Sequence record: MZ475893.1
Direction: 5' to 3' (one strand)
DNA length: 64,000 nucleotides
Part shown: piece by piece, positions 1 to 64,000 of the stretch
How positions within the stretch are numbered: position 1 is the first letter of the stretch
Layout: each line of letters opens with the position of its first letter
The notes under the pieces: model-generated
Seen by the model: only the letters and a program-made list of their open reading frames with translations
Databases searched by the model: none
Told to the model about the DNA's origin: nothing
Position numbers and translations under genes: made by a program

Positions 1-1446
1 CCGAATATCAAAGAAGCGTACAGGACGGCCATGATGGGTCGTCTTGGCGTTTCCCATTTCAGTTCGGAGATCACTCGCAAAGCATTCCGCCGCATTACCA
101 AGCTGGTGGAAGTTAAAAGCGAAATAATTGAATGGGACGACCTGCTGGAAGACCCGAACTTGGCAGAAGAGTTCAGGGATAGTCTGCGTGAAGCAGATGA
201 GAAGCCAGCAAAGAGCATGAAGGGATTCGACCGCGTCTACGACAATCTGGAGAAGTATCGTCAACGCCGTGACATTATGAACATCGGTAAGATGATTGCG
301 AAAGATTTCGGTGAAGCGGATGCCGAAGAGTTCAACGAGCAAGAGTACATGCAAGGCCTGGCTGATAAGCTGGGTCAAGCGCAACGCGGCACTCGTTCGA
401 CCGAGAAAGTGCATACGTTCGGTGGTAAGAAAAGCAACGCTATCAAACTGGCGAAGCAAGTTATCCTGAACCCGAAAGAGGTGATGTACAAGACAGGCTT
501 CAAGAACTACGACAAACGAAATGGCGGTTGGCCTACAACGGGTGTCGTACTCTTAGCAGGTTCTACCTCTGGCGGTAAGTCTGTAATCTCGATGAACATC
601 GCCGATGCAATGGCAAAGATTAATGGCATCCACTGCTTGAAGGTCACCCTTGAGATGACTGCCGAGCAGGAAATGAAGCGTATGCTGTCCATGATCAGCG
701 GCATTGAGTTCAACAAAATCAAGCAGGGCAAGTTATCGAAGCGTGAGCAGAAGCAGTTGATCGAAGCTGCGAAGCAATACGACAAGATCATGACCAAGTC
801 TAAGGGACGTAACTCATTCACGTCTCCTGAGCGCGGCATGTCTATCGATGACGTCCTGTATATGTCTATCCCGTACGGCGTTCACGTAACCTTCATCGAC
901 TACGTTGGTCTGTTAGAAGGTGTGGACAACGACAACCAGTGGCGTGAACTATCCACGATTGTTCGTAAAGCGAAAGTACATGCGAACGCAACAGGTCAGC
1001 TTGTTGTTATCCTGTGTCAGCTTGATGACCAGTCTGGTCGTATTCGTTACTCTGGTGGTATGCGTGAGCACGCCGACGTTGTATGGTCATGGAACTACTC
1101 TGACCCTGAGATTCGTGAAGGTCACGTTATCCCGATGCAGGTAATGAAAGCGCGTGATGGTGAGCTGTTCGAAATGGCAATCGCCGAAGCGTTCCACCTG
1201 ATGCGTGTGTCTGACGCAGAAGAAGGTGCTGAGATCCCTCAACGTGCTACAACGTCAGATGATGTTGGTGGTTCTCCTGCAAAAGGTAATTTCAAGAAGA
1301 AAGGTAAGGGTAAAGACAAGATCGAAATCAAGAAGTCTCGACGTGCAGCAGCAGCGTTCCTATCAAGCGGCAGCGACGATGATGACGACGATGAAGATCT
1401 GCCGAAGAAGAAAAAGAAACGCAAGCAATATGACGTTGCTGCGTAA
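1..1446 (+). CDS. dnaB: DnaB-like replicative helicase (5' truncated by window edge)
   Basis: Walker A LAGSTSGGKS, TLEM, Walker B FIDYVGLL, LCQL, KARDG arginine-finger motif; frame open back to base 1. Confidence 0.9.
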   Translation, partial: PNIKEAYRTAMMGRLGVSHFSSEITRKAFRRITKLVEVKSEIIEWDDLLEDPNLAEEFRDSLREADEKPAKSMKGFDRVYDNLEKYRQRRDIMNIGKMIAKDFGEADAEEFNEQEYMQGLADKLGQAQRGTRSTEKVHTFGGKKSNAIKLAKQVILNPKEVMYKTGFKNYDKRNGGWPTTGVVLLAGSTSGGKSVISMNIADAMAKINGIHCLKVTLEMTAEQEMKRMLSMISGIEFNKIKQGKLSKREQKQLIEAAKQYDKIMTKSKGRNSFTSPERGMSIDDVLYMSIPYGVHVTFIDYVGLLEGVDNDNQWRELSTIVRKAKVHANATGQLVVILCQLDDQSGRIRYSGGMREHADVVWSWNYSDPEIREGHVIPMQVMKARDGELFEMAIAEAFHLMRVSDAEEGAEIPQRATTSDDVGGSPAKGNFKKKGKGKDKIEIKKSRRAAAAFLSSGSDDDDDDEDLPKKKKKRKQYDVAA

Positions 1447-1457
1447 AGGAACTGACC

Positions 1458-1706
1458 ATGAGTGATATTCAGCTACAGGAATTCACGCAAGAAATTCGTG
1501 ATGACCTGTCGAAAGACTTTGTGTATCACATCCGTACCAAGGACGGTACGGAGCACACTGGTATGTGGCCCAACTATGCAGGCTTTCATTGTCTCAACCC
1601 AAATGAGGGCAAGCGCATTAGTATGGATGATGTTACGCACATCAGTGAGCAAATGACCTTCGACGATCACTCAGACAAATACGTCTTCAATCGTGAAAAA
1701 GTTTGA
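1458..1706 (+). CDS. hypothetical protein
   Basis: 82 aa ORF, AAGGA RBS, packed in operon. Confidence 0.7.
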   Translation: MSDIQLQEFTQEIRDDLSKDFVYHIRTKDGTEHTGMWPNYAGFHCLNPNEGKRISMDDVTHISEQMTFDDHSDKYVFNREKV

Positions 1707-2490
1707 GGGTCCATACGGGCTAGTTGAGTCCGATAACCTTGTCCCACGTTGGACGTACCCTATTGTGCATGGTAGAGTTCGTCAGGTAGAAGCGTGGGAA
1801 CTTGATACGCTACCAAACGTTTCCACAGAAGTCCGTATGGTAAACGATATTCATGCAATTCACAGCACCCCCGTAGAGGATTATGATGACACAATCGACC
1901 TCGAAGCAGAAGCCGAAACGTATTCAAAAACTGAATCCCGACTTCTTATCAAACCTAAGCTCAATGAAATCAGAGCCCGTAAAAACCAAAGTAACACTGG
2001 TCCAGAGAACGTCTTCTCTGTAGCTCCTGAAGTTCTTGACCGTACGCTGGACAGCATTGATCAGCACAGCGAATCCTTCCGCGATTATCTGTTGCATCAA
2101 GTGTTCAGCCCAATCTTAGGCTTTGATATAGCGGCGGGTGAAGTCGAAGCAATTGCGCGTGATTGTCTCAAGACACCTCTTGAGATCGACAGTGAACTCG
2201 TTCCTTATCTCGAACGAATCGGACTTGCTAATATCATAGGAGTGATGTTGGGCAAATCTGAGTCTGTACCAGAAATCGTGCGTGCAGACGTACTCAAAGA
2301 CTGGCTGATTAAGTCATTCGATGATATTCGTTTAGACAATAAAACGAAAGCTAACGGTACGAAGCTGCGTGATCAAATACGCCGCCTGATGCACGGTAAC
2401 GACGAGCTGGTTGCTCAAGGTGCTGGCATTGGTTCTACCCGAGGTTATTCGGAAGCGAGGAAGCAACAGAAAGAAAATGGCAAAGCCTAA
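1693..2490 (+). CDS. hypothetical protein directly upstream of terminase
   Basis: 265 aa ORF overlapping neighbours; no recognised motif. Confidence 0.75.
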   Translation: MKKFEGPYGLVESDNLVPRWTYPIVHGRVRQVEAWELDTLPNVSTEVRMVNDIHAIHSTPVEDYDDTIDLEAEAETYSKTESRLLIKPKLNEIRARKNQSNTGPENVFSVAPEVLDRTLDSIDQHSESFRDYLLHQVFSPILGFDIAAGEVEAIARDCLKTPLEIDSELVPYLERIGLANIIGVMLGKSESVPEIVRADVLKDWLIKSFDDIRLDNKTKANGTKLRDQIRRLMHGNDELVAQGAGIGSTRGYSEARKQQKENGKA

Positions 2491-5311
2491 GAAGGGTCCA
2501 GCCTTTCAACTTCGTCCCAAGCGCATAGCTGCATTCGATGCACTGCTTGGCGATGATTTTGAGGAGGCTTCATCTGAGGCGGAAGGGTTAGACTTCCTCT
2601 CAGAAAATAGCGCTAATGCCATAGACTTCCTTGAGAAAGGGGAAGTGAACGTAGTTGACTTGGTAGAGAGTGCGCTAGAGCAGCGTACCCTCGTACCACG
2701 CGACTTGAAGTTCGATGATAGCTCAATGCCGAAAGCAAAGAACTTCTTGGACTGGTGTACTAATCCAAAGTTCCTTAAAGCTGAGCCGTATCTTGAGCAG
2801 GCCATGATCGGTCTGCGTTTGTTCGGTGAGATCTGCGTAAGATGTTCGCCTAACCTACAATGGATGTATACAGAGAATCATGAGCCGCAGGAGGGTACTG
2901 CCGCTATCGGGAAGCATTTGCATCTTCTCCATAACGGTGTGTGTCCTCACTGCGGCGCTCGTCGTTCTGATATGATTCGTAACAAGGAGATTAACTTCTA
3001 CAACGAGCTGGCAGTGAATGCCGGTCAGCGTTGTGTGATTGCGTCTACGCCTGTAGCGACGAACAACGGCATCATGCCTATCGGTCACATGATGATCGGT
3101 CATGACACGCCTGGCTTCCACAAGCCTCGTCGCAATTTCAGTGCGCACAACGGACGTGAGATCAAAAAAGTTAGTCAGGTATATGTGTCAAGCGAGAGTC
3201 CGACTAAGGTCATTACACTCGCTAACGGCATTTGGATTGAAGCAACCCACGATCACCCTATTCGCACAGAGACGGGCTTTAAGAAGACCGATAAACTCGT
3301 GCGTGGTGAACGTGTTGAAGTAGCTGTCGGCACGAACACGTGGGGCAAGATACAGCGTCCTACGACGATCTACGAAGCTGGGTTGTCTACGCGTGAAGAT
3401 GCGTTGCGATACATTGCAGACAGATCGATTCCGTTCGGCGAAAGCAAGCTACAGTACGTCTCAGACGACCCTGATGCGATTCAGATGGTGTGGTCTATTC
3501 TGCTTAACGCGGGATTTGTACCGAGCGTGCTCAGAGGCTCAGAAGGCCGTAGCGTTCTCTACTCTCTGACAGATACACCTCAGCGTTGTTCGAAGCACAT
3601 CGAGATCATGTTCGTTGAAGAGGGCACGCCGCAGATAACATACGACTTGCAGATGGAAGGTCTGCCTCAGTTCGTAGCGTCTGGCCTTGTACATCACAAC
3701 AGCGGTAAGTCAGTTGTTGTTGCAATGATCTCTACCTATCTGACGCACAGACTGCTTATGTCGCAGTCGCCTACGGGCATCTTGAGCATCGATAGCACAA
3801 CCGTATTGCACGGTACGTTCGTTGCTCTTACCCAGAAGCAAGCGGCAGATACACTGTGGACTCCCTACTTCAACTACATCATGGGCAGTCCTTGGTTCCA
3901 AGCATACCATGACCTGATTCGTAAACACGAACGGCGCTATGGTATCGAAGTAATGAAGATTCGTGACACGTTCATATTGTACGGTCACCGTAGCTTTGTT
4001 ATTTATCCTGCAGGTCCTGATGGACGTATTCTTCGTGGTCGAACCCGTGTACTAGCGGTAATCGATGAAGTGGCGTATTTCGACAACGACGCCCAATCGA
4101 AGAAAATCAAAGTCAGTGCTAATGCCGTGTACGGCGCTCTCGACCGCTCGCTCGCCACTGTGCGTGCTAAGGAGAAGCGGCAAGTCGAAGCCGGATATGA
4201 TGAGGCGTTTACGGGCTACTTCTGCAACATTAGTAGCCCGGTACATGCACGCGACAAGATCAATGAACTGATGCGCATGGCAGTTGACTCGAAAACGTTG
4301 CTGGGCATTCATGCTCCTACGTGGAAGATGAACCCAGACATGCCGCGTGACTCAGAGTTCTTGCTTGAAGCGTTCCGTCGTGACCCTGTTGGTGCGGCGC
4401 GTGACTACGGTGCAGAAGCTCCGTTGTCTGCTAACCCGTTCATCACTCAGCCTATCTTTATCGAGCAGGCGATACGTGAGAAGGGTCGTTCGCTGTGCAG
4501 TTACACGCATCATATTCTACGTCACAAAGACGGACAGAGACAGCGTTACGGGTCACTCGTTAAAGCAGTTGAGACAAACAAGAACAGCATCCTCGCAATC
4601 GATGCAGGCTATTCCAACAACAGCTTCTCGCTGGTGACAGGTAGCCGTGACGAAGCAGGGATCATCTCGGTAGACTGCGTTGTGGAGATCATTCCTAAGC
4701 CAGGCATACCTCTCAACTACACGATGATATTCGATGAACTGCTTGTGCCTCTGTGTCGCCTGCGTAACGTTCGCGTAATGCTTGCTGACCAATGGCAGTC
4801 CCTCAAGTTGCTGCAAGATGCGAAGATCAAATGTCCTTCAATCGAAGCTGCCGACAAGTACAGCCTCAAGTATGAGGACATGTGGACAGTTAAGACGATG
4901 TTTGAATCTCAGCCGTCGCGTATCAGTCTGCCTCGTATGGGCTTTGCTAAGACCATTCAGGAGACGTTGCAGTATAACGGTGACGAGTACCCACACTGCT
5001 TTGAGAACAAGCCTACAGAGCACTTGATAATGCAGCTACAGACTGTGCAAGACACAGGCCGTGGCGTTATCAAGAACACAGGTGCAACAGATGACTTGTG
5101 GCGTGCTATGGCTCTCATGGTGTACGGCTTTGAGTGTGGTGAATATGAGGAGTTCTTGTCCACTCCTGCGAAAATCAGCGTTAACCGTGACCCGAATCGT
5201 CTGGGTCGTGTTGCTGGTCGTCTCAACAAAGGCGTTGCAGGGTCTAGTGGTAAGACAGCTCCTACTCGCGTTCTTGGTAGCGCTGCGACTCGTATGATTG
5301 GTCGCAAATAA
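2477..5311 (+). CDS. terL: terminase large subunit, intein-containing
   Basis: After intein removal Walker A reads NAGQR-SGKS; GRILRGRT and Walker B VIDEVAYF; C-terminal RNase H-like AIDAGYSNNSF ... TDDLWRA; start placed at ATG 2477 (MAKPKK). Confidence 0.85.
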   Translation: MAKPKKGPAFQLRPKRIAAFDALLGDDFEEASSEAEGLDFLSENSANAIDFLEKGEVNVVDLVESALEQRTLVPRDLKFDDSSMPKAKNFLDWCTNPKFLKAEPYLEQAMIGLRLFGEICVRCSPNLQWMYTENHEPQEGTAAIGKHLHLLHNGVCPHCGARRSDMIRNKEINFYNELAVNAGQRCVIASTPVATNNGIMPIGHMMIGHDTPGFHKPRRNFSAHNGREIKKVSQVYVSSESPTKVITLANGIWIEATHDHPIRTETGFKKTDKLVRGERVEVAVGTNTWGKIQRPTTIYEAGLSTREDALRYIADRSIPFGESKLQYVSDDPDAIQMVWSILLNAGFVPSVLRGSEGRSVLYSLTDTPQRCSKHIEIMFVEEGTPQITYDLQMEGLPQFVASGLVHHNSGKSVVVAMISTYLTHRLLMSQSPTGILSIDSTTVLHGTFVALTQKQAADTLWTPYFNYIMGSPWFQAYHDLIRKHERRYGIEVMKIRDTFILYGHRSFVIYPAGPDGRILRGRTRVLAVIDEVAYFDNDAQSKKIKVSANAVYGALDRSLATVRAKEKRQVEAGYDEAFTGYFCNISSPVHARDKINELMRMAVDSKTLLGIHAPTWKMNPDMPRDSEFLLEAFRRDPVGAARDYGAEAPLSANPFITQPIFIEQAIREKGRSLCSYTHHILRHKDGQRQRYGSLVKAVETNKNSILAIDAGYSNNSFSLVTGSRDEAGIISVDCVVEIIPKPGIPLNYTMIFDELLVPLCRLRNVRVMLADQWQSLKLLQDAKIKCPSIEAADKYSLKYEDMWTVKTMFESQPSRISLPRMGFAKTIQETLQYNGDEYPHCFENKPTEHLIMQLQTVQDTGRGVIKNTGATDDLWRAMALMVYGFECGEYEEFLSTPAKISVNRDPNRLGRVAGRLNKGVAGSSGKTAPTRVLGSAATRMIGRK
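3032..3700 (+). mobile_element. intein (223 aa) in terminase Walker A, endonuclease degenerate or absent
   Basis: Starts CVIASTPV, block B IEATHDHPI, ends YDLQMEG...GLVHHN followed by +1 Ser. Confidence 0.9.
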
Positions 5312-5313
5312 GC

Positions 5314-5319
5314 TAATTT
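5314..5319 (+). promoter_or_regulatory. TAATTT motif (putative late promoter)
   Basis: Intergenic, 29 nt before ATG 5349; recurs at similar spacing before other structural genes. Confidence 0.45.
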
Positions 5320-5348
5320 AACCAAGAAAGCCACTTGAGGAAAAGATC

Positions 5349-5567
5349 ATGGAAAACAAGTTTTACAACCCACTGACAGCCGCCGAGACTGTAAAGTCAC
5401 AGTCAAGCACGGATAAGGCAGAAAGTACGAGCGGTGCATTTCAAGTTGAAAACCCGAACGTCTGTCCTAAGTGCGCATCGTCCACTGTTCCTACTCAGTT
5501 ACTTGACGGGGAACAGGTGATGTTCTGCACATCCTGCCGTGTGAGTCTCGCCATTCCATTGAAGTGA
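5349..5567 (+). CDS. small zinc-ribbon protein
   Basis: CPKC...CTSC; GAGG RBS. Confidence 0.7.
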   Translation: MENKFYNPLTAAETVKSQSSTDKAESTSGAFQVENPNVCPKCASSTVPTQLLDGEQVMFCTSCRVSLAIPLK

Positions 5568-5574
5568 GGTTATA

Positions 5575-7500
5575 ATGGGCATTCGTGTCGGACGCCAGTA
5601 CACTGGCTCTCCACCGGAGGAGGCCAAGAAAAAGAAACAGTCTACTCTTGGCTCCGCATCCCTCCCCCGAGCAGTAGGCGAAGCTATCCGCAGTGAGAGT
5701 TCGAAGCGTCACACAGAGTTTCTTTCTCAGTCTGCTGGTGGCGCAGGAATGGCTGCTGGTAATATGCAGATTGGTACCGTACCGCTAGACATTGACTTAG
5801 AGCCAATGATGGAAGGTATGGACTATGATGCTGATGACCGACAGCTATTCAACGTCTACCGCGATATGTATCACTTCGACCCAATCTGCGGCTCTTACGT
5901 GGACTTGTTCTCAACGCTGCCGTTCTCTGATGTGAGTTTCAGTGGCGCGAAGGACAGTGTACTTGAGCCGTATTACGAAGTGAACGAACGTCTGTCACTG
6001 ACGTCCAGTATGCCGAACATCTGTACCGATATTCAGGTTACTGGCGCGTTCATTGGCAGCATGATCTACAACAAAGACCGTAAGAAATTCATCGACCTGA
6101 TGACGCACCGTTACGACAACATCGACGTAACACCGCTTCCGTTTATTAGTCAGGACCCGATGTTTGACTTGCGTATTCCTCAGTACGTGAAGCAGGCCTT
6201 CAACAAAGAAGGCAAGCGAATCGATGCGCTCAAGAAAGAGCTGGGGCCTGGCTTTGTTGAAAAGCTGATGAACGATCAAACGATGGAGCTTGACCCTATT
6301 GGGACAATCTATATCCCTCGCAAGACGTTCACTTTCGGTGAAGGTATCTCTGTATTCCGTCGTGTGTTGCCTATCTGGCTGATTGAGAAGAACCTGTATC
6401 GTGGTACGTTGATCGAATCCGGTCGTCGTCAACGCGGTATTCTTCATGCTCAATTAGGCGATGGCGATCAGTGGGAACCTTCGCAGGAAGAAATGGACTT
6501 CATGACAGACCTGTTGCTGTCTGCTGATAGTGACCCTATCGGTAGTATCATCACAACTCGTCTGGGCGTAAACATTAGTGAGTTCCGTCAAGGCGGTGAC
6601 TTCTGGAAGATTACCGATATCTGGGACCAGACTGCTACGTTTAAGATGCGTGCAATGGGTATCAGTGAAGCCTTCCTAAGTGGTGAAGCCAACTATGATT
6701 CCGGTGCTGCTGGCCTGACTATCTTTGTCGAGGCGATGCGTGCGTTCCGTGATCATCTGACGCGTAAGGTCTACTATGAGAAAGTCTTCCCGCTTATCAG
6801 TATGATGAATGGTCTTGCTGTTCAGCGTAACGGTAAGATCGTTAAGAAGAACAATCTCATGGACGGCGGCCTGACCGAAGTTATGCACAGACTGAATGAC
6901 GGCTCTAAGTTGTTTATCCCGAACGTGCATTGGTCTAAGCAGCTTCGTCCTGATGTTGACCAAGCGATGATGGAAAACTTGCGTGCTATGACTGAGCTGG
7001 GTGTTCCAGTTCCGCTGCGTGCAATCGCATCTGCTGGTGGCTACAACTTCGACCAGATTCTGATGGACCAAGATGAAGACATTGCTATGCGCCGTAAGCT
7101 GATGTCCTATAAGAAGCGTATGGCAGAAGTTGATTCTGAGTTCAAAGCACCAGAAGAAGGCGCGGAAGGTGGCGATAGCTTTAGTTCTGTTTCTAACGAT
7201 CTCAAGCGCCGTCGTCGTCACATTGCAGGTATCGGTTTGTCCTCAGCTGTGCTTGGCGGTGAACGCCGTAAAGGCCTGCTGGGTCGTGATTTCGGTGAGC
7301 AATCCGAAGTCTTCGAGTTCACCAAGACAGGCAAGAAGAAGCACATCATCGGTCAGGCGCGTGCTAACCATAAAGCGAACGATGCTATTTGGAAAGCAGC
7401 ACGTAACTATGAAGCTAACAAAACGATGCCTCTTGATAACGGTAAAGTGTCCTTTGAGCCTACCGCGCAAGAGCTTCGCGCTATGTCGAGACTTCGCTAA
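5575..7500 (+). CDS. probable portal protein
   Basis: 641 aa, directly after terminase, GAGG RBS; size and position typical of portal; no exact motif recognised. Confidence 0.55.
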   Translation: MGIRVGRQYTGSPPEEAKKKKQSTLGSASLPRAVGEAIRSESSKRHTEFLSQSAGGAGMAAGNMQIGTVPLDIDLEPMMEGMDYDADDRQLFNVYRDMYHFDPICGSYVDLFSTLPFSDVSFSGAKDSVLEPYYEVNERLSLTSSMPNICTDIQVTGAFIGSMIYNKDRKKFIDLMTHRYDNIDVTPLPFISQDPMFDLRIPQYVKQAFNKEGKRIDALKKELGPGFVEKLMNDQTMELDPIGTIYIPRKTFTFGEGISVFRRVLPIWLIEKNLYRGTLIESGRRQRGILHAQLGDGDQWEPSQEEMDFMTDLLLSADSDPIGSIITTRLGVNISEFRQGGDFWKITDIWDQTATFKMRAMGISEAFLSGEANYDSGAAGLTIFVEAMRAFRDHLTRKVYYEKVFPLISMMNGLAVQRNGKIVKKNNLMDGGLTEVMHRLNDGSKLFIPNVHWSKQLRPDVDQAMMENLRAMTELGVPVPLRAIASAGGYNFDQILMDQDEDIAMRRKLMSYKKRMAEVDSEFKAPEEGAEGGDSFSSVSNDLKRRRRHIAGIGLSSAVLGGERRKGLLGRDFGEQSEVFEFTKTGKKKHIIGQARANHKANDAIWKAARNYEANKTMPLDNGKVSFEPTAQELRAMSRLR

Positions 7501-7826
7501 TGTATCGCTTCCAGACTTGTCCCATTGAAGGTACGAAGGAGCTGGTGGTATATCGCCACCCTTCGTTCTCCAACTACGGTCTGGCCTTAAAGGTAAATCG
7601 CACTGGTGAGCAAGACGCTGTTCAGTGCGATATTGTCTCAGGCAACATTGATGGCGTCTCTCGTCTGGACGCTATTACAGACCATACTGCTCCACTTGAT
7701 GTACAGCTATGGGCTTTTACCTGTATGCACATCTTGCGGGAATCTGTAAATATCGAGAGCATTAATCTTGATACGCTGTTTAGCAATAATGGCGGTATCG
7801 TATACTATGGTACTTCAGGAGAATAA
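7500..7826 (+). CDS. hypothetical protein
   Basis: 108 aa, TAATG coupling to upstream gene. Confidence 0.7.
   Translation: MYRFQTCPIEGTKELVVYRHPSFSNYGLALKVNRTGEQDAVQCDIVSGNIDGVSRLDAITDHTAPLDVQLWAFTCMHILRESVNIESINLDTLFSNNGGIVYYGTSGE
7744..7751 (+). promoter_or_regulatory. CTGTAAAT motif (putative phage promoter)
   Basis: One of at least 11 exact + strand copies, near 3' end of a gene. Confidence 0.45.
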
Positions 7827-7828
7827 TC

Positions 7829-8215
7829 GTGAGCGGAATGTTTCCTCATCATGTAATTGAACAAAAGAAAGGCTTCGTGTTTATCGTCACTCCTATTGAG
7901 GACGATCCAGACAGTCTCGAAGCTGCGGAAGAAGTGCGTGCCGTCCTCGAAGAGTCGTGGCCTACTGCACCTTCTGAGTTGACCGTGGACGACGTTCGCG
8001 ATCCTGAAGAAGCTGAGTTAATCTTGGCTGACATTCTGGAGGTTCTGGGCGAAGCAGAATCTGAGTACGCGAACAAAGTCCTGATCAATAGCGTGATTGT
8101 TGTCGGCGCTCTGGCCATCGTTAACGTCCTGCTGCTGGACGAAGAAGTCAATTCCGAAGAAGAGGAAGAAGACGATGACGCTGATCAGTCTGCGGACGAA
8201 GAAGAGTTCGAATAA
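7829..8215 (+). CDS. highly acidic hypothetical protein
   Basis: 128 aa, D/E-rich C-terminus, GGAG RBS. Confidence 0.7.
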   Translation: MSGMFPHHVIEQKKGFVFIVTPIEDDPDSLEAAEEVRAVLEESWPTAPSELTVDDVRDPEEAELILADILEVLGEAESEYANKVLINSVIVVGALAIVNVLLLDEEVNSEEEEEDDDADQSADEEEFE

Positions 8216-8223
8216 CGTAGACC

Positions 8224-8245
8224 GTGAGGACCTTCGGGTCCTCAT
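8224..8245 (+). other. stable C(UUCG)G stem-loop overlapping next start codon
   Basis: GTGAGGACC-TTCG-GGTCCTCAT, no U-tract; ATG at 8244 lies in the 3' arm. Confidence 0.7.
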
Positions 8246-8378
8246 GAATCTAACAGACAAGCATCCCGTACTTGCCGCCAAGTATCTCACTAATCAGACC
8301 CCTGTGTATGCGCGTGCGTTACTTGATGAACTCAACAACGAGGAAGTATCTGACCTCTACTATCAAATGGTAGCATGA
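8244..8378 (+). CDS. small hypothetical protein (44 aa)
   Basis: MNLTDKHPVLAAKY...; stop overlaps next ATG. Confidence 0.5.
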   Translation: MNLTDKHPVLAAKYLTNQTPVYARALLDELNNEEVSDLYYQMVA

Positions 8379-8857
8379 TGGACAAAACAGAGAGCGCAAG
8401 CTCCAATAGCGAAAGGCACCGAATCTATTTCAGGCAGCCGCAACGAGTACCTCCCTTCGATACAGCTTTTGTTCGTGCGTCAGACACCACGAGCCTCAAG
8501 CTGCTTCTCTCGGCTGCTCCTGAACATTGTCAGATCATATTGTTTACGGACGGCACCGGCACTGCTTATGCCATGAAACGCCTCTTTAAGCGCAAATTCC
8601 TTTTGAACTCTCAAGCTCTACAACTCGATCTGCCTACGATAACACTCACGGGTCAGGTCGTTTATCAGTTCGTTCGCGGCGGCTCTGTGCGCGACAAACT
8701 GAGTCGTTACTTCTGTGCTGGACCAAGCTATCTGCATGAGCTGGCACAAACGTCCGTTGAATCAGACGTTCTCGATATGTTCTGTTTGGGCTTAGACTTC
8801 CATACGGTATTGCGTGCGAGGGAGCGTGGCCGTTCTATTGTCTTTACGGAGGAATAA
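8375..8857 (+). CDS. hypothetical protein
   Basis: 160 aa, translationally coupled. Confidence 0.7.
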   Translation: MMDKTESASSNSERHRIYFRQPQRVPPFDTAFVRASDTTSLKLLLSAAPEHCQIILFTDGTGTAYAMKRLFKRKFLLNSQALQLDLPTITLTGQVVYQFVRGGSVRDKLSRYFCAGPSYLHELAQTSVESDVLDMFCLGLDFHTVLRARERGRSIVFTEE

Positions 8858-9885
8858 TGGGAAGAACGTTTGCGTCAGTGACTCGCCACTCACCTGTCGC
8901 TCAAATACCTAAGATGGAAATCAAATACGGTAAGAAGCCTATGCTTCACGTAGTTGATGCATCGAACTGGATGTGTCGTGCTTACTTTGCCACACGCGAT
9001 AAGCCTGTGTATGCATCAGACGGTACGCCCATCTACGGCCTGCGCCAGTTTCTGTATATGGTTCAGGACCTGATTGACATAGCAGCCAAAGACCCTAACG
9101 GTTGCTACATTGCTTTCTGCTTCGACCCAAGCTCAAACGAAACGTGGCGTTATCGTGCTCTGCAAAACTGGGCAGCAACCAAGAAGAAGAAATTCATCAG
9201 AGGCGTGTTCAAGAAAAGCAGCGACTATAAAGGCAACCGAGACCGCTCTCAAACAGCCGAGCTTGGTGTGCAGATGATTTTAGCGCGGCAGATTCTTGAA
9301 CTTGCAGGCTTCTATGTTGGCCTGAAAAAGCCATACGAGTGCGACGACCTTGTAGGAACTATCTGCCATAGATTCAAGCGCAAGTATCTGATCAAACTCT
9401 ACTCACGCGATAAGGACTATGTACAGCTTGTTGATCACAAGAACGTTGAACTCATTATGCAGGCGCAGTCTAACGCAAAAGAACGCCGCTTCGATTTCAA
9501 AACAGCGAAAGGCTTCTTCGGTGTTCCTGCCGACCGTGTTATCGATATGCTCGCGCTGTGCGGTGATGGTGTCGATAACGTTCCAGGCATTCCTGGTATT
9601 GGCGAGAAGACTGCTATTGAACATATTCATCGCCACGGTGGTGCTATTGAACTTCGTGACGCTCTGCTTAATGGCAAAGTGAAATCGAATGCAGGCTGGG
9701 CTAAAGCATTGCGCTCAGAGATTCCTTCGATGGACCTTGAACTCCAGATGGAACTTGTCACTATCTGCCGCAACGTGCCTGGCATGCCTCGCACTATTGA
9801 TGCCTTTGCTAATCGCACGCCCGATGTTAAAGCGCTCAAAGCAGTTAAGAAGCGTCTGGGCCTGACTAAACTATTACACGTATAG
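8857..9885 (+). CDS. 5'-3' exonuclease / flap endonuclease (PolI N-terminal, T4 RNase H / T5 D15 family)
   Basis: VVDASNWMCRAYF, YECDDLVGT, SRDKDYVQLV, LCGDGVDNVPGIPGIGEKTA (H3TH motif). Confidence 0.92.
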   Translation: MGRTFASVTRHSPVAQIPKMEIKYGKKPMLHVVDASNWMCRAYFATRDKPVYASDGTPIYGLRQFLYMVQDLIDIAAKDPNGCYIAFCFDPSSNETWRYRALQNWAATKKKKFIRGVFKKSSDYKGNRDRSQTAELGVQMILARQILELAGFYVGLKKPYECDDLVGTICHRFKRKYLIKLYSRDKDYVQLVDHKNVELIMQAQSNAKERRFDFKTAKGFFGVPADRVIDMLALCGDGVDNVPGIPGIGEKTAIEHIHRHGGAIELRDALLNGKVKSNAGWAKALRSEIPSMDLELQMELVTICRNVPGMPRTIDAFANRTPDVKALKAVKKRLGLTKLLHV

Positions 9886-9892
9886 GAATGAT

Positions 9893-10438
9893 ATGAAACA
9901 TCCTCAGCGCGTTGCTCATTTAGAGCATTGGTTGGAGGCGGGTCGTGCCGCTTTCACCATGGGTGTGCGTACACCAAATAAAGATGGCGTGGATCTGCTT
10001 GCTATTTTCCGTGCTGTGTCTCGTGGTACAAAAGACCAGTGCGCTGCATCAATCAAAAAGCAAACGGCAGAACTGATTGAAGACATTGAACGCGATGTGC
10101 CTGCCTTCAAAGTCATTCGTCGTCGCTTCCGCAAAGAGTTTTATCCGGACTACAACATACCAGCAGAAGTCGAGCTGTATGTTGCGCTTCTGGCCGAAAC
10201 GTTCGGCGACATTGTGCAGACGATGACGTACCTGCACCTTCGTCGCTGTGTCGATACTAAGGACCTGCTGCTTAACTGGCTGCCAAATGGCTATCCAGCT
10301 AAAGACGCTATGGGTCTCCTGTGGAACTTACAGAAAGTGCCTACCGAGAACGAGTTCATGTTCACAGGAAATGCGGTAGACTGCATACAATCTGTAAATG
10401 ACCTATACAACAAAATGTATAAGACAGGAGACAAGTAA
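9893..10438 (+). CDS. hypothetical protein
   Basis: 181 aa, AGGA RBS. Confidence 0.7.
   Translation: MKHPQRVAHLEHWLEAGRAAFTMGVRTPNKDGVDLLAIFRAVSRGTKDQCAASIKKQTAELIEDIERDVPAFKVIRRRFRKEFYPDYNIPAEVELYVALLAETFGDIVQTMTYLHLRRCVDTKDLLLNWLPNGYPAKDAMGLLWNLQKVPTENEFMFTGNAVDCIQSVNDLYNKMYKTGDK
10392..10399 (+). promoter_or_regulatory. CTGTAAAT motif
   Basis: 38 nt before ATG 10438. Confidence 0.5.
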
Positions 10439-11025
10439 TGGATTTATCTTCTATCGGCTATGCAAACAAACCATTTCGCGTTATCCCTGTTACTTCTGGT
10501 AATATCGTAACTGATTTCATTGCCGGAAAGTTTCAGGTGATTGGCGTTGAGTGTAATGCTCGTGGTGCGTATGGCTCGCCGATTCAACAAAGCATTGCAC
10601 GCCGCTTCCCTGACGTGTTGCAGAAGATGAACGCGCTCGACTACGACCACCAGAACTTCATGGGCAGCACGTTGATGCATCCTGTGCAGACTCAGCACCG
10701 TCGTCGTTTGTTTGTCGCTAACATGTTCCTTGCACGCGGCTTTGGGTTAGGCCAGAATCGCACTCAAAGTGAAGGTCCGATTAATCGTTTCAGTGAACGA
10801 CACTTGACGCAAGCCTTCGACAGTCTTGTTGATAGCTGTGCATCACTCAACATTAGTCTGGACCGCCAGATTGCTGTGCAGCGTTTCTACGGCGGTCTTG
10901 GTGGGGTATCTTGGGAAGAAGTATGTGAAGTGCTGGACGCTATTTGCGCCAAGCATAAATTCAACATGCTGGCTTATCTGCCTAAGAACTATAACTCTAA
11001 CTTTGTGCGGGGTTCTGCGCAATAA
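10438..11025 (+). CDS. macrodomain protein (Poa1p/DarG-like, ADP-ribose processing)
   Basis: GNIVTD, ECNARGAYGSPIQQSIARRFP (cf. NCxGxMGxGIA...FP), IAVQRFYGGLGGVSWEEV (cf. IAxPxIGxGLGGLxW). Confidence 0.7.
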   Translation: MDLSSIGYANKPFRVIPVTSGNIVTDFIAGKFQVIGVECNARGAYGSPIQQSIARRFPDVLQKMNALDYDHQNFMGSTLMHPVQTQHRRRLFVANMFLARGFGLGQNRTQSEGPINRFSERHLTQAFDSLVDSCASLNISLDRQIAVQRFYGGLGGVSWEEVCEVLDAICAKHKFNMLAYLPKNYNSNFVRGSAQ

Positions 11026-11037
11026 CTCTGGGGTGTA

Positions 11038-11373
11038 TTGATGAATACAATACGCGGTTTTGATTGGCTTTTTTATGAGGATGGCACCGACAGTGGCCAA
11101 CACTCTGTTTTAAATATCGTCTGTGATCCACAGACTAAATCAATGCAGGTAGAAGTTCGAAAGGGATGCGCCGCACCTGTAATTCAAGCAATTCAGGAAA
11201 ATGAAATCCTGTATGCTCAGACCGATGAAGGACTTTATCGAGTTCGTTATCGTTGTTCGTTTAAGCATCTTGCAGCGAACGCATTTCCTCCAGAGATGAC
11301 AGTGATCAAGTTGAAGTTGCTTGCACTCGACTTTCTTCCGGGCGTTACTACGCACGATAAACCTTTGGACTAA
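11038..11373 (+). CDS. hypothetical protein
   Basis: 111 aa ORF in operon. Confidence 0.65.
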   Translation: MMNTIRGFDWLFYEDGTDSGQHSVLNIVCDPQTKSMQVEVRKGCAAPVIQAIQENEILYAQTDEGLYRVRYRCSFKHLAANAFPPEMTVIKLKLLALDFLPGVTTHDKPLD

Positions 11374-11378
11374 CCGCC

Positions 11379-12101
11379 ATGATTACAGCGAAACACATTG
11401 AAAGCCGTTTAAGAACAATAGACTATACCAAGCCTAATCCTGATCGGGAAATGCTTGTGGCGCTTGTGTCTGATGGACGTTCTCGTATTTTGAAGACAGC
11501 ACAGATCGATGGTCTGTGTCCGCTGTCTGATAAGTATTTTGAGTTCTGCCTCAGCCAGGTCGGCTCTTTCTGCACGGCAGGTTACAACGCTGTGGAGATT
11601 GCAATGTCTATCGGTGTTCAGCCTATCTATGTCGCAGCGCACATCCATCTGCATGGCTGCGATTGGGCACACAGACTTTTAGGCTTGAAGCGATTTGCTG
11701 CGCTTGCTCGTGGTCCACATACTGTGTGGTCATCAGGTGAAGCGTGGTTCGCTTTGGGTGAATGCCAGCGCCGCTCTAAGCTGCACTATGGCACTTCAAG
11801 CGGGCAGGAAGCATTGCGCAAAGCAATCCAAAAAGCAGAGATGCCTTATGTGCTTGCTGCCGCTGTCACACATCCCCATCGTCTCATGAGCATTCTCCGT
11901 CCGCGTGATGGGCTGTTGTATCGTGACCCACGTATTGAGAAGACGCTGAAACAACGTGAGAAAGCCGCTGCTGATGCAAAGGCGGAAGGCCGTTCTGTGC
12001 TAACGACTGAGAAGCGTAGCGAGTACGGCGACATGGGTAAGTTGTTTAACGGTCATCTGTCGCGTGCTGACAAGACAGGTAACCCTCGCGTAACTGAATA
12101 A
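11379..12101 (+). CDS. hypothetical protein
   Basis: 240 aa ORF in operon. Confidence 0.7.
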   Translation: MITAKHIESRLRTIDYTKPNPDREMLVALVSDGRSRILKTAQIDGLCPLSDKYFEFCLSQVGSFCTAGYNAVEIAMSIGVQPIYVAAHIHLHGCDWAHRLLGLKRFAALARGPHTVWSSGEAWFALGECQRRSKLHYGTSSGQEALRKAIQKAEMPYVLAAAVTHPHRLMSILRPRDGLLYRDPRIEKTLKQREKAAADAKAEGRSVLTTEKRSEYGDMGKLFNGHLSRADKTGNPRVTE

Positions 12102-12111
12102 GGAACGTATC

Positions 12112-12492
12112 GTGGATAAGAATGAAATCACGTTGTTGATTGACAGTCTGAACGGCAATCGCAATTTCCCAATCGATCCAGAAGCTGCAATAGGCATGAC
12201 CCTTGAACAGTTCATCAAAACCAATGGGAACTTTGTGTTTCTCATGAATGATGCGCTCGTCCGTGACATGGTAAGTAAGCAGCATGAGTACGATCCAAAC
12301 TTCGTACCAGCTACTACTCTCGACGAAATCAACAACGGTCTTATGGGAACTTTCCACGGCGTCAATGTGTACAGCACTTGGGTGTATCGTGCTCCTGGGG
12401 ATCTGCCTGCGGAAGCGAAGCCTCGTTTCGGTATGTATCGCGCCGACCTAAAACAAATCTTCCCGTTGACTAAACATTTTATCGTAAAGTAA
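12112..12492 (+). CDS. hypothetical protein
   Basis: 126 aa, GTG start, AAGGA RBS. Confidence 0.65.
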   Translation: MDKNEITLLIDSLNGNRNFPIDPEAAIGMTLEQFIKTNGNFVFLMNDALVRDMVSKQHEYDPNFVPATTLDEINNGLMGTFHGVNVYSTWVYRAPGDLPAEAKPRFGMYRADLKQIFPLTKHFIVK

Positions 12493-12504
12493 AACTGTTT
12501 ACGG

Positions 12505-12510
12505 TAATTT
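12505..12510 (+). promoter_or_regulatory. TAATTT motif
   Basis: Intergenic, 33 nt before cmoA-like ATG. Confidence 0.35.
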
Positions 12511-12543
12511 CTGAAGGTCAATCAGAATAACGGAATCCTCATC

Positions 12544-13314
12544 ATGAGCAATATCGATACCACAATGCCTGAAGGCAAATGGGAGTTCAATGAGTCGGTT
12601 GCTTGCGTGTTTGATAACATGCTGCAAAACTCTATCCCGTCTTATGGCCGTATGCGTGACCTGACGTATCGTCTGGGTCGTCGCTTCGTAACCCCGGGTT
12701 CAGCTATCGTCGATCTCGGTGCTTCACTCGGCCGAGCTATCGAGCCGTTTGCAAAAGAGTTCGGCAAGTATGACTACCATCATGCTGCTGACGCTCCTGG
12801 CGAAGACTACGAAACAGGCAATCACTATAGCCTGTTCGAAGTAGCGCCTGCGATGCGTGAACGTCTGGTGCAGAATGAAGTGCTCAACTCAGTGAATGCC
12901 AAACTGGAAAGTGAATCGCTGGTAGATACTGACACGTTTATGTTCGACGGTCAGGTGCATTGCTCGTTGATTCTGAGTGTGCTAACTCTCCAGTTCACGC
13001 CGATTGAACATCGTCAACACATTCTGGAAAACGTGTACAACTCACTGCAACCAGGCGGCGCATTCATCCTCGTTGAGAAGGTGTTAGGCGATAACAACTA
13101 TCTCGACAAAATGCTGGTGGACACCTACTACCAAATGAAAGGCGGTAACGGTTACAGCGCCGAGTCGATTGCGACTAAACGTAAGTCACTGGAAGGTGTA
13201 CTCGTTCCTGTTAAAGCAGCGTGGAACGAAGAACTGTTGCGTAAAGCAGGCTTCGGTCAGGTAGAAAGTTTCTATCGCGACCTGAACTTCGCAGGATGGA
13301 TTGCTATTAAGTAA
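12544..13314 (+). CDS. cmoA: carboxy-S-adenosyl-L-methionine synthase (CmoA-like)
   Basis: WEFNESVACVFDNMLQNSIPSY, DLGASLG, TLQF, LQPGGAFILVEK, KRKSLEGVL (Arg aligning with E. coli R199), AGF...NF at C-terminus; collinear with E. coli CmoA along its length. Confidence 0.85.
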   Translation: MSNIDTTMPEGKWEFNESVACVFDNMLQNSIPSYGRMRDLTYRLGRRFVTPGSAIVDLGASLGRAIEPFAKEFGKYDYHHAADAPGEDYETGNHYSLFEVAPAMRERLVQNEVLNSVNAKLESESLVDTDTFMFDGQVHCSLILSVLTLQFTPIEHRQHILENVYNSLQPGGAFILVEKVLGDNNYLDKMLVDTYYQMKGGNGYSAESIATKRKSLEGVLVPVKAAWNEELLRKAGFGQVESFYRDLNFAGWIAIK

Positions 13315-13323
13315 GGAAATACT

Positions 13324-14586
13324 ATGAAAGTAAACGGGCGTATCTTAGCTATCGTCCCACACAAGACAATGCAAGACCGTACCAAGTCGGGTGTGGGTTC
13401 GTACATTGATGGACTAGAGGCATACGGCTTCTGCGACTTTATCACGGACGGAGAGAACAGCTCCGTTGCGAAAAGTCAGTGGTTCACTTACGGTGATACT
13501 ACTCTCAGTGACGGTTATAAGATAGGGCATATCCAGAGCGAGTTGCTGATTGCACTTGAGCGCTTGCCTTACCGTGCGATTATTTGCAGCACGTATGAGG
13601 CGATTGAAGCCTGCGTGTCTCTGGGACTGCCAAAGATTATGCCCGTTTACTATCGCACGCACAACAGCTTTTTGCTCACACAAGATCTCAAGGGTCTTGG
13701 TGCAGAGAAGATCCACCGTGCGTTGTTGCAAGCACGCGTCACAGGGCTGCGCATCCTTGCTAACTGTGATTCGACTGCGATCAATCTTGCTGAGCGCTAT
13801 AAGACGCCAGCACACGTTGCCTACAACTCGTTCTCGGTGCCTGACTACAACCCACCAGCTCGGCGTGTTCCCCAGCTGTTGATTATCTGTCGCTATGAGA
13901 AGGTCAAGCGCACGTTGTTTGCTGCGCGTATTGCTGCTGCCTCAGGATTACCCGTTCGTGTTATGACAGGCAGTGATCGTCAAGTACGCAATTGGGAGAA
14001 AGAGCTGGCTGAGGCGGGTGTCAAAGAATACACCGTCGTCAGTGGCCTTAGTGGTAAACAGAAACTCGAATTTATAGGCGCTTGCACAGTAGCCCTTTCT
14101 ACTGCGAGCGTTGAATCTTTTGCTAACGGTGTGCGTGAGTCTATCCCCTACTGTCCTACCTTTATCGTGCAAACATCCAAGTACGATTGGGCTAAGGACT
14201 ATACGCGCTTCTGTACTGCCGACAAGCATGTTCATATCAGAACTGTTGATCGCGTATCGGACCAAGCCGTAGCTGAAATCGGAAGTGAGATAGCGCGAGT
14301 TGCCACCACACGTTATCTGACAGGTCCGCAGCGTAAACAACTACTGACTGCTTGGGCAAAGCAAGTTGATCGTGGTTGGTCCGACTTTGTTCAGAAGGCT
14401 GTTGTTGACGATGACGGCAAGCCGCTGCGCACCGAGCTATATCAAGAACTGATCGACAAATCAGAAATCGATTGGTCACAAACGCCTACGCTAATGCGTA
14501 CTGTAAATGCGTTACATAAATGCCACGCTCGTTTGGGCCTGACATTTGATGGCACTAAAATCAAATATAAGAGGAAGCGCAAATGA
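13324..14586 (+). CDS. GT-B (GT4-like) glycosyltransferase
   Basis: N-terminal SGVGSY, ILANCDSTA, LLIICRYEKVKR, SVESFANGVRESI (cf. ExFGxxxxEA). Confidence 0.7.
   Translation: MKVNGRILAIVPHKTMQDRTKSGVGSYIDGLEAYGFCDFITDGENSSVAKSQWFTYGDTTLSDGYKIGHIQSELLIALERLPYRAIICSTYEAIEACVSLGLPKIMPVYYRTHNSFLLTQDLKGLGAEKIHRALLQARVTGLRILANCDSTAINLAERYKTPAHVAYNSFSVPDYNPPARRVPQLLIICRYEKVKRTLFAARIAAASGLPVRVMTGSDRQVRNWEKELAEAGVKEYTVVSGLSGKQKLEFIGACTVALSTASVESFANGVRESIPYCPTFIVQTSKYDWAKDYTRFCTADKHVHIRTVDRVSDQAVAEIGSEIARVATTRYLTGPQRKQLLTAWAKQVDRGWSDFVQKAVVDDDGKPLRTELYQELIDKSEIDWSQTPTLMRTVNALHKCHARLGLTFDGTKIKYKRKRK
14501..14508 (+). promoter_or_regulatory. CTGTAAAT motif
   Basis: 74 nt before ATG 14583. Confidence 0.4.
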
Positions 14587-15659
14587 GTGTTATCGGTGAT
14601 ATTTATAACATACCACAACCTTTCGCAATGTATGTCGGGAATTGTGAGACGCGTGCTCAAGCCAAAGTTGCTGCTGGTACAATCGAGTGGGCGCCAGAGA
14701 AAGTGTGCTGCACCGTAGATGATGGTAACAACCTGTTCCCCAACGTACCTTCAATCAACCCTGCTGACGTGCATAAGACAGATGCAGAAACTTTAGTGAT
14801 TGGCTGTGCACCTTTCGGCGGCCGCATTGACGAGCACATGGACAAAGCTATTCGTAGCGCTATCTATCGTGGACGCAACATTGCTGCTGCTATGCATACG
14901 CGCCTGGCGGATAATCCCGAATACGTTGAGCTGGCTGATCGCTACAACGTCAAGCTGTATGACTTCCGTCATCGTCCTGATGCGTACCCACTTGGTACCG
15001 GTGAGAAGCGTAGCGGTCTGCGTCTGTTAACTGTCGGTACTGATAGCTCCTGCGGCAAGAAGTTTACCACGCTATCTCTGTATCGTGAACTCAAGCGCAT
15101 CCACGCAGACACTGTGTTTTGCTCTACTGGGCAAACAGGCTTCCTGATTAGCGGTTGCGGTATCAACAACGACACGATTGTTGCTGACTTCCTCGCCGGT
15201 GCTGCTGAATCACTTTCGCCTGCTGGTCCTGCTGATCGTATCTATCTGATTGAAGGTCAAGGTGCTATCACTCACCCAGCATACACAGGCGGTAGCATGA
15301 GTCTGATTGCCGGCTCGCAGCCTGATCATCTCATCCTGTGCCACGCATGGAACCGTCAGAATCAGTTGGGCGTTAAGCGTAAGCCTGACCTTGATTTTGA
15401 GATGCGTGCTAATATTGAAGCGGCGCGTATTCACGGTCTCCACCCGACCTACATCGGTATCAGCATTAACTTCTCTGAGTGTGATTTGACACAGGACGAG
15501 CAAGATAAAATCCTGTACCAACTCGCATCAACGTATGAGATTCCCGTGTTCGACCCATCACAAGACACTTCTGTGTTGCGTGACCTCGCTCGTATGTTAG
15601 CAACTAAAGCCAAAGCAAGGAGCCTCGATGGCCAAGCATCCCCTGCGCAAGCTGTTTGA
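14583..15659 (+). CDS. DUF1611 family protein (P-loop fold; DgcN-like)
   Basis: LVIGCAPFGG, AAAMH, LTVGTDSSCGKKFT, STGQTG, ADFLAGAAE, IEGQGAITHPAY, GSQPDHLILCH. Confidence 0.85.
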   Translation: MSVIGDIYNIPQPFAMYVGNCETRAQAKVAAGTIEWAPEKVCCTVDDGNNLFPNVPSINPADVHKTDAETLVIGCAPFGGRIDEHMDKAIRSAIYRGRNIAAAMHTRLADNPEYVELADRYNVKLYDFRHRPDAYPLGTGEKRSGLRLLTVGTDSSCGKKFTTLSLYRELKRIHADTVFCSTGQTGFLISGCGINNDTIVADFLAGAAESLSPAGPADRIYLIEGQGAITHPAYTGGSMSLIAGSQPDHLILCHAWNRQNQLGVKRKPDLDFEMRANIEAARIHGLHPTYIGISINFSECDLTQDEQDKILYQLASTYEIPVFDPSQDTSVLRDLARMLATKAKARSLDGQASPAQAV

Positions 15660-16503
15660 ACAGCATGTGAAAAAAGAAGTGAAAGCAGACAAGGTAGCTG
15701 TGCTGCTTTCATCTGGCCTCGATGGTTTGGTCAGTGCGTTAGCTGCACACGATCTCGGTAAGAAGGTGCACGCCTTCACTTTCCAAATGGGTGACAACCC
15801 TAGCTTTGACAGTCGCCACGCACAGATTGTTGCGCAGAAGATGGGGTGGGAGTTCACTCTCGTTAAAGTTCCCACCAGCGTGTCTGCTATCGCATTAGCG
15901 TGGCGCGTGCTGCATTCCAAGTATCGCTGCATTAAGAAGCGTGACTACGAGTGTGCGTACCCTATGGTCTATTGCTACAAGGCAATCAAAGACGCTGGGT
16001 ACAAGTATGTGCTAAGCGGGCTGGTGGCCGATGGTTACTTCCTGTATAACCGTAACACGCATATTCAGAAAATCAGCGGGCCACACTCTGACGCTCAGAA
16101 GTATCATGAGTTCCGTACTCAATACTTTAGTCCGTGGCTTAAACACGGTAAGAAGTCTCTGGGCGTTGACGGGTATAACCCGAGCGGCATGTTGCAGCAT
16201 GAGATGTTGTGCGATAACTTCGGCCTGATTCACGTTAACCCGTGGATGCAAAACAAGGTGTTTGACTACTTCATCAAATACACTTGGCAGGAGTTGAATC
16301 AGCCTAAGCAGAAGATGCCACTAACCGAAGCGTGGGCAGAACACATTGCTCTTGTTGGTCATCGTCCACACAGGGGCTATCAGACAGAAGCCAAAGTGCC
16401 TGAATACTTTGAGCATCTGATCGAGAACCCTGAGATTAACTTCAACGGGCGCAAGCGCATCATGGACGTGGCACGCGACTGGTCCAAACGAGAGCCTGAA
16501 TAA
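15628..16503 (+). CDS. asparagine-synthetase-like ATP-dependent amide ligase, synthetase domain only
   Basis: PP-loop VAVLLSSGLDG, HAFTF, VLSGLVADGYF (cf. SGxGADE), NPW...QKMPL; no N-terminal Cys-glutaminase domain. Confidence 0.8.
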   Translation: MAKHPLRKLFEQHVKKEVKADKVAVLLSSGLDGLVSALAAHDLGKKVHAFTFQMGDNPSFDSRHAQIVAQKMGWEFTLVKVPTSVSAIALAWRVLHSKYRCIKKRDYECAYPMVYCYKAIKDAGYKYVLSGLVADGYFLYNRNTHIQKISGPHSDAQKYHEFRTQYFSPWLKHGKKSLGVDGYNPSGMLQHEMLCDNFGLIHVNPWMQNKVFDYFIKYTWQELNQPKQKMPLTEAWAEHIALVGHRPHRGYQTEAKVPEYFEHLIENPEINFNGRKRIMDVARDWSKREPE

Positions 16504-16758
16504 ATGCATCCTGTTATCACAGACTTTCTTGGGCCTATCGTTAAGCGGCTGGGCTTATTCACTGCTATATTCGGTTTTGTCGGCGTGCTGCTGTCTGTGA
16601 TCGCAGTGCTTGTGTGCCGCCCAGAAGTCCTTCAATACGAATACGATACTGTAAATAGACTTCGTACTGAGGGTATTGTATTCTTGGGTAAAGGCGCTCT
16701 CGTTTACATCGTAGGCGAGATACTTGAAGGCACGTTCAAGTGGAGAAAAGATGATTAA
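16504..16758 (+). CDS. small membrane protein
   Basis: 84 aa with two hydrophobic stretches. Confidence 0.6.
   Translation: MHPVITDFLGPIVKRLGLFTAIFGFVGVLLSVIAVLVCRPEVLQYEYDTVNRLRTEGIVFLGKGALVYIVGEILEGTFKWRKDD
16649..16656 (+). promoter_or_regulatory. CTGTAAAT motif
   Basis: 94 nt before ATG 16751. Confidence 0.35.
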
Positions 16759-17014
16759 CAAATTCGTGATGAAGAAGACTCCGACCATTGAAGCCTGTCA
16801 GTGGAATGGAGAGAACAAGGAAGAGATTGAAGCCTTCCTTGGCGATAGCGGATTCGTTGTTGGGCGTTACGTGCAGATTGGTGTTCTGGATAAATACCAG
16901 AAGCCAACTATTGCTAACGTAAGCGTAGGCAACTATGTGATCAAGCGCGATGATGGTAAGTTCTATGCCATTACTGCGCAAGATCTGTTTGAGAATTATG
17001 TATTAGCAGATTGA
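16751..17014 (+). CDS. conserved phage hypothetical protein
   Basis: IEACQWNGEN...VGNYVIKRDDGKFY...FENY pattern common in phage small proteins; GGAG RBS. Confidence 0.65.
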   Translation: MINKFVMKKTPTIEACQWNGENKEEIEAFLGDSGFVVGRYVQIGVLDKYQKPTIANVSVGNYVIKRDDGKFYAITAQDLFENYVLAD

Positions 17015-17021
17015 GGCCATA

Positions 17022-17474
17022 ATGAATCTGTTTTCTATTTTAAAACAGCAAGTGAAGAAATCCCTGACGACCGAAGCAACGCTTGAGCCAGAAGTGCGCA
17101 AACACTTTGACTGGCGTTTCAGTGTTGACGTCAAAGGTCTGATGTACATTGTAGGCAAGACAGGCGCTAACACCTGCTTCTATCTTGAGCCAGGTCACGT
17201 TGAGCCTACTGCCTGCTATCCTGATGAACTGCTTGCGAAGATTGATAGCTGGGGCGCTGCGAAGTACGTGTCCTACGCTGTCTACTTCAAGAAGTTCAGT
17301 AGCCCTGTAGCTGAGAACATCAAGACGCTTGAGCAGGCCAAGACAGGCAAGCCTAAAGCGTTTAAGAAAGGCTACTTTATCTGTGGCGTAACACCGAAAG
17401 GTAAGCGCGTCAAACTGTGTCGTCTGCACAACAGCCTAAGCGGTATGCAGTGGGTTGATGTAGACCAGAAGTAA
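17022..17474 (+). CDS. hypothetical protein
   Basis: 150 aa, GAGG RBS. Confidence 0.7.
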   Translation: MNLFSILKQQVKKSLTTEATLEPEVRKHFDWRFSVDVKGLMYIVGKTGANTCFYLEPGHVEPTACYPDELLAKIDSWGAAKYVSYAVYFKKFSSPVAENIKTLEQAKTGKPKAFKKGYFICGVTPKGKRVKLCRLHNSLSGMQWVDVDQK

Positions 17475-17488
17475 AACAAGGAGCATAT

Positions 17489-17809
17489 ATGATTAGCGAC
17501 ATTGACATTGGCCATTATTATTGTTCTGCGAGCGGTATACCGTTTCGCGTAAAAGAACGTGCAGCACACGGACAAGATTGTTCTCTGTCGATGATCGTAT
17601 TTGAGAACGTGGAGGCAACTAAGGATTACCCTGTTGGTCAAACTTGGGTGCTTCCAGAATCTCTGTTCGTGAAACAGTATTCCGAATTTACGGAAGGAAA
17701 GTATCATGAACGAAACAACGCTCTTAGAGCATCTGAAAACAAGACACTGGCAACCAGAGAAGCATTTCGGGTGGCTTTCGCCGAAGACCCTGACAGTGCC
17801 ACTGTATAG
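17489..17809 (+). CDS. DUF1653-like small beta-barrel protein
   Basis: GHYY...FRV...IVF...TWVLPESLF pattern; AAGGAG RBS. Confidence 0.5.
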   Translation: MISDIDIGHYYCSASGIPFRVKERAAHGQDCSLSMIVFENVEATKDYPVGQTWVLPESLFVKQYSEFTEGKYHERNNALRASENKTLATREAFRVAFAEDPDSATV

Positions 17810-18222
17810 CTTTGACCGACAGATGAGAGGCGTTCAAGTTTATACGCCTAGCGCACCGAAGAAAGACCCGAACCCTAAAGCGTGTCGTTACTTCACTCGC
17901 GTGTTCGGCGGCAAACAGTTGGTGTGGGGAACGGAAATTAGACCTATACGGGCCGACCGTTTTCTTAACTGAGTCTGTGTTTAAAGCGTGTGCGCTGCAT
18001 CGTCTCGGTCTCAATGCTTGGTCTGTTTTAGGCTCGAACGTGAGTGACTATTTATACCACCAGCTTAGTCTTCTTGACCTGCACTTTGTTTGTCTCGGGG
18101 ATGAGGATAAAGCTGGTGAGGAGTTCAGCCAGACGTTTGGTCGTGGTGCTGTTAGTGCCGACTTGGACGAGATGACTGATGAGCAGTTACTTGATTTAAC
18201 TCTACCACTATTAAGGAAATAG
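17706..18222 (+). pseudogene. TOPRIM (primase-like) protein split by a single-base frameshift
   Basis: Removing one A at 17935-17937 joins VWGTE to LDLYGPTVFLTESVFKA...LGDEDKAG (TOPRIM Glu and DxD). Confidence 0.65.
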
Positions 18223-18223
18223 G

Positions 18224-18652
18224 ATGGAACATAAAGTTGTCGTGCGTATTCTCGGACCTGTTGGCAGCGGTAAGTCTTCTGTTTACGCCAAGCTCGTTAA
18301 AGGTCTGACTGATACCGGCGCTATCATCAAACACGCAGATGAGCAGGCGTGGAAGATGTTGAACAACAGCGGCGAAGTAACTTCGGCCGACACGGTTCTC
18401 GATGAGTTCCGCACCGAAGTTACCTTCGAAGAAGTTGTGATTCGTGACGACTACACCAAGTCTAAGAATCAGATCATGCAGTTCTTCGCGTACTCGCATC
18501 TACCGCCTAACCTGCAAGCTGTAAGCAAACCGATTGCGTTGCTTGCTCAGGAGATGGACCAGAATCTTCCTGACGGTGCTGAGAAAGCCGCTGGTCTGCG
18601 TAAGCTGCTTGAAGCGAAAGACTGTCTGGTCCGTGCGCTGGTGGCTAAGTAA
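18224..18652 (+). CDS. P-loop-like N-terminus fused to helical-hairpin domain
   Basis: ILGPVGSGKS; C-terminal FFAYSHLPPNLQAVSKP...EKAAGLRKLLEAKDCLVRA. Confidence 0.7.
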   Translation: MEHKVVVRILGPVGSGKSSVYAKLVKGLTDTGAIIKHADEQAWKMLNNSGEVTSADTVLDEFRTEVTFEEVVIRDDYTKSKNQIMQFFAYSHLPPNLQAVSKPIALLAQEMDQNLPDGAEKAAGLRKLLEAKDCLVRALVAK

Positions 18653-18666
18653 TTCGGAGAGCAAAC

Positions 18667-19056
18667 ATGCCTAATTTTATTCGCCCTCCTTCATTACTCA
18701 AGTCAGTGCCTACGTCATCAACTGTGGAAGCAACTGACATTTTCGCATCACTCGCACCTATCAACAACGTAATTAACCTAAGTTCCGTTCAAGCTCTGCG
18801 CCGTGAGCAAATCGGTGCTGGTCATGTTGAACAGTTCTCTGAGGCTATTGGTCTGCATCCAGAAGACCCTGCTCCTGAAAATGATCTTGTCAACGTTCCA
18901 GCGATCACTTTCTCCTTTGCAGGAGACGCGTGTGAGACCTGGTATTTCTGCGGACCTGAACGTACCTTAGCTGAATGGGCTGTAGTGCGCGATGCCGTTG
19001 AACAATCTTTTGTTGATAATTCATACCATCATGATATGAACTTCGAAATCAACTAA
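18667..19056 (+). CDS. hypothetical protein
   Basis: 129 aa, GGAG RBS. Confidence 0.7.
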   Translation: MPNFIRPPSLLKSVPTSSTVEATDIFASLAPINNVINLSSVQALRREQIGAGHVEQFSEAIGLHPEDPAPENDLVNVPAITFSFAGDACETWYFCGPERTLAEWAVVRDAVEQSFVDNSYHHDMNFEIN

Positions 19057-19062
19057 CAACAC

Positions 19063-19088
19063 AAAGGGTGGCTTCGGCTGCCCTTTTT
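19063..19088 (+). terminator. intrinsic terminator
   Basis: AAAGGGTGGC-TTCG-GCTGCCCTTTTT. Confidence 0.9.
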
Positions 19089-19092
19089 CGAT

Positions 19093-19100
19093 CTGTAAAT
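19093..19100 (+). promoter_or_regulatory. CTGTAAAT motif
   Basis: Intergenic, 4 nt after terminator, 30 nt before ATG 19131. Confidence 0.6.
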
Positions 19101-19130
19101 AACTCGTATAACATCTAACGAGAAACTACC

Positions 19131-19532
19131 ATGAGACCTGAAAACATTTCACGCACCTATCGCGTCGGTCAGTCTGACCTGGAGAAAGCACACAATGTCT
19201 GCGGAGAGAACAATGTAACACTCTCAGATGTGGTGCGCAGATACATCGAAAGAATCGTACTGACTGAGGGTGAGTTCCTTATGAACGAGCGTAAGCACGT
19301 ACCTGAGCCCCAACTGAATGTACGCCTGCCCTTTTATATTGCGCACTCCTTTGCATCTGTGTGTAAGTCTCGTGGTACGTTAGCCTCTAAAACCATTCTC
19401 AACTTTGTCAAGAATATTGCTCTTTCCGGGACTATCCCTGAGGAGTTAAAGTATGCTTCTGACGCAGAGTTGCGTGCCTATATTACCTCAGAGCGCTCTC
19501 GCCTCGATGCACTGGAAGCAAAACTCAAATGA
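19131..19532 (+). CDS. putative tandem ribbon-helix-helix regulator
   Basis: RTYRV...TLSDVVRRYIERI and LNVRL...ASKTILNFV, two RelB-like RHH patterns. Confidence 0.5.
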   Translation: MRPENISRTYRVGQSDLEKAHNVCGENNVTLSDVVRRYIERIVLTEGEFLMNERKHVPEPQLNVRLPFYIAHSFASVCKSRGTLASKTILNFVKNIALSGTIPEELKYASDAELRAYITSERSRLDALEAKLK

Positions 19533-20368
19533 TTCTAACTAGTCCCATTCGCTATCAGGGTAACAAGCGCACTCTGATGCCTCTTATTCTCGAACATGCG
19601 CCTGTGAAGGATTGCGTTCGCATGATAGACGCATTCGGTGGTAGTGGTACTGTTGCGCTCAACATGCCTCACAAGTTTCGCATCTACAATGAACTGAGCA
19701 CGCCTGTGTTTGAGATCGTCCAGTTGCTTGCGCATCAAGACCCGAAGAAAACATTGGGTCAGATTAAGCGCATCGTCAAGCGTTTTTGTCTAACCAATAG
19801 CAGCCAAGACAACTACGACATGTTCCGCGCGTATGTTCAGAAGAAGCCGAGTCCGTTGTTCCATTACATCGCACACAGGCACGCACGCTCTAACATGCTG
19901 CGCTTCAACCAGAAAGGCATCTACAACGTGCCGTTCGGTGAGCGTGGCCTGATTGGAAAGTTCGATCAGCTTGAGCAGGAGCTGGTGCAGTTCCATGAAC
20001 GTATGCAGAACACGCACATCACCAACATGCGCTATAACCTGTTGCTCAAGTCTGTGTCAAAGCATATCGGACCGAACACGTTCATTTACTTTGACCCTCC
20101 ATATCTTGCTAGTGGTGCAATGCAATACGGTAAGTGGACTGAGCACAACGAACGCAACCTGCTGTCCGTACTTGAGTATCTGAATCGTCAAGGCTGCCCG
20201 TGGATGTTGAGCAACGTTCTCCAACATCGGCACCACACGAACGACCTGCTCAAGCGCTGGCTAAAGAAACACGCAACGACTGTCATCTATCCTGACAAGT
20301 CTTATTCAATGGCCAACTCTCATTCTGATAGTCACAGCACTATCGAGATTCTGGCAATGAACTACTGA
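19529..20368 (+). CDS. dam: DNA adenine methyltransferase (Dam/D12 class)
   Basis: RYQGNK, DAFGGSGTV, RFNQKGIYNVPFG, YFDPPY. Confidence 0.92.
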   Translation: MILTSPIRYQGNKRTLMPLILEHAPVKDCVRMIDAFGGSGTVALNMPHKFRIYNELSTPVFEIVQLLAHQDPKKTLGQIKRIVKRFCLTNSSQDNYDMFRAYVQKKPSPLFHYIAHRHARSNMLRFNQKGIYNVPFGERGLIGKFDQLEQELVQFHERMQNTHITNMRYNLLLKSVSKHIGPNTFIYFDPPYLASGAMQYGKWTEHNERNLLSVLEYLNRQGCPWMLSNVLQHRHHTNDLLKRWLKKHATTVIYPDKSYSMANSHSDSHSTIEILAMNY

Positions 20369-20375
20369 GGTACAA

Positions 20376-20762
20376 ATGGTCAAACAGTATTGTGCCGATA
20401 AGTACGAGGGGGATCTCGAGGGTCACCCTGTTGTGCTGCTGCTATCGTTTAAGATAGGTGGCCCTACGCCTATGCGAATCTCAGGACGTGACCTGTATCG
20501 CTATCTGGGCATAAGCAAGAACTACAGTAGCTGGGTAAACGACTCTATTGCCGACTGCGGTCTTGTCGAGAACTCGGACTATGTGATTGAGTGGTTCAAG
20601 TCAGATGCAAATGGTCATTCGATAGAACACAAATTCACACAGCACGCCGCCATTGAGATTGCAATGCGCGGACGGAGTGTATTGTCTAAACGTATTCGTC
20701 GATCTGTGTGTCGTCGAGATGGCTTCATTCGATTTGTAGGAGAACATAATGAACAAGATTGA
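20376..20762 (+). CDS. AntA/AntB antirepressor-family DNA-binding protein
   Basis: ISGRDLYRYLGI...YSSW...ENSDY...AAIEIAM. Confidence 0.7.
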   Translation: MVKQYCADKYEGDLEGHPVVLLLSFKIGGPTPMRISGRDLYRYLGISKNYSSWVNDSIADCGLVENSDYVIEWFKSDANGHSIEHKFTQHAAIEIAMRGRSVLSKRIRRSVCRRDGFIRFVGEHNEQD

Positions 20763-21213
20763 AGAACTGCGCAGCCGTCTTGCTGCTGCATTGGGCTTTC
20801 GTGTTAAGTCTTTAAACGGTGCTGACCACTACGTTGACGGCGATGATGTTCTCGGACTGGTCGAGCACTGGCTGCCAGATGAGCCTCAGCACATCCTTGC
20901 AGTTATTGAGCGTTATGGGCTGAAAGTCGAACGTATGGTCAAAGAAGGCACTCGCCCACGGCCTGGTGAAGAGCCTGTGTTCGTTTTCTGCGTGAGATCA
21001 AAGACTCTGGTGTATCGCAGCCTGTCTGAGAGTAATCTTGCACGCAGTAGTCTGCCTTACGTATCAGGCAACACCCTGACTGAGGCTGTTCTCCTGTGGG
21101 CTGTGTTACGTGCGGAGCGCATTGTTGCATATAAGGCCGACCCACTAATGTCTAGCGCCTACAACTTCGACAGACTGGAAGAGCTGGTATACATAACGCG
21201 GTTTGGAGAATAA
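20749..21213 (+). CDS. hypothetical protein (NinX/DUF2591-like, weak)
   Basis: W.P...VIERYGL...GNTLTEAV pattern. Confidence 0.6.
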   Translation: MNKIEELRSRLAAALGFRVKSLNGADHYVDGDDVLGLVEHWLPDEPQHILAVIERYGLKVERMVKEGTRPRPGEEPVFVFCVRSKTLVYRSLSESNLARSSLPYVSGNTLTEAVLLWAVLRAERIVAYKADPLMSSAYNFDRLEELVYITRFGE

Positions 21214-21214
21214 T

Positions 21215-21517
21215 ATGGATGCACCAGAAGGTACTAACTTAAAGCTGTGGTCTATTGCGAAGCGTATGGACCGAGTGCTTGAACATGTGGCAAGAGAAGC
21301 ATGGTTCGTGTCTGGCGATCCAAAAGACACCTGCGGCGCTGTTGCGTGGGCGGGTAACTTTGATGATGAGTCCTTGATTGCTCATATTGAAATGCGTGCT
21401 GCCCAGATTGAAGAACGCCGTCGATACACAACACGTATCAGACAAGGCTCTACTGCCTATACGGTAGCGTTAGAGAATCATGCAGACGCTATCTATGCTA
21501 AGTACGGTCGCACATGA
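21215..21517 (+). CDS. hypothetical protein
   Basis: GGAG RBS, ATG 21215. Confidence 0.65.
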   Translation: MDAPEGTNLKLWSIAKRMDRVLEHVAREAWFVSGDPKDTCGAVAWAGNFDDESLIAHIEMRAAQIEERRRYTTRIRQGSTAYTVALENHADAIYAKYGRT

Positions 21518-21822
21518 TGGACATACTGAACGTCCTTGATACACGCATCATTCAATATGAAGATCTTGTCTATGCGTTAGGCCGTAAGTATCGCACGTCT
21601 CAAGGACAATGGGGTGCGCTTGCCCCTTTCTCTCATACAGGTCAAGCTCGTAGGATATTCATTTCACGGACCCGTGCAGCCTATAAGAGTCTGCGTACCT
21701 GGGCGCAAGAGCCTATGAACATTGAAGTGGCTTACTATGAGATTCGTATATTGCTCAAGCATCCTATTGCGCAAGAAATAGAGCATCTGTCTGAATCTGT
21801 AAAGAAACCTAAAGCCATCTAA
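21514..21822 (+). CDS. hypothetical protein
   Basis: 102 aa, coupled. Confidence 0.6.
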   Translation: MMDILNVLDTRIIQYEDLVYALGRKYRTSQGQWGALAPFSHTGQARRIFISRTRAAYKSLRTWAQEPMNIEVAYYEIRILLKHPIAQEIEHLSESVKKPKAI

Positions 21823-21833
21823 TTGAGGTCAGT

Positions 21834-22577
21834 ATGGAACACGAAGAAAACATTGCAGATCGTCCTGACGTTATCGTTAACGGTTTTCAGTTCAACGATG
21901 CCAACACGAAGCTGCTGGCGTATGCGCTTAATCTCCATCGTCTGGGTGCAAAGATTGGTCCTGAGTTTTGGACGCAACACATCATTAGCGATGTTGTAGA
22001 ACAGTCCGATGACGGCTTCGATAAACTTGCAGGCGTAGACGAACCCACTCGTCCTATCACGTCTTCTGATTTGCTTATGCATCAACTGACCGTTGTGGGT
22101 CCTGTTATCACTCGCCGTGACTTCTGCCTGTTCGACAGCCTTGAGAAGTGCCGGAATGATGCCGCTATTGTTCTTGAAGCGCTGGGCAGAGGTCTGCTGC
22201 ATATGCATGGCTCAATGATTGAGATCTGGGCAATCACTTCAGGCAGTCCTGTTAAAGTTTTGACTGAAAAGCAGGTAAAAAGCCTGGGTCGTGCTACGCT
22301 GCGCTATCTCACCAGTAGTGCCAAGATGGACGAACAGGACGAGCGTGTGTCCGTAGCTACAGTACATGCCGACTCCGAGCCTGTGCTGATTCATGTGCCT
22401 ACAACGCCAGTCGATCAGTACGTGTTTAGCGGTAGCTGGACTCATGTGTCTCATCTCGGTCCTCGTGCAGATAAGCTGCGTCTGTGGTATTACAACCACC
22501 AGCTCACGCGTTTCCGTATGCAGCAACTGCTGAACATCTTCCTCACTCTCGATTTTCCCGAAAAGTTTAAGGCCTGA
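21834..22577 (+). CDS. hypothetical protein
   Basis: 247 aa, GAGG RBS; CTGTAAAG variant at 21797. Confidence 0.7.
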   Translation: MEHEENIADRPDVIVNGFQFNDANTKLLAYALNLHRLGAKIGPEFWTQHIISDVVEQSDDGFDKLAGVDEPTRPITSSDLLMHQLTVVGPVITRRDFCLFDSLEKCRNDAAIVLEALGRGLLHMHGSMIEIWAITSGSPVKVLTEKQVKSLGRATLRYLTSSAKMDEQDERVSVATVHADSEPVLIHVPTTPVDQYVFSGSWTHVSHLGPRADKLRLWYYNHQLTRFRMQQLLNIFLTLDFPEKFKA

Positions 22578-22579
22578 TT

Positions 22580-22924
22580 ATGTCTATTGCGCTCGTTGTA
22601 GAAATGAATCATGTGGAACAGATTGACACTGGTTATGAAAACAGTCCTATCTTCCGCATTCAGTACATCGCAGATAAATCCGTAGCTCCTGCTGATTACA
22701 TCCGCGACAAGCTCGTACCGAAAGCATTCCCGTTCGGTGTGGACAGAGCAGTAGTGCAAGGCCATGACTATATGGTGCTTACTGCTATCATCGACGGTAC
22801 TGAGCACGATGTTTGTCCTGGCGATCTGCTTGTCTATCACGTTGGTGGTCGTGTGACGTATATCGCAGGCGCCACCAAAGACTGTCTCGTAATCAACGGA
22901 GACGGAACAATTGTCATCAGTTAA
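22580..22924 (+). CDS. hypothetical protein
   Basis: 114 aa. Confidence 0.65.
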   Translation: MSIALVVEMNHVEQIDTGYENSPIFRIQYIADKSVAPADYIRDKLVPKAFPFGVDRAVVQGHDYMVLTAIIDGTEHDVCPGDLLVYHVGGRVTYIAGATKDCLVINGDGTIVIS

Positions 22925-23309
22925 TCAGTTACGTGATCAATTGACCGAAGCTGAATACGCAGAACTTGAGCGCAAGACAGCACGGTCAATCATGGAACAA
23001 GTGTGGGCACTACGCGGCTGGACGGTTAAGCTCGACTGGTGCAACTATATGTGCGACGACGTTGATTGGTTATTCCATGGTAATGAACGTAAAGCACCGG
23101 TTGATCACGCTATGCCGAATTCTGGTGTTGGCACTAGCATTGAGCAGCATCGCCTTAATGTCGTGTTTACTCCTACTGAGGTTAGCGTTACGAACTCACT
23201 GGTAGACAGCCCTGTCACGGGCACTGGTATGTCACTGCGCTGTGCTTACTGCGCGTGGCTTTTAGAAATCGAAAAACAAAAGGCTGCCAATGCGCTGCAA
23301 TCTGACTGA
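22911..23309 (+). CDS. hypothetical protein
   Basis: 132 aa, overlapping neighbours. Confidence 0.55.
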   Translation: MSSVNQLRDQLTEAEYAELERKTARSIMEQVWALRGWTVKLDWCNYMCDDVDWLFHGNERKAPVDHAMPNSGVGTSIEQHRLNVVFTPTEVSVTNSLVDSPVTGTGMSLRCAYCAWLLEIEKQKAANALQSD

Positions 23310-23805
23310 ACTGCCTATCAAACTCGATCAGGCTGAAAACATTATGGGCAGCGTGTTTGCGCTTGCTGCTGGCTCCAAGTCCAAACGCCGTGCTACTGCG
23401 GCAATGCTCATTCACTTCCATGAAGGCTACCCTACTATTATCAGTAGTGGTGTCAATGGCACTGTGCCTGGTGAGAGCAACGTGTGTGAGAACGAAGACC
23501 TCACTCTGACGTTTGCACACGTTACACACGCAGAAGCTAACTGCCTCAATCGCATGGATGAATACAGTCTATGGCCAGAAGAAGAGGACATCCTGTTCTG
23601 CACTGACAGTCCATGTCCTGATTGTTTGCAGCAACTCGAATCTGCTGGTGTGCAGACCATCATTTATGCGCGTGAATACAGACTCACAGAGCATCTGGAT
23701 AAGTCTGCTATTCGCATGTATTGTCTCGATATTGAGAACGTGCGGGCGTCTTTGCTGAAATCTGTAAATCGTATAGACGAAGTGATTGCAACCACACCTA
23801 CTTAA
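23290..23805 (+). CDS. dCMP deaminase-like zinc-dependent deaminase
   Basis: SGVNG, HAEANC, TDSPCPDC, IIYAREY. Confidence 0.88.
   Translation: MRCNLTELPIKLDQAENIMGSVFALAAGSKSKRRATAAMLIHFHEGYPTIISSGVNGTVPGESNVCENEDLTLTFAHVTHAEANCLNRMDEYSLWPEEEDILFCTDSPCPDCLQQLESAGVQTIIYAREYRLTEHLDKSAIRMYCLDIENVRASLLKSVNRIDEVIATTPT
23762..23769 (+). promoter_or_regulatory. CTGTAAAT motif
   Basis: 53 nt before ATG 23823. Confidence 0.45.
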
Positions 23806-23822
23806 ATACCATAAGGATTGTC

Positions 23823-24503
23823 ATGATGGACAAGAATCTGACTATTGAGTTTTTTGCTCCCCGTATTGAAGGAAAGACAGTGCATGTTGGACCTAAGCCT
23901 GTCGATGCACCTTCTTGGGAAGAGCAAATGGCTACTGTGTCTGGTGAGCCTACTGCACAGATGCGCCAGCGTGCGTTTGACCGATTGGATAAGGAATTCA
24001 AATTCACTATTCAAGACATTGCAGATTCTTTGGACTGTCGTGACAATCCTTCCAGTCCTACAGGGCGTATTCAAGACCCGTATCGTCCGCGTCTGCAAAA
24101 CATCAATCTTCGTCCTGAACAGGCCGCAGTGCTACGTGAAGTAGTGAGTCCGCCGCGTTACATGGGTGGCATGCCTGTTGAGTTAATGCAGGGAACTGAG
24201 TCTTCTCTTAATGCACGCGCTCTCTTTGAGCATACCAAAGAGCATTTTCGTAAGGAAGGACCTATCGTTACGATTGATAGTATCCCTGTTGAGTTCACAC
24301 AGAAAGGTGATGACAGTATCGTCATTGCAGAAGATAAGATCGGTCAACAGGCGTTGGGACGCACGCTTCGTATCGATTATGAAACACGTTCTGACTGGTC
24401 GATGAATCGAACCAACCGCGCTGCAACGCCTGCTAAGAGCCGCAGCAAACTTCGCGCAAAGAGCCGTGCTCAAAAGCAAGCACGCAAGCGCCAAAGAGGA
24501 TAA
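23823..24503 (+). CDS. hypothetical protein with basic C-terminal tail
   Basis: 226 aa, AAGGA RBS. Confidence 0.7.
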   Translation: MMDKNLTIEFFAPRIEGKTVHVGPKPVDAPSWEEQMATVSGEPTAQMRQRAFDRLDKEFKFTIQDIADSLDCRDNPSSPTGRIQDPYRPRLQNINLRPEQAAVLREVVSPPRYMGGMPVELMQGTESSLNARALFEHTKEHFRKEGPIVTIDSIPVEFTQKGDDSIVIAEDKIGQQALGRTLRIDYETRSDWSMNRTNRAATPAKSRSKLRAKSRAQKQARKRQRG

Positions 24504-24508
24504 TAACA

Positions 24509-25006
24509 ATGAGCGACATTAATCAATTACGCCGCAACTGGTTACAGTCTATGGACGTGCCCGAAGAGCTGGTGGACAAAGTATGCGGCACAGACATTGA
24601 ACAGCAAGATCTGTTTGAGCGTCTGAGCGCACAGCAACAACGCAAAGTAACGATCGGCCTTGCGCTGCTCCATCTGCAAGTGCCTGATGAAATTCGTTTC
24701 GATTTGCTCACCAATCATCTGGACCAGACTGAACGTTTGGTCAAAGAGCAATTCGAAGAACTGGCAGCACGTCTCGTCAATCAAGTGACGCAGACGGGTT
24801 CACCAGAGAAGCAATCAATGACAGGCGGTGTTCGTTTAGCAATGCTGATGAACATCCTTGGCTTTGATGATACCACGCTACACGGTATCATGTCGAACCC
24901 CAGCTTGATGCGTCAGGCGGGCCTTGTTGCTATGACTGGCCTTCAAGATATGGGACAGAAAATACAGCAACTTTACGACGGAAATAAAAGCAATGAGCCA
25001 AAATGA
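24509..25006 (+). CDS. hypothetical protein
   Basis: 165 aa, GAGG RBS. Confidence 0.7.
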   Translation: MSDINQLRRNWLQSMDVPEELVDKVCGTDIEQQDLFERLSAQQQRKVTIGLALLHLQVPDEIRFDLLTNHLDQTERLVKEQFEELAARLVNQVTQTGSPEKQSMTGGVRLAMLMNILGFDDTTLHGIMSNPSLMRQAGLVAMTGLQDMGQKIQQLYDGNKSNEPK

Positions 25007-25130
25007 ATTAGACGATTTCGACATTCCTGATCTGGACGAAGCTGAGCAACGCGCAGAAGCTAAGCGTGATGGTGGCGGGGAAGTTGTCGAAGCATCTGAT
25101 GAATGTGAAGGCGGCGCCTGCAAAATCTAA
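24993..25130 (+). CDS. 45-aa acidic peptide ending in NrdA-like redox tail (ECEGGACKI)
   Basis: Translated by hand: MSQNELDDFDIPDLDEAEQRAEAKRDGGGEVVEASDECEGGACKI*; followed by a terminator; below the ORF track length cut-off. Confidence 0.75.
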   Translation: MSQNELDDFDIPDLDEAEQRAEAKRDGGGEVVEASDECEGGACKI

Positions 25131-25133
25131 TTC

Positions 25134-25160
25134 ATGGGGCCTCGTGCCCCATTTCTGTTT
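25134..25160 (+). terminator. intrinsic terminator
   Basis: ATGGGGC-CTCGT-GCCCCAT-TTCTGTTT. Confidence 0.7.
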
Positions 25161-25174
25161 CTCGGAGAGATGCT

Positions 25175-25630
25175 ATGTCTATTTTATATTCCAACCTTAC
25201 GCCCAATGAGCGTGACAATTTTCGTGCGCATATTCACCAGTGGTATCAGTTGAGCACCCAGAAGTCTGCATATCTCGATCTGATGGATCGTGTTGATGAA
25301 ATTCTCGGCAATATTGTCATGGAGTTTGCCAACATGCAGGTTGCGGACACTACTCAGATTCGCATCGACCTTGCGCTGGAAGAGTGGGCTGCTAAATATC
25401 CTAAATGCATTGCGTTTCGTGACCGTTCTGCCTTCTGGGTGAAAGTCTCATTCAAAGAGTGGTTGAATAACACAACCCTATATGTGGAGCGTTCTCATTC
25501 GTTGCGTGATCTGAGTGCAGGTACTTGTTATGGCGTTGATGTGGTAGACACTCACGATTGGCCAGATAGTATCTTGGTCAAGACCTACCAAGATATAGAA
25601 CAACATAAAATTCGACGAGGTGCTCGCTGA
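25175..25630 (+). CDS. hypothetical protein
   Basis: 151 aa, GGAG RBS. Confidence 0.7.
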   Translation: MSILYSNLTPNERDNFRAHIHQWYQLSTQKSAYLDLMDRVDEILGNIVMEFANMQVADTTQIRIDLALEEWAAKYPKCIAFRDRSAFWVKVSFKEWLNNTTLYVERSHSLRDLSAGTCYGVDVVDTHDWPDSILVKTYQDIEQHKIRRGAR

Positions 25631-26160
25631 TGGAGATCGGCTATCGCTGTGTCAACTGTCGCCACGTCTATCAAGACATTATCGGCAAGTGTGACTGCAA
25701 CAACGACAAGTTCGTGTTCAAGCGTGTTGCAATCATCGACGTGCCTGATGAGGAAGAAAAGATTCCTCAACTGAATGAGCTGCACCATTCGCGCGGCCCT
25801 CGTTTCGTCAACTACCGCAATGGCAGTTCTTGGAATGGCGTGTACGAGTATCAAGGCCTGCATGAGAACGGGCGACCTCGCGTAGGCATTCTCGGTAATA
25901 TGGGTAGCAGCTACGACCACGTAGAAATGTCTAAACAGTTCGGTGATCGTAATATGCAGTCTAACTGTGTGTTGGCTGCTGCTAGTCCTGAGTTGCTGGA
26001 AGTTGCCTACATGTGCTACAACTATTTCAATACGAAGCGCAAGGTACAGGGCAACAGTCCTAAAACTGAAATGCGTATCAAACTAATCGCGCAGGCTATC
26101 CATGCTGCGACTGACCTCTCCGTCTACAAGGAACCGCAAGATGCTCCAGTATCTAAGTGA
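25630..26160 (+). CDS. hypothetical protein with N-terminal Cys cluster
   Basis: CVNC...CDC at N-terminus; GAGG RBS. Confidence 0.7.
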   Translation: MEIGYRCVNCRHVYQDIIGKCDCNNDKFVFKRVAIIDVPDEEEKIPQLNELHHSRGPRFVNYRNGSSWNGVYEYQGLHENGRPRVGILGNMGSSYDHVEMSKQFGDRNMQSNCVLAAASPELLEVAYMCYNYFNTKRKVQGNSPKTEMRIKLIAQAIHAATDLSVYKEPQDAPVSK

Positions 26161-26782
26161 CCCGCATTTTATGACGCGCTTTCTGTGCGCTGTAATTCTG
26201 ATTATCGTTGCCTATCTGATTTGGCAGAAGTTGAAGATCAGACGCGCAGAGAGCATGAACAACTACCGTGCCTCGTTGGCGGTACGTGCAGGTGATTTCA
26301 ATTTCGGTCGCTGCTGGCGTCACCGTAGTTCAGGCCGTGATTACGTTATACTGTGGATGACCAACCTGACTGCTAACAAGCAGGGCTGGGAAGTTATGGT
26401 GACGTACACGAACAACCATCGCGATCTGTACACGCGTCCTGTGTCGCAGTTCTACGCTAAGTTCCGTCGTATGCCTGACTCTGATAGCGTGAAAGACCTA
26501 TCGTTGTCTGAGTTGCTTACTCTGGCTACTGCTAACTGTAAGATGCGCGTACCACTTGCTGGTGAGACGTGGGTTCGTGAAACATCGCTGAATCTTAATG
26601 GAACTGAGGGTTCGTCAATCACAGAAGCCACAATCACTGACGTGCTGGCGCTCGACACGTCTCGTCCTGTTGTCACGTATACTGTAAATGGTAAACACAC
26701 AGCAATGCTGATGTATGTTTTCCTCGCTGATTTCAAACTAAAGGAAGTGCAACGTGAGCAACAACCAAAAGTTACCGCCTAA
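26141..26782 (+). CDS. membrane-anchored DUF1653-like protein
   Basis: N-terminal TM; WRHRSSGRDY...VTY...LYTRPVSQFYAKF; second similar repeat downstream. Confidence 0.6.
   Translation: MLQYLSDPHFMTRFLCAVILIIVAYLIWQKLKIRRAESMNNYRASLAVRAGDFNFGRCWRHRSSGRDYVILWMTNLTANKQGWEVMVTYTNNHRDLYTRPVSQFYAKFRRMPDSDSVKDLSLSELLTLATANCKMRVPLAGETWVRETSLNLNGTEGSSITEATITDVLALDTSRPVVTYTVNGKHTAMLMYVFLADFKLKEVQREQQPKVTA
26682..26689 (+). promoter_or_regulatory. CTGTAAAT motif
   Basis: 64 nt before start 26754. Confidence 0.4.
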
Positions 26783-27110
26783 CGTTTTCAAATACGTGAT
26801 GTTCTTGTGGATCAAAGACGAGCGCACGAACAAAGATCGCACGCATATCCCTATAATCTTCCCACGTCATATCATGCACAGTGATATGGGCGATGAGATG
26901 CGCGGCTATGCGATAAACAACGGTTTCGTGGAGAATCGTTATCACCAGACAATGGAACCTGTTAGCGCAGGCTTTGTTGATCTTAACACTCTGTCGTGCT
27001 TCGGCGAATCCGAGTCTATGGAACTCAAGTCTCGTTCAGAAGAAGACAGCCTAATCCTTCGTGAGTATTTCAAAGATGATGGAAAACTTCCTGAAGTACC
27101 TGTGGAGTGA
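26754..27110 (+). CDS. hypothetical protein
   Basis: 118 aa, GTG start. Confidence 0.6.
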   Translation: MSNNQKLPPNVFKYVMFLWIKDERTNKDRTHIPIIFPRHIMHSDMGDEMRGYAINNGFVENRYHQTMEPVSAGFVDLNTLSCFGESESMELKSRSEEDSLILREYFKDDGKLPEVPVE

Positions 27111-27414
27111 TGCGTTCTGGTCCTCTCCTGCCTCTGCGTTCGCGCCTGCTGTTGTAATCATCTCATGGTTTGTGTTCTGTGAGATTCGTGAACGCCGTGC
27201 ATTACGTGCAGCACAGCGCGTTGTAGCAAGCGGCTGGGAGCCTGTTGAACACGCCACTTATCAACACAAATGGCTTCCGTGGGTGAAGTGCTATGTCATG
27301 TTCTACACTGTCAGTCTGAATGATAAGTTCATGCCTGCTGTGTATGTACTGATAGGCAAGCACAGTTCTGAAATCCCCATGCACAAATTCCATTCTCGTT
27401 GGAGTTTAGTATGA
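27076..27414 (+). CDS. hypothetical membrane-anchored protein
   Basis: One TM segment. Confidence 0.55.
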   Translation: MMENFLKYLWSDAFWSSPASAFAPAVVIISWFVFCEIRERRALRAAQRVVASGWEPVEHATYQHKWLPWVKCYVMFYTVSLNDKFMPAVYVLIGKHSSEIPMHKFHSRWSLV

Positions 27415-27728
27415 CACCTCTTATTATGTTTGACGCACGGACCATTCGTGTGCTCAAGCAAAGTTTCGGTCAGGACAAGCCTTTTGTTGTTGCCGGGCTA
27501 AACCCAATAGTTGGCAACAAAGGTGATCGTGTTACTCTCGCTAATGCCTGTAGCGTAGTCGCCATCCCTCGTGTGATGGGACTTGAAGTAGGCCAAGTGC
27601 TTTACGTAGGCACGGATGATGAAGTCTACGCATGGCCTTCTGATATGGTGATGGAATTTGCTTCTGTCTCTGATAACCAAACTCGGACCATTGCTTATGC
27701 ATTGCGTCCAATACTTTCGGATGATTAA
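27411..27728 (+). CDS. hypothetical protein
   Basis: GGAG RBS, ATG 27411. Confidence 0.6.
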   Translation: MTPLIMFDARTIRVLKQSFGQDKPFVVAGLNPIVGNKGDRVTLANACSVVAIPRVMGLEVGQVLYVGTDDEVYAWPSDMVMEFASVSDNQTRTIAYALRPILSDD

Positions 27729-27730
27729 AA

Positions 27731-28831
27731 ATGACAGGTCCTCTCGATCTCACTAACCCACAGCACTTCGAACTGTACTCGCTGCACAGTGTTGATGCAC
27801 AGTATATCAATCTGTGTGACGCACTCCTAACGCAGGGTACGCACGAATCTGACCCAGAGCGCACTGACGATACGTGGCATACGCTGATCGGTATTGGCTT
27901 CCAGTTGTCTAACACCAACATCGCTTTCCCTGCGCTGCTGTCTAAGCGTGTCAACGTCCGTGCAGCTATCGATGAATCCTGCTGGTTCGCACGCGGTGAA
28001 ACGAACATCGCAACTCTCGGTTCTAAAATCTGGAACGAGTGGGCAGATGAAGAAGGTGAGAACGGTCCTATCTACGGCTTCCAGTACCGTAACTGGCCTG
28101 ACATTAAAGTGTTCAACACTGTCGAAGGCATGATTGAGCAGCACATCCCACCAGCGATGATTGAGCGCATCTCGAAAGAGATTAACCGCATGAAGGCGCA
28201 GGGCTATATCGAAACTGCGTTGCCTGACGGTCGCGTGTTGTACGAAGGCTATATCGATCAGTACGCTGATGCACTGCGTCAAATCATGGCGCGTAGTCGT
28301 AGCCGCCGCATTCGTGTGCAAGCGTTCAACCCAGGTTACGTTGGTATGCAGAGCCTGCCGCCGTGTCATACCGAGTTTGAGTTCAACGTGACCAAAGCCA
28401 CTGCGTATGAGATTGCGCAGATGGAAGCACGCTCAATGCGCCCTGACGCTGACTCACTGCATATCGTGGTGACGATGCGCAGCAATGACGCGCTATTGGG
28501 CAGGCCCTTCAATATCGTGGGCTACAGCGCCATGCACCAGTTGTTTGCGAAGTGGGCTGGTCTGAACGTTGGTTCGTTTACTCTGAACGTGACCAATATG
28601 CACATGTACGATCACCACCGCGAAGCGTATGCACAACAGCGTGAGCAGTGGCTGGAGCTACAGACGCAGATGCAGACGACAGGCAAACCTGTTGTTTACC
28701 CTACCCTCGAAATCACTGACGACATTCTGGGCCTGACGCCAGAAGAGCTGCTGGATAACGTCAACGTCGATTGGTTCGAGCTGGTGGACTACTCTCCTAA
28801 ACCTGCTGTTAAAGGACGCGTAACCAAATGA
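27731..28831 (+). CDS. thyA: thymidylate synthase
   Basis: LLSKRV, IWNEWAD, GPIYGFQYR, SRRI, LPPCH, RSNDALLGRPFN, NMHMYDHH. Confidence 0.93.
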   Translation: MTGPLDLTNPQHFELYSLHSVDAQYINLCDALLTQGTHESDPERTDDTWHTLIGIGFQLSNTNIAFPALLSKRVNVRAAIDESCWFARGETNIATLGSKIWNEWADEEGENGPIYGFQYRNWPDIKVFNTVEGMIEQHIPPAMIERISKEINRMKAQGYIETALPDGRVLYEGYIDQYADALRQIMARSRSRRIRVQAFNPGYVGMQSLPPCHTEFEFNVTKATAYEIAQMEARSMRPDADSLHIVVTMRSNDALLGRPFNIVGYSAMHQLFAKWAGLNVGSFTLNVTNMHMYDHHREAYAQQREQWLELQTQMQTTGKPVVYPTLEITDDILGLTPEELLDNVNVDWFELVDYSPKPAVKGRVTK

Positions 28832-29490
28832 TGCTAATCAGCCGCATTGCTGCATTCCTGTATGTTGGATATGCAGAGTCAGTGGAGGACATTCCACGTT
28901 TGCTCGTCGAAAAAGTTAAGGTGCGCATCGAAGATCCCGATTGGGACCCGTTTGATGACGTTACCGTTGAAGATGCACCGCCTATCCTAGAAATGACAGG
29001 CAAGGTCATCTATCATCTGCCACTCAACTGCTTCCTGATTGACGGTCGCATGGAGCAGGATGAATCGTCCGAAGATACGCTCAAGATGCAGAAGCATTGT
29101 CAGACCAACTTCTTCAAGCACAAGCAGACACGCAACGGTCGTGTGGGCATTGCCGTGGACAGCATGATCAGAGAACTGTCTTATGCAGAGGCACAGCACC
29201 CTAACTGGCCTACTGAGCCGCTGCACGCTGGCGCTATCCTCGCAGAAGAAGCAGGTGAGTGTCTGCGTGATTGCGTGTCATACGATGAAACAGGGCGTGA
29301 TGACCTGCTAGCCTCTATGGCCGAAGAAGCTGTGCAGACAGGTGCGATGGCGATTCGTTTTCTGATCAATGCGCATCGTTCTAAAGAGCGCACGCTGCCT
29401 CGCTCTACAGTACGTGACCTGCTGTCAGACACGTCCATTCCTTTGGCTGAGCGTGTTGCTAAACTTCTTGATGTGGTGGACGCTAAATGA
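28828..29490 (+). CDS. protein with C-terminal MazG-like NTP pyrophosphohydrolase helix pair
   Basis: ILAEEAGE...EEAVQTGAMAIR (ExxE...E pattern). Confidence 0.55.
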   Translation: MMLISRIAAFLYVGYAESVEDIPRLLVEKVKVRIEDPDWDPFDDVTVEDAPPILEMTGKVIYHLPLNCFLIDGRMEQDESSEDTLKMQKHCQTNFFKHKQTRNGRVGIAVDSMIRELSYAEAQHPNWPTEPLHAGAILAEEAGECLRDCVSYDETGRDDLLASMAEEAVQTGAMAIRFLINAHRSKERTLPRSTVRDLLSDTSIPLAERVAKLLDVVDAK

Positions 29491-30398
29491 AACTACTTGC
29501 ACTTATCCCATCTGCTACCACCAATGTGTTCCGCACGCTGCATTGTGTAGGCACGGCAGAAGAGTTCCCTGTAGGCGAGCATCCTAAGTGGTCTGGCTTT
29601 GGTTTGAATATGACTAACGTCAAAATCATTCCTGACCTGGCTAAAGACGCCGTGCCTGATTCGTTCTATGTCACTATCGATAGCCACCTCGACTGGTCTG
29701 TTGATCTTGATCGTATCGATACGTTCAGCGCTGATTATCTCATCTGGTGCGGTAAGCATACGCCTTCAATTGAAGCTGTGCTCGAAGCCCACATGATTAA
29801 AGGCCAGTTGCCAAATCTGGTGCAGGACTTCGATGCTTTTGTCGCTGATCTGCAAGAGCGTCTGGACAACATGACCAGCCTCGCTAAAGATCGTATGACC
29901 ATCTCAGGCAGCACGCTGATCGATAGCGACACCACAGCCAAGTACAACCTGTGGGCTATCTATCGTCACTGTCTGATGTTAGACAACAAGATGGTCCTGC
30001 TGTACGGTAAAGACAATCACATCCATGTGTCCGACACGCACGTATCTGAAAAGGGTATCGGCTGGTGGTTGACCGAGCACAACAAACACATGATGAGCAT
30101 TGCACAGCAAAACGATCTGCTTGCCGCTTACATTACGTTTGAACGCGATAGCTCTGGCTATACGTTTGTTGGTGCTGACGGTACTCAGGTTAAACGTCCT
30201 GTCGAAAGCAGCGAGTTCATGCACATGGCGCATCACGGCCTGTTCCCTAAAGTTGTAGTGCGTGAAGACGCAGACGGCCGTAACTTCGAACTGTCGTTTG
30301 ATTACGCCGAATACTTCCCACAAGCGTATCACGATTTTGTCAATCATGCGTGGGCCGGCCGTTCTGATCGTTCACGCGATTTGGTTCGCTTCATCTGA
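29487..30398 (+). CDS. hypothetical protein
   Basis: 303 aa, coupled. Confidence 0.7.
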   Translation: MKLLALIPSATTNVFRTLHCVGTAEEFPVGEHPKWSGFGLNMTNVKIIPDLAKDAVPDSFYVTIDSHLDWSVDLDRIDTFSADYLIWCGKHTPSIEAVLEAHMIKGQLPNLVQDFDAFVADLQERLDNMTSLAKDRMTISGSTLIDSDTTAKYNLWAIYRHCLMLDNKMVLLYGKDNHIHVSDTHVSEKGIGWWLTEHNKHMMSIAQQNDLLAAYITFERDSSGYTFVGADGTQVKRPVESSEFMHMAHHGLFPKVVVREDADGRNFELSFDYAEYFPQAYHDFVNHAWAGRSDRSRDLVRFI

Positions 30399-30420
30399 TC
30401 GTCGCGCTGTCTGCTGTCAG

Positions 30421-30426
30421 TAATTT
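30421..30426 (+). promoter_or_regulatory. TAATTT motif
   Basis: Intergenic, 23 nt before ATG 30450. Confidence 0.35.
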
Positions 30427-30449
30427 GAAGCTACTATAGGAGACAGCGC

Positions 30450-30788
30450 ATGAAATATGATAAGACCAAAGACTACCAACCGTTCAAGTATCTTGAGCCA
30501 GACCCAAAGGCTCCAAGAGTAGGCTTCTACGGTTCGACTGGCCACACTATCACAAAGGACGTTCTGATAGGGCAGGACGTATGCGAGTTTGAGTTCAAGC
30601 CCGAAGAGTTGAACAATATGAATCGCGGTACGTTGCTCTTCCGTGCTAAAGATAGTGGCGGAACTATTGTCGTAAAGAAATGCTCTGTGCTTGGATTGAA
30701 AATGGTAATTACGCTAGAGAGAAGGGTGATTCAGTTCGGCAAGGTTCAAGCTGAATGGATGACCACATCCCGACTGTATAACTACTAA
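30450..30788 (+). CDS. hypothetical protein
   Basis: 112 aa, AGGAG RBS. Confidence 0.7.
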   Translation: MKYDKTKDYQPFKYLEPDPKAPRVGFYGSTGHTITKDVLIGQDVCEFEFKPEELNNMNRGTLLFRAKDSGGTIVVKKCSVLGLKMVITLERRVIQFGKVQAEWMTTSRLYNY

Positions 30789-30796
30789 CTGTAAAT
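30789..30796 (+). promoter_or_regulatory. CTGTAAAT motif
   Basis: Intergenic, 34 nt before ATG 30831. Confidence 0.6.
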
Positions 30797-30830
30797 ACAT
30801 TGTACAGAAGCAACTACAAGAGAAAAGAGA

Positions 30831-31529
30831 ATGGCAAAAATTGCTAAAGCAAAGGAAGGGAAAAAGAAAAGCAACCCTATGTTGATTGACCTGAAAAAGT
30901 TCAAGTCAGTTAAACAGCTTAAGGGTGCGAAGTACAACCCTCGTTTCATTACAGACAGCCGACTGAGAGCGCTCGAAGGTTCTTTGGGCAGCTTCGGTGA
31001 TTTGTCTGGCGTGGTGTTCAACAACAGCGTAGACAGTGGCGTGCTGATCTCAGGCCACCAGCGTCTCAAGTCGATTGAGAAGTGGGACTCGCGCATTGAG
31101 ATTCAGCAAACGTCTGACAAGTACGGCACGGTAGCGCTGGGTTATATCCATGCCACCAGCGCCAAAGGTAAAACGATCAGCATCCCACTGCGTATCGTTA
31201 ACTGGTCAGATAAGAAAGTGGAGTTTGCTGCTAACATTGCTGCGAATGCCCACGGCGGTGAGTTCGATAACAAAAAGCTCGCGTCACTTGTCGAGAAGCT
31301 GGACCTGACTACAATCAAGCCAGCACTTATCGGGCTTGACCCGTTAGAGATTCGCGGCCTGCAACAGACGCTGAGCAAACAAGCTATCGTCGAGCAGGAA
31401 AAGCGTGTTGGTAAAACAACAGGCAAAATGAACGGCAGCACCGGCGAGTTCAAAGAGTACACGACTGATGAAGTTGGTACTGCGCTGACCTGCACCTGCC
31501 CACGTTGTGGCTTTAAGTTCGAGGGATAA
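30831..31529 (+). CDS. ParB/sulfiredoxin-like N-terminal domain protein with C-terminal CPxCG
   Basis: YNPRFI, LISGHQRL, NAHGGEFD, CTCPRCGFKF. Confidence 0.75.
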   Translation: MAKIAKAKEGKKKSNPMLIDLKKFKSVKQLKGAKYNPRFITDSRLRALEGSLGSFGDLSGVVFNNSVDSGVLISGHQRLKSIEKWDSRIEIQQTSDKYGTVALGYIHATSAKGKTISIPLRIVNWSDKKVEFAANIAANAHGGEFDNKKLASLVEKLDLTTIKPALIGLDPLEIRGLQQTLSKQAIVEQEKRVGKTTGKMNGSTGEFKEYTTDEVGTALTCTCPRCGFKFEG

Positions 31530-31530
31530 C

Positions 31531-33666
31531 ATGATCATCAAGCCGCCTACAATGAAAGAGATTAATAAGCTGCCCAAGCCTTGGTCAGGTATGAGTTTCT
31601 TTGCAGGTTGCGGTGGTTCATCTACCGGTCACAAGATGGCCGGTATTAACATCCTACTGAGCAACGAGTTCGTGGACGCGGCTCGTGAATCGTATGAAGC
31701 GAACCATCCAACAACCAAAGTGTTGCCCCACGATATTCGTCGTCTTGACCCGAAAAAGCTGCTTAGCTATTGCGGCCTGAGCCAAGGCGAACTGGACTTG
31801 CTTGACGGCAGTCCTCCGTGCTTTACCGAAGACACGTTCATTCATACTGACACTGGTATGAAGTTCATCACTGATATGCGCATCGGTGACTTCGCTATGA
31901 CCTCTGTTGGTAAGTATCATCCTGTGTATGACACGATGGTGCGCCCGTATGACGGTCAGATGCACAGAATTGAAACGCTGCTCGGTCAGAACAATGCAAC
32001 ACCTGAGCATCCATTCTTTGTTCGTCGTCAGAATGAAGAAACTGGCGGGTACAGTGAGCCGTTCTGGTGTGACGCTAAAGATGTGCAGGAAGGCGATTTG
32101 TTGGGTACGCCTCGTGTTACGCCTGACATGGGTGAAGCACACACGCATGAGATTATCTCGTCGTTGACTGCGCAGCTTGTGCGTTGGATTGCATTGCCTG
32201 AGTTTTGGTGGCTGATTGGTCACTGGTGCAATCGCGGTGCAATCGATAAGATTCGTGGTGTCGATGTTATTCAGTTCACCTCGATGACAGCGATGGAAAA
32301 CTCGCTGGTGGAACAAGCGTTCGACGTGCTCAAGTTAAGCAGCATCAACAGCGCTTCGTCCGACATGGGCGTTCACCGTAAGACCGTCCGTGTTGTTATG
32401 GACACAGACCTGTTGCTGTTCTTGCGTATGTTTATCGCACAGGGCAAGAAGTCTATGTCCCGCCGTATGCCAGGCATGATCTTCCATCTGGCCAAAGAGC
32501 TGAAACAGCAATTCATTCTCGGCTATCTGGGTCGTGATTACGTCACAGCAATGGGCGTTGGTCATGCGTTAGAGGCTGACTCAAAGCGCTTCCTCGTTGA
32601 GATGAATTACCTGTGCTGCTCTGCGTTCAACAGACCGCTGTTCGATGCAATGTTGTTCACTGACTTGCATTACGGCAGTCCTATGTTACCGCCGAGTCGC
32701 TTCATCACCAAAGAGCACATTGGCTTCCTGTTCTTACAAGAAGAGGTTAATTTCTTCTTTGAGTTCGAGCCGGAAGACCCGCATCTGTGGGTAGAAGTGA
32801 TTGAGAACTTTACGCACCATGAAACGTGCAACGTCTACAACTTCTCAGTCAGTGTTGATGAGACGTATGTTGCTAACGGTATGGTCGTGCATAACTGCAA
32901 AGGGTTCTCGACTGCGGGTGTGAAAGAAGACGGCTGGGGCAAAGAGGTTAAGTACAGCGGCAACAAGTATCAGCAAGTCGATGACCTGTTCGATCAGTAT
33001 TGCCGTATGCTCAAGCACATGCAGCCTAAAACGTTCACTGCGGAAAACGTTAGTGGCCTCGTTAAAGGTGCGTCGAAGGGTTACTTCATTGAAATCATGA
33101 AGACCTTTGATCAGCTAGGCTACTATGTGCGAGCACCGTTGCTTAATGCTGCGTGGCTCGGTGTGCCTCAGTCGCGTGAGCGTATCATCTTTATGGGTGT
33201 GCGCAAAGACGTGGCTAAAGCACTCGGCTATAAGACTGCGTTGACTGCTGTGCCTGATGTAACACCTCAATCAAGCATGGCGTTCCTTGCAGATGCACTG
33301 CCGAACATTCGTCGGTATAAAGGTACGGAGCGTGACATTATCAAGTATCTGCCTGCTGTTAACGGGCCGATGCCTACGATTACCGCTGCTGACGCTATCG
33401 CATACGAAACAGCACGCTTCTCCTCTGCTGGCTTCATTGAAGACGACAAAGGGCACAGACGCAAGCTGACGATTGACGAACTCAAAGTTGTATCAGGCAT
33501 GCCTAGTGATTACGTGCTCACAGGTAAGTTTGAAGAACAATGGGAACGTCTCGGTCGTGTGTGCGTACCTGCAATGACGTGTGCAGCGGCAAGCGCGTTG
33601 ATACGCCATGTGCTTGAGCCGTACGCGAAGCTGCGTAAAAAGAAACCTGGGGATCGTTTTCGTTAA
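31531..33666 (+). CDS. C5-cytosine DNA methyltransferase family enzyme, intein-containing; candidate carboxymethyltransferase
   Basis: FFAGCGG (I), NEF (II), DIRRL (III), GSPP-intein-CKGFS (IV), ENVSGL (VI), QSRERI (VIII), RKLTIDE (IX), LGRVCVP (X, Asn replaced by Arg). Confidence 0.9.
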   Translation: MIIKPPTMKEINKLPKPWSGMSFFAGCGGSSTGHKMAGINILLSNEFVDAARESYEANHPTTKVLPHDIRRLDPKKLLSYCGLSQGELDLLDGSPPCFTEDTFIHTDTGMKFITDMRIGDFAMTSVGKYHPVYDTMVRPYDGQMHRIETLLGQNNATPEHPFFVRRQNEETGGYSEPFWCDAKDVQEGDLLGTPRVTPDMGEAHTHEIISSLTAQLVRWIALPEFWWLIGHWCNRGAIDKIRGVDVIQFTSMTAMENSLVEQAFDVLKLSSINSASSDMGVHRKTVRVVMDTDLLLFLRMFIAQGKKSMSRRMPGMIFHLAKELKQQFILGYLGRDYVTAMGVGHALEADSKRFLVEMNYLCCSAFNRPLFDAMLFTDLHYGSPMLPPSRFITKEHIGFLFLQEEVNFFFEFEPEDPHLWVEVIENFTHHETCNVYNFSVSVDETYVANGMVVHNCKGFSTAGVKEDGWGKEVKYSGNKYQQVDDLFDQYCRMLKHMQPKTFTAENVSGLVKGASKGYFIEIMKTFDQLGYYVRAPLLNAAWLGVPQSRERIIFMGVRKDVAKALGYKTALTAVPDVTPQSSMAFLADALPNIRRYKGTERDIIKYLPAVNGPMPTITAADAIAYETARFSSAGFIEDDKGHRRKLTIDELKVVSGMPSDYVLTGKFEEQWERLGRVCVPAMTCAAASALIRHVLEPYAKLRKKKPGDRFR
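31819..32895 (+). mobile_element. intein (359 aa) in catalytic PC motif, degenerate LAGLIDADG region
   Basis: Starts CFTEDTFI, block B ATPEHPFF, remnant WLIGHWCNRG and FILGYLGRD, ends YNFSV...VANGMVVHN followed by +1 Cys. Confidence 0.92.
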
Positions 33667-33675
33667 GGAGCAGTT

Positions 33676-33759
33676 ATGTTGTGGGTCGGGTTCATTTTAG
33701 GTTTTATGCTCGGCACACTGCTAACGTTGCTGCTGCCTATCCCTTACTTGTCATGGTGA
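33676..33759 (+). CDS. 27-aa hydrophobic peptide
   Basis: AAGGAG RBS; MLWVGFILGFMLGTLLTLLLPIPYLSW. Confidence 0.45.
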   Translation: MLWVGFILGFMLGTLLTLLLPIPYLSW

Positions 33760-33829
33760 CAATCTGTGTATTATCTCCGAAGCCTGTCACATTTGAAGGT
33801 GGGCATGTCGTCCACTAGGAGATAGTATT

Positions 33830-34000
33830 ATGACAAACGTAAACACAAACGAAATCGAAACCCCTTGGTACGAAGCAGACGATGAGCAGCTAACCGCAGA
33901 GCACATTGCAATCATTCAGCAAAAGGCTAATGCTGATGCGATAGCTCGCGGAAAGCCGTTGCCAGATGCGGATGACCCGAGCTGGATTCGTCTGTTCTAA
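33830..34000 (+). CDS. small hypothetical protein (56 aa)
   Basis: AGGAG RBS; MTNVNTNEIETPWY...WIRLF; not in ORF track. Confidence 0.6.
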   Translation: MTNVNTNEIETPWYEADDEQLTAEHIAIIQQKANADAIARGKPLPDADDPSWIRLF

Positions 34001-34037
34001 AATAAACTTGGGACAAGGATGTCCTTTGGAGAATGCC

Positions 34038-34341
34038 ATGAACGATCCCGTTGTTCTTTGGTCTATTATCGGTGTGCTGTTGTTTATTCTCGCGTGCGGC
34101 GGTGCGTTCATCTATTTCTTGCTGCGCACTGTATCGGAGACAATCTTCCGGAGTCTCTGGGGTGGACACTAGACTGCGTGTGGGTCTAGCCTTCATCATT
34201 ACAGGGGCACTCACATTCATGTCCTGTAGATCACTGGATATGTTATTTGATGATGCCCTACCAATATCTTTAGTGTTCGGCACTCTTGTCGCACTGCATG
34301 AGTTTCACTATCTCATGTCAATGAGGGATTTTGAAAATTGA
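34038..34341 (+). pseudogene. membrane protein, possibly split by a one-base frameshift near 34158
   Basis: GGAG RBS; TM-rich N-half stops at 34172 while a TM-rich half continues in another frame to 34341. Confidence 0.35.
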
Positions 34342-34562
34342 AAATACCTAAAAAGTGGCGAACGGCTTCGAACTCGTTGGCACACACGGTTGAGATTATT
34401 AACGATAATGCACAGCTCGTTGTCGTGTATAAAGTGTGGTCCGCACGCCACCAACGCTGGTCCTATCGCGCAGAGTCTATCGAAGAAGTGTTGTACGTGA
34501 TCAAAGGAATAAGATATGGTGAATTTGCACCCCAACCAAAAGAAAGCAATTGCAATACTTGA
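34338..34562 (+). CDS. hypothetical protein
   Basis: 74 aa, TTG start. Confidence 0.5.
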   Translation: MKIPKKWRTASNSLAHTVEIINDNAQLVVVYKVWSARHQRWSYRAESIEEVLYVIKGIRYGEFAPQPKESNCNT

Positions 34563-34941
34563 TCAGTATGGCGCTGTGTACGATAACGGCTTCATTCGTT
34601 TTAAGCGTGATAACAATCGGGTCAGTACGTTCATGTTCCATGTGGACGAGATACGCACCGTGTTTATCTCTCAGGGCGTCGGTAGTAATACAGTGACAGG
34701 CAAAGAAGTTCAAGTCATTCGCCTTGAGATAAGCCTGATTGGCGGGTCTGCCTCGACCTGTGCGTACCACCCTGAACGCGATATTGATGGTGTGATGGAC
34801 TTTGCAAATGCGTTGCTGTGTCTGCGCGACGAAGCGTGTGGTGTTTCTGGACCTGACTATGAGATAGAACTCCACCAAGACTATTTCTACACAGGCAAAC
34901 CGAATGTGTCTTGGCCCGACCAAGACGAAACCGCCGAGTAA
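34516..34941 (+). CDS. hypothetical protein
   Basis: 141 aa, AAGGA RBS. Confidence 0.65.
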   Translation: MVNLHPNQKKAIAILDQYGAVYDNGFIRFKRDNNRVSTFMFHVDEIRTVFISQGVGSNTVTGKEVQVIRLEISLIGGSASTCAYHPERDIDGVMDFANALLCLRDEACGVSGPDYEIELHQDYFYTGKPNVSWPDQDETAE

Positions 34942-35001
34942 TCGGCACTCATGGTGTGAGACACACAAGTGAACTCACCCTCTACCTAAAAGGTATGTAA
35001 T

Positions 35002-35868
35002 ATGACTAAGCAACACACTAACTACAGTTCTGCATTCGCTATCAATGAAATGGCTGTGCTGTCTTTTGATAACTTCGGTTCGGACAAGCTGTATGGCGTT
35101 GTATCGGGCGTTATGTTCTACGGCCCTCAGCGTATGTATCGCGTCAGCCTGTTCGTCAACGACGGTCCTGAGTCGGCACCTACTGCCTTCCTGCATGAAG
35201 GTCGCCCTATCGATGGATTCATCGCAGATGACCTGCTGCCTGTAACTGACCAGTACGTTCCGCATATTGGTCATGTTGGTCGATACGAATCAACTGACCA
35301 CAAGACGTTTGGCGACTCACCGTTCACCAGCGGTCAGTTGGTTGAAATCAAGATCAAAGACATTGCAGACAGCTTCAACGTGCCTGTTCTCATCACAGGC
35401 GTCACTTACGTTGAAGGTAAGATCATGTACGATGTGAGCATCGAACGCGCCTACTACAGTGATGGTCGTGTTAACGGTGGTCGTCTGGTGCGTGATACGC
35501 TTACTGGCATTGATAGTATCTTCATCAAACCTGTTGATGGCTGGCCAGAAGAAGGCGAGGACATTAGCGAGTATGCGCTGGAGATTGGCGTTGAAGACGG
35601 TGCCGTGCCTATCTCAAACGATATTTTTGACGCGGCGTATGATGCGCATCTTTTAGGCGTTCAGTGTGGTGAGCTGAATAAACACGCTGCCCGCAATTTC
35701 TTAGGCGCTTACATCAACGCTGAGAATGCGCGTGTGGAGAAGTATCTCGGTGCACGTACAGGTCGCTGGGACACAAGCAAACTGAATGAGAGCTCCAAAC
35801 CTCGTTCAGTATCAGACATTGATACGTCGAAGATCTCCCAAGTTCAGCCTTGGCCGAAAGATGAATAA
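35002..35868 (+). CDS. hypothetical protein
   Basis: 288 aa, followed by terminator. Confidence 0.75.
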   Translation: MTKQHTNYSSAFAINEMAVLSFDNFGSDKLYGVVSGVMFYGPQRMYRVSLFVNDGPESAPTAFLHEGRPIDGFIADDLLPVTDQYVPHIGHVGRYESTDHKTFGDSPFTSGQLVEIKIKDIADSFNVPVLITGVTYVEGKIMYDVSIERAYYSDGRVNGGRLVRDTLTGIDSIFIKPVDGWPEEGEDISEYALEIGVEDGAVPISNDIFDAAYDAHLLGVQCGELNKHAARNFLGAYINAENARVEKYLGARTGRWDTSKLNESSKPRSVSDIDTSKISQVQPWPKDE

Positions 35869-35874
35869 ATGACT

Positions 35875-35900
35875 AAAGGGTGGCTTCGGCTGCCCTTTTT
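35875..35900 (+). terminator. intrinsic terminator, identical to 19063-19088
   Basis: AAAGGGTGGC-TTCG-GCTGCCCTTTTT. Confidence 0.9.
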
Positions 35901-35903
35901 AGA

Positions 35904-35911
35904 TCTGTAAA
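35904..35911 (+). promoter_or_regulatory. CTGTAAAC variant of promoter motif
   Basis: Intergenic, right after terminator, 24 nt before ATG 35936. Confidence 0.55.
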
Positions 35912-35935
35912 CAACTTATACAAGAGGAGCGTACA

Positions 35936-36289
35936 ATGAAAGACTATGTTATGAAGCGCCTTGCGGAAGACAATATCGATCCTGAAAACAAGGATATGAT
36001 TATGAGCCGCATACGCGATATTATGGGCGGTGTGTTGCGTGCGCAGCCTACCTTGCCTCATATGTTCGGTGCACTGGAACACTCACGCGTACCGTCACTG
36101 TTTGATGCAATGGTTGTCTGCGATCACACGAACAACTCTGAGGAGGATATTGCAAACAACATCCTTAACGTTTCTATTCTCCCTCGCACTCCAGTACAAC
36201 AAATTTATTTCAACATCGATCCCGGGAGCAAAGAAGATGCGTCTTTTATTTCAAAGACTGTTAAAGTTTCTAAGTCTGAGCAGCAATAA
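35936..36289 (+). CDS. stand-alone tail-sheath C-terminal-domain-like protein
   Basis: VVCDHTNNSEEDIANNILNVSILPRTPVQQIYFN resembles T4 gp18 VVCDTTNNTPSVIDRNEF...PARSINYITLN. Confidence 0.55.
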   Translation: MKDYVMKRLAEDNIDPENKDMIMSRIRDIMGGVLRAQPTLPHMFGALEHSRVPSLFDAMVVCDHTNNSEEDIANNILNVSILPRTPVQQIYFNIDPGSKEDASFISKTVKVSKSEQQ

Positions 36290-36686
36290 ACCTAAGCAGG
36301 TTCATGATCGTGAGCTGCGCAAGTATCTGGAGCCTAAACGCGAGCCATTCAATCCTGCGAAGGGGCCTCGTATTCCGCCTGTAGTTGACCGTGATTTGGA
36401 ATATCGTCGTCGCGTTCTCGCTACAGGAGGTCATCCGCCTAAAGCTGACCCTTCTTTGCGGTCCAGCCCTCAGCGCCGTAGAGACGATATACTTCCGTCA
36501 CAAGTTGTGATGATGGATGTTAGTACAGGCTTCGGTCCTACTAAGAAGATCCCATCGCACAGCCAGCGTGATTCTGATTCTTACTGTTCACCACATCATA
36601 CGCACCACACGCCGAGTCATACCCCGTCTGATAACTATGATGGTGGCTCGAACGATGGTGGCGGTGGAGGAGGTTCTTGTGATTAA
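36237..36686 (+). CDS. hypothetical protein with H/S/G-rich low-complexity tail
   Basis: Ends HHTHHTPSHTPSDNYDGGSNDGGGGGGSCD. Confidence 0.6.
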   Translation: MRLLFQRLLKFLSLSSNKPKQVHDRELRKYLEPKREPFNPAKGPRIPPVVDRDLEYRRRVLATGGHPPKADPSLRSSPQRRRDDILPSQVVMMDVSTGFGPTKKIPSHSQRDSDSYCSPHHTHHTPSHTPSDNYDGGSNDGGGGGGSCD

Positions 36687-37017
36687 AGTGTTATTGAACG
36701 CGATCGGTCTTCGCCTGATTACTAAAGCGAATCGCCGTAAGATCGAACAACACCACTACATGATGCAGGCCTGTACGGATGTGTATGACTGGTGTAGCGC
36801 CGAGTTTCCTCAAGCTGCTGAGGCTGTTGAGCACGTTCGCACACGCGCACTAGGCTACGAAGGACGCTCTGGTCACAACAGCAAAATCATGACCCCGTAC
36901 GAAGCACATACGGGCATCAGCAACTGGCGCGAACTTATGCGCAGTAAGTATAAGGACTGGCCTCCCGTTGATTTCCCTCTTGAGTACAAGAAAGACAATG
37001 AGCAAGAACGGCGATAA
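36679..37017 (+). CDS. hypothetical protein
   Basis: GTG start with GGAGGAGG RBS. Confidence 0.6.
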   Translation: MIKVLLNAIGLRLITKANRRKIEQHHYMMQACTDVYDWCSAEFPQAAEAVEHVRTRALGYEGRSGHNSKIMTPYEAHTGISNWRELMRSKYKDWPPVDFPLEYKKDNEQERR

Positions 37018-37105
37018 AGAAAAGCTGCAAGAGTTCCGAGACGAACTTGAGCGCGACTGTGACGGTGAAGAGGAAGAGGACTTCGATTTCACCGATCATC
37101 AATAA
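36998..37105 (+). CDS. small acidic peptide (35 aa)
   Basis: MSKNGDKEKLQEFRDELERDCDGEEEEDFDFTDHQ. Confidence 0.45.
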   Translation: MSKNGDKEKLQEFRDELERDCDGEEEEDFDFTDHQ

Positions 37106-37133
37106 TCCGTTTCATCTATACCGAGAATAAAAT

Positions 37134-37355
37134 ATGACACACGAAACTCAAGGCATTATCTTACTGACCTGGCTGTTAATCGGCATCTTTGTTTCACTTG
37201 CGAAGACCTTCCGTCTGCTTGGCGAATCAGACCGCAGCTACAAGAATGCACCCTTCTGGCTGTTCATCTTCAACATGTTCTTCTGTCTGATTGTATGGCC
37301 GTTCCCTGTTGTGTTTTGTTCAGCACACCAGCGACTCCTCAATCGCTTCTGGTAA
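37134..37355 (+). CDS. small membrane protein
   Basis: Two TM segments. Confidence 0.6.
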   Translation: MTHETQGIILLTWLLIGIFVSLAKTFRLLGESDRSYKNAPFWLFIFNMFFCLIVWPFPVVFCSAHQRLLNRFW

Positions 37356-37364
37356 GGGACTACT

Positions 37365-37904
37365 GTGGAAAAGAACTTAGACAAGAAAATCATCGTGCTG
37401 GACATAGACCGTTTCGCACAACTGTTAGCGCTTGCATCAGTAGGTGATCAGGAGCTGTGTGGCCAAACGAATCTGGAAGAGATTGTACGCCATGTGCGTA
37501 AGTTCAATCCAGTGTTGAAAGCCGCACAGGACCAAGAACAAAAGGAAGAACGTGAACGCCGTAAAGCTGCGCATCGTGAGCGTGCAAAGGCCAATCGCAT
37601 TCTGACTAACAGAACGGTGCACAGTTGGCCTTATGAGTCTCGGGGCTGTGGTACGTTTGAGCAAGTACACAAGGAAGAGCCTCGTGTTTTCTATTACCTG
37701 TATGATCATGAAAAGCTGGCGTTCCCTGTTCATGTTCTCGGTCCGTCAAGCAATGCCATTGGCCTCCTCTGCGTCTCGTTCCTCACTAAAGATCATATAC
37801 ATCTCGCAGGCCAATACTTTATCCAGATTAATTGCCCTGCTAGAAGCATAGCAGAGAGACTAAAAGATATTCCTGAAGGCTACACGCTCATGGAGGTCGA
37901 ATGA
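37365..37904 (+). CDS. hypothetical protein
   Basis: 179 aa. Confidence 0.65.
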   Translation: MEKNLDKKIIVLDIDRFAQLLALASVGDQELCGQTNLEEIVRHVRKFNPVLKAAQDQEQKEERERRKAAHRERAKANRILTNRTVHSWPYESRGCGTFEQVHKEEPRVFYYLYDHEKLAFPVHVLGPSSNAIGLLCVSFLTKDHIHLAGQYFIQINCPARSIAERLKDIPEGYTLMEVE

Positions 37905-38146
37905 TCGGCAACATGATCGTCCTAATTTTGCTAGGCTCTTTCTTGTTTGCATTCTGTTCTTATATAGCCTACAAGTTGGAAAGTAGCCACAAAGAGAAAG
38001 CAGATCAAGGTATCTATGCATACCGCATAGTCTTCAATATGAAACGCTATCTGTTCGCGCGGCTGCTGTGGCGCATCTCTAGCGCAGTCTATTGCGTGCT
38101 CTTTGCGTTCGCGCTTTGCTATCTATATTTCACAGGACAACTATGA
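37901..38146 (+). CDS. small membrane protein
   Basis: Two TM segments, GGAGG RBS. Confidence 0.6.
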   Translation: MIGNMIVLILLGSFLFAFCSYIAYKLESSHKEKADQGIYAYRIVFNMKRYLFARLLWRISSAVYCVLFAFALCYLYFTGQL

Positions 38147-38541
38147 AAGCACTATCTATCAGGCAGCCGTGGGCGTGGCTTATCGTTCAAGGCCACAAGA
38201 AAGTTGAGAACCGTACGTGGGATACAAAGAAGCGCGGACGTTTCCTCATTCACGCGAGTTCTAAGCGTCCGTCCGATGCTGACATGGCTGCGGCTCAAGC
38301 TATCTGTGACAAGCTGAACGTAACGCTGCCACAAAAGTCTGAGTTTGTACTCGGTTCCATTATAGGCTATGCGACACTTATTGGCACAGTGACTGAATCG
38401 CGTGACCCGTTCTTCTTTGGTCCTGTGGGTCACTTGCTCAAAGACTGCCGAGCTGTCGAACCTGTGCAGTTTAAAGGAGCGCTCAGTTTCTTTAATACAC
38501 CGTTCTGTATTGTAGGCGGTAAGTTAGTTCGCTCACGATGA
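38143..38541 (+). CDS. ASCH domain protein
   Basis: MKALSIRQPWAWLIVQGHKKVENRTW, LIHAS, GSIIGYATL, PVQFKGALSFF. Confidence 0.88.
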   Translation: MKALSIRQPWAWLIVQGHKKVENRTWDTKKRGRFLIHASSKRPSDADMAAAQAICDKLNVTLPQKSEFVLGSIIGYATLIGTVTESRDPFFFGPVGHLLKDCRAVEPVQFKGALSFFNTPFCIVGGKLVRSR

Positions 38542-38765
38542 GTAGACCTATCTTGCTGCATGGTTCTGGTCACTGTGCGTTTGCTCGGCAGTCAGGCATT
38601 GACGGTAAACTCGTATACTTTGTCCGTGACCTGAAAATCAAAGGACACTCAGCTTTAATGGTAGGGTCTACAACGGTGGACAACGTTATTTTTCTCTACC
38701 AGTACGTTCCTAACGCAGATGACGCAGAAGTAATCATAGCTTATAAAAACAAGGGTGGCCATTAG
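38538..38765 (+). CDS. hypothetical protein
   Basis: 75 aa, coupled. Confidence 0.55.
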   Translation: MSRPILLHGSGHCAFARQSGIDGKLVYFVRDLKIKGHSALMVGSTTVDNVIFLYQYVPNADDAEVIIAYKNKGGH

Positions 38766-38776
38766 GCTGCCCTTTT
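38751..38776 (+). terminator. intrinsic terminator
   Basis: AAGGGTGGCC-ATTA-GGCTGCCCTTTT, same stem as 19063 and 35875. Confidence 0.8.
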
Positions 38777-38848
38777 CTGTTTAATTTGCCAGTGATGAGG
38801 GTCCTACACAAGTAGGAAATTTAACTAGCAACAGCTTAAGGAACTATC

Positions 38849-39853
38849 ATGCAACTAGCATTCCCCAGAAAGAGCGACGACCATGTAGGTCTAATGCGCC
38901 GTTCGTTGAGTCGTCTTTATTTTTTCGATGATGCCGCACCTAAAGAAAGCATGAAAGCAGGCCACCTTAATTGGCTACAGAACCTGCCTATGTGCAAAGC
39001 TATGGGTGTCGGCAGAACTGATAATGTTGTGAGCACTGGTCAGCTACAGGGTCAAGGTGATAATAACCGCTGGTATGTTGCTACTGGTGGCTATGTAGGT
39101 GCGGCTGATGCCTACAACTTTATCAATATGACGTATGCTTCCTTTGGTCAAACAGATGTTGTGTCTGATACGACAACGCCTGTAAGTAATCCTACCACAC
39201 AAGCAGAAGTCATAGGCTCTACGCTGCTTCCTTCAAACAGACTGATGACAGCCTGCCAATATTCAGGCACGATCTATGTAGGCAACAATAGTGGAGGCAC
39301 TGTAGGTCTAACTGTGTCTGAGATAACGCGCTGGCCTAGTGGCGGCGTACACTTCAATGACACATACACGCAAAAGTTGCGTTCGTACCGATTCTGGGTA
39401 GCGAACAACGCATTGACCTCAGTGTCTGGCGTTGATGGTACAGCCAGCTCCGTAGCTGCTAACGGTACGTATCAGGTATCTTCGTCCACCAGCGCTCCGT
39501 TCTTTGCGTTTGTGTCAGCGTACTACACTCTAGTGAGATTGTCGTATAACGCGAGTGGCGAAGCAAGCGGTGGTGGCGGCACGTTTGATTACAATGGCGT
39601 GTACTCGTCGTTCTCTCGCAACAGAACTGCGCAGCCTATCTATACGCCAAGAACTGCTACCAAAGCTGCTGTGAATATCACGTGGGCTGGAATATTTGTA
39701 AAGTACCAACAAGCTGAATCTTATTTGCTTCTGGACTCTGCTGATATACTCAACGTCAGTACCACAGAGCCAGGGCAATACGCCCAGATACAGATCGCAG
39801 ACATTGAACCGCTCTTAGCTCAATGGTCACCTGCTCGCCAAATCATGTTATAA
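38849..39853 (+). CDS. virion fibre-like protein, displaced paralogue of the 57.7-61.9 kb family
   Basis: N-terminal SRLYFFDD and C-terminal VNITWAGI...QIQIADI match that family; S/T/G/N/Y-rich. Confidence 0.6.
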   Translation: MQLAFPRKSDDHVGLMRRSLSRLYFFDDAAPKESMKAGHLNWLQNLPMCKAMGVGRTDNVVSTGQLQGQGDNNRWYVATGGYVGAADAYNFINMTYASFGQTDVVSDTTTPVSNPTTQAEVIGSTLLPSNRLMTACQYSGTIYVGNNSGGTVGLTVSEITRWPSGGVHFNDTYTQKLRSYRFWVANNALTSVSGVDGTASSVAANGTYQVSSSTSAPFFAFVSAYYTLVRLSYNASGEASGGGGTFDYNGVYSSFSRNRTAQPIYTPRTATKAAVNITWAGIFVKYQQAESYLLLDSADILNVSTTEPGQYAQIQIADIEPLLAQWSPARQIML

Positions 39854-39862
39854 GGAGTCGTC

Positions 39863-40282
39863 ATGTTACCTTTTGCCCCTCGGACGTTAGTGGTTAGTAT
39901 GCGCAATGGCAACAAAGAGTTTGATGTACGCATCGACCGCGAATCTATGTGGGGCAATAAGTTCTACATGAAGAACGAAAGCAAGGAAGAACGTGCGCGA
40001 GTTATCTATGAGTATGGCGTGTGGTTGTGGACTAAAATCTACAACGGAGACATTACACTAAGTCAGCTAGACGCACTCTATGGAAAGCGTCTGGGCTGCT
40101 GGTGCTCACCTAAGCCTTGTCATGGCGATGAGTTGAGAAAAGCCGTAGAATGGGCACACGCTACAATCTGTAAATGGGAACGTATATCACGCACATATGC
40201 AAGGAGAAAGAAACATGGGCACAGGCAGACCAAGAAAAGAAAAAGCGATGACAGCCGCCGAGCGTTCAAAAAAGCTGCGTAA
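39863..40282 (+). CDS. DUF4326 family protein
   Basis: VRIDRESMWGNKF...LYGKRLGCWCSPKPCHGDEL. Confidence 0.8.
   Translation: MLPFAPRTLVVSMRNGNKEFDVRIDRESMWGNKFYMKNESKEERARVIYEYGVWLWTKIYNGDITLSQLDALYGKRLGCWCSPKPCHGDELRKAVEWAHATICKWERISRTYARRKKHGHRQTKKRKSDDSRRAFKKAA
40168..40175 (+). promoter_or_regulatory. CTGTAAAT motif
   Basis: 39 nt before ATG 40215. Confidence 0.5.
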
Positions 40283-40496
40283 TCGTATGGCCCCTTTGGG
40301 CAAGCGAGTTGATATTTATATGGACGAGGAGACTCTTAAGGCGATTGACCGTGAAGTAGCTCAACGTCCTGCGCTGGTGGGCATTACGCCTGCTGTTGCA
40401 CGTAGCCAGTTGCTGCGTGAGATTCTTACAGGTCGTGAGTTCCTGGCTGACCTGACTGCATTCGAATACCACAGAGGTCAGACACGCGATGCGTAA
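40215..40496 (+). CDS. small RHH-like DNA-binding protein
   Basis: GRPRK...TAAERSKKLR...RVDIYMDEET; AAGGAG RBS. Confidence 0.55.
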   Translation: MGTGRPRKEKAMTAAERSKKLRNRMAPLGKRVDIYMDEETLKAIDREVAQRPALVGITPAVARSQLLREILTGREFLADLTAFEYHRGQTRDA

Positions 40497-41040
40497 CAAA
40501 GAAAAAGTAAGACGCCGTTTCCTTTCTGCGGGCCGTTCGTTGGACGCTATTAGTTCTCAGGTGTTCACAAGCCCGTACTCGGGATTAGCCTACGGCAGCT
40601 TTAGTCTAGCCGTGGGTTCGAGTTTTGTGCATATCCACGCGCTGGATGAGAGCACTGTGCCAGAGTCTGATGTTCTGTACCTGATGAAAGTCGATGCTGT
40701 CATTCGTCACCTCAAGGACTACATCGCGCTGTTGACTGATTGGGCTGATGGTCATGCGCGTATGTGGCTGAACCCTGAAGGCTCTGCTGCTACAGGCTGT
40801 GTCGCGTACCACCACGATGTATCGCACCCAGAGAAGCTCGCCTTCTTTGAGCTATCGTCTTGTAGTCAAACGTTCCGTTTGCAGATGATGACCTTCACGC
40901 ATAAGGAATACAAGAAGCACATCAACCTGCTGTCCAAAATTAAGGACCATCTTATTCGCCATCGCTTTGATATGGACGACTGGATGAAGGCTATTACTGC
41001 TGAGTCTGCACGACTCATGGATTCTGTAAATGAACAATAA
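40489..41040 (+). CDS. hypothetical protein
   Basis: 183 aa. Confidence 0.65.
   Translation: MRNKEKVRRRFLSAGRSLDAISSQVFTSPYSGLAYGSFSLAVGSSFVHIHALDESTVPESDVLYLMKVDAVIRHLKDYIALLTDWADGHARMWLNPEGSAATGCVAYHHDVSHPEKLAFFELSSCSQTFRLQMMTFTHKEYKKHINLLSKIKDHLIRHRFDMDDWMKAITAESARLMDSVNEQ
41024..41031 (+). promoter_or_regulatory. CTGTAAAT motif
   Basis: At gene 3' end, overlapping ATG 41030. Confidence 0.35.
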
Positions 41041-41149
41041 CAACGAGTGCTGCTGGTGTGCTTTCGGTATGGGTATAGTTCTCGGACTATTTATCGGCCT
41101 ATCGATTGCTGCCTTCGCTGTTAAATACGGCGTCTTCATAAAACTATAG
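41030..41149 (+). CDS. 39-aa single-TM peptide
   Basis: MNNNNECCWCAFGMGIVLGLFIGLSIAAFAVKYGVFIKL. Confidence 0.45.
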   Translation: MNNNNECCWCAFGMGIVLGLFIGLSIAAFAVKYGVFIKL

Positions 41150-41163
41150 GACAAAAGTACCTC

Positions 41164-41832
41164 ATGCTTACTAACATTGCTCGACTTGCTGCTACTAACG
41201 CACACGCAAAACAAACTCGTCGCTTCACCGGCGAACCGTACATCAACCATCCACAAGCTGTCGTTAACTTCTTACAGCGCTTCAACGTGGGTGAACAGAT
41301 TCTCGCTGCTGCCTGGTGCCACGATGTGTTGGAAGATTGTGGTATCTGTTACGAAGCTCTGGAACTTTGCATCGGCACTACTGCAACCGACATCGTGTTC
41401 GAAGTAACGAACAAAGAGTTCCCGGAAGGCACGCCACGCATTGAGAAATATTGGCATAACATCGAACGTCTGGTAATGGCTTCGCATCAGGCGCAGACGC
41501 TCAAGTGCGGTGACATTTACGATAACTGCAAAGATGTATATGAGCGTGACCAACACTACGGTGCTAAGTACATCGCAGAGAAGTATTTCCTGATTCGCAT
41601 GTTTGCGCGTGCTCAATCTGATGTACGTCAGACCGTTATGCAGATGCTGCATGATCGCTATCTGTCCATGACGCCGGATGATCGCATGTACTGCTTAGAG
41701 TATATGGCGCGTCTCGATAAAGAATGTCCAGCTGACCTGCGTTCTTTGTTTGACCAGGCCCGCAAAGAAGCTGGTGTTGAAAGCCTCTGCTGTGGAGAAC
41801 ATGATGGAGCTACCTGCATTCAAAACGCGTAA
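41164..41832 (+). CDS. HD-domain hydrolase, SpoT/Mesh1 (p)ppGpp-hydrolase-like
   Basis: AH..Q.R..TGEPYINHP, AAWCHDVLED, EVT, KCGDIYDN. Confidence 0.85.
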   Translation: MLTNIARLAATNAHAKQTRRFTGEPYINHPQAVVNFLQRFNVGEQILAAAWCHDVLEDCGICYEALELCIGTTATDIVFEVTNKEFPEGTPRIEKYWHNIERLVMASHQAQTLKCGDIYDNCKDVYERDQHYGAKYIAEKYFLIRMFARAQSDVRQTVMQMLHDRYLSMTPDDRMYCLEYMARLDKECPADLRSLFDQARKEAGVESLCCGEHDGATCIQNA

Positions 41833-42178
41833 CGCTCTGGTTGAAAGCCTCACCATTCGTGATAAGCAAGCGTCTGCCTTAGTACGCGTGTACGAAACGA
41901 GCTGGTGGGGTTTCTGCAAACGTGACCTGTGCGTTGCTATCAACTGCCGTAAGATAACGCGCAAGGAACTCAAGTGGTCTAGCTATGTGCGGTGGTCTGA
42001 GGGTTATCAGATTCTGCCTGTATGCGAAGACAGCGAAGTCCTTCAGGTAGCAAACAGTGCGCTGAAAGATATGCGTCATCTTGGTTACACCAAGTACGAG
42101 CAGCTTCTGGCGTATCGTCTCCAAATTCACATGAGAAAGCACAATGCCAAAGAAAATTCTCACGCTCATTCACACTGA
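41801..42178 (+). CDS. hypothetical protein
   Basis: GGAG RBS, ATG 41801. Confidence 0.6.
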   Translation: MMELPAFKTRNALVESLTIRDKQASALVRVYETSWWGFCKRDLCVAINCRKITRKELKWSSYVRWSEGYQILPVCEDSEVLQVANSALKDMRHLGYTKYEQLLAYRLQIHMRKHNAKENSHAHSH

Positions 42179-42533
42179 TGTGGAAGACCAGAAGGCTTAT
42201 CTGGAAGACCGCTTTCATCGTAGCATTATGTTCATGCACACGACGACGAACCGCGACCCGTACAAACGTGAATCCAATCCGTGTACGTTCTGCATCTATA
42301 AAGTAGAAGGCGCAAATGTGTTTATCAATCTCCATGGCGATAATAAGATGCCAGAAGAGTTGGCGAGCACTCTCGGTCTGGTCAAAGTAAAAGAGTGGAC
42401 GTTGATCCGCCGTCAGTCAAACGTCTTCTTTGTAGGCCTTAGCTCCGAAGCTATCATTGCAGAGAACGTTGTGCCAATGGAAATTCGTGTTGAAGGAGCG
42501 CGTGATGCTGAACGATGCTGGTCCGGACATTGA
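42144..42533 (+). CDS. hypothetical protein
   Basis: 129 aa. Confidence 0.6.
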   Translation: MPKKILTLIHTDVEDQKAYLEDRFHRSIMFMHTTTNRDPYKRESNPCTFCIYKVEGANVFINLHGDNKMPEELASTLGLVKVKEWTLIRRQSNVFFVGLSSEAIIAENVVPMEIRVEGARDAERCWSGH

Positions 42534-43119
42534 GTTCGAAGCAATTGATATTGAGAAGTATTGGCAGGGTCGTATCTATCTCGAAGCTGGTCGTTTGCAA
42601 GACGCAGATACCAAGCTAGAGAATGTGGCGTACACCACAGATACGATTAAGCCCTACATCGAAGCCGCGACTAAGATCGTTACGTCGAAGCGTGAGCTGC
42701 ACGAGGAAGGCACTGACTTGCCTGTGGTGGAGTTGGGTGAAGGGCACACGATGAGTCCGTACTTTGTCATTGTGTTCTGTCTGATGTTCGAAGCAGAAGG
42801 CGTTATCAATGCGCAGACACGCAACGCCCTTAAGGGATTGTCTCAGGCTGAGCGTGATAAAAAGATACGCATTGAGATTGCGGGACATAGCAGCAAAATC
42901 GGTGTGAGTCTTCTCAAAGAGCTGGAAGCGTCTATCTCTGATCGCTTCCATGATCGTCGTCCTGACTTCGCGTTCGCGGAACTATCCGAGCCTCGTGAGA
43001 AGAAGCCTACGTTTCGTGCTAATGCTCATCTCAAGCAAGGTCGTGTTGGTAGACACAGCGGCAATCAGCGATTCAATGCTAAGCCGCAGCGTCAGAACTT
43101 TAAAGGCAGAGGTCGATAA
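42505..43119 (+). CDS. hypothetical protein
   Basis: AAGGAG RBS; basic tail. Confidence 0.7.
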   Translation: MLNDAGPDIEFEAIDIEKYWQGRIYLEAGRLQDADTKLENVAYTTDTIKPYIEAATKIVTSKRELHEEGTDLPVVELGEGHTMSPYFVIVFCLMFEAEGVINAQTRNALKGLSQAERDKKIRIEIAGHSSKIGVSLLKELEASISDRFHDRRPDFAFAELSEPREKKPTFRANAHLKQGRVGRHSGNQRFNAKPQRQNFKGRGR

Positions 43120-43469
43120 TGCCTACTCCTGATAATCTGATGTTCCGAGTGGTTGAATATAAAGGCGGTAAGCCTGCTCATATTCATTTGTTCAGCATCG
43201 TGCGTGAACATGGTGAGAATCCTTCTAAGGCTATGAATGCGATCAGAGGTTTTGAGAACATCATAGACCGACAGAGGCCCAACACCTATCGCGTAATGAA
43301 TCCGCAAGAGTGGAAAACTCAGGTACAGATCGAAACACGCTGGGCTGCACGTGGTGTAGCGCATGAGTTCACAGCTCTTCCTGTAATTGAGCACGAGAAC
43401 ATTTGGACGTTCTTTCCTACAATTGACTTCAATCCTATAGAAGCTATGTTTTGTGGGGCGGGCAAATGA
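43119..43469 (+). CDS. hypothetical protein (paralogue of 43466-43834)
   Basis: VEYKGGKP.HIH and EHENIWTFF. Confidence 0.65.
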   Translation: MPTPDNLMFRVVEYKGGKPAHIHLFSIVREHGENPSKAMNAIRGFENIIDRQRPNTYRVMNPQEWKTQVQIETRWAARGVAHEFTALPVIEHENIWTFFPTIDFNPIEAMFCGAGK

Positions 43470-43834
43470 GCAAAATTTTCTATGCTACGGAGTATATTGA
43501 TAATAAGCCTGTGGCAGTTCATCGCTTTCCTGCTGTTGAGCAAGGTCGAGCATTATCTGATTACCGTTCCTTGATCTCTTTGGGTGCGTTTGATAAGCGT
43601 CAGACCGAGCAGTGCCTAAAAGACTGCATGGTGCGTCGATTCTACGTGAAGAACAAACGCGACTATGAGGCAGACAGAGAGATCTTGCAGAAGTCCTCTG
43701 CTCGTCTCAATCTACCTGAGGCAGAACTAAGCACTGTCGAACACAAAGACGTGTGGGCATTCTATAAAGCTGTCGGTTATGACTACCGCACTAAAACTCT
43801 GGGAGTGAAAGCAGATGACAAGCAACCTGTCTGA
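43466..43834 (+). CDS. hypothetical protein (paralogue of 43119-43469)
   Basis: TEYIDNKP.AVH and EHKDVWAFY. Confidence 0.65.
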   Translation: MSKIFYATEYIDNKPVAVHRFPAVEQGRALSDYRSLISLGAFDKRQTEQCLKDCMVRRFYVKNKRDYEADREILQKSSARLNLPEAELSTVEHKDVWAFYKAVGYDYRTKTLGVKADDKQPV

Positions 43835-44552
43835 CATTAAGTTTGGTAGTCCGCTACCTGATATGTCACAGAAGCTGGGCGAAGAAATCATCAAGGGTCG
43901 TATCGCCATACCTAACACGTTGTGGGAATTGCATATTCAGTCCAATGTGCAGCTTCGTCCTATGACGGAGTTGGATATGGCGCTGACAAATACACTGAAC
44001 GGCTCATGGACTTACGTGCCCAAATACTTGGGTCCAGCGCGAGCAATGCGTCAGGCATACAGCTTAGGCCGAACTGTGACAAGCGATGAGCCTCGTGCAG
44101 GCTATGAATTGCTGTTGAACCAAATGACCCGTCAGGCGGAGCAGCAATTCTTCTACAAGCCTCTGGGTGTGTTGCGCGATCATCTGCTCGTTGACGGTAA
44201 AATCCGTATGCCTAAGCGCTGGCATGTTGAGATTGGTCCGAAGTTTGCACTGACTGTTGCCTCCTCCTCGTTTGAGACGTTCCTCAATCTGGTAGATCAT
44301 CAGGAGATGCTGCGTACCATATACGATATGCTATCAACAGCGCTAGATAACAACGATCCCGCGAATGTCCCACACGTGGTATGTTCTGATAGTTCTCGCG
44401 GTCCTACGGAGGTGCATGTGCTGAACACGCAAGCAACTCCTCCAGCAGGGTCTGTCAATATGACCAATACTTTCAGATTCCTGCTGCATCCAATCGGTCA
44501 TGATCTGACGCAAGACAGACTTCAGGACTATTTGGAATCTGTAAATAACTGA
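43815..44552 (+). CDS. hypothetical protein
   Basis: 245 aa. Confidence 0.7.
   Translation: MTSNLSDIKFGSPLPDMSQKLGEEIIKGRIAIPNTLWELHIQSNVQLRPMTELDMALTNTLNGSWTYVPKYLGPARAMRQAYSLGRTVTSDEPRAGYELLLNQMTRQAEQQFFYKPLGVLRDHLLVDGKIRMPKRWHVEIGPKFALTVASSSFETFLNLVDHQEMLRTIYDMLSTALDNNDPANVPHVVCSDSSRGPTEVHVLNTQATPPAGSVNMTNTFRFLLHPIGHDLTQDRLQDYLESVNN
44539..44546 (+). promoter_or_regulatory. CTGTAAAT motif
   Basis: 51 nt before ATG 44598. Confidence 0.5.
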
Positions 44553-44597
44553 TGTAAGCAAGCGCCACTCTTTTAATCTAATGTTAAGGAATAAGTA

Positions 44598-45266
44598 ATG
44601 TCTGAGAAAACTAGCGGTATCGCTAAAGCACCTAAATCTCGCAACGGTGCAATGATCTCCCAAACGTATGCAGGTGCAGAAGTTGGTTCTGCCCGTGCGC
44701 CTGGTATCAGCACTGCTGGCTCTATCATCAATCGCATCAACAATCTGTCCAATGAAGCGTATTCTTTACGCGACACTCTGCGTCAGATTGGTGTTATCGA
44801 AGAAGTGCCCGCTAAAGGTTCTGCAGGTGAAGCTAAAGCTGCCGCGCCTTCTATGCTGCTGGACGTTATCAAAACCGAGCTGGGCGACGTTGTGCGCTTC
44901 ACGCAGAACGTGGTGAACGAAGCCGTCCATGGTGCTGATTGCGGTCACGAAGACAAAGACTGTTCCGGCGATGAAGAAGATAAAGAGAACGAAGGCTCTA
45001 TCCTCTCTACCGAATATGGCCGCACTATCTTCTACGCCGTTGGTCGCACTACTGATCGTCTGAGCGATATTCGTCGTCAGGTGGAAACCATCGACCGCAC
45101 GTTCTTTGGCGATAAGCCGAATGACAACATTAGCCGTGTGCAGAACAGCTCCGAATCTGTTGTTGCTTCGGTTAGCGTCCTGATTGACAACCTCGATGAC
45201 ACCATCGTCGCTATCCAGCGCCTGAACGGTGATCTGCGTGCTAACATTCTGGGTGAGAACGTTTAA
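44598..45266 (+). CDS. hypothetical helical protein
   Basis: 222 aa, AAGGA RBS, strong codon bias. Confidence 0.75.
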   Translation: MSEKTSGIAKAPKSRNGAMISQTYAGAEVGSARAPGISTAGSIINRINNLSNEAYSLRDTLRQIGVIEEVPAKGSAGEAKAAAPSMLLDVIKTELGDVVRFTQNVVNEAVHGADCGHEDKDCSGDEEDKENEGSILSTEYGRTIFYAVGRTTDRLSDIRRQVETIDRTFFGDKPNDNISRVQNSSESVVASVSVLIDNLDDTIVAIQRLNGDLRANILGENV

Positions 45267-45268
45267 TC

Positions 45269-46186
45269 ATGATTGATTGGTCACAAGTAAACGTGAAGTG
45301 GGAAGAGGGCACTAACGGTGTTCACGTTCCCTATGTACTTGAGCGCGGCCCTAAAGGTCGTTTCGTAAAACGCTACCTGACTGACGCTGAGCAGAACGAA
45401 TACAAACGTTCACATCATAGTGCAAGCGTATCAGCCGCATCCGATCCAGTTAATCTGAGCGCAGGTGAGTCTGGTCCTGTGGGTCCTGGTCCTTGTCCGC
45501 AGGGTCCTGCTAATGCATACGACCCAGCCCCTGAGCCTCTGTACGAAAGCGATGTTGATCTGGGTGCTGCTACACGTCTGGCCCGTCGTAGCACAACGCT
45601 GTTGCTGTCTGTGCAACGTCTGTCTGCTGCGCTGTATGACTTCGGTCTGATCTACGATAACTCGTTTGCAGAGATTATCAACCGCGCTAAATCGCTTAAC
45701 CAAAATCAGGAAGCGGACTCAAGTTCGCCTACTCAGGCTGATTACAACGACACTGATTCTAACTTCCTGCGTCTGGCTGGCCTGTTAAATCACTCGTGGT
45801 ATATGGATCGCGGCGCTTCTCCTGCGCGTGTTATCGGTAACTATGCTGCACCAACTCTGGTGACGTTGCAGTATCTGCTGGGTCTGGCGCTGCCTGATTC
45901 TGATTGCTGCATCCGTGCTTCTCACGACGAGCTGATGTTCCGTACCGATGCACAGCAAGTCCCTGCGCTGGCTAACGATCTGCTGAACGAATATAACCAC
46001 ATTCAGTCATGCATCACTGCGCTGTGTCAGAACCTGGCGGGCCATGATATTCCACAGTCTGGCGGCGACATGCAGTACCCACAGAATGCGTCTATCATCG
46101 AATACGTCAGCGGCGTTGATGATCTGATTAGCTATCTGGTTGAACGTGTTGATGCCCTGTCTGAGATTATCGAAGGCACGATGTAA
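45269..46186 (+). CDS. hypothetical helical protein
   Basis: 305 aa, last + strand gene before strand switch. Confidence 0.75.
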   Translation: MIDWSQVNVKWEEGTNGVHVPYVLERGPKGRFVKRYLTDAEQNEYKRSHHSASVSAASDPVNLSAGESGPVGPGPCPQGPANAYDPAPEPLYESDVDLGAATRLARRSTTLLLSVQRLSAALYDFGLIYDNSFAEIINRAKSLNQNQEADSSSPTQADYNDTDSNFLRLAGLLNHSWYMDRGASPARVIGNYAAPTLVTLQYLLGLALPDSDCCIRASHDELMFRTDAQQVPALANDLLNEYNHIQSCITALCQNLAGHDIPQSGGDMQYPQNASIIEYVSGVDDLISYLVERVDALSEIIEGTM

Positions 46187-46203
46187 CAACAGTTTGGACA
46201 AAT

Positions 46204-46242
46204 AAAAAGGGCGACTCTCAATCACGAGGGCCGCCCTTTTTC
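46204..46242. terminator. bidirectional intrinsic terminator at convergent strand switch
   Basis: AAAAAGGGCGACTCTC-AATCAC-GAGGGCCGCCCTTTTTT; A-tract and T-tract flank the stem. Confidence 0.85.
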
Positions 46243-46244
46243 GA

Positions 46245-46712
46245 TCATAACGCCAATCCAATCCCTATCGCTGCAACAATACGCGTAAACCAAATCTGCA
46301 TGTTGGCAGACTTCTGGTCTTCTATACGCGCCTTCCTTTCTGCTGCTAAGTCTTCGGAATAACCGTTAGCACGCACCTCTTCGGCCTGTGCAAGTCTCAG
46401 CAACTTGTTGCGCTCATCAATTGTCAGGTTAAGAGTCTCAAGCAGCTTGTTACGCTCCTCAGTTCTATCCTTACCTGCCTTGTACAGATTTATTAGATCA
46501 ACCATCCCTTTCTTGTCCAGCGTTGCCAGCTTCTGATCGTCAACTTGCTTGAGCACAATCTGAGGCTTGGCAGGAACCTTTTCTGATTCCCACTGGACTT
46601 TGTTGATCTGCTGAACATCCTGCATGGTAGTCTTTTTCTGAGCATCAATGTTACTCAGATTGGACGAACATCCGCACAGAATAAGGCACAACAGCACAAT
46701 GATAGTTTTCAT
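46245..46712 (-). CDS. lipoprotein, o-spanin-like
   Basis: MKTIIVLLCLILCGC lipobox; coiled-coil body. Confidence 0.6.
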   Translation of the reverse strand: MKTIIVLLCLILCGCSSNLSNIDAQKKTTMQDVQQINKVQWESEKVPAKPQIVLKQVDDQKLATLDKKGMVDLINLYKAGKDRTEERNKLLETLNLTIDERNKLLRLAQAEEVRANGYSEDLAAERKARIEDQKSANMQIWFTRIVAAIGIGLAL

Positions 46713-47014
46713 AGCTTGTTGTATTTCTCCGCCAGATCATCCATAGAATCGTTTTCAGATGCGGGCTTAGGGTCAGTCTCAGGCTTCCGTTCGTTCAAGC
46801 CTGCCACAGCATCGTTGACAGTCTTGCTGTCTTGGACCTGATTGGCGATAGCTTGTTCTCGCGTATTCTCTGCGGCTTTCTCTTCACCTGACGTGATTGA
46901 TTCACTTGCTTTCGGACGACGAAAGAAAAGTGCAGCAACAATCAACACGACTACTGAGGCGAAAATCTTCCAGTACTTCTTAAAAATTTCAATAGCCTTC
47001 GACATACCAATCAC
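46709..47014 (-). CDS. N-terminally anchored membrane protein, i-spanin-like
   Basis: KKYWKIFASVVVLIVAALFF TM then hydrophilic periplasmic-type domain; stop overlaps lipoprotein start. Confidence 0.5.
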   Translation of the reverse strand: MIGMSKAIEIFKKYWKIFASVVVLIVAALFFRRPKASESITSGEEKAAENTREQAIANQVQDSKTVNDAVAGLNERKPETDPKPASENDSMDDLAEKYNKL

Positions 47015-47335
47015 CTATTGGTTGTTATCGTTCTGATCAGTGTTCTGACCGTCAGCATCTTCTTTCTTTGACTTGGAGATTTGAGTGTTAATCAAGTTCT
47101 CTACCGTAAAAGCAAGAGAGAAATAGGTAAGATGATCTGTTTGGCCACTGCGAATCAAACTAATCATCATGCCTGTAGAGACGCATAGTGCCGCGATACT
47201 TGCGACAGGATTGAGCGTCCAGTACTCTTTCCATCCCAAGTGTTCGCGTCGCGTCTTAACGATATAGTTCATCAACACTCCGCCAATGTATGTGCAGGTG
47301 AAGGCGAAAATATCGGTATACGACAAATGCTCCAT
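47015..47335 (-). CDS. small multi-TM protein, holin-like
   Basis: 106 aa, 2-3 hydrophobic segments, charged C-terminal tail, directly upstream of spanin-like pair. Confidence 0.45.
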   Translation of the reverse strand: MEHLSYTDIFAFTCTYIGGVLMNYIVKTRREHLGWKEYWTLNPVASIAALCVSTGMMISLIRSGQTDHLTYFSLAFTVENLINTQISKSKKEDADGQNTDQNDNNQ

Positions 47336-47356
47336 TGATCAATACTCCGTATCGAC

Positions 47357-47385
47357 AAAAGAAAAGGGAAGCCGAAGCCTCCCTC
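47357..47385 (-). terminator. intrinsic terminator
   Basis: Minus strand GAGGGAGGC-TTCG-GCTTCCCTTTTCTTTT. Confidence 0.85.
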
Positions 47386-47390
47386 ATGTA

Positions 47391-47630
47391 TCACAGCTGA
47401 TCAGCGGTAATCTGACCTGCTTGATATAGTTCACGTTTGCGTTCTTTCCATGTAGATGATACTTCTGAGAAGAACTCTTTCAGACGGTCGTCATCTAGCT
47501 CGAACGGCTGATCAACGCCATACTTTGTACATAAGGCATTGAACGTGGATTGGTATTCAGATTGCAGTAAGGACTTACCAACACTAACTGACGTATATTC
47601 CTTAGCTGCCAAAGCAACTCGAATTTGCAT
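47391..47630 (-). CDS. small hypothetical protein, own transcription unit
   Basis: 79 aa, GAGGAG RBS, TAATTT upstream and terminator downstream. Confidence 0.7.
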   Translation of the reverse strand: MQIRVALAAKEYTSVSVGKSLLQSEYQSTFNALCTKYGVDQPFELDDDRLKEFFSEVSSTWKERKRELYQAGQITADQL

Positions 47631-47657
47631 AACAGGCTCCTCGTATTAGACTCTAGT

Positions 47658-47663
47658 AAATTA
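47658..47663 (-). promoter_or_regulatory. TAATTT motif
   Basis: 27 nt before ATG 47630. Confidence 0.5.
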
Positions 47664-47665
47664 GC

Positions 47666-48271
47666 TTACTTGAAAGTAATAACGAGGTCGTTGATTACTG
47701 TGGCTTTCGATTGATCGTTGCCTGTTGTAGCGTTGGCGTAGACCTTACCACCAGCAATGCGTAGTTCTGCACTGCTGTTCTCGTTGCCCACTGAACCTAC
47801 TGCAAGGAAGTCACAGTAGTATGAAGAGGTAGGCAGACCTGTTGTCAGATTCAACGCTAACCCACCACCAGCAACAAGAGCAAACCACGTAGGCGTTGCG
47901 TCCTTCGTGATATAGTTATTGCGGGTATCGGTGTTAGCAGCAACCAGTTTGGTGTTCATGGCCGCACCGAGAGTAATCGGTACGTTACTTGCCATAAGCG
48001 TTATGCTAGGCTTTAAGCCACCAACGCCACCAACGTAGTCTGCATTGCGTGCAGTCAGGAACGAAGTCAGGTTCTGATAACATGCGTTCACTCCTGAGTG
48101 CTGCGTAGCTCCGTTCAGGAAAGCATTCATCTCAGCTTTGGTTGGCTGAGTGCCTGTGAACAACAACACGGCCACGTTCATCGAAGCATAGGCAGCAGGC
48201 ACAGAGCCTGACACGTATGTTGAGATCGCGTTGCGTTGCATTGCGTTTGCTGTAGCTGGTAACATTCTCAT
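47666..48271 (-). CDS. virion fibre-like paralogue, short class
   Basis: LLFTGTQPT, ATPTWF, GSVGNENSSAELRIAGG. Confidence 0.65.
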   Translation of the reverse strand: MRMLPATANAMQRNAISTYVSGSVPAAYASMNVAVLLFTGTQPTKAEMNAFLNGATQHSGVNACYQNLTSFLTARNADYVGGVGGLKPSITLMASNVPITLGAAMNTKLVAANTDTRNNYITKDATPTWFALVAGGGLALNLTTGLPTSSYYCDFLAVGSVGNENSSAELRIAGGKVYANATTGNDQSKATVINDLVITFK

Positions 48272-49173
48272 TACACACTCTCCAGGAAGTTATCAGCGAT
48301 GCGGAACGACAGGTCAGGCACGGCCTGCTGTGTGAACTTACCGATGTTAGGCACACCCAGCGTCATATCAGTAGGCACGTCAAGCACCAGACCATAATAG
48401 TCGTCTGCAACGTTACCCAGATAGTTGTTCGCGCCAGAAGGCATAGCAAGCAGCAACGGAACCAACACAACGTGAGTGAGAGCAGCGCTAACGTACTCAC
48501 TGGACCGTTCTGCATACAGCGTGAATGACTGATAAGCTGTAGTTGCTGTCTTGCATGTGATGCGAATACGACGAGCAGTAATGTCCAGACCATCGTTCAT
48601 GCCTTGTGACAGGCCTGTGATTGACGTCCACACGTTGTTGCTGTCCAGATAGCTAATGTCGAACCAGCCACTGCTTGGAAGCTGTGCAGAGTTAATCATC
48701 ATACCACGGATATGCAACGAGCGACCGTAATCGTACTCAACCACATCGCCTAGCGCCCATGAAGGAGAAACAGGACTAGTGAAGTCGAATGCGGCAGAGA
48801 GCTGTGAGCACACTTGCTGTGGTGTGTTGTTAGTACCAATAGCAGGCGTGAGACGCGAATACTCAGGGTAAGTAGCAAACGTATCAACAGACGCACCAGC
48901 AATGAACTGAGTGCGCTTCTGCCCGTAACCGCCGATAGGAAGCATTGAACGACCACGACTGAACTGGCGCGTCAACAGACCATTAGCTTCTGTGCCTTGA
49001 GACTGGAACTTATATTCCACAGCACAACGTGAGCTTGCAATCAAGTCCATGAGTGTGCGTGGAATGGATGCGCTACTACCGTTACGGAAGAAAGCAGCAA
49101 ACCCGCTAGAGTTAGCGGCCGTGCCTACTGTCTGTAGGAACTGGTATAGCGCAACTTTTTCAGAGACTAACAT
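48271..49173 (-). CDS. virion fibre-like paralogue, long class
   Basis: VEYDYG...ARRIRIT insert; ends VPDLSFRI. Confidence 0.65.
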   Translation of the reverse strand: MLVSEKVALYQFLQTVGTAANSSGFAAFFRNGSSASIPRTLMDLIASSRCAVEYKFQSQGTEANGLLTRQFSRGRSMLPIGGYGQKRTQFIAGASVDTFATYPEYSRLTPAIGTNNTPQQVCSQLSAAFDFTSPVSPSWALGDVVEYDYGRSLHIRGMMINSAQLPSSGWFDISYLDSNNVWTSITGLSQGMNDGLDITARRIRITCKTATTAYQSFTLYAERSSEYVSAALTHVVLVPLLLAMPSGANNYLGNVADDYYGLVLDVPTDMTLGVPNIGKFTQQAVPDLSFRIADNFLESV

Positions 49174-49182
49174 CGTGCCTCC

Positions 49183-49713
49183 TTAGAGCTTGATGCGGAT
49201 GTCAGATGGGCGCACGGCAACGTTAGCAGTTACGGTACCGCCAACGATTTTAAGATCCGCTGTGGAGTTCTCATCGCCGACAGTTCCCCAGACCAACGCA
49301 CTGCACGTAGTAGATGCAGACCAGTTTGCAAACGCAGATCCCGCTGAGGCCGCTGCGCACAAACGCATCATGAACCAAGTAGGTGTACCTGACGTGGCAA
49401 TCACAAAGTTGTTAGCCTGAGAACTGAGAGGAATAACAAGCGACAACGCATCTGGGTCGATAGTCGGTACGATGGACAAACACGCTAAGTCACCGAGAAA
49501 GTTTGACGCTGTAGCGAAAGGTGCAACCGCAGCAGCCGTCCACGTAGGCAGCTGGCTGGAGCCCAACAGAGCAAGGACCTGATCGTCTGTAGGCATAGTT
49601 CCGTTGAACAGACCTACATGCAGCACGTTATCCAACATAGTTGAGTTAGGAACAAAACGCAGCAGCAGGTTGACCAAACTCTGGTTACTATTAAAAGAAG
49701 CAGATACACGCAT
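49183..49713 (-). CDS. virion fibre-like paralogue, short class
   Basis: GLFNGTMPT, GTPTWF, GTVGDENSTADLKIVGG; start at ATG 49713 with GGAG RBS. Confidence 0.65.
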   Translation of the reverse strand: MRVSASFNSNQSLVNLLLRFVPNSTMLDNVLHVGLFNGTMPTDDQVLALLGSSQLPTWTAAAVAPFATASNFLGDLACLSIVPTIDPDALSLVIPLSSQANNFVIATSGTPTWFMMRLCAAASAGSAFANWSASTTCSALVWGTVGDENSTADLKIVGGTVTANVAVRPSDIRIKL

Positions 49714-50777
49714 TAGTAGTTCTCCAGAGTTACAGGACGCAGGTTGATAACAAGACTCGGGCACAGTTGCTCTTGTGCAGGAATCACAGTAGCGTCAGGC
49801 ATAAGAATGTCGTTTGATGCAGAGACTTTCAGATCGTCTGTCACGCTAAGACCAAAGTGGTTGAAGACGCGTCCGTAGTTATACCCAGACTGGTTCGACA
49901 CCGCAGGGATAGCGTTGAATGACGTGGCAAAAGCAAACAAGCATCCCACCATGTGACCGATTTTACTCAGGGTACGCGGTGAAGTGCCTGAAACGTAGTC
50001 GCCATAGAAGTGCAGCGCGAACTGACCAAAGCCAGTAGGCCACTGCGTCACAGCGTTAGCAGCTTTAGTAACCAGACGGAAACGACGGCCAGTAACAGTT
50101 GAAGGCAACTGGAAGTATTTCTCCGAGGCTGCGCTGGCGTTGAACAGGTTAGCTGTTACGCTAGTAACGTCAGTCCAGCTACTGCCATTCTGCACCTGCA
50201 GGAAGACCATATACGCAGCAGATGATACCAAGACGTTGTTGCTGCCTGTGGCGAACGTCAATGACGCCAGAGAGTTGATAGCAACATCAGCACCAAAGTC
50301 GTACTCAGCAATCGTCCACGAACCATCAGTGTTCTGCACACGAGGTTGAGGCATAGAAGCTGTAGCATTCGCGGGGAATGGTAGAAGGTTAGCAACCGTA
50401 GTTGATGCACAGCGGTGAGCCAGAATCGTGAAGAAGATATGATCTAACTGTAGAGCAACGTTGGTCAATGAGTTCTGCGACAGCACGTTCGCGTAGTCTG
50501 CGCTGTACGTAGGCAGATTCACTTTAGGCAGCACGCGTTTGCCACGATAGCCTTGCACAGTAGTCCACGCAGGCGCAGGAGATACCTGGTATGCCGTTAC
50601 TGCGTTAGGAGTAGCTGTGAACTGACCGCCACTTGGTGCCGCTGTAAAAGAACGCGCAGACACCATGTTGTTCAGCACAGTTTGTAGATCATAGTTCAAG
50701 GGGTCAGGCATAACCCCCTCAAGGAATGCGCCGTAGATTTGCTGCGTGGTACTCGAATTAAATGGAGCGAGTTTCAT
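49713..50777 (-). CDS. virion fibre-like paralogue, long class
   Basis: AEYDFGA...TGRRFRLV; ends CPSLVINL. Confidence 0.65.
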   Translation of the reverse strand: MKLAPFNSSTTQQIYGAFLEGVMPDPLNYDLQTVLNNMVSARSFTAAPSGGQFTATPNAVTAYQVSPAPAWTTVQGYRGKRVLPKVNLPTYSADYANVLSQNSLTNVALQLDHIFFTILAHRCASTTVANLLPFPANATASMPQPRVQNTDGSWTIAEYDFGADVAINSLASLTFATGSNNVLVSSAAYMVFLQVQNGSSWTDVTSVTANLFNASAASEKYFQLPSTVTGRRFRLVTKAANAVTQWPTGFGQFALHFYGDYVSGTSPRTLSKIGHMVGCLFAFATSFNAIPAVSNQSGYNYGRVFNHFGLSVTDDLKVSASNDILMPDATVIPAQEQLCPSLVINLRPVTLENY

Positions 50778-50804
50778 ATTATGCCCTTGTGTTGAAGACA
50801 CATC

Positions 50805-50810
50805 AAATTA
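50805..50810 (-). promoter_or_regulatory. TAATTT motif
   Basis: Intergenic, 27 nt before ATG 50777. Confidence 0.5.
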
Positions 50811-50843
50811 ATGAGTGCGGCACATATAGCACCGCACGCAATC

Positions 50844-51374
50844 TTATACCTGGAACGACAGATCGAGGAAGCGATAAGCCTGACTGGTCTTAATCGTACC
50901 GCCGATGAACTGGAGCTCTGCATCAGACCCTTCTGCACCAACCGTCCCGATAAGCACAGGACCTGCAAGCAGCGTACCTGGAGAGGACGTCAGCATGAAG
51001 TTAGCCCACGAAGCCACAGCAGCCGCACCAGCAGCGGCAACTATACGCGCTACGAAGTAGGTAGGTGTACCATCAGCCACGCCAACAAGTGTACGACTAC
51101 TACCAGCAAGAGGCAGAGAGATTGTACGCGATGAAGGGTTGACAGAAGGTGTAAGGTTATCAATGGCGATAGAGCCAAGGAAGTTAGCCTGACTCAAACC
51201 TAAACCTGTAATACCCAGCACGTTCCAGCCTGATGTAAGAGACATAGCCATGAGATTTTTCATCTGGGGCTTAGTGCCTTTGAACAGTCCAATATGCAAC
51301 GTGTTCGCTGCGAGTGCATTAGCGGGAAACACTGAGTTCAGTTGAGCCAAAGAAAGGCCTCGGTTACTAATCAT
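50844..51374 (-). CDS. virion fibre-like paralogue, short class
   Basis: GLFKGTKP, GTPTYF, GTVGAEGSDAELQFIGG. Confidence 0.65.
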   Translation of the reverse strand: MISNRGLSLAQLNSVFPANALAANTLHIGLFKGTKPQMKNLMAMSLTSGWNVLGITGLGLSQANFLGSIAIDNLTPSVNPSSRTISLPLAGSSRTLVGVADGTPTYFVARIVAAAGAAAVASWANFMLTSSPGTLLAGPVLIGTVGAEGSDAELQFIGGTIKTSQAYRFLDLSFQV

Positions 51375-52447
51375 ACACCTCTCCCTACGATTGCATCAGC
51401 ACGAACTTTGAAAGCAGGCACAGGCACGTCCGTAAACTTATCCAGCGTGTAAGTTGCGTCACGCATGTAGATGTCCGAAGTCGCAGCTTTCGTCAGGTCA
51501 TCTGTGATAGTCACGTGGAACATCGAGCAGTAACGACCCAGCACCGTAGTAATAGCAGCAGGGTAGTTGAAAGCCCACTCAGTGTTGGTGCTGTACGTTG
51601 CAGCAGGAATTACATGCAGCATAGTCATGTGCTTGTACTTGCCTAATGTACGTGGCTTGGTAGTGGTATAGTTGCCAAAGAAATGCAAGCCAAACGGGTA
51701 ATGACCAACAGTAGACCACGGGAAGGTCGGGTTCTTATTCACGAGGCGGAACTTCTGCGCTTTAACAGAAGCAGGCAACACGTAATGATTAGAGCCGTAG
51801 TTAGTGGACACGCGGATAGTTGCGTAAAAGTCTACTGCATCCGTCCACACGCCATCAACTTGTGCCTGCAAAATAGTTTGCTGGGTATTCGTTATCATGT
51901 ACAGGCTAGCGGTAGAGCCGCATGTTGTACCGAGGATGCTCTTGAGTTCAATCTCTGCACCGAAGTCGTATTCAGCACACAACCACCAGCCTTCCGCAGT
52001 CGTGTTATAGATAGTGCTTAACGTACGGTTACCAGAGGTAGAGAATGCGACAATCGAATCAAAGTGATGCGCAATCATCGCAGCAGCCACAGCTTCGTTG
52101 TAATACTGAGCCTGAGTAGAGAAGCGCTGATCGATAGGTGCGAAACGAACTTTAGGCACAATACGCTTAGCACCTGCAGGCACGGTAATAGCTGAGTTAC
52201 GTGGAACGGTTTCGATCCAAGAAGGAACAAAGTTATTGCCGCTAAACGTTGTACTGCTAATGCTCGGCGTAAACTGAGAAGCGATTGGCGATCCAATGCG
52301 AGCCATGTTAAACAGACGCATAGCAACAGCTTCATTGAATGCGCTGTGAATCCCTTTCTCGCCATCGGCAGGTGCGTCAGTATCGTAGAGCAGACCAAAA
52401 TACTGAGCGTTACCTGACAGCAAAGGGTTGTACGGTAGAATCTCCAT
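51371..52447 (-). CDS. virion fibre-like paralogue, long class
   Basis: AEYDFGA...KAQKFRLV; close paralogue of 49713-50777. Confidence 0.65.
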   Translation of the reverse strand: MEILPYNPLLSGNAQYFGLLYDTDAPADGEKGIHSAFNEAVAMRLFNMARIGSPIASQFTPSISSTTFSGNNFVPSWIETVPRNSAITVPAGAKRIVPKVRFAPIDQRFSTQAQYYNEAVAAAMIAHHFDSIVAFSTSGNRTLSTIYNTTAEGWWLCAEYDFGAEIELKSILGTTCGSTASLYMITNTQQTILQAQVDGVWTDAVDFYATIRVSTNYGSNHYVLPASVKAQKFRLVNKNPTFPWSTVGHYPFGLHFFGNYTTTKPRTLGKYKHMTMLHVIPAATYSTNTEWAFNYPAAITTVLGRYCSMFHVTITDDLTKAATSDIYMRDATYTLDKFTDVPVPAFKVRADAIVGRGV

Positions 52448-52454
52448 AATGTCC

Positions 52455-53036
52455 TCAGCTAAAAGTTATGTTATTGAGAACGATAGGACCGCTCAGTGTG
52501 TAGGTACCATCACCGTTATCAGTCAGCGTCGCACCCATCTGAGTCAGGTCAGCAGACGTAAGCTCAATAACGGAGGGTATCGCAGTTGTTGTACCGATGG
52601 CAGCAACGCCACTGAGGAACAAATACATGCGATTGAACGGTTGCGTGTATGTGATGCGACCCAAGTTCTGAATCAGAATATCCAACATACGAGTACCATC
52701 ACCCTGATTGATGATACGCACAGCGTTAGAACTGGAATTCACGACCGCACTCATCGTACAGTTGATGCCAGCAGCATTCAGCGCTGTGCTCAGAGCATTG
52801 ATCGTGATGTTCGACGCATACAGCGTATTCCAAATAGAGTCTGGAATGGTGTCGCCTGTAGAGAACAGAATAGCTGCTCCTACTTCGGTACTGTACGGAG
52901 CACCGCCACCTTGCACAGCAACAGCGTTATATGGGGTCACTAGTGCTGGCACCCAAGGCGCATCCACTGGAGAACTTGAGTTGTTAGAACTCAGAGCATC
53001 ACCACGCATGTTCATCATGGCTTTAGAAATATACAT
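52455..53036 (-). CDS. virion fibre-like paralogue, short class (divergent)
   Basis: AILFSTGDTIP; S/T/N/G-rich; same alternating position. Confidence 0.55.
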   Translation of the reverse strand: MYISKAMMNMRGDALSSNNSSSPVDAPWVPALVTPYNAVAVQGGGAPYSTEVGAAILFSTGDTIPDSIWNTLYASNITINALSTALNAAGINCTMSAVVNSSSNAVRIINQGDGTRMLDILIQNLGRITYTQPFNRMYLFLSGVAAIGTTTAIPSVIELTSADLTQMGATLTDNGDGTYTLSGPIVLNNITFS

Positions 53037-53938
53037 CAGCTACTCCTTGTGGTGAAGCGCAGCTTAGGACAATACATGATTGTCTTCTGGTTAGGAATAA
53101 CGTCACCCACGATCTTGAACGGACCTGACGTACCGCACGCACCAGCCGCAAACATAATGTCATCAGAGTAGTCAATGCTACCGTGAGTGAACGTATTGCA
53201 GTGAGTAAACGCAGCCCAAGTAGGAGCAGTTGCAGCAGCGCTTGGTGCAGCGTCTACAGAACTCAACAGGATGCGAGGCATGGACGCAGTGGTGCCTGAG
53301 TATTTAAAGCGATAGCGCTTAGCCGCACGTGGTGTAGACAGAGCAAGACAAGTAGCCTCACCTGCAACAGCCGCAGCACTGCCCAACGTGTATTCAGTCG
53401 CACCATCATCAGATAGAGCCACCAGCGTAAAGCCATCGGAAACAGTGCCGAGGAATTTGATGTGCGTTACAGTAACCGCAGTGTCAAACTCAATGTCCGT
53501 ATTGCTTGAGGCGAAACGGGAATACACGGACGCTACAGACCCAACGCCAAGAGGCAGCGTGATGTTTCTGTCAGTGAATCCGCTACGCGTAATGCGATTA
53601 GGCAGAAGCTGATTAACAGCGAGCGCAGCAGTACCCACAGTACCGTAATACGAAACACCTTTAGGTATGTACTGCGACTGTAGGGCAAGCGCAATGACGT
53701 TACCGTTCTCTGTTCCTGTCACAGGGTTACGCACGATACCAATCGCTTGGTTGTACATGTCCGCAAGTGACTTCTGGTTGAAAGCAGCAGCGAAGCCCGC
53801 ATCAGATGTAGGCAGCTTACCGCTAAATGCAAAGATATTCCAGCCGGCGCCTACGTTCGGGTCATTCAGGACACCAGCTACGTTTGAGGCCGACCCAACA
53901 ACTGCTTGGGCCATTTGGCGAGTATTGATGATTTTCAT
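53036..53938 (-). CDS. virion fibre-like paralogue, long class
   Basis: IFAFSGKLPT, DIEFD...AKRYRFK, APTWAAF, ends CPKLRF. Confidence 0.65.
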   Translation of the reverse strand: MKIINTRQMAQAVVGSASNVAGVLNDPNVGAGWNIFAFSGKLPTSDAGFAAAFNQKSLADMYNQAIGIVRNPVTGTENGNVIALALQSQYIPKGVSYYGTVGTAALAVNQLLPNRITRSGFTDRNITLPLGVGSVASVYSRFASSNTDIEFDTAVTVTHIKFLGTVSDGFTLVALSDDGATEYTLGSAAAVAGEATCLALSTPRAAKRYRFKYSGTTASMPRILLSSVDAAPSAAATAPTWAAFTHCNTFTHGSIDYSDDIMFAAGACGTSGPFKIVGDVIPNQKTIMYCPKLRFTTRSS

Positions 53939-54396
53939 TATCCCACCACCGGTGCAACAGGTTTGTTGGTAACTTTCGTATCGGACAGATCAAGATTGCC
54001 TGTCTGCACACGAAACACGATGTTATCAAACAGCACGTCCAGTGTTGCTGTTGTGGCGAACTGGCCACACACCACAGGCGCGTACTGCACAGGCGCTGGT
54101 GGGTTTGAGTTGAACGACTCAGGCATAAACTTAGACTGAGACTGTGTAGCCAGCACAGGTTTAAGCGTCAGAGTATCAACAGCCGCAGTGCGCTTGCGCT
54201 GAATGAGCGACCACACATTCGCACCAAGCGTTAACGAAATGGCGGTAGCGCTAGTACGCGTCAGACTAATAGCCGACTGGTTTTCGTTGTCGTACTTACG
54301 GTTAGGCTGAGAGGAGCTGCTAATCTCTTGCTGTGAAAGCACGAACGTAAAGTCCGCAAACATATCTGGGTCGTATGTGACGACAGGAATAAACAT
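53938..54396 (-). CDS. virion-associated protein
   Basis: N-terminus MFIPVVTY resembles MHIPVVSY of 56461-57108. Confidence 0.6.
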   Translation of the reverse strand: MFIPVVTYDPDMFADFTFVLSQQEISSSSQPNRKYDNENQSAISLTRTSATAISLTLGANVWSLIQRKRTAAVDTLTLKPVLATQSQSKFMPESFNSNPPAPVQYAPVVCGQFATTATLDVLFDNIVFRVQTGNLDLSDTKVTNKPVAPVVG

Positions 54397-54398
54397 CG

Positions 54399-55493
54399 TT
54401 ACACTCCTTGGCGAATGCTGTATTTGTCAATGATAGGCGTGTAGGCCGCATTCGCACTTGAGCCATAGCCGCCTGTAACGATACTACCAGTAACATTCGG
54501 CTTAACAATCGCATACGTGAAGCTATCCACAACAGTGCCGTTGATGGAAATAGTATGGATGTTTGACAGTGCGTTATACACATACTTGATGTGGACGTTG
54601 CTGGTGGTTTTCATCGCGGCGTAAGGGGCAATAGGACGAACCACTTTAGCAGCAGCCGCACCGCCACCTGAGTTGTTCCACAGCAGGAAGCCTTTCTCAT
54701 TCGAGCGATCAAACGATAGCGTCAGCCTGTCAGTTAACGTGGTACCCATCTTGAGTAGCGTGAACTCAGAGTAGTCCGTAGTGCTTGACTGACGATAATC
54801 AAACTCAATGGTGAATGACTGACTCAGATCGATATTGGATGTGAGAGACATAACGCCTGTCGTGCCTAAATCGATACCAGCAGCGCCATCAACAGGAGCT
54901 TTAGCATTACCACTAACAGTCGCCGTTGCGCCAAGATAGTCAGCAAAGCTGGTGGCGCCAGGCGTCCACAATGAACTGTCAAGCGCTACAACTTCTGAAC
55001 CACCAAGCCATGTCGCTGTCGTGTTCTCTACCCACATGTTGGTCAGTGGAATAGTGAAGCTGTTGATCGTAATCTGCGTCTTATATCCCGCTGCATCGTA
55101 CTTGATGTTCAGGTCAGGATAAAGCAGAGTAACGTCCGTACCTACAGTCAGACACACAGGCAAGATGCCACCCAGAATAAGATGAGTGGGCACGCCTTCT
55201 GCAACTGCGGTCAGCAGACAATCAGATACCGAAATCTTCTGACGGTCGATAGTGCGAACGCAGTTGGTGCCTTTAGCCAGCACAGTACAGATACCGCTAG
55301 ACGCTGCTAGTGATGCATCGAACGAGTAACCTGCACCAGTCTGTGTCTGATAGTTAAGGCACTTATTAATGTCTGTCTCAGTGAATCCGTTGTTGAGACG
55401 AACGAGATAACAGGACTTATCGTCGGCGGTAGCCTGAGCAAACAGACGAGTAAGCTGAGGTACGGCAGATGCTGCAAATAAACTGTATTTCAT
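54399..55493 (-). CDS. fibre-like protein with C-terminal LamG/ConA-like lectin domain
   Basis: FTIEFDY...HIKYVY...ISINGTVV...IDKYSI; start at ATG 55493 with GAGG RBS. Confidence 0.6.
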   Translation of the reverse strand: MKYSLFAASAVPQLTRLFAQATADDKSCYLVRLNNGFTETDINKCLNYQTQTGAGYSFDASLAASSGICTVLAKGTNCVRTIDRQKISVSDCLLTAVAEGVPTHLILGGILPVCLTVGTDVTLLYPDLNIKYDAAGYKTQITINSFTIPLTNMWVENTTATWLGGSEVVALDSSLWTPGATSFADYLGATATVSGNAKAPVDGAAGIDLGTTGVMSLTSNIDLSQSFTIEFDYRQSSTTDYSEFTLLKMGTTLTDRLTLSFDRSNEKGFLLWNNSGGGAAAAKVVRPIAPYAAMKTTSNVHIKYVYNALSNIHTISINGTVVDSFTYAIVKPNVTGSIVTGGYGSSANAAYTPIIDKYSIRQGV

Positions 55494-55494
55494 G

Positions 55495-56451
55495 TTATAC
55501 CTCAGTAGACAGGCGCATCTGAGCGATAGTAGCGAACTCACCCGGGCCCAATGCGGTAGCCTGTACTTCGATTGGCTTACCACTACCGATAGCTCCGACT
55601 TCGCAAGCGAAATAAGTTGGGATGTAGTTGCCATTTGCCAAAGCACCATAGTTGGTATCTTGAATCACGACGATAGCGCTTTGCACAGTCTTGTAACTCG
55701 CATTCACACCAACATCAGATGCAGTCACAGGAATAGCGCGGCGGTTAGCTACAGAGTGGACAAGTCTAAAGCGATTGCTTGCAGCAGGCACGGTGGCCAG
55801 CATGTTACCTTCCTGGTTGGCTGCAATAGACCACGCAACAGCAGTTCCAATAGAACCATCACTGTTGATAGGAGCAATCGTGCCGCTCGTAATCAGCGAC
55901 TGATCGTTAACGTCAGACAGCATGGCATTAATCGTTACCACGTTGTCATACGTCAGGTCAGTAGTTGATAAGTGAATCCCAGGCTGCGCTGCATCGTGAG
56001 GGATACCCGCATAGTCCCAAGGACGATAGCCCGCTTGACCAATACCCCACAGTGCTTTGTTGCCTGCATCGATCGAGGTAGTGTACGCAGTTTGAATCGC
56101 AACGTTTGCAGCAGCCGAGTAGCCTACAGGAAATGCCTTAGAAGGATAGTGAATCGTTGCCCCGTTCTTTGGTTCGTACACAGAACCCGAACGCGCTTTC
56201 CATCCCTCAGACAAATCAAGCAGTGGCAGCAGGCCTTCTGTTGTTGGACGCAATACTACCTTCGTTGCAGCAACTGCGTTGTTGAACAGGTTGCGCATGT
56301 CAGTCAAATGCTGGCGGAAGTTGCCTTGATCTGCAATGGTGTTCTCAAAGAAGAACACGTTGGCGATAATACCATTGGACGCTGTATTCGCCCAGCCGGA
56401 GCCTTGCTGTAGCACAGACAGCGGCAGAATGTTATGTCCTAAGATACGCAT
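55495..56451 (-). CDS. virion fibre-like paralogue, long class
   Basis: VFFFENT, DLTYD...SNRFRLV, CEVGAIGSG. Confidence 0.6.
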   Translation of the reverse strand: MRILGHNILPLSVLQQGSGWANTASNGIIANVFFFENTIADQGNFRQHLTDMRNLFNNAVAATKVVLRPTTEGLLPLLDLSEGWKARSGSVYEPKNGATIHYPSKAFPVGYSAAANVAIQTAYTTSIDAGNKALWGIGQAGYRPWDYAGIPHDAAQPGIHLSTTDLTYDNVVTINAMLSDVNDQSLITSGTIAPINSDGSIGTAVAWSIAANQEGNMLATVPAASNRFRLVHSVANRRAIPVTASDVGVNASYKTVQSAIVVIQDTNYGALANGNYIPTYFACEVGAIGSGKPIEVQATALGPGEFATIAQMRLSTEV

Positions 56452-56460
56452 CAGAACCTC

Positions 56461-57108
56461 TTAATCATATAAAAATACACCAGCACGCAGACGCACTCTA
56501 TCAATAACTCCAAACGGTCCAGCGACATTTCCATATCTGCCTATAGCCCAAGGCGTATCGCTTACTTTCGGCATAGCCTGTACGACTTGAGCAACTTGTT
56601 GGCCATTGACAAAGATCGTGTGGGTCTTAGCTGTTGCGTCATAGACATACTTGAAAGGGACCATGCTCAAAGTCAACAGGCCGCCAAGAACACCAGACTG
56701 AGCAATTTGCTTTTCTGCCCATGAGCCGCCCGTGCTATACCAAACGCCTATGCGAATGTTAGAGCCATTCCATTGGTTCTGCATCAACAGCTCCACCTTG
56801 TCTGGGTTAGACTTTAGGTAGGACATGAATATGAACTGTGCTAACACATTCGTATCAGTCTGTGCATAGAGCAAATCAAGCGTATATGAGGCAGTCGTAT
56901 CAAACAGCAGATTACCTGCGGTCTTCACGTTACCACCACAGACAATACCTACATCAGACAGAGACAATGAAGAAGCAGCAAACTGATTGCCTACATAATC
57001 AGTGAACCCGTCTGCGGAGAAGTTGTCACGGTCAAAGGCCACCAGCTCATCGCCTGTGAACCAAGGAGGCACGTCCGCTATTTCGTATGAAACGACAGGA
57101 ATATGCAT
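56461..57108 (-). CDS. LamG/ConA-like lectin domain protein
   Basis: YTLDL...KYVYD...IFVNGQQV...WAIGRY...GVIDRVRL. Confidence 0.65.
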   Translation of the reverse strand: MHIPVVSYEIADVPPWFTGDELVAFDRDNFSADGFTDYVGNQFAASSLSLSDVGIVCGGNVKTAGNLLFDTTASYTLDLLYAQTDTNVLAQFIFMSYLKSNPDKVELLMQNQWNGSNIRIGVWYSTGGSWAEKQIAQSGVLGGLLTLSMVPFKYVYDATAKTHTIFVNGQQVAQVVQAMPKVSDTPWAIGRYGNVAGPFGVIDRVRLRAGVFLYD

Positions 57109-57109
57109 G

Positions 57110-57607
57110 TTAGAACTCCTTAGAGTCTCTGCATACAGTCGCTAAGAACTTACCGTTACGCAAGTTGTCTGAACTAAGAATCAGGTCAGCACCCGAACCC
57201 GCAGCACCGATAGTCAAGATCAAGAAGCCACCGTAAGGCGTGCTTGCAATGCTCTTGTTGAACACAATCACGTTGTACTGAGCAAGCAACTCGGTGATTG
57301 TTCCAGCAAACGTTCCCTGAAGTGTGGCAGCAAGTTTGAATTTATATTTATTGCCTGAACCGTGAATCCAGCGAACAGGATTGTTAGTCACAGACGTTAG
57401 GTCAAGCACAGCAGTTGCGCCAATCGCAGCCTGAACGGTAGTACCATCAGCAACTACGATGTTCGCAGGGTCAGGCACTTTCGCAAAGCAGATTGTTTTC
57501 TGCATGTTTGAAAGGCCATACTTCAACGGCGGATCAGCAGCAGGACGTTTGCCTGCGTCTGGGATAACGATGCCGTTAGCGACCAGCGGGAAAGAAATGA
57601 TTTCCAT
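57110..57607 (-). CDS. virion fibre-like paralogue, short class
   Basis: LTIGAAGSGADLILSS. Confidence 0.6.
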   Translation of the reverse strand: MEIISFPLVANGIVIPDAGKRPAADPPLKYGLSNMQKTICFAKVPDPANIVVADGTTVQAAIGATAVLDLTSVTNNPVRWIHGSGNKYKFKLAATLQGTFAGTITELLAQYNVIVFNKSIASTPYGGFLILTIGAAGSGADLILSSDNLRNGKFLATVCRDSKEF

Positions 57608-57633
57608 TATAGTTCTCCAGTTGTTTCGCGTTT

Positions 57634-57639
57634 AAATTA
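57634..57639 (-). promoter_or_regulatory. TAATTT motif
   Basis: Intergenic, 26 nt before ATG 57607. Confidence 0.5.
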
Positions 57640-57671
57640 CTGACTGCATGTGGTAAGTGCGGAACACTATG

Positions 57672-58727
57672 CTACAGCGAAACGGTTTTTGTTAGCGCAA
57701 CGTCTGTGATAGTTGCTACGGATATCTGAGGGATATCGCCAGGCAGCGTAGATGTAGCGTGAGTGAAGTCCGTACCTTCGCGCAGCACTTGCACCATACA
57801 CGGATGCTGTGGGTCAAACGCTATTGGAAGCATAGCCCACGTCAGTTTGGTTGCTGGCGTATCAGCACGCGTAACAAGAGGCACAGAATACAGACGATCT
57901 GTTTCAACAAAGTTCGTGGTGTTATTCAGCGCACCCTTTGAGTATGATGTGCTGTACGACCAACCACCTCCTGAGAAATAGCGCGTACCGTACACGTTAG
58001 TTCTCCACGAATACAGAACGCGCAGGCTTCTAGCAGGCGCAGAACTCAACGTAGTCTGAGCATTGGCTATGAGCGCACTCTGACCTACAATACCAGACCG
58101 CACCATTACGTTCGTTGCGTCAGAGTAGGTATAGGTATCCATATAGACGTTAGTGATAGAGCTGGAATCACTAGAAGACCAGTTACCTATTGTGCCTATG
58201 TTACCACTGTTAGAGTCAGACATGGGTACAGTCACACCTGTCTGCACTGCACACTTAGGGCTTAGGTTAGCTTCTGTGATTGTACTGTCAAATACAGGCA
58301 ACAACATAGAAGCAGATGAAGGAATGCGCTTACCATCAATGTTCGTATTGTCCAGTAAGCTGCCTTGCATTGTAACAACAGAACCTTCTGCAAACAAAGT
58401 ACCGACGCTGTAGTAACGTCTGAATACTTCTTGAGGAGTCCAGACAACGGATTCGGCAGCTGTAGGCAACGTTGACCCGTACGTAGGGTTATCTATCATT
58501 GTGTGATAGTATCGCATACTACGATAGCCTGCCATGCGCGTACATTGAAAGGTATCGTTTGCTACATACTGAGAAAACGAACGCGCCAAGTTAATCGTGT
58601 TCATTGCAGAGGCTGCGGTAGACTGCGCTGTTGGAGGAACTGTGTCATCCGTGAACAGAAATACCCTTCTTCTAGCTAGTGCTAGTTTCTTCTCCAACAG
58701 CTTGGCCCCACTTGAGGCAAATAACAT
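57672..58727 (-). CDS. virion fibre-like protein, M(L/I)FxS family
   Basis: MLFASSG...RVFLFTDD. Confidence 0.65.
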   Translation of the reverse strand: MLFASSGAKLLEKKLALARRRVFLFTDDTVPPTAQSTAASAMNTINLARSFSQYVANDTFQCTRMAGYRSMRYYHTMIDNPTYGSTLPTAAESVVWTPQEVFRRYYSVGTLFAEGSVVTMQGSLLDNTNIDGKRIPSSASMLLPVFDSTITEANLSPKCAVQTGVTVPMSDSNSGNIGTIGNWSSSDSSSITNVYMDTYTYSDATNVMVRSGIVGQSALIANAQTTLSSAPARSLRVLYSWRTNVYGTRYFSGGGWSYSTSYSKGALNNTTNFVETDRLYSVPLVTRADTPATKLTWAMLPIAFDPQHPCMVQVLREGTDFTHATSTLPGDIPQISVATITDVALTKTVSL

Positions 58728-58736
58728 AAACTCTCC

Positions 58737-59771
58737 TTAGACAGAGATAACCGATGCAACGCCAGGGACAGCGAGCGTTTGGAGAAATGATACATCGGGC
58801 TCAACGTTTGTCTGTTGCTGTACGTTGTTTTTGAAGTCAGTACCTTTGCGGAAGATCTCACAGCTAATCTTCTCGCCGTTCCATATAGGACAGCCCAGCC
58901 ATTCAATGTCGAATGCAGGAGTGTCAGCAGGCGCAGTTGACGCAAAGCCGATCTTAACAACAGGCTTATGTTGAAGCGGAACGTCTACGTTACCTGGTCT
59001 GGAGTACGTCCAGGTATTCACGTTATTGCCTACAAGCGTGTTATAGATATAGTTCTGCACACCGTACACAGAGGCCATACCCGCAACAGGAGCGGAACCA
59101 AACAGTCGTATGATATTACCTATCGAGGAAGAACCAAAGCTGATGTTGCCTTGAGCATATGAGTTATCCTCAGTTCCGTACGAGGCTCTTGATGCAAAGT
59201 ACGTGTAGCTCCAACTGTTGTTACTACCACTGCCAGACGAGTTGTATGTGCCAGTCCTATCAGGGAAGTGACCACCTACTCCGTAAAGAGACGCGTACTT
59301 CTTAGGAATCAGCACGGTCTTTATCGTGCCAACAACAGGCAGATGGCTAGGGTTATACGTGTCATAAGCAGAAGGTGCAGACAACGACACAGGACCTGCC
59401 AGTGGGTTAGCAAACGAATTGTCTGCATTTAGATAGCTCATCACACCGTGCTTGAGAGCGCGTTGTTGGGCAGTAAGCGTATCTGACATGCTGAATATCG
59501 GTGAGTTGTTCACAGTGCGCTCATAGGCATCATGATTCACCTCAGCAGGAAAGAAATACTGACTCGCAATGCCACTGCATGAACACCCGAGTAGTTTGTT
59601 GTCTGCTACACTATACCCGATAGAGCGAGCTTCTACCATATTCTTTACCCATGCCACAGGGTCAGTGAGTGCAGCTTCTGGTGTTATTGAACTGTCAAAC
59701 ATGAAGGCACGCTTACGCGCAACAGCCATAAGCGTCTTCTGGATGTTTCCACCTGACGATGCAAAAATCAT
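58737..59771 (-). CDS. virion fibre-like protein, M(L/I)FxS family
   Basis: MIFASSG...RAFMFDSS. Confidence 0.65.
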   Translation of the reverse strand: MIFASSGGNIQKTLMAVARKRAFMFDSSITPEAALTDPVAWVKNMVEARSIGYSVADNKLLGCSCSGIASQYFFPAEVNHDAYERTVNNSPIFSMSDTLTAQQRALKHGVMSYLNADNSFANPLAGPVSLSAPSAYDTYNPSHLPVVGTIKTVLIPKKYASLYGVGGHFPDRTGTYNSSGSGSNNSWSYTYFASRASYGTEDNSYAQGNISFGSSSIGNIIRLFGSAPVAGMASVYGVQNYIYNTLVGNNVNTWTYSRPGNVDVPLQHKPVVKIGFASTAPADTPAFDIEWLGCPIWNGEKISCEIFRKGTDFKNNVQQQTNVEPDVSFLQTLAVPGVASVISV

Positions 59772-59780
59772 ATTATTGCC

Positions 59781-60878
59781 TCATAGCGTAATAGAGGACG
59801 GGGCATTGCACCAGTCTTTAACTGCTTGAGCAACTACCAAGTCAGCTTGTTGGGCTACTGTCGTCCCTGTCTGCTTAATATCGGCGGAATCGTCCTGTGC
59901 AATATCGAACATAGCGAGCCTGTACCCACCAACAGTCTCGTAAGCAATGGCACCAACAGTCAGCACACACGCACCATCATCAGCCATGCCTGTTACAATG
60001 ACAGAAGGAACATCGGGAATAGTCATTGCATTCTGATCTGCGTTCGGCGTTAGTCCTTCATTGAATGAGTTGTTAGTGGTGCCTCCACCTATAGGGTACG
60101 TGGTGAAGCGCCGCTCCTGCATAGTGATTACCATAGCGCCCGACACCGTGTTGAATGCCTGGGGATCGAATACATCTGCCCAATTGCCATTCCCGCCATA
60201 AGTCGTATCGTTCGGCAGCATAATATCAATATAGTTTTGCGCCTGATAAGTATTAGGTATAGGGTAGAACACAGCAGACGAATAGAACTGGTCATAGTAA
60301 TAGTTAACACCAGATTGACCTGAACTACGAAACGATATTGTCGCGTTATTGAGAAACTTAGGCTGGTACTGCGTCTTATTCTTCGTACTACGCATACTGG
60401 TGACGATGCGCTGCGGATAAAGATACAAGCGAGAGGCCAGCTTTGCTTTATCGTACTGCCCAACAAGAGTAGAGCCAAGAATGTTGCTCGTCTTATCTCC
60501 GATAGTACCCCTGGGTGCGAGATACTTCACGGTGCAATAGCGGTCAGCTTGTTGGTCTGGCGTGTTGCCGTCTGAGGAAACGTTATACATGCCATTCCAT
60601 GAAGCACTATTCGACGCGTTGTTCTGGTTGAATAGCTGAATGTTTGCGCTGTGTGCAGGGTAATAGCGATTGGACTTTACACCACTAAGCGCTGTTGATT
60701 TAAGAGCGTCTACGGTACCGCAAGTCATCGCACGACATTCAGGCACGGACTGTAATAGATACTGGCGTGCTTGTCTGATAGTGTCTTTACTGATTGTGCT
60801 GTCAAACAGATATAAGGAGGACATTGCACGAGTTCGCACAGCTTTATCTCGTACTCCTCCGACGGAAGCGAATAGCAT
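59781..60878 (-). CDS. virion fibre-like protein, M(L/I)FxS family
   Basis: MLFASVG...SLYLFDST. Confidence 0.65.
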   Translation of the reverse strand: MLFASVGGVRDKAVRTRAMSSLYLFDSTISKDTIRQARQYLLQSVPECRAMTCGTVDALKSTALSGVKSNRYYPAHSANIQLFNQNNASNSASWNGMYNVSSDGNTPDQQADRYCTVKYLAPRGTIGDKTSNILGSTLVGQYDKAKLASRLYLYPQRIVTSMRSTKNKTQYQPKFLNNATISFRSSGQSGVNYYYDQFYSSAVFYPIPNTYQAQNYIDIMLPNDTTYGGNGNWADVFDPQAFNTVSGAMVITMQERRFTTYPIGGGTTNNSFNEGLTPNADQNAMTIPDVPSVIVTGMADDGACVLTVGAIAYETVGGYRLAMFDIAQDDSADIKQTGTTVAQQADLVVAQAVKDWCNAPSSITL

Positions 60879-60885
60879 AGCTACC

Positions 60886-61941
60886 TCATAGTGTGTAGGA
60901 CTTCGTTGTTACTAAGGCAGCTAACACAGCACTTGAACAAGTGAAGGCAGGCTGAGTGCCGACCGAAGTACCTGTCGTCAGTGTTAGGTCTGAGCCAATG
61001 TCCATTACCATAAGCTCGCTGGACTGTTCAGTGGCTACAGCGATAGCGCCAAAGCTCAGTGCTGCATCCGGGTCATCGGCCTGAGTAACATCAATGTATG
61101 GCAGTTCGACACATACCTCATTGGGTGTACCGTTTCGCCAGTTCTGACCACTACCGTAGCTCGTATACCACGTGGCGTTAGCAAACCATGTACGCGTGTA
61201 GTTATATTGTGGGTTTATCATGTACAGACCGCCATACTCCGTACGCAGCGCACCTAACGCAGTAGGCGTACTGTTTTCATAGTAACCAGCACCAACAGGG
61301 AAAGATACACCAGGCATCGTCCAGAATCGAGAAACACCAGAACCCAGAGAGATGAATCCAGGAGTTATGCTCTGCGTATAATCAAAGTAGTCCGTGCTCG
61401 TACCGGTACGTCCTCCCATCGTGCTCTTTGGCCGGAGTTTAACGGACTTGCCGCCAAACAAAGAAAGCCGGGATGTAGGCAGCAGATACGTACGGCTCAT
61501 GCTATCGAATGAAGTAACACCACCGTAACCAGATTGCGTACCGAGCATGTTGCCTGTAGCGACATCAAAAGCAGCTTTAGTTGCAGGCGAGGCTACCGTA
61601 ACAAAACGCGCAGCATAGTTCTCAACAGTCTGACCGTCGCTTATGCCATTAGTCAGACGGAAGAACCAACCGTTGTTACTGGACACAGGACTGAACTGAC
61701 CGATACGTCCTGTATGCGACAAATAAAACTTATTGTTCTTTATACCGCCTATAGCAGTAGCATCCAGAGTATTACCTGTCATTGTGTGCGTGCAGCTACG
61801 CGCTTCATGGCACACATTCAGCAAACCTACAGGAGTGCGAACATTCTGTTTGTCTACGGACGTGTCAAACAAAAATAGGTGCTGCATAGCGGACTTGCGA
61901 ATGTTTTCCTGTATAACAGCTCCAGCAGAAACGAATAGCAT
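60886..61941 (-). CDS. virion fibre-like protein, M(L/I)FxS family
   Basis: MLFVSAG...HLFLFDTS; start at ATG 61941 with GGAG RBS. Confidence 0.65.
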   Translation of the reverse strand: MLFVSAGAVIQENIRKSAMQHLFLFDTSVDKQNVRTPVGLLNVCHEARSCTHTMTGNTLDATAIGGIKNNKFYLSHTGRIGQFSPVSSNNGWFFRLTNGISDGQTVENYAARFVTVASPATKAAFDVATGNMLGTQSGYGGVTSFDSMSRTYLLPTSRLSLFGGKSVKLRPKSTMGGRTGTSTDYFDYTQSITPGFISLGSGVSRFWTMPGVSFPVGAGYYENSTPTALGALRTEYGGLYMINPQYNYTRTWFANATWYTSYGSGQNWRNGTPNEVCVELPYIDVTQADDPDAALSFGAIAVATEQSSELMVMDIGSDLTLTTGTSVGTQPAFTCSSAVLAALVTTKSYTL

Positions 61942-61951
61942 ACAAGCTCCT

Positions 61952-61992
61952 AAAACGAAAGAGGGCAGACACCTTTCGATGCCCACCCTTTA
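61952..61992 (-). terminator. intrinsic terminator
   Basis: Minus strand AAAGGGTGGGCATC-GAAA-GGTGTCTGCCCT-CTTTCGTTTT. Confidence 0.7.
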
Positions 61993-61994
61993 GA

Positions 61995-62576
61995 TCACAC
62001 GAGCAGGCGTCCTGCGATAGTGATCGCCACACCGTTAAGCGTAGTATCAGCAGTATCAGGCGCAACGATGCGAAGCTGATCACCAGATACGAGAATGATT
62101 TCCTGATCTTGGTAAGCAGCAAGCGGAGCAAATACGCCAGATTTTGAACCAGCACCGAATGAGACGGTACCAAGCTGGATAACAGCCGCAGTTGCAGAGT
62201 CATACGCGCTGATCTTAAAAGCAGAAGCAGCGGTAGCAGCAACGTCGGCAGTAGCCAGAGAACCTGCAAAGTTTTTAGTGATAGCTGTTGTGCGCACAGA
62301 GAGGAAACGAGAAATCTCCTGGCCACCAGCGTAACGCTTGAGCACGTTCATGCCCAAGTCGTATGGGTTGTATGATTGTAGTTGATTAACCCACTTTGCT
62401 CGCACTTGGCTATACACGTATAAGCCAGGCTGGTTAGCACCAGACACAGCAGTCAGGTTCCACACGCGGCCGTTAGTCGGGCTAGCAGGGAAAGTTGGGC
62501 CAGAAGAATTGGGATCACCTGGGGCACGAACAATCTGAGAGTTCACACCTGCAAGCTGTAGACCGTAAGATAACAT
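61995..62576 (-). CDS. tail/fibre-associated protein
   Basis: 193 aa, A/S/T-rich; C-terminal LVSGDQLRI...LNGVAITI beta domain. Confidence 0.6.
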   Translation of the reverse strand: MLSYGLQLAGVNSQIVRAPGDPNSSGPTFPASPTNGRVWNLTAVSGANQPGLYVYSQVRAKWVNQLQSYNPYDLGMNVLKRYAGGQEISRFLSVRTTAITKNFAGSLATADVAATAASAFKISAYDSATAAVIQLGTVSFGAGSKSGVFAPLAAYQDQEIILVSGDQLRIVAPDTADTTLNGVAITIAGRLLV

Positions 62577-62587
62577 CAGTATTCTCC

Positions 62588-62809
62588 TTAGGCGATTCGC
62601 ACTTCACCAGTCACCGCGTACGGGAAGGTAATCTTAACAGTGTCCGAGTCAACGATGACTACATCCAGCGGCAGCACTTGATGTAACTTACCATCAGGTT
62701 GCATAGTGCAAGTAGTCACGGCGACAGGACGCCCGAAGTTGTGCAGAATCGTCCATTCAGAAGCAGGCGTGTCTTGCTTGAAGCTACGCCCCATCGAATA
62801 GTTGAGCAT
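62588..62809 (-). CDS. small tail-associated protein with HNxG domain
   Basis: WTILHNFGRPVAV...P..V...D...V.ITF. Confidence 0.6.
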   Translation of the reverse strand: MLNYSMGRSFKQDTPASEWTILHNFGRPVAVTTCTMQPDGKLHQVLPLDVVIVDSDTVKITFPYAVTGEVRIA

Positions 62810-62830
62810 AAGAGCCTCGCGATTGTGGCG

Positions 62831-63427
62831 TTAGTACAGGATTACAGTGCCAGACTCAGGATTGTCGAAGGTAATCGTCAACTGGCTGGTGCTGTCATGC
62901 ACGATAGACTTAGGCTGTACTTCGTTCGCACCTTGATAGATACGCACCGCAGGGTTATAACCGAGATTATGCACAACAACCCACGTAGCCAGATTCTCAT
63001 AAGATGCAGTGAATGCAACGGTAGGAGTAGGCAGACCTGACTCAACGCCAGACAACAGTACAGCAGTACCAGCCACGGCAGAAGGGAAGAGGACAACGAT
63101 GTTGTTAGCATCATCAGCGTGAATTGAAGATGGCTGCACCACGTCACCATTCTCATCGTAGCACTGTACGATAGGCGTAGCGGTATTCATCTTGTGGTTA
63201 ATCTCCCAACGAGACGAGGCAGTAGGTTGCGAGTAGCGAACCATAGTCATCTGTTGAGTTAATGGAACCCAGACAGGAACATCTTCGATAGACACGCAGA
63301 ACATCAGACGCTTGTCCATGAAGATAGCCATACCAGGCTTAGGGTTAAGAGGCCAGTCAGTCGCTACGTCAAACGCGAAGTTAGCAAGTGAGCCAAACTC
63401 TAAATCAAGAGTCCCTAGGACTTTCAT
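62831..63427 (-). CDS. tail-associated protein with two HNxG-type domains
   Basis: WEINHKMN...PIVQCYD and WVVVHNLGYNPAVRIY. Confidence 0.6.
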   Translation of the reverse strand: MKVLGTLDLEFGSLANFAFDVATDWPLNPKPGMAIFMDKRLMFCVSIEDVPVWVPLTQQMTMVRYSQPTASSRWEINHKMNTATPIVQCYDENGDVVQPSSIHADDANNIVVLFPSAVAGTAVLLSGVESGLPTPTVAFTASYENLATWVVVHNLGYNPAVRIYQGANEVQPKSIVHDSTSQLTITFDNPESGTVILY

Positions 63428-63447
63428 AAATCTTTCTCCTGAGAGGT

Positions 63448-63477
63448 AAAAGGGGCAGGCAGAAGCCCACCCCTTTT
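63448..63477 (-). terminator. intrinsic terminator
   Basis: Minus strand AAAAGGGGTGGGC-TTCT-GCCTGCCCCTTTT. Confidence 0.8.
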
Positions 63478-63490
63478 GTTTGTGTCGTTA

Positions 63491-64000
63491 TTACTCAGCC
63501 GGAGTATAAGCGTTCGCACCAGTAACGAATGCGATTGCCACTTTCTTCTCGGTGGTCAGTTCAACACGCAGCGTGTTAGCGTCAACAAACACGACCTCAT
63601 CAGGGATGATCTGATAGCCGGTATCATCAACGACGGTAACGGTACCGTATTTGACGCCTGCATTGTGTGCGAAGGTGTGAGTGGTATTAGCCACGTCACC
63701 GCTTGCAGTTTTGTCGTACTGGTACAGCTTAGCAGCAGAACCGCTTGAGCCAGCAGCAATCGCATCGTCAACATATTTCTTGCTGACAACAGACTCATCA
63801 ACCAGCGCTTCGGTGCCGGTCAGAGTAAGGGCTTCGACAGCGCCGCCTTCACCAGCGATGAAACCAGCGCTTTTTAAGGCGTCTTGGTCCACGATGATTT
63901 TGCTGTTGGTAGTGTCCTGTTTCAGGCCAGTACCCAGAGCAGCGCCTGCGATCTGCGCATAACCAACGCCACCGTCAGTGATTGCCAGACCATCAGCAGT
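63491..64000 (-). CDS. C-terminal part of a tail-fibre-like protein (5' end beyond window)
   Basis: Frame open to base 64000 (TADGLAITDGGVGYAQIAGAALGTGL...); ends with HNAG...PDEVVFVDANTLRV domain. Confidence 0.7.
   Translation of the reverse strand, partial: TADGLAITDGGVGYAQIAGAALGTGLKQDTTNSKIIVDQDALKSAGFIAGEGGAVEALTLTGTEALVDESVVSKKYVDDAIAAGSSGSAAKLYQYDKTASGDVANTTHTFAHNAGVKYGTVTVVDDTGYQIIPDEVVFVDANTLRVELTTEKKVAIAFVTGANAYTPAE

Follow-up and report, generated by a model that had tools for sequence, protein, structure and literature searches.

The CmoA-CmoX-CmoY pathway of Synechococcus phage S-B43, published in December 2025 (Yang et al. 2025, PMC12783734), places a carboxymethyl group on C5 of DNA cytosines to give 5cxmC and then converts it to a glycine amide, 5-glycylcarboxymethylcytosine. 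We analysed the first 64 kb of the Erwinia jumbo phage pEa_SNUABM_45 (record MZ475893.1; hereafter the window) and find homologues of all three enzymes. Here, however, the genes are split over two loci 15 kb apart, CmoX carries an intein at its catalytic Cys, the ligase belongs to a distinct, highly conserved subtype, and a predicted GT4-like glycosyltransferase (GT) and a DgcN-like DUF1611 protein sit inside the operon, joined in relatives by a racemase, a DAHP synthase and a 150-aa protein. None of these is mentioned in that paper.

Three other described systems bear on the accessory genes. DgcN, the D-glutamate N-acetyltransferase of the DgcN-DgcA pathway (Yu et al. 2023, ISME J 17:537; PDB 7XRJ), shares the two-domain DUF1611 architecture, although the phage protein has no DgcA-type partner beside it and is coupled to a putative DNA-modification ligase. 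Phage DNA glycosyltransferases acting on hydroxylated pyrimidines (T4 alpha/beta-GT; 5mYOX-associated GTs, bioRxiv 10.1101/2023.12.21.572611; arabinosyl-5-hydroxycytosine phages such as HY126, PMC13326640) likewise include GT-B fold enzymes encoded inside DNA-modification clusters and predicted to add the outermost decoration, but the handle proposed here is a carboxymethyl-amide rather than a hydroxyl on the base, no 5mYOX or hydroxymethylase is linked to it, and the closest folds are retaining GT4 enzymes rather than T4 beta-GT. Finally, mycothiol and bacillithiol biosynthesis combines the same three enzyme classes, a GT4 enzyme (MshA/BshA), an ATP-dependent amide ligase and an N-acetyltransferase. 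This is a resemblance by analogy only, as the ligase and acyltransferase families differ, the target here would be DNA, and no deacetylase is present.

Homologues of the CmoA-CmoX-CmoY core

The observation made in an earlier note from sequence alone, a four-gene operon and a distant ParB-like gene coupled to a C5-cytosine methyltransferase with Arg in motif X, is confirmed, with all six open reading frames present at the stated coordinates on the + strand. The CmoA-like carboxy-SAM synthase (12544-13314, 256 aa) best matches CmoA models (TIGR00740, 1.2e-39, 136 bits, below the equivalog cut-off of 193; PHROG 4752, 6e-78), and its best solved relatives are E. coli and H. influenzae CmoA (4GEK and 1IM8, E 4e-28). 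It is 29% identical to E. coli CmoA and 28% to the assayed SpCmoA, and keeps the Lys-Arg pair at E. coli positions 198-199. As the note stated, no CmoB homologue lies in the window (tblastn with E. coli CmoB, best E 0.22), and a search for tRNA genes in the window found none.

The C5 DNA methylase family frame (31507-33666, 719 aa; PF00145 at 6e-38; TIGR00675 at 121 bits, above the 100.65 cut-off) probably starts at the ATG at 31531, giving a 711-aa precursor (31531-33666). Its best PDB hit is SpCmoX (8YF3, 1.8e-54), against 1e-16 for M.HaeIII, and the diagnostic, carboxylate-binding Arg is kept, with R684 of the 719-aa frame (nt 33556-33558) aligning with R350 of SpCmoX. The frame is twice the normal length because it holds a 359-aa intein (31819-32895), which the note did not report, inserted immediately before the catalytic Cys of motif IV. 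The intein is supported by Hint_2, Intein_splicing and TIGR01443 (intein C-terminus) hits; it begins with Cys, ends with His-Asn and is followed by Cys, so that SPP | intein | C restores the SPPC motif named in PMC12783734. Among ENA phage contigs (given L numbers here), the same site is occupied in L006 and empty in L008, where the exteins abut. The intein is present at this site throughout the Erwinia/Dickeya jumbo-phage relatives, at 62-66% identity against 81-87% for the exteins.

One base before the CmoX start codon ends a ParB-like gene (30831-31529, 232 aa), which matches PHROG 620, "ParB-like partition protein", at 2.3e-31 and PHROG 498, a family annotated as DNA methyltransferase (profile positions 36-171 of 633), at 1.7e-17, without a Pfam hit. 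Homologues at 43-46% identity sit directly upstream of CmoX in L006/L008 and L033, and about 1.7 kb upstream in L030. An association of ParBc with CmoX is reported in PMC12783734 for 1,660 contigs.

The CmoY-like amide ligase (15628-16503, 291 aa), of a type we call ligase-1, has an Asn_synthase PP-loop domain (PF00733, 1.7e-13) with no glutaminase domain, and its Asn-synthase matches fall below curated equivalog cut-offs. It is 33% identical to SpCmoY over its full length (E 6e-50), has a stretch of about 14 residues that SpCmoY lacks, and is 58-87% identical across distant phages but only 29% to the ligase of sister phage Y3.

Accessory genes and their genomic contexts

The genes of the first locus are tightly packed, with a 9-nt gap, a 4-nt overlap, a 32-nt overlap and then direct abutment. 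The second gene (13324-14586, 420 aa) gave no Pfam, NCBIfam, PHROG or PDB sequence hit, and is a GT-B/GT4-like glycosyltransferase by predicted fold, with a C-terminal helical extension and a basic tail (AF2 model, pLDDT 82.5, pTM 0.82). A Foldseek search of the PDB returned retaining GT4 enzymes (SdgB, BshA, SenB, GlgM, TarM, MshA and phage HY126 GT) at probability 1.0 and TM 0.5-0.66, with the HY126 enzyme (9IQZ) among the top 20 matches and MshA and BshA among the best, and a search of BFVD returned viral GT1-family proteins. E264 and E272 are invariant and spaced as E-x7-E, relatives give weak PF00534 hits, and one distant homologue is fused to a ParB_N domain.

The DUF1611 protein (14583-15659, 358 aa; PF07755 at 1.4e-46, PF17396 (DUF1611_N) at 5.7e-18) is a relative of DgcN, which the note had not recognised. 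It matches NF041892 DgcN at 4.9e-85 (285 bits, well below the 480 cut-off), and its best PDB relative is 7XRJ (6.8e-50 over residues 10-327), identified in a preprint as D-glutamate acetyltransferase. The P-loop region and many other aligned positions are conserved.

In other phage contigs the genes of both loci are contiguous. The order is ParB-like, CmoX, CmoA, GT, DUF1611, racemase, ligase and the 150-aa protein in L033; ParB-like, CmoX, GT, DUF1611, ligase and CmoA in L006/L007/L008; and CmoX, DUF1611, racemase, ligase and CmoA in L030. DUF1611 is directly upstream of ligase-1 in 12 of 12 contexts, five times with an alanine-racemase-like gene between them that keeps the PLP-Lys and Tyr positions in alignment to alanine racemase 4QHR. 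The GT is present in 7 of the 12, always immediately upstream of DUF1611. Several of these contexts are related phages rather than independent lineages, and L002 is collinear with the window upstream of the module. In L029, L031, L032 and L036 no CmoA or CmoX lies in the sequence examined around the DUF1611-ligase pair, while in the window itself the corresponding distance is 15 kb. Sister phage Y3 keeps CmoA at 83% identity but has the different ligase, no DUF1611 and no GT; AD1/Alexandra has DUF1611 only, and the Snuvirus group has DUF1611 plus GT.

Like the racemase, further candidate members went unremarked in the note. The L002 module carries an N-terminally short AroFGH-type DAHP synthase, which fits a demand for prephenate. 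A conserved basic protein of about 150 aa (17022-17474, + strand, pI 9.5) has homologues at 24-47% identity directly following the module in L002, L007, L030 and L033; it has no Pfam hit, its AF2 model is poor (pLDDT 66), and a fold search found nothing. The candidates for action on DNA, CmoX, ligase-1, GT (8.8-9.3 in five lineages), ParB-like and the 150-aa protein, have pI of about 9, whereas CmoA, DUF1611 and the racemase have pI 5.1-7.0, although this argument is weak because SpCmoY itself is acidic (pI 5.8). We found no description of the accessory set (GT, DgcN-like, sometimes racemase, DAHP synthase and the 150-aa protein) in the literature that we could search.

A proposed extended hypermodification pathway

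We propose, with a probability of roughly 0.6, that the two loci form one post-replicative DNA hypermodification pathway built on the known chemistry and extended by two further enzymes. Steps supported by homology to assayed enzymes come first. The CmoA-like enzyme would convert SAM plus prephenate to carboxy-SAM; the CmoX-like enzyme, matured by protein splicing and probably helped onto DNA by the ParB-like protein, would transfer the carboxymethyl group to C5 of cytosines in phage DNA; and the CmoY-like ligase would adenylate that carboxylate and join it to an amine. The remaining steps are inferred. In this view, the amine is not glycine but a larger amino acid, probably D-configured, supplied by the host in this phage and by the alanine-racemase-like enzyme in relatives. 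The DUF1611 protein would be the obligatory partner of this ligase type and act on that amino-acid moiety, most likely by acyl-CoA-dependent N-acylation of a second amino group, either on the free donor before ligation or on the tethered residue. DgcN, however, acetylates the alpha-amino group that an amide ligase would need, so this role requires either a diamino substrate or a different reaction and is conjecture. The GT would then add a sugar as the last, optional decoration, although a GT needs a nucleophile that a simple amino-acid amide may not offer.

The analysis confirms the open reading frames and supports well, by homology, diagnostic residues and synteny, that homologues of the three core enzymes are present and that the loci belong together; extension of the pathway by the GT and DUF1611 is plausible from their conserved position but unproven, and all the chemistry is inferred, without chemical data for this phage or any relative. 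The predicted product, probably a glycosylated 5cxmC amide that possibly carries a D-amino acid, has not been described. The likely purpose, protection of phage DNA from host nucleases, is inferred from the HhaI resistance reported for 5cxmC DNA.

The note's interpretation is partly supported. The report that it mentioned exists and says what the note stated, but the note's order, amidation followed by glycosylation and/or acylation on DNA, does not follow from the data, since DUF1611 is coupled to the ligase, and often to a racemase, rather than to the GT, is acidic like the small-molecule enzymes of the module, and may act before ligation on the amine donor. The core is already published, and the new part is the extension.

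Alternative readings

A less likely possibility is that the phage makes only a simple 5cxmC amide, as S-B43 does, and that the GT and DUF1611 merely sit in the same early-gene region, serving D-amino-acid or cell-envelope metabolism of the infected cell or glycosylation of a protein. The GT's closest folds act on small molecules, teichoic acid or proteins, DgcN is a catabolic small-molecule enzyme, DUF1611 is acidic, and the DUF1611-ligase pairs noted above have no CmoA or CmoX in the surrounding sequence examined. Against this, GT and DUF1611 lie between cmoA and the ligase here, and between cmoX and the ligase or cmoA in differently ordered modules, with overlapping reading frames. DUF1611 never separates from this CmoY-homologous ligase type in the 12 contexts, and the sister phage lacking DUF1611 has swapped the ligase as well.

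It is doubtful that the GT instead decorates a different base, such as 5-hydroxymethyluracil made at nucleotide level by the thymidylate-synthase homologue at 27731-28831. That protein has a long insertion (341 residues span 263 profile positions), the window also encodes a dCMP-deaminase-like protein, and phage GTs commonly act on hydroxymethylpyrimidines. However, the synthase's best matches are ordinary thymidylate synthases, with TIGR03284 above its cut-off, and the GT's conserved neighbours in all 7 contexts are CmoA or CmoX and DUF1611. None of the genes called within 10 kb in L002, L006/7, L032 or L033 has a thymidylate-synthase Pfam family on record.

Very unlikely is a reading in which CmoA, named "tRNA methyltransferase" in RefSeq and below its equivalog cut-off, raises carboxy-SAM for host CmoB-dependent tRNA modification beside an ordinary SAM-dependent 5-methylcytosine methyltransferase, given that the window lacks a CmoB homologue and tRNA genes, that cmoA is adjacent to cmoX in other phages, and that the C5 enzyme is far closer to SpCmoX than to any methyltransferase structure (1e-16 or weaker) and carries Arg where methyltransferases carry Asn; SpCmoX with this Arg accepts only carboxy-SAM.

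Homology of the window genes to the CmoA-CmoX-CmoY pathway

The region is 100% identical to the deposited sequence of Erwinia phage pEa_SNUABM_45 (MZ475893) at the same coordinates, and is 96% identical to the RefSeq genome of pEa_SNUABM_7, genus Snuvirus. The window is therefore the first 64 kb of a 264-kb jumbo phage of Erwinia amylovora. Almost all of the genes in question are annotated as hypothetical protein in these records. The observation made in an earlier note on this sequence is upheld, as all six ORFs that it described are present. The ParB-like assignment rests on PHROG 620 (2e-31) and not on Pfam. No CmoB homologue and no tRNA gene were found in the window.

The note also referred to a report of phage carboxymethylcytosine and its amides, and this was correct. 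Yang et al. (Nat Commun 2025, PMC12783734) showed for Synechococcus phage S-B43 that CmoA makes carboxy-SAM, that CmoX transfers the carboxymethyl group to DNA cytosine at GC sites, and that CmoY ligates glycine to the carboxylate with ATP, with the glycine amide present in virion DNA; the [M+H]+ values given there are 286.1 for 5cxmdC and 343.1 for its glycine amide. R350 of SpCmoX contacts the carboxylate, and the wild-type enzyme accepts only carboxy-SAM. The authors identified 5,615 candidate CmoX sequences, many of them linked to CmoA, to AMP-forming ligases of several clusters, and to ParBc proteins, and noted that other amine substrates remain to be identified. Their paper does not mention Erwinia, DUF1611, glycosyltransferases, inteins, racemases, or DAHP synthase.

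The C5 enzyme of the window has the fold and motifs of the cytosine-C5 methyltransferase family (PF00145 at 6.3e-38; TIGR00675 at 121 bits, above the cut-off of 100.65), and its best solved relative by far is SpCmoX (PDB 8YF3, 1.8e-54, against 1e-16 for M.HaeIII). The Arg in motif X reported in the note is confirmed, as R684 of the ORF aligns with SpCmoX R350, a position occupied by Asn in methyltransferases. For the CmoA-like protein, CmoA models are the best hits (TIGR00740 at 1.2e-39), although its 136 bits fall below the equivalog cut-off of 193, and its best solved relatives are E. coli and H. influenzae CmoA. It is as distant from E. coli CmoA (29% identity) as from the assayed SpCmoA (28%), and it keeps the Lys-Arg pair at E. 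coli positions 198-199; Arg199 of E. coli CmoA is a basic residue that binds the carboxylate. The putative ligase is a stand-alone Asn-synthase-type PP-loop domain (PF00733 at 1.7e-13) without a glutaminase domain, and is 33% identical to SpCmoY over its full length (E 6e-50). We regard the core pathway, from carboxy-SAM to 5cxmC in DNA and then to an amide, as well supported by homology, although its chemistry, including the use of carboxy-SAM and the formation of 5cxmC, is inferred from sequence alone.

The two loci are one system as judged by synteny elsewhere. CmoX lies 15 kb from CmoA in the window and is adjacent in L030 and L033, two metagenomic phage contigs. L033 carries, without interruption, genes for a ParB-like protein, CmoX, CmoA, a glycosyltransferase (GT), a DUF1611 protein, a racemase-like protein, the ligase, and a 147-aa protein. 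The metagenomic contigs L006, L007, and L008 carry ParB-like, CmoX, GT, DUF1611, ligase, and CmoA genes, whereas L030 carries CmoX, DUF1611, racemase-like, ligase, and CmoA genes with a ParB-like gene 1.7 kb upstream. All of these CmoX homologues have the SPPC motif, and the Arg is likewise present in them, including those of L008, L030, and L033. The co-occurrence of these genes, which the note had set as a test of its own proposal, is thus observed.

An intein at the catalytic Cys of the predicted CmoX-like enzyme

The CmoX ORF is 711 aa from its likely ATG at 31531 because a 359-aa intein (31819-32895) is inserted in it. The N-extein ends in SPP, and the insert starts with Cys, ends in His-Asn, and is followed by Cys. 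Hint, Intein_splicing, and intein C-terminus models match the insert, and no homing-endonuclease family was detected in its middle part. The +1 Cys is thus the catalytic Cys of the SPPC motif, the criterion used by Yang et al., which is whole only after splicing, so that the enzyme cannot be active before it has spliced; the spliced CmoX would be about 352 aa. In an unrelated metagenomic phage the same site is polymorphic, being occupied in L006 and empty in L008, with otherwise equivalent exteins that abut exactly. The intein is present at this site in all Erwinia/Dickeya jumbo-phage relatives examined, where it diverges faster (62-66% identity) than the exteins (81-87%). We also asked whether the long terminase gene (944 aa) holds an intein, and found no Pfam hit.

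Accessory genes and natural variation in the module

The 420-aa protein gave no family assignment in Pfam, NCBIfam, PHROGs, or PDB sequences, and only fold prediction resolved it. It has only a handful of close relatives among 5.8 billion proteins, and a profile search of 1.84 billion representatives found 10 close relatives followed by about 220 distant proteins. The ten sampled for Pfam were 393-865 aa and mostly gave weak Glycos_transf_1 signals, with homologues scoring 16-32 bits around the cut-off of 26.4, and one of them is fused to a ParB_N domain. A 619-aa protein in a phage contig (L018, 1255-3114) fuses a ParB_N domain to a distant homologue of this GT domain. The AF2 model of the window protein is good (pLDDT 82.5, pTM 0.82) and matches retaining GT4 enzymes of the two-Rossmann-domain GT-B fold in Foldseek with probability 1.0 and TM 0.5-0.66, including SdgB, BshA, SenB, GlgM, TarM, MshA, and a phage HY126 glycosyltransferase, as well as viral GT1-family proteins. 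E264 and E272 are invariant in a 7-sequence alignment and form an E-x7-E pair, a signature of the C-terminal domain of GT4 enzymes. The earlier designation of this protein as a glycosyltransferase is therefore right, on fold evidence. Another distant homologue (21% identity) lies in Synechococcus phage BUCT-ZZ01 (L010, 7743-9086) immediately after QueE, QueD, and FolE-type 7-deazaguanine synthesis genes, which hints that this GT clade may decorate other modified bases too.

The DUF1611 protein has the DUF1611_N plus DUF1611 P-loop architecture (PF17396 at 5.7e-18 and PF07755 at 1.4e-46). Its best solved relative is 7XRJ (6.8e-50 over nearly the whole length), which a preprint identifies as the D-glutamate acetyltransferase of Yu et al. 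2023. NCBI's DgcN model is its only hit, but at 285 bits it does not reach the equivalog cut-off of 480, and we therefore consider it DgcN-like rather than DgcN (PMC10030869). No DgcA-type N-acetyl-D-glutamate racemase gene is present in the operon. Relatives carry an alanine-racemase-fold gene instead.

Natural variation in the module was the most informative result. The sister Erwinia phage Y3 (Sasquatchvirus; L014, 2438-4233) keeps CmoA at 83% identity, has a ligase only 29% identical to that of the window followed by a 2OG-Fe(II) oxygenase, and has neither DUF1611 nor GT; it probably makes a different amide adduct. Phages of the AD1/Alexandra type and contig L035 have CmoA, DUF1611, and the window's ligase subtype, which we term ligase-1. 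The window adds the GT between CmoA and DUF1611, and phages of the SNUABM_3 type add to this order an alanine-racemase-like gene between DUF1611 and ligase-1. The metagenomic phage contig L002 has the SNUABM_3 order plus an AroFGH-type DAHP synthase lacking the N-terminal region. Among the remaining contigs, L029 has DUF1611 and ligase-1, L031 has DUF1611, the racemase-like gene, and ligase-1, and L032 and L036 have GT, DUF1611, and ligase-1. A GNAT-family acetyltransferase (302 aa; 11192-12100) lies two genes after this trio in L032, a 224-kb phage contig. No CmoA or CmoX was seen in L029, L031, L032, or L036 within the 10 kb or less examined on each side of the ligase gene (the whole 18.6-kb contig for L036).

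Across 12 contexts DUF1611 always sits directly upstream of ligase-1, five times with only the racemase-like gene between them, and the GT is present in seven contexts, always directly upstream of DUF1611. Several of these contexts are related phages rather than independent lineages, and L002 is collinear with the window upstream of the module. Scans of IMG/VR with DUF1611 and with ligase-1 returned only the same Erwinia/Dickeya phage family, and a scan of JGI metagenomes added two contigs. Ligase-1 is unusually conserved (58-87% identity), whereas in the same phages CmoA is 41-59% identical where it is present, and the GT 25-47%.

The racemase-like gene is absent from the window and is found at 4324-5259 of sequence L012, 12322-13287 of L002, 9064-10008 of L030, 9099-10001 of L031, and 7213-8190 of L033. 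Its product keeps the PLP-Lys and Tyr positions in alignment to an alanine racemase. The DAHP synthase of L002 (14162-15025) lies right after the ligase and would feed the shikimate pathway towards prephenate, the CmoA co-substrate, which fits the prephenate demand that Yang et al. raised as an open question. We considered whether this DAHP_synth_1 protein could be a Kdo-8-phosphate synthase supplying a sugar, but NCBIfam places it with AroFGH DAHP synthases, above the cut-off.

A basic 150-aa protein (p150; 17022-17474) has homologues directly after the module in L002, L007, L030, and L033, and in Y3, AD1, and SNUABM_3, and tracks CmoA/CmoX rather than DUF1611. Because it follows the DAHP synthase in L002, we suspected a chorismate mutase, a possibility that found no support; there is no Pfam hit, the AF2 model is poor (pLDDT 66), and Foldseek gives nothing below E 0.03. 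An 84-aa ORF (16504-16758) abutting the ligase stop codon has a long hydrophobic stretch and is conserved only in the closest relatives; it is not homologous to the small ORFs in the modules of L002 or L032.

A proposed extended pathway and alternative readings

The interpretation offered in the note is partly supported. Its core is an already known system, described only in December 2025, whereas the accessory set of a GT4-like glycosyltransferase and a DgcN-like acyltransferase, with racemase, DAHP synthase, and p150 in relatives, together with the intein at the catalytic Cys, is not described in the literature that we could search. Homology to assayed enzymes supports three steps, in which CmoA makes carboxy-SAM, spliced CmoX makes 5cxmC, and ligase-1 forms an amide. 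The remaining steps, the amine substrate, and the catalytic activities themselves are inferred. The ParB-like protein probably assists CmoX on double-stranded DNA, by analogy only with a phage ParB-like protein that is required by a thymine dioxygenase only on dsDNA (PMC13229309). The distinct subtype of the ligase, its extra loop, and its obligatory DUF1611 partner suggest an amine other than glycine.

In this view, DUF1611, the racemase, and ligase-1 would form a functional core built around a D-configured amino-acid moiety, and the GT would be the optional outermost step on DNA. DgcN acetylates the alpha-amine, however, which an amide ligase would need, so that either the substrate has a second amine or the enzyme performs a different acyl transfer. 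With a second amine, N-acylation could make ligation regiospecific or could cap the tethered residue. A 5cxmC amide of a D-amino acid is itself formally an N-acyl-D-amino acid, the product class of DgcN, and we cannot decide between these possibilities. CmoX, ligase-1, GT, ParB-like, and p150 have pI of about 9, whereas CmoA, DUF1611, and the racemase have pI 5.1-7.0; SpCmoY is acidic, however, which makes this argument weak.

The extension predicts a new, heavier cytosine adduct, and the module points to a concrete, larger product class and to the enzymes likely to build it. A more far-reaching possibility, which we hold only tentatively and consider less likely than not, is that virion DNA of this phage group carries a 5-carboxymethylcytosine amide of a D-amino acid, or of an N-acylated diamino acid, that is additionally glycosylated, an adduct of a kind not yet seen. 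A DgcN-type acyltransferase would then be recruited to DNA modification for the first time, and natural relatives lacking the GT, the racemase, or DUF1611 would display a stepwise series of simpler adducts. Sequenced Erwinia and Dickeya jumbo phages differ by exactly these genes and offer a ready-made natural comparison, such that chemical description of their DNA could assign each gene a mass increment. A D-amino acid or a glycosylated amide in DNA would widen the known chemistry of nucleic-acid modification, and would also matter for how these fire-blight phages evade host nucleases and for how their DNA behaves in sequencing and cloning.

Synteny and the diagnostic Arg argue against three alternatives. 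The GT and DUF1611 could be unrelated passengers. Less plausibly, the GT could serve a hydroxymethyl-pyrimidine made by the thymidylate-synthase homologue at 27731-28831, which has a long internal insertion (366 aa; residues 24-364 span profile positions 2-264) and is accompanied in the window by a dCMP-deaminase-like protein (23290-23805), but the best matches of this homologue are ordinary thymidylate synthases. It is least likely that CmoA serves host tRNA and that the C5 enzyme is an ordinary methyltransferase. A D12-class (Dam-like) N6-adenine DNA methyltransferase (19529-20368; PF02086 at 2e-25) lies between the two loci, and the phage probably also carries 6mA.

What the first reader, a model, noticed from the sequence alone, without database searches (positions are those of the whole stretch)
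12544..13314. Phage-encoded CmoA-like Cx-SAM synthase heading an operon
Seen: collinear similarity to E. coli CmoA, including SIPSY (Tyr), DLGASLG, TLQF and KRKSLE (Arg at 13180-13182, aligning with the CmoA arginine that contacts the carboxylate). Some cofactor-contact positions diverge (NFTLQF becomes VLTLQF). It has its own upstream TAATTT motif. Inference: it supplies Cx-SAM for phage DNA rather than host tRNA wobble modification.
Basis: partly seen in the sequence, partly recalled or inferred. Interest (0 to 1): 0.7.

Follow-up and report, generated by a model that had tools for sequence, protein, structure and literature searches.

The report
Phage Cx-SAM DNA hypermodification gene module
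This Erwinia jumbo-phage gene is a CmoA-type carboxy-SAM synthase that most likely feeds a recently described pathway putting carboxymethyl groups on phage DNA cytosines, here with two extra enzymes that point to a more elaborate, still uncharacterised modified base.

Summary
It is a CmoA homolog: TIGR00740 scores E 1e-39 but falls below NCBI's cutoff. The best solved structure is E. coli CmoA, and the model has pLDDT 92. Window Arg213 aligns with Ec Arg199, the only contact to the Cx-SAM carboxylate.

The window matches Erwinia amylovora jumbo phage pEa_SNUABM_45 at 100% identity over the 5 kb tested. The DNA interpretation is supported by context. A CmoY-type amide ligase lies three genes downstream. 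A ParB-like gene plus a CmoX-type C5 cytosine transferase lie 18 kb downstream; the CmoX homolog carries the diagnostic Arg and is interrupted by an intein at its catalytic Cys. No CmoB or tRNA gene was found in a 96%-identical genome.

This CmoA/CmoX/CmoY pathway was published for cyanophage S-B43 in December 2025, so the core idea is known. The new element is a GT4-fold glycosyltransferase and a DUF1611 (DgcN-like) protein between cmoA and cmoY. Both are kept inside the module, in different gene orders, in distant phages. Sister phages swap these accessory genes.

Prediction: a glycosylated or acylated amide of 5-carboxymethylcytosine. Nothing here is biochemically tested.

The parts
12503..12510 (+). 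GGTAATTT element in the 51-bp gap upstream of cmoA. It is a candidate phage promoter element; its function is unverified.
   Evidence: TAATTT copies are concentrated in intergenic DNA, with 8 of 13 copies in 8.3% of the bases, and six lie 29-39 nt upstream of start codons. GGTAATT is invariant upstream of cmoA in Snuvirus, Yoloswag and AD1. There is no sigma-70-like promoter or terminator here.
12544..13314 (+). CmoA-type carboxy-S-adenosyl-L-methionine (Cx-SAM) synthase, 256 aa
   Evidence: TIGR00740 scores E 1.2e-39, below its cutoff. PHROG 4752 scores 6e-78. 4GEK scores E 4.1e-28 by sequence. The AlphaFold model has pLDDT 92.3 and its best PDB match is 4GEK, with TM 0.78/0.87. R213 equals Ec R199. 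It is 28% identical (E 3e-25) to the biochemically validated S-B43 CmoA.
13324..14586 (+). GT-B fold, GT4-like glycosyltransferase, 420 aa. It is an accessory enzyme of the module; its donor and acceptor are unknown.
   Evidence: No Pfam, NCBIfam or PHROG hit. The model has pLDDT 82.5 and pTM 0.82. Foldseek matches GT4 enzymes SdgB, BshA, MshA and GlgM at E 1e-9 to 1e-11 with TM 0.5-0.6. E264-x7-E272 is invariant in the family. Only 7 relatives were found, all at cmoA loci.
14583..15659 (+). DUF1611 protein, 358 aa, of the DgcN-like family of acetyl-CoA-dependent amino-acid N-acyltransferases. It is an accessory enzyme of the module.
   Evidence: PF07755 scores 1.4e-46 and PF17396 scores 5.7e-18. 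NCBIfam DgcN scores 4.9e-85 and 285 bits, below the 480 cutoff. PDB 7xrj scores 6.8e-50. In the phage collection it occurs in 34 records, all Erwinia or Dickeya jumbo phages; in the 30 rows listed the match lies 13-16 kb into the record, or next to cmoA in the reversed record vB_Ea_2910A.
15628..16503 (+). CmoY-type ATP-dependent amide ligase, 291 aa. It resembles the asparagine synthetase C-terminal domain and has no glutaminase domain.
   Evidence: 33% identity and E 6e-50 over 275 aa to S-B43 CmoY. PF00733 scores 1.7e-13. TIGR01536 matches profile positions 235-394 only.
30831..31529 (+). ParB-like protein immediately upstream of the CmoX homolog
   Evidence: 44% identity and E 4e-50 to the PaBG protein annotated as a ParB-like nuclease domain protein, which also sits directly upstream of PaBG's C5-MTase. 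Pfam and NCBIfam do not recognise it. PMC12783734 reports ParBc genes in many CmoX neighbourhoods.
31531..33666 (+). CmoX-type DNA cytosine C5-carboxymethyltransferase homolog, a 711-aa precursor interrupted by an intein
   Evidence: PF00145 scores 6e-38 in two pieces. It is 40% identical to S-B43 CmoX and 50% to the PaBG homolog. GSPP+C (motif IV), ENV and QxRxR are present. ERLGR676 aligns with S-B43 CmoX R350, the residue that contacts the Cx-SAM carboxymethyl group (PMC12783734).
31819..32895 (+). Intein of 359 aa inserted at the catalytic Cys of motif IV. The +1 Cys (32896-32898) becomes the PC-motif nucleophile after splicing.
   Evidence: The translation reads GSPP|CFTED...TPEH...NGMVVHN|CKGFS. 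Pfam Intein_splicing scores 1.3e-7 and Hint_2 scores 1.7e-4, both below cutoff. The intein-less PaBG homolog reads GSPPCKSFS. A metagenomic relative carries the same domain order and a sister contig has an intein-less copy.

Best explanation
The ORF encodes a CmoA-family Cx-SAM synthase. It would take SAM and host prephenate and make carboxy-SAM, as E. coli CmoA and cyanophage S-B43 CmoA do.

In this Erwinia jumbo phage the cofactor would be used by the phage's own CmoX-type C5 cytosine transferase at 31531..33666. That enzyme must first splice out an intein to restore its catalytic Pro-Cys motif. It would then write 5-carboxymethylcytosine into phage DNA.

The CmoY-type ligase at 15628..16503 would then adenylate that carboxyl and join it to an amine. 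The two genes wedged between cmoA and cmoY would extend or prepare that side chain. They are a GT4-fold glycosyltransferase and a DUF1611/DgcN-like acyltransferase-family protein. The final base would therefore be a bulkier derivative than the glycine amide of S-B43. The presumed benefit is protection of phage DNA from host nucleases.

Shown here: the homologies, conserved key residues, gene order and its conservation elsewhere. Inferred: every catalytic activity, the order of steps, the identity of the amine and the sugar, and the protective role.
For: CmoA identity:
- Family and structure matches.
- R213 equals Ec R199, the sole carboxylate contact (PMC4482062).
- Motif I, DLGASLG, is invariant across the family, and an acidic residue (E99) sits where Ec has Asp at the end of strand 2.
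- Homology to in-vitro-validated S-B43 CmoA (PMC12783734).

Pathway partners in the same window:
- CmoY homolog at E 6e-50.
- CmoX homolog with SPPC and the R350-equivalent Arg.
- ParB-like neighbour, as reported for CmoX loci (PMC12783734).

Module behaviour across phages:
- In PaBG the genes are contiguous, in the order ParB-CmoX-CmoA-x-CmoY.
- JA11 lacks all three core genes together (PMC6143709).

Accessory genes belong to the module:
- GT4-like plus DUF1611 lie between the C5-MTase and AsnS-like/CmoA-like genes in unrelated metagenomic contigs with a different gene order (L020/L021). They also lie between CmoA and the ligase in L017.
- All 34 phage records with DUF1611 are Erwinia or Dickeya jumbo phages, and in the rows listed the gene lies at the cmoA locus.
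- The ligase type co-varies with DUF1611. Ligases 80-100% identical occur only where DUF1611 is present. Phages without DUF1611 have ligases 23-25% identical, although their CmoA stays about 80% identical.

Prephenate link: one relative (L017) places a DAHP synthase, the first shikimate-pathway enzyme, next to the module. It scores above NCBI's cutoff.

Against a tRNA role: no CmoB homolog and no tRNA gene were found in the 96%-identical complete genome.
Against: - No biochemical or analytical data exist for this phage or any close relative. I found no report of modified DNA in this phage group.
- The CmoA scores are below NCBI's curated cutoffs.
- cmoA and cmoX are 18 kb apart here rather than adjacent.
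- The ligase's PP-loop reads SSGLDG where S-B43 has SGGVDS.
- The window's GT4-like protein has no Pfam hit of its own, and its assignment rests on a predicted structure with TM about 0.55-0.6.
- The DUF1611 chemistry is known from DgcN only (its NCBIfam name; the acetyl-CoA dependence is from my own recall), and it does not obviously fit an amine already consumed in an amide bond.
- Cx-SAM is diffusible, so host CmoB would also see it.
Confidence: 0.75

Rival explanations
1. The module stops at an S-B43-like product, 5-carboxymethylcytosine amidated with glycine or another amino acid. On this reading the GT4-like and DUF1611 genes serve an unrelated purpose, such as modifying a host envelope component or a metabolite, and merely sit in the same gene block.
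For: The core trio alone is sufficient in S-B43 (PMC12783734). PaBG, Y3 and Yoloswag have the core without GT4 or DUF1611. The window's GT4-like protein has no sequence-family hit. GT4 enzymes mostly act on small molecules, lipids or proteins.
Against: The two genes are inserted inside the module, with overlapping or 9-nt-spaced reading frames. They are kept inside it in three different gene orders in phages whose CmoA is only 41-59% identical. All phage DUF1611 records are Erwinia or Dickeya jumbo phages, at this locus in the rows listed. The ligase type co-varies with DUF1611.
Confidence: 0.25
2. The phage CmoA mainly raises Cx-SAM for the host CmoB, increasing cmo5U34 in tRNAs and improving decoding of phage mRNAs. 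This is the classical tRNA role implied by the database label 'tRNA methyltransferase'.
For: CmoA's only cellular role known before 2025 was in tRNA (PMC4482062). Cx-SAM is a free cofactor that host CmoB could use. In PaBG, tRNA-Thr(UGU) and tRNA-Ala(UGC) genes lie about 5 kb upstream of the module; from my own knowledge these isoacceptor types carry cmo5U in E. coli.
Against: There is no CmoB homolog and no tRNA gene in the near-identical complete genome, and no tRNA gene in the window. The gene is embedded with a carboxylate-dependent ligase and co-occurs with a C5-MTase homolog bearing the Cx-SAM-selective Arg. cmoA, the ligase and the C5-MTase are lost together in JA11 (PMC6143709). E. coli cmoA and cmoB knockouts show no obvious growth defect (PMC4482062).
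Confidence: 0.07
3. The protein is an ordinary SAM-dependent methyltransferase that only resembles CmoA, acting on a small molecule, RNA or protein.
For: The scores are below the curated CmoA cutoffs. Pfam sees only weak generic methyltransferase domains. The fold is also close to the methyltransferases CysG and BelI, at TM 0.72/0.86. N132 and F133 differ from E. coli.
Against: At sequence level CmoA beats any other solved methyltransferase by more than 20 orders of magnitude. Arg199 is conserved. The validated phage CmoA is equally divergent at N132. The neighbouring ligase needs a carboxylate substrate. A relative links the gene to DAHP synthase, which points to prephenate supply.
Confidence: 0.04
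4. The main role is to drain or convert host SAM, as an anti-defence measure analogous to phage SAM lyases, with DNA modification secondary.
For: PMC12783734 raises this as an open possibility. Phage CmoA was about 10-fold faster than the E. coli enzyme in that study.
Against: Nothing here supports it specifically. It does not explain the conserved linkage with the ligase, the C5-MTase homolog and the accessory genes. The reaction is limited by prephenate supply.
Confidence: 0.04

Closest known systems
CmoA-CmoX-CmoY system of Synechococcus phage S-B43, which makes 5-glycylcarboxymethylcytosine (PMC12783734, Nat Commun, Dec 2025)
   Same: All three core enzymes have homologs in the window. CmoA is 28% identical (E 3e-25), CmoY 33% identical (E 6e-50) and CmoX 40% identical, with SPPC and the R350-equivalent Arg. 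A ParB-like gene sits next to cmoX, as reported for many CmoX loci. The expected logic is the same: Cx-SAM, then 5cxmC in DNA, then amide ligation.
   Different: The host and phage type differ (Erwinia jumbo myovirus against marine cyanophage). The genes are split into two blocks 18 kb apart. cmoX is interrupted by an intein at its catalytic Cys. A GT4-fold glycosyltransferase and a DUF1611 protein are inserted between cmoA and cmoY, and the paper mentions neither. CmoA carries an insertion of about 20 aa and keeps Arg at the Ec R199 column, where S-B43 CmoA aligns a Glu. The product here is unknown.
E. coli CmoA/CmoB tRNA cmo5U34 pathway (PDB 4GEK; PMC4482062)
   Same: Same fold and family for CmoA: 29-31% identity, TM 0.78/0.87, with Arg199, motif I and TLQF conserved. 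The presumed chemistry is the same, SAM plus prephenate giving Cx-SAM.
   Different: There is no CmoB partner in the phage and no phage tRNA. The partner is a DNA C5-methyltransferase homolog instead. N132 is replaced by V and F133 by L. The score is below the equivalog cutoffs.
Glycosylated cytosine hypermodifications of phage DNA, such as arabinosyl-5-hydroxycytosine in RB69, HY126 and DLP3 (PMC13326640). From my own knowledge, T-even glucosyl-5hmC belongs here too.
   Same: A phage-encoded glycosyltransferase accompanies a C5 cytosine modification pathway. A solved 'phage HY126 glycosyltransferase' (9iqz) is among the structural neighbours of the window's GT4-like protein, at E 6e-9 and TM 0.55/0.62.
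   Different: Those systems glycosylate a hydroxyl installed before replication at the nucleotide level. Here the handle would be a carboxymethyl group installed on DNA and extended through an amide, so the sugar acceptor would have to be on the ligated amine. That acceptor is unknown, and no sugar-nucleotide synthesis gene was identified among the module genes or the other window ORFs scanned.
DgcN, a D-glutamate N-acetyltransferase of the DUF1611 family (NCBIfam NF041892; PDB 7xrj)
   Same: The two-domain DUF1611 architecture is matched end to end: 4.9e-85 to the DgcN model and 6.8e-50 to 7xrj.
   Different: The score of 285 bits is far below the 480-bit equivalog cutoff. The context is a phage DNA-modification module, and in sister phages the gene sits beside an alanine-racemase-like gene, not the DgcA racemase. 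The substrate is unknown.

Membership tests
CmoA (Cx-SAM synthase; TIGR00740 / PRK15451) | Scores above NCBIfam's curated equivalog cutoff | tested here: not met
   136.4 bits against a cutoff of 193.3, and 102.7 against 285. CmoA is still by far the best family. The metagenomic relative in L017 scores similarly, at 133.6 bits.
CmoA (Cx-SAM synthase; TIGR00740 / PRK15451) | Class I SAM-methyltransferase fold with the CmoA-specific N-terminal helices, and closest solved structure being CmoA | tested here: met
   The model has pLDDT 92.3. The top six Foldseek PDB hits are E. coli CmoA (4GEK, 4IWN) and H. influenzae YecO (1IM8), with E 3e-22 to 1e-19 and TM 0.75-0.79/0.84-0.90.
CmoA (Cx-SAM synthase; TIGR00740 / PRK15451) | Arg199 (E. 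coli numbering), the only side chain contacting the Cx-SAM carboxylate | tested here: met
   R213 aligns without gaps to 4GEK chain residue 213, which is native R199 (role from PMC4482062). The column is at least 90% Arg in 44 homologs. S-B43 CmoA aligns Glu there and the L021 homolog aligns Lys.
CmoA (Cx-SAM synthase; TIGR00740 / PRK15451) | SAM-binding motif I (D-x-G-x-S-x-G) and an acidic residue at the end of strand 2 | tested here: met
   D57, G59, S61 and G63 are invariant. E99 in FEVAPAM aligns with Asp of E. coli IDNSPAM.
CmoA (Cx-SAM synthase; TIGR00740 / PRK15451) | Converts SAM plus prephenate to Cx-SAM plus phenylpyruvate | not testable with these tools
   Needs an enzyme assay or cofactor co-purification. 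The only indirect support is homology to the assayed S-B43 enzyme and a DAHP synthase gene next to the module in relative L017.
CmoX (DNA cytosine C5-carboxymethyltransferase, PMC12783734) | C5-MTase domain with the SPPC catalytic motif | tested here: met
   PF00145 scores 131.5 bits. GSPP is followed by the intein's first Cys, and the +1 Cys restores GSPPCKGFS after splicing. Splicing itself is inferred.
CmoX (DNA cytosine C5-carboxymethyltransferase, PMC12783734) | Arg at the position of S-B43 CmoX R350 (Asn304 in M.HhaI), which contacts the carboxymethyl group | tested here: met
   ERLGR676 aligns with ERVGR350 of S-B43 and ERLGR of PaBG. The column is invariant in the three-way alignment.
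CmoX (DNA cytosine C5-carboxymethyltransferase, PMC12783734) | Transfers carboxymethyl from Cx-SAM to cytosine C5 in dsDNA | not testable with these tools
   Needs LC-MS of treated DNA or of virion DNA.
CmoY (5cxmC amide ligase, PMC12783734) | Stand-alone asparagine-synthetase-type ATP pyrophosphatase domain, without a glutaminase domain, homologous to S-B43 CmoY | tested here: met
   33% identity and E 6e-50 over 275 of 291 residues. PF00733 scores 1.7e-13. The NCBIfam AsnB model is matched only from position 235 on. The PP-loop reads SSGLDG against SGGVDS in S-B43.
CmoY (5cxmC amide ligase, PMC12783734) | Glycine as the amine substrate | not testable with these tools
   The glycine-pocket residues are given only as figures in the paper. 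The ligase type co-varies with DUF1611, which hints at a different or further-processed amine.
GT4 glycosyltransferases (GT-B fold) | Two-Rossmann-domain GT-B fold and the E-x7-E motif | tested here: met
   Model with pLDDT 82.5. There are 182 PDB matches at E <= 1e-3; all 50 listed are glycosyltransferases or pseudo-glycosyltransferases, mostly GT4. The Swiss-Prot model hits are MshA, GlgM and PIG-A. E264 and E272 are invariant.
GT4 glycosyltransferases (GT-B fold) | Recognised by Pfam Glycos_transf_1 or related models | tested here: not met
   There are no Pfam families even at E <= 1. Only the 38%-identical relative P0127 carries a weak PF00534 hit.
DUF1611 / DgcN | DUF1611_N Rossmann-like domain plus DUF1611 P-loop-like domain | tested here: met
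   PF17396 scores 5.7e-18 and PF07755 scores 1.4e-46. PDB 7xrj, 2obn and 2g0t are matched.
DUF1611 / DgcN | Equivalog-level match to DgcN (D-glutamate N-acetyltransferase) | tested here: not met
   285.4 bits against a cutoff of 480. It is a family member, not a DgcN ortholog.
Class 1 intein | N-terminal Cys, block B TxxH, C-terminal His-Asn followed by a Cys/Ser/Thr extein residue, and insertion at a conserved catalytic site | tested here: met
   CFTED..., TPEH...VVHN|C. The intein-less homolog is continuous across the site. The Pfam Intein_splicing score of 32.0 bits is below the 35.8 cutoff. Splicing activity was not tested.

The most novel reading that the evidence does not exclude
Erwinia and Dickeya jumbo phages of the Y3, Alexandra and Snuvirus lineage carry a family of undescribed cytosine hypermodifications built on 5-carboxymethylcytosine. 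In this phage the carboxyl would be amidated with an amino acid, possibly a D-amino acid given the DgcN-like gene and, in sister phages, an alanine-racemase-like gene. The side chain would then be glycosylated by a GT4-type enzyme, giving a glyco-aminoacyl-carboxymethylcytosine. Sister genera would make different end products by swapping the accessory genes (2OG oxygenase, racemase, presence or absence of the GT).
Probability: 0.35. Interest if true: 0.75.

Novelty: new variant of a known kind. Interest (0 to 1): 0.55.

Why it matters
The core pathway, Cx-SAM as a donor for DNA carboxymethylation, is about a year old and has been characterised in a single cyanophage.

This window shows the same pathway in cultured, easily grown Erwinia phages that are being developed against fire blight. 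It comes with extra enzymes that predict new DNA chemistry. Five gene layouts of the module occur among related isolates: PaBG, Y3/Yoloswag, AD1/Alexandra, this phage and SNUABM_3. JA11 provides a natural module-less control.

That set is a ready-made comparative series. Nucleoside mass spectrometry across it would assign a chemical step to each accessory gene.

For biocontrol use, hypermodified DNA affects host range against restriction systems. It also affects how well the genomes sequence and digest.

The intein at the catalytic Cys of the transferase adds a testable layer, because the enzyme cannot be active until it splices.

Tried and rejected
- **Own genome not held.** Searching the window's own assembly was not possible. 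I used the 96%-identical complete genome NC_061451 instead, so absences (CmoB, tRNA, DAHP synthase, chorismate mutase) are for that relative.
- **Primary CmoA paper not available.** Kim et al. 2013 (Nature) is not in the library. Residue roles were taken from PMC4482062 and PMC10491745.
- **One wasted literature search.** A search for 'DgcN' was swamped by unrelated acronyms. The refined search gave only indirect descriptions.
- **Promoter and terminator scan.** The sigma-70 promoter and intrinsic-terminator scan of 11000-18500 found nothing at the cmoA 5' end. It found fewer promoter-like sites than shuffles did, so it neither supports nor refutes an operon start.
- **Sequencing runs.** Only DNA contig sets and one Illumina metagenome were found, holding at most 38% of the words. 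There was no RNA and no long-read data, so I could not map a transcript start or see modification signals, and read laying was not used.
- **ParB-like protein.** Pfam and NCBIfam do not recognise it. The label rests on homology to PaBG's annotated protein.
- **Possible clash with another pyrimidine pathway.** I considered that the long thymidylate-synthase homolog (27731..28831) might be a pyrimidine hydroxymethylase competing for C5. NCBIfam places it with thymidylate synthases (TIGR03284 above cutoff), so I dropped the idea without further test.
- **Jumbo-phage literature.** The comparative review (PMC7824862) and the PaBG paper (PMC7412058) mention neither CmoA nor any DNA modification by this module.
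Full report
**What is at the coordinates**

The ORF at 12544..13314 (+) is an ATG-started frame of 256 aa. The Arg codon is at 13180-13182.

The start codon is supported by conservation. Asp5 and Pro9 are invariant or nearly invariant among 41 homologs.

The window is 100% identical over the 5 kb tested to Erwinia amylovora jumbo phages pEa_SNUABM_45, 46 and 14, with the same coordinates. It is 96% identical to pEa_SNUABM_7 (genus Snuvirus). RefSeq labels the gene 'tRNA methyltransferase'.

**Is it CmoA?**

- NCBIfam's CmoA equivalog models are the best families: TIGR00740 at E 1.2e-39 and 136.4 bits, PRK15451 at 2.2e-29. Both are below their curated cutoffs of 193.3 and 285.
- Pfam sees only sub-threshold generic methyltransferase domains.
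- PHROG 4752 matches end to end at 6e-78.
- Against all solved structures, the three CmoA/YecO sequences score 4e-28 to 2e-25, and the next methyltransferase scores 1.6e-5.
- An AlphaFold model built on 41 sequences (pLDDT 92.3) has E. coli CmoA 4GEK as its best PDB match (E 2.8e-22, TM 0.78/0.87). H. influenzae YecO follows, and the methyltransferases CysG and BelI come next.

The HMMER alignment to 4GEK is ungapped over residues 139-256. The chain numbering is native +14, which gives these equivalences:
- R213 equals Ec Arg199.
- L147 equals Phe133.
- V146 equals Asn132.

According to PMC4482062, Arg199 is the only residue contacting the carboxylate of Cx-SAM. Phe133 contributes a backbone carbonyl only. 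The key determinant is therefore kept, and the F-to-L change is at a backbone contact.

The experimentally validated S-B43 CmoA has Leu at the N132 column, so that residue is not required. Motif I (D57, G59, S61, G63) is invariant across the family, as are T148, F151, R157, E178 and K179.

Relative to about 236-aa homologs, the protein has an insertion of about 20 aa (roughly aa 77-95). The model shows it as an extra beta-hairpin.

The family is large. There are 3231 clusters at E <= 1e-5, and UniRef already names close members 'Cx-SAM synthase'.

**What the cofactor is for**

A paper from December 2025 (PMC12783734) showed the following in Synechococcus phage S-B43:
- A phage CmoA makes Cx-SAM.
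- A C5-methyltransferase homolog, CmoX, uses it to make 5-carboxymethylcytosine in dsDNA. CmoX has an SPPC motif and an Arg350 that contacts the carboxymethyl group.
- An asparagine-synthetase-like ligase, CmoY, joins glycine to the new carboxyl.
- The authors found thousands of candidate CmoX loci, often with CmoA, ligases and ParBc-domain genes.

All of these have counterparts in this window:
- ORF 15628..16503 is 33% identical to S-B43 CmoY (E 6e-50).
- ORF 31531..33666 is a PF00145 protein (6e-38). It is 40% identical to S-B43 CmoX and 50% identical to the PaBG homolog. It has GSPP-C, ENV, QxRxR and ERLGR676 aligned to R350.
- ORF 30831..31529, directly upstream of it, is 44% identical to PaBG's ParB-like protein.

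In PaBG, whose CmoA is 41% identical by tblastn, the genes are contiguous: ParB-like, C5-MTase, CmoA, a 150-aa ORF, AsnS-like.

Day et al. (PMC6143709) list the methyltransferase, the asparagine synthase and the DNA-cytosine methyltransferase as common to AD1 and Y3 but absent from the related phage JA11. The three genes therefore come and go together.

The near-identical complete genome has no CmoB homolog and no tRNA gene, and the window has no tRNA gene.

It is also no longer new as an idea. No experimental data on DNA modification in this phage group turned up.

**What differs from the published system**

Two genes are wedged between cmoA and cmoY.

The first is ORF 13324..14586 (420 aa):
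- It has no hit in Pfam, NCBIfam or PHROGs, and only seven relatives in 5.8 billion proteins.
- Its model (pLDDT 82.5, pTM 0.82) is a GT-B fold. It matches GT4 glycosyltransferases such as SdgB, BshA, SenB, GlgM and MshA at E 1e-9 to 1e-11.
- The family keeps an invariant E264-x7-E272. From my own knowledge, this is the signature motif of retaining GT4 enzymes.
- A language-model search had pointed the same way.
- One structural neighbour is a glycosyltransferase of phage HY126, a phage with arabinosylated 5-hydroxycytosine DNA (PMC13326640).

The second is ORF 14583..15659:
- It is a full-length DUF1611 protein. It matches the DgcN model at 4.9e-85 but below cutoff, and PDB 7xrj at 6.8e-50.
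- NCBIfam names DgcN an N-acetyltransferase, and dgcN is described as the key gene of a D-glutamate racemisation pathway.

**Do the two extra genes belong to the module?**

Gene-neighbourhood evidence says yes.
- In ENA contigs L020 and L021 the order is C5-MTase, GT-like, DUF1611, AsnS-like, CmoA-like. The CmoA there is 41% identical to the window's.
- In the 58-kb Logan contig L017 the order is CmoA (59% identical), an 84-aa ORF, GT-like, DUF1611, an alanine-racemase-like ORF, AsnS-like, DAHP synthase.
- In the isolate collection, the GT-like gene occurs at this locus in 21 Erwinia records.
- DUF1611 occurs in 34 records, all Erwinia or Dickeya jumbo phages, and at the cmoA locus in the rows listed.

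Within the lineage the accessory content varies:
- PaBG has the core only.
- Y3 and Yoloswag have cmoA, a ligase and a nearby 2OG-Fe(II) oxygenase.
- AD1 and Alexandra have cmoA, DUF1611 and the ligase.
- This phage adds the GT.
- pEa_SNUABM_3 adds the GT and an alanine-racemase-like gene (PF01168 at 4e-14).

The ligase falls into two types. One type is 80-100% identical to the window's and occurs only where DUF1611 is present. The other is only 23-25% identical and occurs in the Y3-like phages. CmoA stays about 80% identical across both groups.

This co-variation suggests that DUF1611 and the ligase share a substrate.

**Most likely mechanism**

The steps below are all inferred unless stated otherwise.
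1. CmoA converts SAM and host prephenate to Cx-SAM.
2. The CmoX precursor splices out its intein. The mature enzyme then carboxymethylates C5 of cytosines in phage DNA, in an unknown sequence context.
3. The CmoY-type ligase adenylates the carboxyl and forms an amide with an amine.
4. The DUF1611 protein and the GT4-like enzyme then modify that appended group, or prepare it beforehand. DUF1611 would act by acyl transfer to a free amine, and the GT by transferring a sugar to a hydroxyl.

The DgcN-like gene, together with the racemase-like gene in sister phages, hints at D-amino-acid chemistry. The amine cannot be named from sequence.

From my own knowledge, the pairing of a GT4 enzyme, an ATP-dependent amide ligase and an N-acetyltransferase recalls the enzyme logic of mycothiol synthesis (MshA, MshC, MshD). 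That is an analogy only.

The DAHP synthase next to the module in L017 scores above NCBI's cutoff. It begins at about position 50 of the profile. It fits a need for prephenate, a point the S-B43 authors flagged as open. This phage has no such gene.

**Operon and promoter question**

Nearly all ORFs called from 31 to about 46200 are on the + strand. The 51-bp gap before cmoA is one of the few gaps between 8857 and 17809. The next four genes are separated by 9, -4, -32 and 0 nt.

TAATTT at 12505-12510 belongs to a hexamer that is rare overall but concentrated in intergenic spacers at a fixed distance from start codons. GGTAATT is conserved upstream of cmoA in three genera.

No sigma-70-type promoter or terminator is found there. 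A transcript start at cmoA is plausible but unproven, and no RNA data were available.

**Verdict**

- The locus is best described as a new variant of that known system. It has the same three-enzyme core, an intein-interrupted transferase, and two conserved accessory enzymes that predict a more complex cytosine hypermodification.
- My confidence in the core assignment is about 0.8. My confidence in the functional involvement of the accessory genes in DNA modification is about 0.5-0.6. My confidence in any specific product is low.

Noticed in passing
window 31819..32895 (within ORF 31531..33666): A 359-aa intein is inserted exactly at the catalytic Cys of motif IV of the CmoX-type C5-methyltransferase, reading GSPP|C...VVHN|CKGFS. 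The enzyme cannot have its Pro-Cys nucleophile until it splices. A metagenomic relative (L020) has the same MTase-Hint-intein-MTase domain order, and a sister contig (L022) has an intein-less 341-aa copy.
   Followed up: partly
L017:12162-13025 (Logan contig, relative with 59% identical CmoA): A phage-encoded DAHP synthase lies directly after the ligase gene of the module. TIGR00034 scores 180 bits against a cutoff of 173. It starts at about profile position 47-54, so it lacks the first ~50 positions of the AroF/G/H profile. DAHP synthase is the entry to the shikimate pathway and hence to prephenate, the CmoA co-substrate. No such gene was found in NC_061451.
   Followed up: partly
L024:3824-4759 (pEa_SNUABM_3) and L017:10322-11287: An alanine-racemase-like gene sits between DUF1611 and the ligase in Alexandravirus SNUABM_3 and in contig L017. 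PF01168 scores 4e-14, the sequence contains VKGNFYGHG, and the two copies are 39% identical. It is absent from this window. Together with the DgcN-like gene, it hints at D-amino-acid chemistry in the hypermodification.
   Followed up: partly
L025:3095-3733 (Y3) and L014:7944-8585 (Yoloswag): Sister phages without DUF1611 or the GT have a 2OG-Fe(II) oxygenase (PF13640 at 1.6e-15) a few genes after cmoA and a ligase of a different type (23-25% identical). This suggests yet another end product in those genera.
   Followed up: partly
alignment A1/A5, column of window R213; L002:5962-6654; L021:3786-4508: The biochemically validated S-B43 CmoA aligns a Glu at the column of E. coli Arg199, reading DKEKELR. 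A metagenomic homolog aligns a Lys there, reading ERKKLSLEG. Either the helix register shifts in those proteins, or Arg199 is not universally required.
   Followed up: no
window 19092..19104 and 44538..44550: A second recurrent intergenic motif, TCTGTAAATAACT, has two exact copies 27-48 nt upstream of the start codons at 19131 and 44598. There are seven matches with up to 2 mismatches, against 1.4 expected. It is possibly a different promoter class from the TAATTT element.
   Followed up: partly
window 27731..28831: The thymidylate synthase homolog is 366 aa, about 100 aa longer than the Pfam and NCBIfam profiles, and it matches in two or three pieces. The nature of the insertion was not examined.
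   Followed up: no
window 19529..20368: A Dam-family N6-adenine DNA methyltransferase with FDPPY (PF02086 at 2.1e-25; TIGR00571 at 114.1 bits against a cutoff of 114.85). The phage probably carries a second, independent DNA modification.
   Followed up: partly
L013:417-3032 (PaBG): In PaBG, tRNA-Thr(UGU) and tRNA-Ala(UGC) genes lie about 5 kb upstream of the ParB-CmoX-CmoA-CmoY block. From my own knowledge, these isoacceptor types carry cmo5U34 in E. coli. This may be coincidence, or a hint that phage Cx-SAM also serves tRNA in that phage.
   Followed up: no
window 16504..16758: An 84-aa ORF with a predicted hydrophobic segment starts at the base after the stop codon of the ligase gene. An 84-aa ORF also sits between cmoA and the GT gene in L017. 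Whether the two are related was not tested.
   Followed up: no

What the first reader, a model, noticed from the sequence alone, without database searches (positions are those of the whole stretch)
13324..16503. Unusual tailoring trio: glycosyltransferase + DUF1611 + glutaminase-less amide ligase
Seen: three overlapping, translationally coupled genes after cmoA. The Asn-synthetase-like protein (291 aa) has the PP-loop SSGLDG and SGLVADG but no Ntn glutaminase domain. Known: such enzymes adenylate a carboxylate and couple it to an amine; a DUF1611 member (DgcN) has been described as a D-glutamate N-acetyltransferase; GT-B enzymes glycosylate modified phage bases. Inference: the ligase joins an external amine (amino acid, polyamine or amino sugar) to a carboxymethyl base, and DUF1611 or the GT prepares or caps it. 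An alternative target is glycosylation of the many virion fibre proteins.
Basis: partly seen in the sequence, partly recalled or inferred. Interest (0 to 1): 0.8.

Follow-up and report, generated by a model that had tools for sequence, protein, structure and literature searches.

The report
Extended carboxymethylcytosine DNA hypermodification cassette
These three phage genes, the cmoA gene before them and an intein-interrupted DNA-methylase-like gene 15 kb away look like an enlarged version of a pathway described in 2025 that puts a carboxymethyl group on cytosine in phage DNA and builds on it, here probably with a D-amino acid and a sugar, which would be an undescribed DNA base.

Summary
The window is the first 64 kb of Erwinia jumbo phage pEa_SNUABM_45. 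Four tightly packed genes, three of them overlapping or RBS-coupled, encode a CmoA-like Cx-SAM synthase, a 420-aa GT-B glycosyltransferase (shown only by structure prediction and relatives), a DUF1611/DgcN-like protein and a glutaminase-less PP-loop ligase.

The ligase is a full-length homologue of the characterised SpCmoY (33% identity). The window also encodes a CmoX-type C5 enzyme whose best solved relative is SpCmoX. It keeps the diagnostic Arg and is interrupted by an intein just before its catalytic Cys.

The two extra genes are new. In 13 of 14 contexts examined, DUF1611 sits directly upstream of a CmoY-type ligase. This GT clade always sits directly upstream of DUF1611 (6 lineages). 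Four lineages insert an alanine-racemase-type gene between DUF1611 and the ligase, and others add DAHP synthase or chorismate mutase.

Best reading: a 5cxmC amide with a D-amino-acid-derived side chain, then glycosylated. The exact chemistry is inferred, not shown. Verdict: a new variant of a known kind.

The parts
12544..13314 (+). CmoA-like carboxy-SAM (Cx-SAM) synthase, first gene of the operon
   Evidence: TIGR00740 1.2e-39 (136 bits, cut-off 193). PDB 4gek/1im8 at 4e-28 and 4e-26. 28% identity to the experimentally active SpCmoA, E 3e-25. PHROG 4752.
13324..14586 (+). GT-B (GT4-like, EX7E-type) glycosyltransferase. Basic protein (pI 9.3). An optional add-on of the cassette.
   Evidence: No direct family hit. 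97 distant relatives, several with weak PF00534/PF13439 hits. Invariant G23, H113, K195, K247 and E264, with near-invariant R190 and E272, in alignment A1. AF2 pLDDT 90.9, pTM 0.88. Foldseek top hits are SenB, GlgM, tll1591, HepE, TarM, BshA, GtfA and SdgB. Always directly upstream of DUF1611 in 6 lineages.
14583..15659 (+). DUF1611 / DgcN-like two-domain protein (Rossmann-like N domain plus P-loop-like C domain). Cys180/Tyr221 subtype.
   Evidence: PF17396 5.7e-18 and PF07755 1.4e-46. NF041892 DgcN 285 bits, below the 480 cut-off. PDB 7xrj at 6.8e-50. 57 columns shared with all relatives, and two clade-specific switches, R180C and D221Y. Directly upstream of a CmoY-type ligase in 13 of 14 contexts examined.
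15628..16503 (+). CmoY-type AMP-forming amide ligase (Asn-synthetase-like PP-loop domain, no glutaminase domain). 'Type 1' subtype.
   Evidence: PF00733 1.7e-13 on the N-terminal part only. tblastn to Synechococcus phage S-B43 CmoY 2e-32. Full-length BLASTP 33% identity, E 6e-50. S28, G30 and D32 of the PP-loop are invariant across 12 ligases. There is a type-1-specific insertion of about 20 aa.
31507..33666 (+). CmoX-type DNA cytosine-C5 carboxymethyltransferase precursor carrying an intein. The start codon is uncertain: GTG at 31507 or a downstream ATG.
   Evidence: PF00145 6.3e-38 plus Intein_splicing/Hint_2. The best PDB hit is 8yf3 (SpCmoX) at 1.8e-54, against HaeIII at 1e-16. It aligns in three pieces, and the GR of SpCmoX R350 is conserved.
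31819..32895 (+). Intein domain (359 aa) inside CmoX, inserted between GSPP and the catalytic Cys
   Evidence: It starts C-F-T-E-D-T and ends V-V-H-N, followed by C-K-G-F-S-T-A-G. PF14890 1.8e-08 and PF13403 on this piece alone. An intein lies at the same place in the CmoX of metagenomic contig L011.

Best explanation
The three genes are the tailoring part of a Cx-SAM-dependent cytosine hypermodification system. (1) CmoA (12544-13314) converts SAM plus prephenate to carboxy-SAM. This is inferred from homology to assayed enzymes. (2) The intein-containing CmoX (31507-33666), once spliced, transfers the carboxymethyl group to C5 of cytosines in phage DNA, giving 5cxmC. This is inferred from the best solved relative and the Arg signature. 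(3) The 291-aa PP-loop ligase adenylates the 5cxmC carboxylate and forms an amide with an amine. This is inferred from full-length homology to SpCmoY. (4) The amine is probably a D-amino acid or a derivative of one. The DUF1611/DgcN-like protein, whose cellular relatives N-acylate D-glutamate, is the component that selects or processes that D-amino-acid moiety. It may act as the acyl-acceptor partner of the ligase, since a 5cxmC amide is formally an N-(substituted acetyl)-amino acid, like the DgcN product. Alternatively it may N-acylate a second amine. This step rests on neighbourhood and family inference and is the weakest one. (5) The basic GT-B enzyme then transfers a sugar from an NDP-sugar to the appended side chain on the DNA, as an optional terminal decoration. 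The expected outcome is bulky, restriction-resistant cytosines. My sub-claim probabilities are: ligase acts on 5cxmC DNA about 0.8; DUF1611 and GT belong to the same pathway about 0.7; a D-amino acid is involved about 0.45; the GT glycosylates the DNA-borne side chain about 0.45.
For: All three published core components are present: CmoA, CmoX with GSPP|C and the R350 equivalent, and CmoY. Their functions were shown experimentally in Synechococcus phage S-B43 (PMC12783734). Neighbourhood: DUF1611 lies immediately upstream of a CmoY-type ligase in 13 of 14 contexts, with shuffled positions of CmoA and CmoX. The contexts are the window, the AD1/Alexandra group, the SNUABM_3 group, L008, L010/11, L012, L013, L014, L015/L026, the P0137 contig, L027, L028 and L029. 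The one cellular context, L016, pairs it with an MR_MLE racemase and passes the DgcN cut-off. The GT lies directly upstream of DUF1611 in 6 lineages, down to 29% GT identity, and once directly after CmoX. An alanine-racemase-family gene sits between DUF1611 and the ligase in 4 lineages. Its PLP-Lys and catalytic Tyr are invariant, and its profile hits 45 solved Alr-family racemases. Prephenate-supply genes occur inside cassettes: DAHP synthase in L008 (TIGR00034 180 bits, cut-off 173) and chorismate mutase in L028. The DUF1611 subtype co-varies with the ligase subtype: C180/Y221 with type-1 ligases, R180/D221 with type-2-like ligases. GT and ligase are basic in every lineage (pI 8.9-9.4), while CmoA, DUF1611 and the racemase are acidic. 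GT structural neighbours include enzymes that glycosylate Ser residues or small hydroxy acids, namely SdgB, GtfA and BshA.
Against: There are no chemical data on this phage's DNA, and no paper in the library reports its modification or restriction resistance. SpCmoY needs no partner to ligate glycine, so a requirement for DUF1611 is not explained. If the amino acid is joined through its alpha-amine, a DgcN-type N-acetylation has no obvious amine left. The window itself has no racemase, so the D-amino-acid inference is borrowed from sister cassettes. The DUF1611 protein fails the DgcN equivalog cut-off (285 against 480), and two otherwise near-universal residues are changed, so its activity may differ. 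The subtype co-variation may reflect a single evolutionary event. The pI argument is weak, because SpCmoY is acidic (5.8) yet acts on DNA. The GT's donor and acceptor are unknown, and GT-B enzymes are versatile.
Confidence: 0.6

Rival explanations
1. Capping model. The ligase attaches a side chain that still carries a free amine, such as a diamino acid, polyamine or amino sugar. DUF1611 then acts as an acetyl-CoA-dependent N-acetyltransferase that caps this amine, with the GT acting before or after. This differs from the best explanation only in the role of DUF1611.
For: The closest named family is 'N-acetyltransferase DgcN'. 57 core columns, including the GTDxxxGKK, TGQTG, EGQG and C253 positions, are shared with cellular relatives. 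The racemase profile also hits solved lysine and broad-specificity racemases. From memory, the combination of a GT4 enzyme, an ATP-dependent ligase and an acetyltransferase mirrors the logic of mycothiol biosynthesis.
Against: DUF1611 occurs in many cassettes without any GT, so it cannot be dedicated to an amino sugar. The best racemase matches are alanine, DadX and serine racemases. There is no direct evidence for a diamino substrate.
Confidence: 0.2
2. Passenger model. Only CmoA, CmoX and the ligase act on DNA, making a simple amide as in S-B43. DUF1611 and the GT serve other ends, for example glycosylation of virion fibres or manipulation of host D-amino-acid or peptidoglycan metabolism.
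For: SpCmoY works alone. These are 'hairy' myoviruses with many fibres (PMC6143709). Cellular DgcN relatives act on free D-Glu. DUF1611 is acidic, like small-molecule enzymes.
Against: Strict adjacency and order (GT, DUF1611, optional racemase, ligase) are kept across at least 13 divergent contigs in which the rest of the neighbourhood differs. This includes compact cassettes CmoX-GT-DUF1611-ligase-CmoA and CmoX-DUF1611-ligase-CmoA. The GT clade was never seen outside this context. Coupling by overlapping stop and start codons is shown.
Confidence: 0.12
3. Soluble-metabolite model. The cassette (GT4 enzyme, ligase, acyltransferase, with or without racemase) makes a free glyco-amino-acid compound rather than decorating DNA, and CmoA supplies Cx-SAM for a small-molecule carboxymethylation.
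For: The GT's structural neighbours BshA, SenB and GlgM act on small molecules. The paper notes that Cx-SAM is used in bacterial natural-product biosynthesis.
Against: A CmoX-type DNA C5 enzyme is present in the window and inside many cassettes. The ligase's only characterised relative acts on DNA. GT and ligase are consistently basic.
Confidence: 0.05
4. RNA model. The genes modify tRNA or another RNA, which is the canonical use of CmoA (annotated 'tRNA methyltransferase' in RefSeq), not DNA.
For: RefSeq and PHROG annotate the CmoA homologue as a tRNA methyltransferase.
Against: The partner transferase is a DNA C5-methylase homologue whose best solved relative is the DNA carboxymethyltransferase SpCmoX. 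The S-B43 system was shown to act on DNA. I did not specifically search the window for a CmoB homologue.
Confidence: 0.03

Closest known systems
CmoA-CmoX-CmoY system of Synechococcus phage S-B43 (5cxmC and 5-glycylcarboxymethylcytosine; Yang et al., Nat Commun 2025, PMC12783734)
   Same: All three components have homologues here. CmoA is 28% identical. CmoX's best PDB hit is 8yf3, with GSPP|C and the R350 equivalent. CmoY is 33% identical over its full length, with the same glutaminase-less architecture. The proposed logic is the same: install a carboxyl handle, then form an amide.
   Different: Two extra genes lie between CmoA and CmoY (GT-B and DUF1611), and the paper mentions neither. The ligase is a distinct subtype with an SSGLDG PP-loop and an insertion of about 20 aa. 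CmoX is 15 kb away and carries an intein at the catalytic Cys. Sister cassettes add a racemase, DAHP synthase or chorismate mutase. The amine is probably not glycine.
DgcN-DgcA D-glutamate catabolic pathway (NCBIfam NF041892; Yu et al., ISME J 2023, cited in PMC12363236; the paper is not held in the library)
   Same: Same two-domain DUF1611 architecture. 57 shared conserved columns. PDB 7xrj at 6.8e-50. Both are linked to D-amino acids: cells pair it with an N-acyl-amino-acid racemase, and phages with an Alr-type racemase.
   Different: It scores 285 against a cut-off of 480. It has no MR_MLE partner and pairs with an adenylating ligase instead. Arg180 and Asp221 are replaced by Cys and Tyr in this clade. 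The context is DNA modification, not catabolism.
GT-B DNA glycosyltransferases of T-even-like phages (glucosylation of 5-hydroxymethylcytosine)
   Same: A phage-encoded GT-B enzyme, proposed to decorate a modified cytosine after replication. A cyanophage protein annotated 'DNA alpha-GT' is among the structural neighbours (rank 17).
   Different: There is no sequence homology, and the closest structures are cellular GT4-like enzymes. The acceptor would be a side chain built on a carboxymethyl-amide handle, not a hydroxymethyl group. The window shows no sign of an hmC pathway: the thymidylate-synthase homologue passes the ThyA model.
Retaining GT4-family glycosyltransferases acting on Ser residues or small hydroxy acids (SdgB, GtfA, BshA, TarM, SenB)
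   Same: Same fold. An EX7E-type pair (E264/E272), R190/K195 and an N-terminal Gly-rich loop.
   Different: 9-16% identity only. There is an extra C-terminal segment of about 90 aa that is very basic (pI 9.8). Donor and acceptor are unknown.
Asparagine synthetase B and related PP-loop amide synthetases
   Same: N-terminal part of the synthetase domain with a PP-loop (PF00733, TIGR01536). The chemistry is adenylation of a carboxylate followed by attack of an amine.
   Different: There is no Ntn glutaminase domain. Only about 130 residues match the profile. The carboxylate substrate is a DNA base, by homology to SpCmoY.

Membership tests
Cmo (5cxmC) DNA hypermodification system (Yang et al. 2025) | Phage-encoded CmoA homologue (Cx-SAM synthase) | tested here: met
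   TIGR00740 136 bits (below the equivalog cut-off of 193, as for the other phage CmoAs, which score 134-155). 4gek at 4e-28. 28% identity to the assayed SpCmoA.
Cmo (5cxmC) DNA hypermodification system (Yang et al. 2025) | C5-MTase homologue with the SPPC motif and the Arg equivalent to SpCmoX R350 | tested here: met
   The best PDB hit is 8yf3 at 1.8e-54. E346, R347, G349 and R350 are invariant in alignment A4. GSPP and the catalytic Cys are both present but separated by an intein.
Cmo (5cxmC) DNA hypermodification system (Yang et al. 2025) | AMP-forming Asn-synthetase-like ligase (CmoY) in the same genome or neighbourhood | tested here: met
   33% identity over the full length to SpCmoY, E 6e-50. 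It lies in the same operon as CmoA.
Cmo (5cxmC) DNA hypermodification system (Yang et al. 2025) | 5cxmC or an amide of it present in virion DNA | not testable with these tools
   No chemical data exist for this phage group in the library.
Glycine-specific CmoY cluster (SpCmoY orthologues) | Same SSN cluster (threshold about 1e-56, about 30% identity) and pocket residues that bind the glycine carboxylate | tested here: inconclusive
   The pairwise E of 6e-50 at 33% identity is borderline. The pocket residues are given only in a figure. The type-1 ligases differ by an insertion of about 20 aa, an SSGLDG loop and an HRPHRGYQTE block where SpCmoY has other residues.
DgcN (NF041892 equivalog, D-glutamate N-acetyltransferase) | Score at or above the curated cut-off (480 bits) | tested here: not met
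   285 bits. Other phage-cassette members score 255-355. A cellular member with an MR_MLE neighbour scores 480.7.
DgcN (NF041892 equivalog, D-glutamate N-acetyltransferase) | DUF1611_N + DUF1611_C architecture with the conserved core | tested here: met
   Pfam 5.7e-18 and 1.4e-46. 57 columns are at least 90% conserved in both groups.
DgcN (NF041892 equivalog, D-glutamate N-acetyltransferase) | Genomic partner DgcA (enolase-superfamily N-acyl-amino-acid racemase) | tested here: not met
   No MR_MLE gene is present in any phage cassette. The partner is the ligase, with or without an Alr-type racemase. The cellular context L016 does have MR_MLE.
DgcN (NF041892 equivalog, D-glutamate N-acetyltransferase) | Acetyl-CoA-dependent N-acetylation of D-Glu | not testable with these tools
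   Arg180 and Asp221, near-universal in relatives (62/65 and 64/65), are Cys and Tyr here. This argues for altered specificity.
GT-B fold, GT4-like retaining glycosyltransferases | Two Rossmann-like domains (GT-B fold) | tested here: met
   AF2 pLDDT 90.9. 227 PDB matches at E<=0.001, and the top 50 are all GT-B enzymes.
GT-B fold, GT4-like retaining glycosyltransferases | EX7E-type acidic pair and basic phosphate-binding residues in the C-terminal domain | tested here: met
   E264 is invariant and E272 near-invariant. K195 is invariant and R190 near-invariant in 32 sequences.
GT-B fold, GT4-like retaining glycosyltransferases | Pfam Glycos_transf_1 (PF00534) at the gathering threshold | tested here: not met
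   The window protein has no hit. Relatives reach 16-32 bits against a cut-off of 26.4.
GT-B fold, GT4-like retaining glycosyltransferases | NDP-sugar donor and identity of the acceptor | not testable with these tools
   The acceptor is inferred from context only.

The most novel reading that the evidence does not exclude
The DNA of this phage group carries a cytosine of a kind not yet described: 5-carboxymethylcytosine amide-linked to a D-amino acid (D-Ala/D-Ser-like) and, in the GT-bearing phages, O-glycosylated. This would be the first D-amino acid and the first 'glyco-amino-acid' appended to DNA. On this reading the DgcN/DUF1611 family has been recruited as a widespread fourth component of Cmo systems, working with the adenylating ligase to form or process the amide.
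Probability: 0.35. Interest if true: 0.8.

Novelty: new variant of a known kind. Interest (0 to 1): 0.62.

Why it matters
The 5cxmC pathway was described only in December 2025, with one characterised amide (glycine). Its authors noted that other ligase clusters probably use unknown amines. This locus, and the roughly 13 related cassettes found here, show that many Cmo systems carry a conserved fourth gene (DUF1611/DgcN-like). A subset adds a racemase, a dedicated GT-B enzyme and prephenate-supply genes. That points to a graded series of heavier cytosine adducts in cultured, readily available Erwinia and Dickeya jumbo phages. The natural variants form a ready comparison set: CmoA-ligase; plus DUF1611; plus GT; plus racemase. 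The result would assign a second biological role to a poorly understood enzyme family. It would extend DNA glycosylation beyond hydroxymethyl handles. It could also explain restriction or defence evasion in phages now being developed for fire-blight biocontrol. In addition, new amide ligases and glycosyltransferases that act on DNA could be useful tools.

Tried and rejected
(1) The annotated 'DNA methyltransferase' at 19529-20368 was tested as the CmoX candidate and rejected. It is a D12-class N6-adenine enzyme whose closest structure is T4 Dam (1yfj, 7e-33).

(2) Direct family and structure-sequence searches with the 420-aa protein found nothing. Only the all-vs-all HMMER search and structure prediction identified it.

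(3) The thymidylate-synthase homologue (27731-28831) was considered as a possible hydroxymethylase that could give the GT an hmC/hmU handle. It passes the ThyA model (TIGR03284 126 bits, cut-off 108), so I treat it as an ordinary TS with an insertion.

(4) The DgcN paper (PMC10030869) is not held. A bare 'DgcN' text search returned only machine-learning papers. The residues that bind glycine in SpCmoY appear only in a figure, so the ligase pocket could not be compared.

(5) The promoter/terminator scan of 11-18 kb was uninformative, with counts at or below those of shuffled sequence.

(6) The IMG/VR scan for DUF1611 relatives returned mostly the same isolates. Logan and ENA contigs were more useful.

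(7) Net charge (pI) as a proxy for DNA binding is suggestive but not decisive, because SpCmoY is acidic.

(8) No paper in the library reports DNA modification or restriction resistance for this phage group.

(9) The intein was not removed in any query. The CmoX pieces were compared separately.

(10) Slip, reported as required: while reasoning I recalled from memory a few short family consensus motifs and residue numbers (PP-loop, alanine-racemase PLP site, a GT4 example, E. coli CmoA). Every motif cited in this report is one displayed by a tool.

Full report
**Identity of the window.** Bases 12544-16503 are 100% identical to Erwinia phage pEa_SNUABM_45, _46 and _14 at the same coordinates, and 96-97% identical to six further isolates. 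These are about 264-kb jumbo myoviruses of Erwinia amylovora, genus Snuvirus. In GenBank the four genes are 'hypothetical protein'. RefSeq calls the first a 'tRNA methyltransferase'.

**Observation.**
- cmoA ends at 13314, and the next ATG is at 13324 behind an AAGGA.
- The 420-aa and 358-aa genes share an ATGA overlap.
- The 358-aa and 291-aa genes overlap by 32 nt, with AAGGAG before the ATG.
- The 256-aa protein is CmoA-like: TIGR00740 136 bits, 4gek at 4e-28.
- The 358-aa protein is DUF1611_N + DUF1611_C and DgcN-like.
- The 291-aa protein matches only the PP-loop part of asparagine synthetase and has no glutaminase domain.
- The quoted SSGLDG and SGLVADG are there.

An exhaustive HMMER search found 97 relatives, only about 14 of them close. 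Several of these hit Glycos_transf_1/Glyco_transf_4 weakly. A 32-sequence alignment shows invariant G23, H113, K195, K247 and E264, and near-invariant R190 and E272, that is, an EX7E-type pair. The AF2 model is confident (pLDDT 90.9, pTM 0.88). Its PDB neighbours are all GT-B/GT4-like enzymes: SenB, GlgM, tll1591, HepE, TarM, BshA, GtfA, SdgB. Viral neighbours are generic phage GT1 proteins, including one annotated as a DNA alpha-GT. The label is therefore right.

**What is already known.** A literature search found Yang et al., Nat Commun, December 2025 (PMC12783734). In Synechococcus phage S-B43, a phage CmoA makes Cx-SAM. A C5-methylase homologue, CmoX (PDB 8YF3), carboxymethylates cytosine in DNA; its Arg350 binds the carboxymethyl group. 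A glutaminase-less asparagine-synthetase homologue, CmoY, then ligates glycine to 5cxmC using ATP. The authors found thousands of CmoX/CmoA/ligase contigs and noted ligase clusters with unknown amines. The paper does not mention DUF1611, glycosyltransferases, racemases, Erwinia or Dickeya. No later paper in the library does either.

**Are the core parts here?** Yes.
- The ligase is the closest non-Erwinia match to S-B43 CmoY (tblastn 2e-32). It aligns end to end with it at 33% identity, E 6e-50.
- CmoA is 28% identical to SpCmoA.
- The nearby methylase at 19529-20368 is a T4-Dam-type adenine enzyme, so I searched further.
- The 719-aa ORF at 31507-33666 is a C5-methylase (PF00145). Its best solved relative by far is SpCmoX (8yf3, 1.8e-54, against HaeIII at 1e-16). 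The Gly-Arg that aligns with SpCmoX R350 is conserved.
- This ORF is interrupted by a 359-aa intein (31819-32895). The N-extein ends GSPP, the intein starts with Cys and ends His-Asn, and the next residue is the Cys that aligns with the catalytic Cys of SpCmoX. I compared the pieces separately and did not join them.

**Do the two extra genes belong to the pathway?** This rests on comparative context. Within this phage group the same genomic slot holds a graded series:

| Phages | Gene order in the slot |
|---|---|
| Y3, SNUABM_5 | CmoA-ligase |
| AD1, Alexandra, SNUABM_22/_33 | CmoA-DUF1611-ligase |
| Window phage | CmoA-GT-DUF1611-ligase |
| SNUABM_3/_1/_17 and one UViG | CmoA-GT-DUF1611-racemase-ligase |

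Unrelated metagenomic phage-like contigs repeat the pattern with other gene orders:

| Contig | Gene order |
|---|---|
| L008 | CmoA-x-GT-DUF1611-racemase-ligase-DAHP synthase |
| L010/L011 | CmoX(with intein)-GT-DUF1611-ligase-CmoA |
| L012 | DUF1611-ligase |
| L013 | DUF1611-racemase-ligase |
| L014 | GT-DUF1611-racemase-ligase |
| L015, L026, L029 | CmoX-DUF1611-ligase-CmoA |
| P0137 contig | CmoX-CmoA-DUF1611-ligase |
| L027 | CmoX-DUF1611-ligase-CmoA-x-PALP enzyme |
| L028 | CmoX-x-chorismate mutase-CmoA-DUF1611-ligase |

A GT relative only 29% identical is again followed by a DUF1611 gene (L030). Thirteen of the 14 DUF1611 contexts I examined are of this kind. The single cellular one pairs DUF1611 with an enolase-type racemase and just passes the DgcN cut-off. 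The order GT, DUF1611, optional racemase, ligase is invariant, while CmoA and CmoX move around. This is strong evidence for one functional module and against the fibre-glycosylation alternative. DAHP synthase (TIGR00034 180 bits, cut-off 173) and chorismate mutase feed prephenate, the co-substrate of CmoA. Their presence independently supports the Cx-SAM reading.

**What chemistry?** The racemase-like proteins belong to the alanine-racemase family. Their profile hits 45 solved racemases: alanine, DadX, VanT serine, histidine, lysine and broad-specificity. The PLP-lysine and the Tyr of the GYG motif are invariant. A PLP racemase acts on free amino acids, so a free D-amino acid is a substrate of the module. 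Phages without the racemase, such as the window phage, could draw on the host's D-Ala and D-Glu pools; this is inference.

DUF1611's named relatives N-acylate D-glutamate. The phage proteins keep 57 core columns shared with cellular relatives. The Erwinia-type clade has replaced two nearly universal residues, Arg180 (62/65) and Asp221 (64/65), with Cys and Tyr. That clade is the one that goes with 'type-1' ligases (SSGLDG loop, insertion of about 20 aa, distinct C-terminal block), and it is the only one seen with the GT and the racemase. DUF1611 proteins that keep Arg/Asp go with type-2-like ligases. This co-variation suggests that the two enzymes see the same amino-acid moiety, and that the type-1 clade has shifted away from an acidic side chain. 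It may, however, reflect a single evolutionary event.

A 5cxmC amide is formally an N-(substituted acetyl)-amino acid, the same core as the DgcN product. My preferred guess is therefore that DUF1611 supplies D-amino-acid acceptor specificity to the ligase-activated carboxymethyl group. The main rival is acetyl-capping of a second amine.

GT and ligase are basic in every lineage (pI 8.9-9.4), while CmoA, DUF1611 and the racemase are acidic. That fits DNA-acting against small-molecule-acting roles, but only weakly. The GT's neighbours include Ser-O-glycosylating enzymes and a hydroxy-acid glycosyltransferase. That would fit a hydroxyl-bearing side chain such as D-Ser, but this is speculation.

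**Comparison and verdict.** The locus is a member of the Cmo system by every sequence feature I could test. It is not a DgcN equivalog (285 against 480 bits; no DgcA partner). The GT is GT-B/GT4-like by fold and motif but falls below Pfam thresholds. What remains new is the extended cassette, which predicts a heavier, possibly D-amino-acid- and sugar-bearing cytosine. I rate it a new variant of a known kind, interest 0.62. The decisive evidence would be the chemical structure of the modified nucleosides in the four natural architectures.

Noticed in passing
window 31819-32895 (inside 31507-33666): A 359-aa class-1-type intein (Cys1 ... His-Asn, then Cys+1) is inserted exactly between GSPP and the catalytic Cys of the CmoX-type enzyme. 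The catalytic nucleophile therefore doubles as the +1 splicing residue. An intein at the same place occurs in the CmoX of an unrelated metagenomic contig (L011:6611-8842), while S-B43, L015, L026 and L027-L029 lack it.
   Followed up: partly
window 19529-20368: T4-Dam-like N6-adenine DNA methyltransferase (PF02086 2e-25; PDB 1yfj 7e-33). It is a second, independent DNA modification enzyme and not the cytosine enzyme.
   Followed up: yes
L004:4324-5259; L008:11103-12068; L013:9055-10038; L014:9052-9954; L022:11032-11976: Divergent alanine-racemase-family proteins (300-327 aa, PLP-Lys and catalytic Tyr retained) are inserted between DUF1611 and the ligase in four phage lineages. The window phage lacks this gene.
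   Followed up: yes
L008:12943-13806; L028:2622-3089: Shikimate-pathway genes lie inside cmo cassettes: a DAHP synthase (passes TIGR00034) and a chorismate mutase (PF01817). They presumably boost prephenate for Cx-SAM synthesis, a point the 2025 paper raised as an open question.
   Followed up: partly
L027:7058-8035: A PALP-family (PF00291) PLP enzyme lies two genes after CmoA in a CmoX-DUF1611-ligase-CmoA cassette. It may make or alter the amine substrate.
   Followed up: no
L005:4095-4733 (Erwinia phage Y3): A 2OG-Fe(II) oxygenase lies two genes downstream of the CmoA-ligase pair in Y3, which lacks DUF1611 and the GT. It may be another tailoring variant, for example hydroxylation of the appended group.
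   Followed up: no
window 27731-28831: A thymidylate-synthase homologue of 366 aa, about 100 aa longer than the 264-aa profile because of an internal insertion. It passes the ThyA model TIGR03284.
   Followed up: partly
window 8857-9885; 20376-20762; 19131-19532: A 5'-3' exonuclease (FEN-type; PF02739 and PF01367), an AntA/AntB antirepressor-domain protein, and a small protein with weak RelB-antitoxin similarity flank the region.
   Followed up: no
L015:4328-5803 and 8458-10304: The metagenomic phage contig carrying a CmoX-DUF1611-ligase-CmoA cassette has inteins in two other genes, one of them RecA-like with a LAGLIDADG domain. Intein-rich genomes seem common among these phages.
   Followed up: no
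PMC6143709, Table 5 (Dickeya phages): In 2018 the authors listed the methyltransferase (CmoA), asparagine synthase, DNA-cytosine methyltransferase and a radical SAM protein as present in both AD1 and Y3 but absent from JA11. This presence/absence pattern fits a single accessory modification module. The radical SAM gene was not examined here.
   Followed up: no
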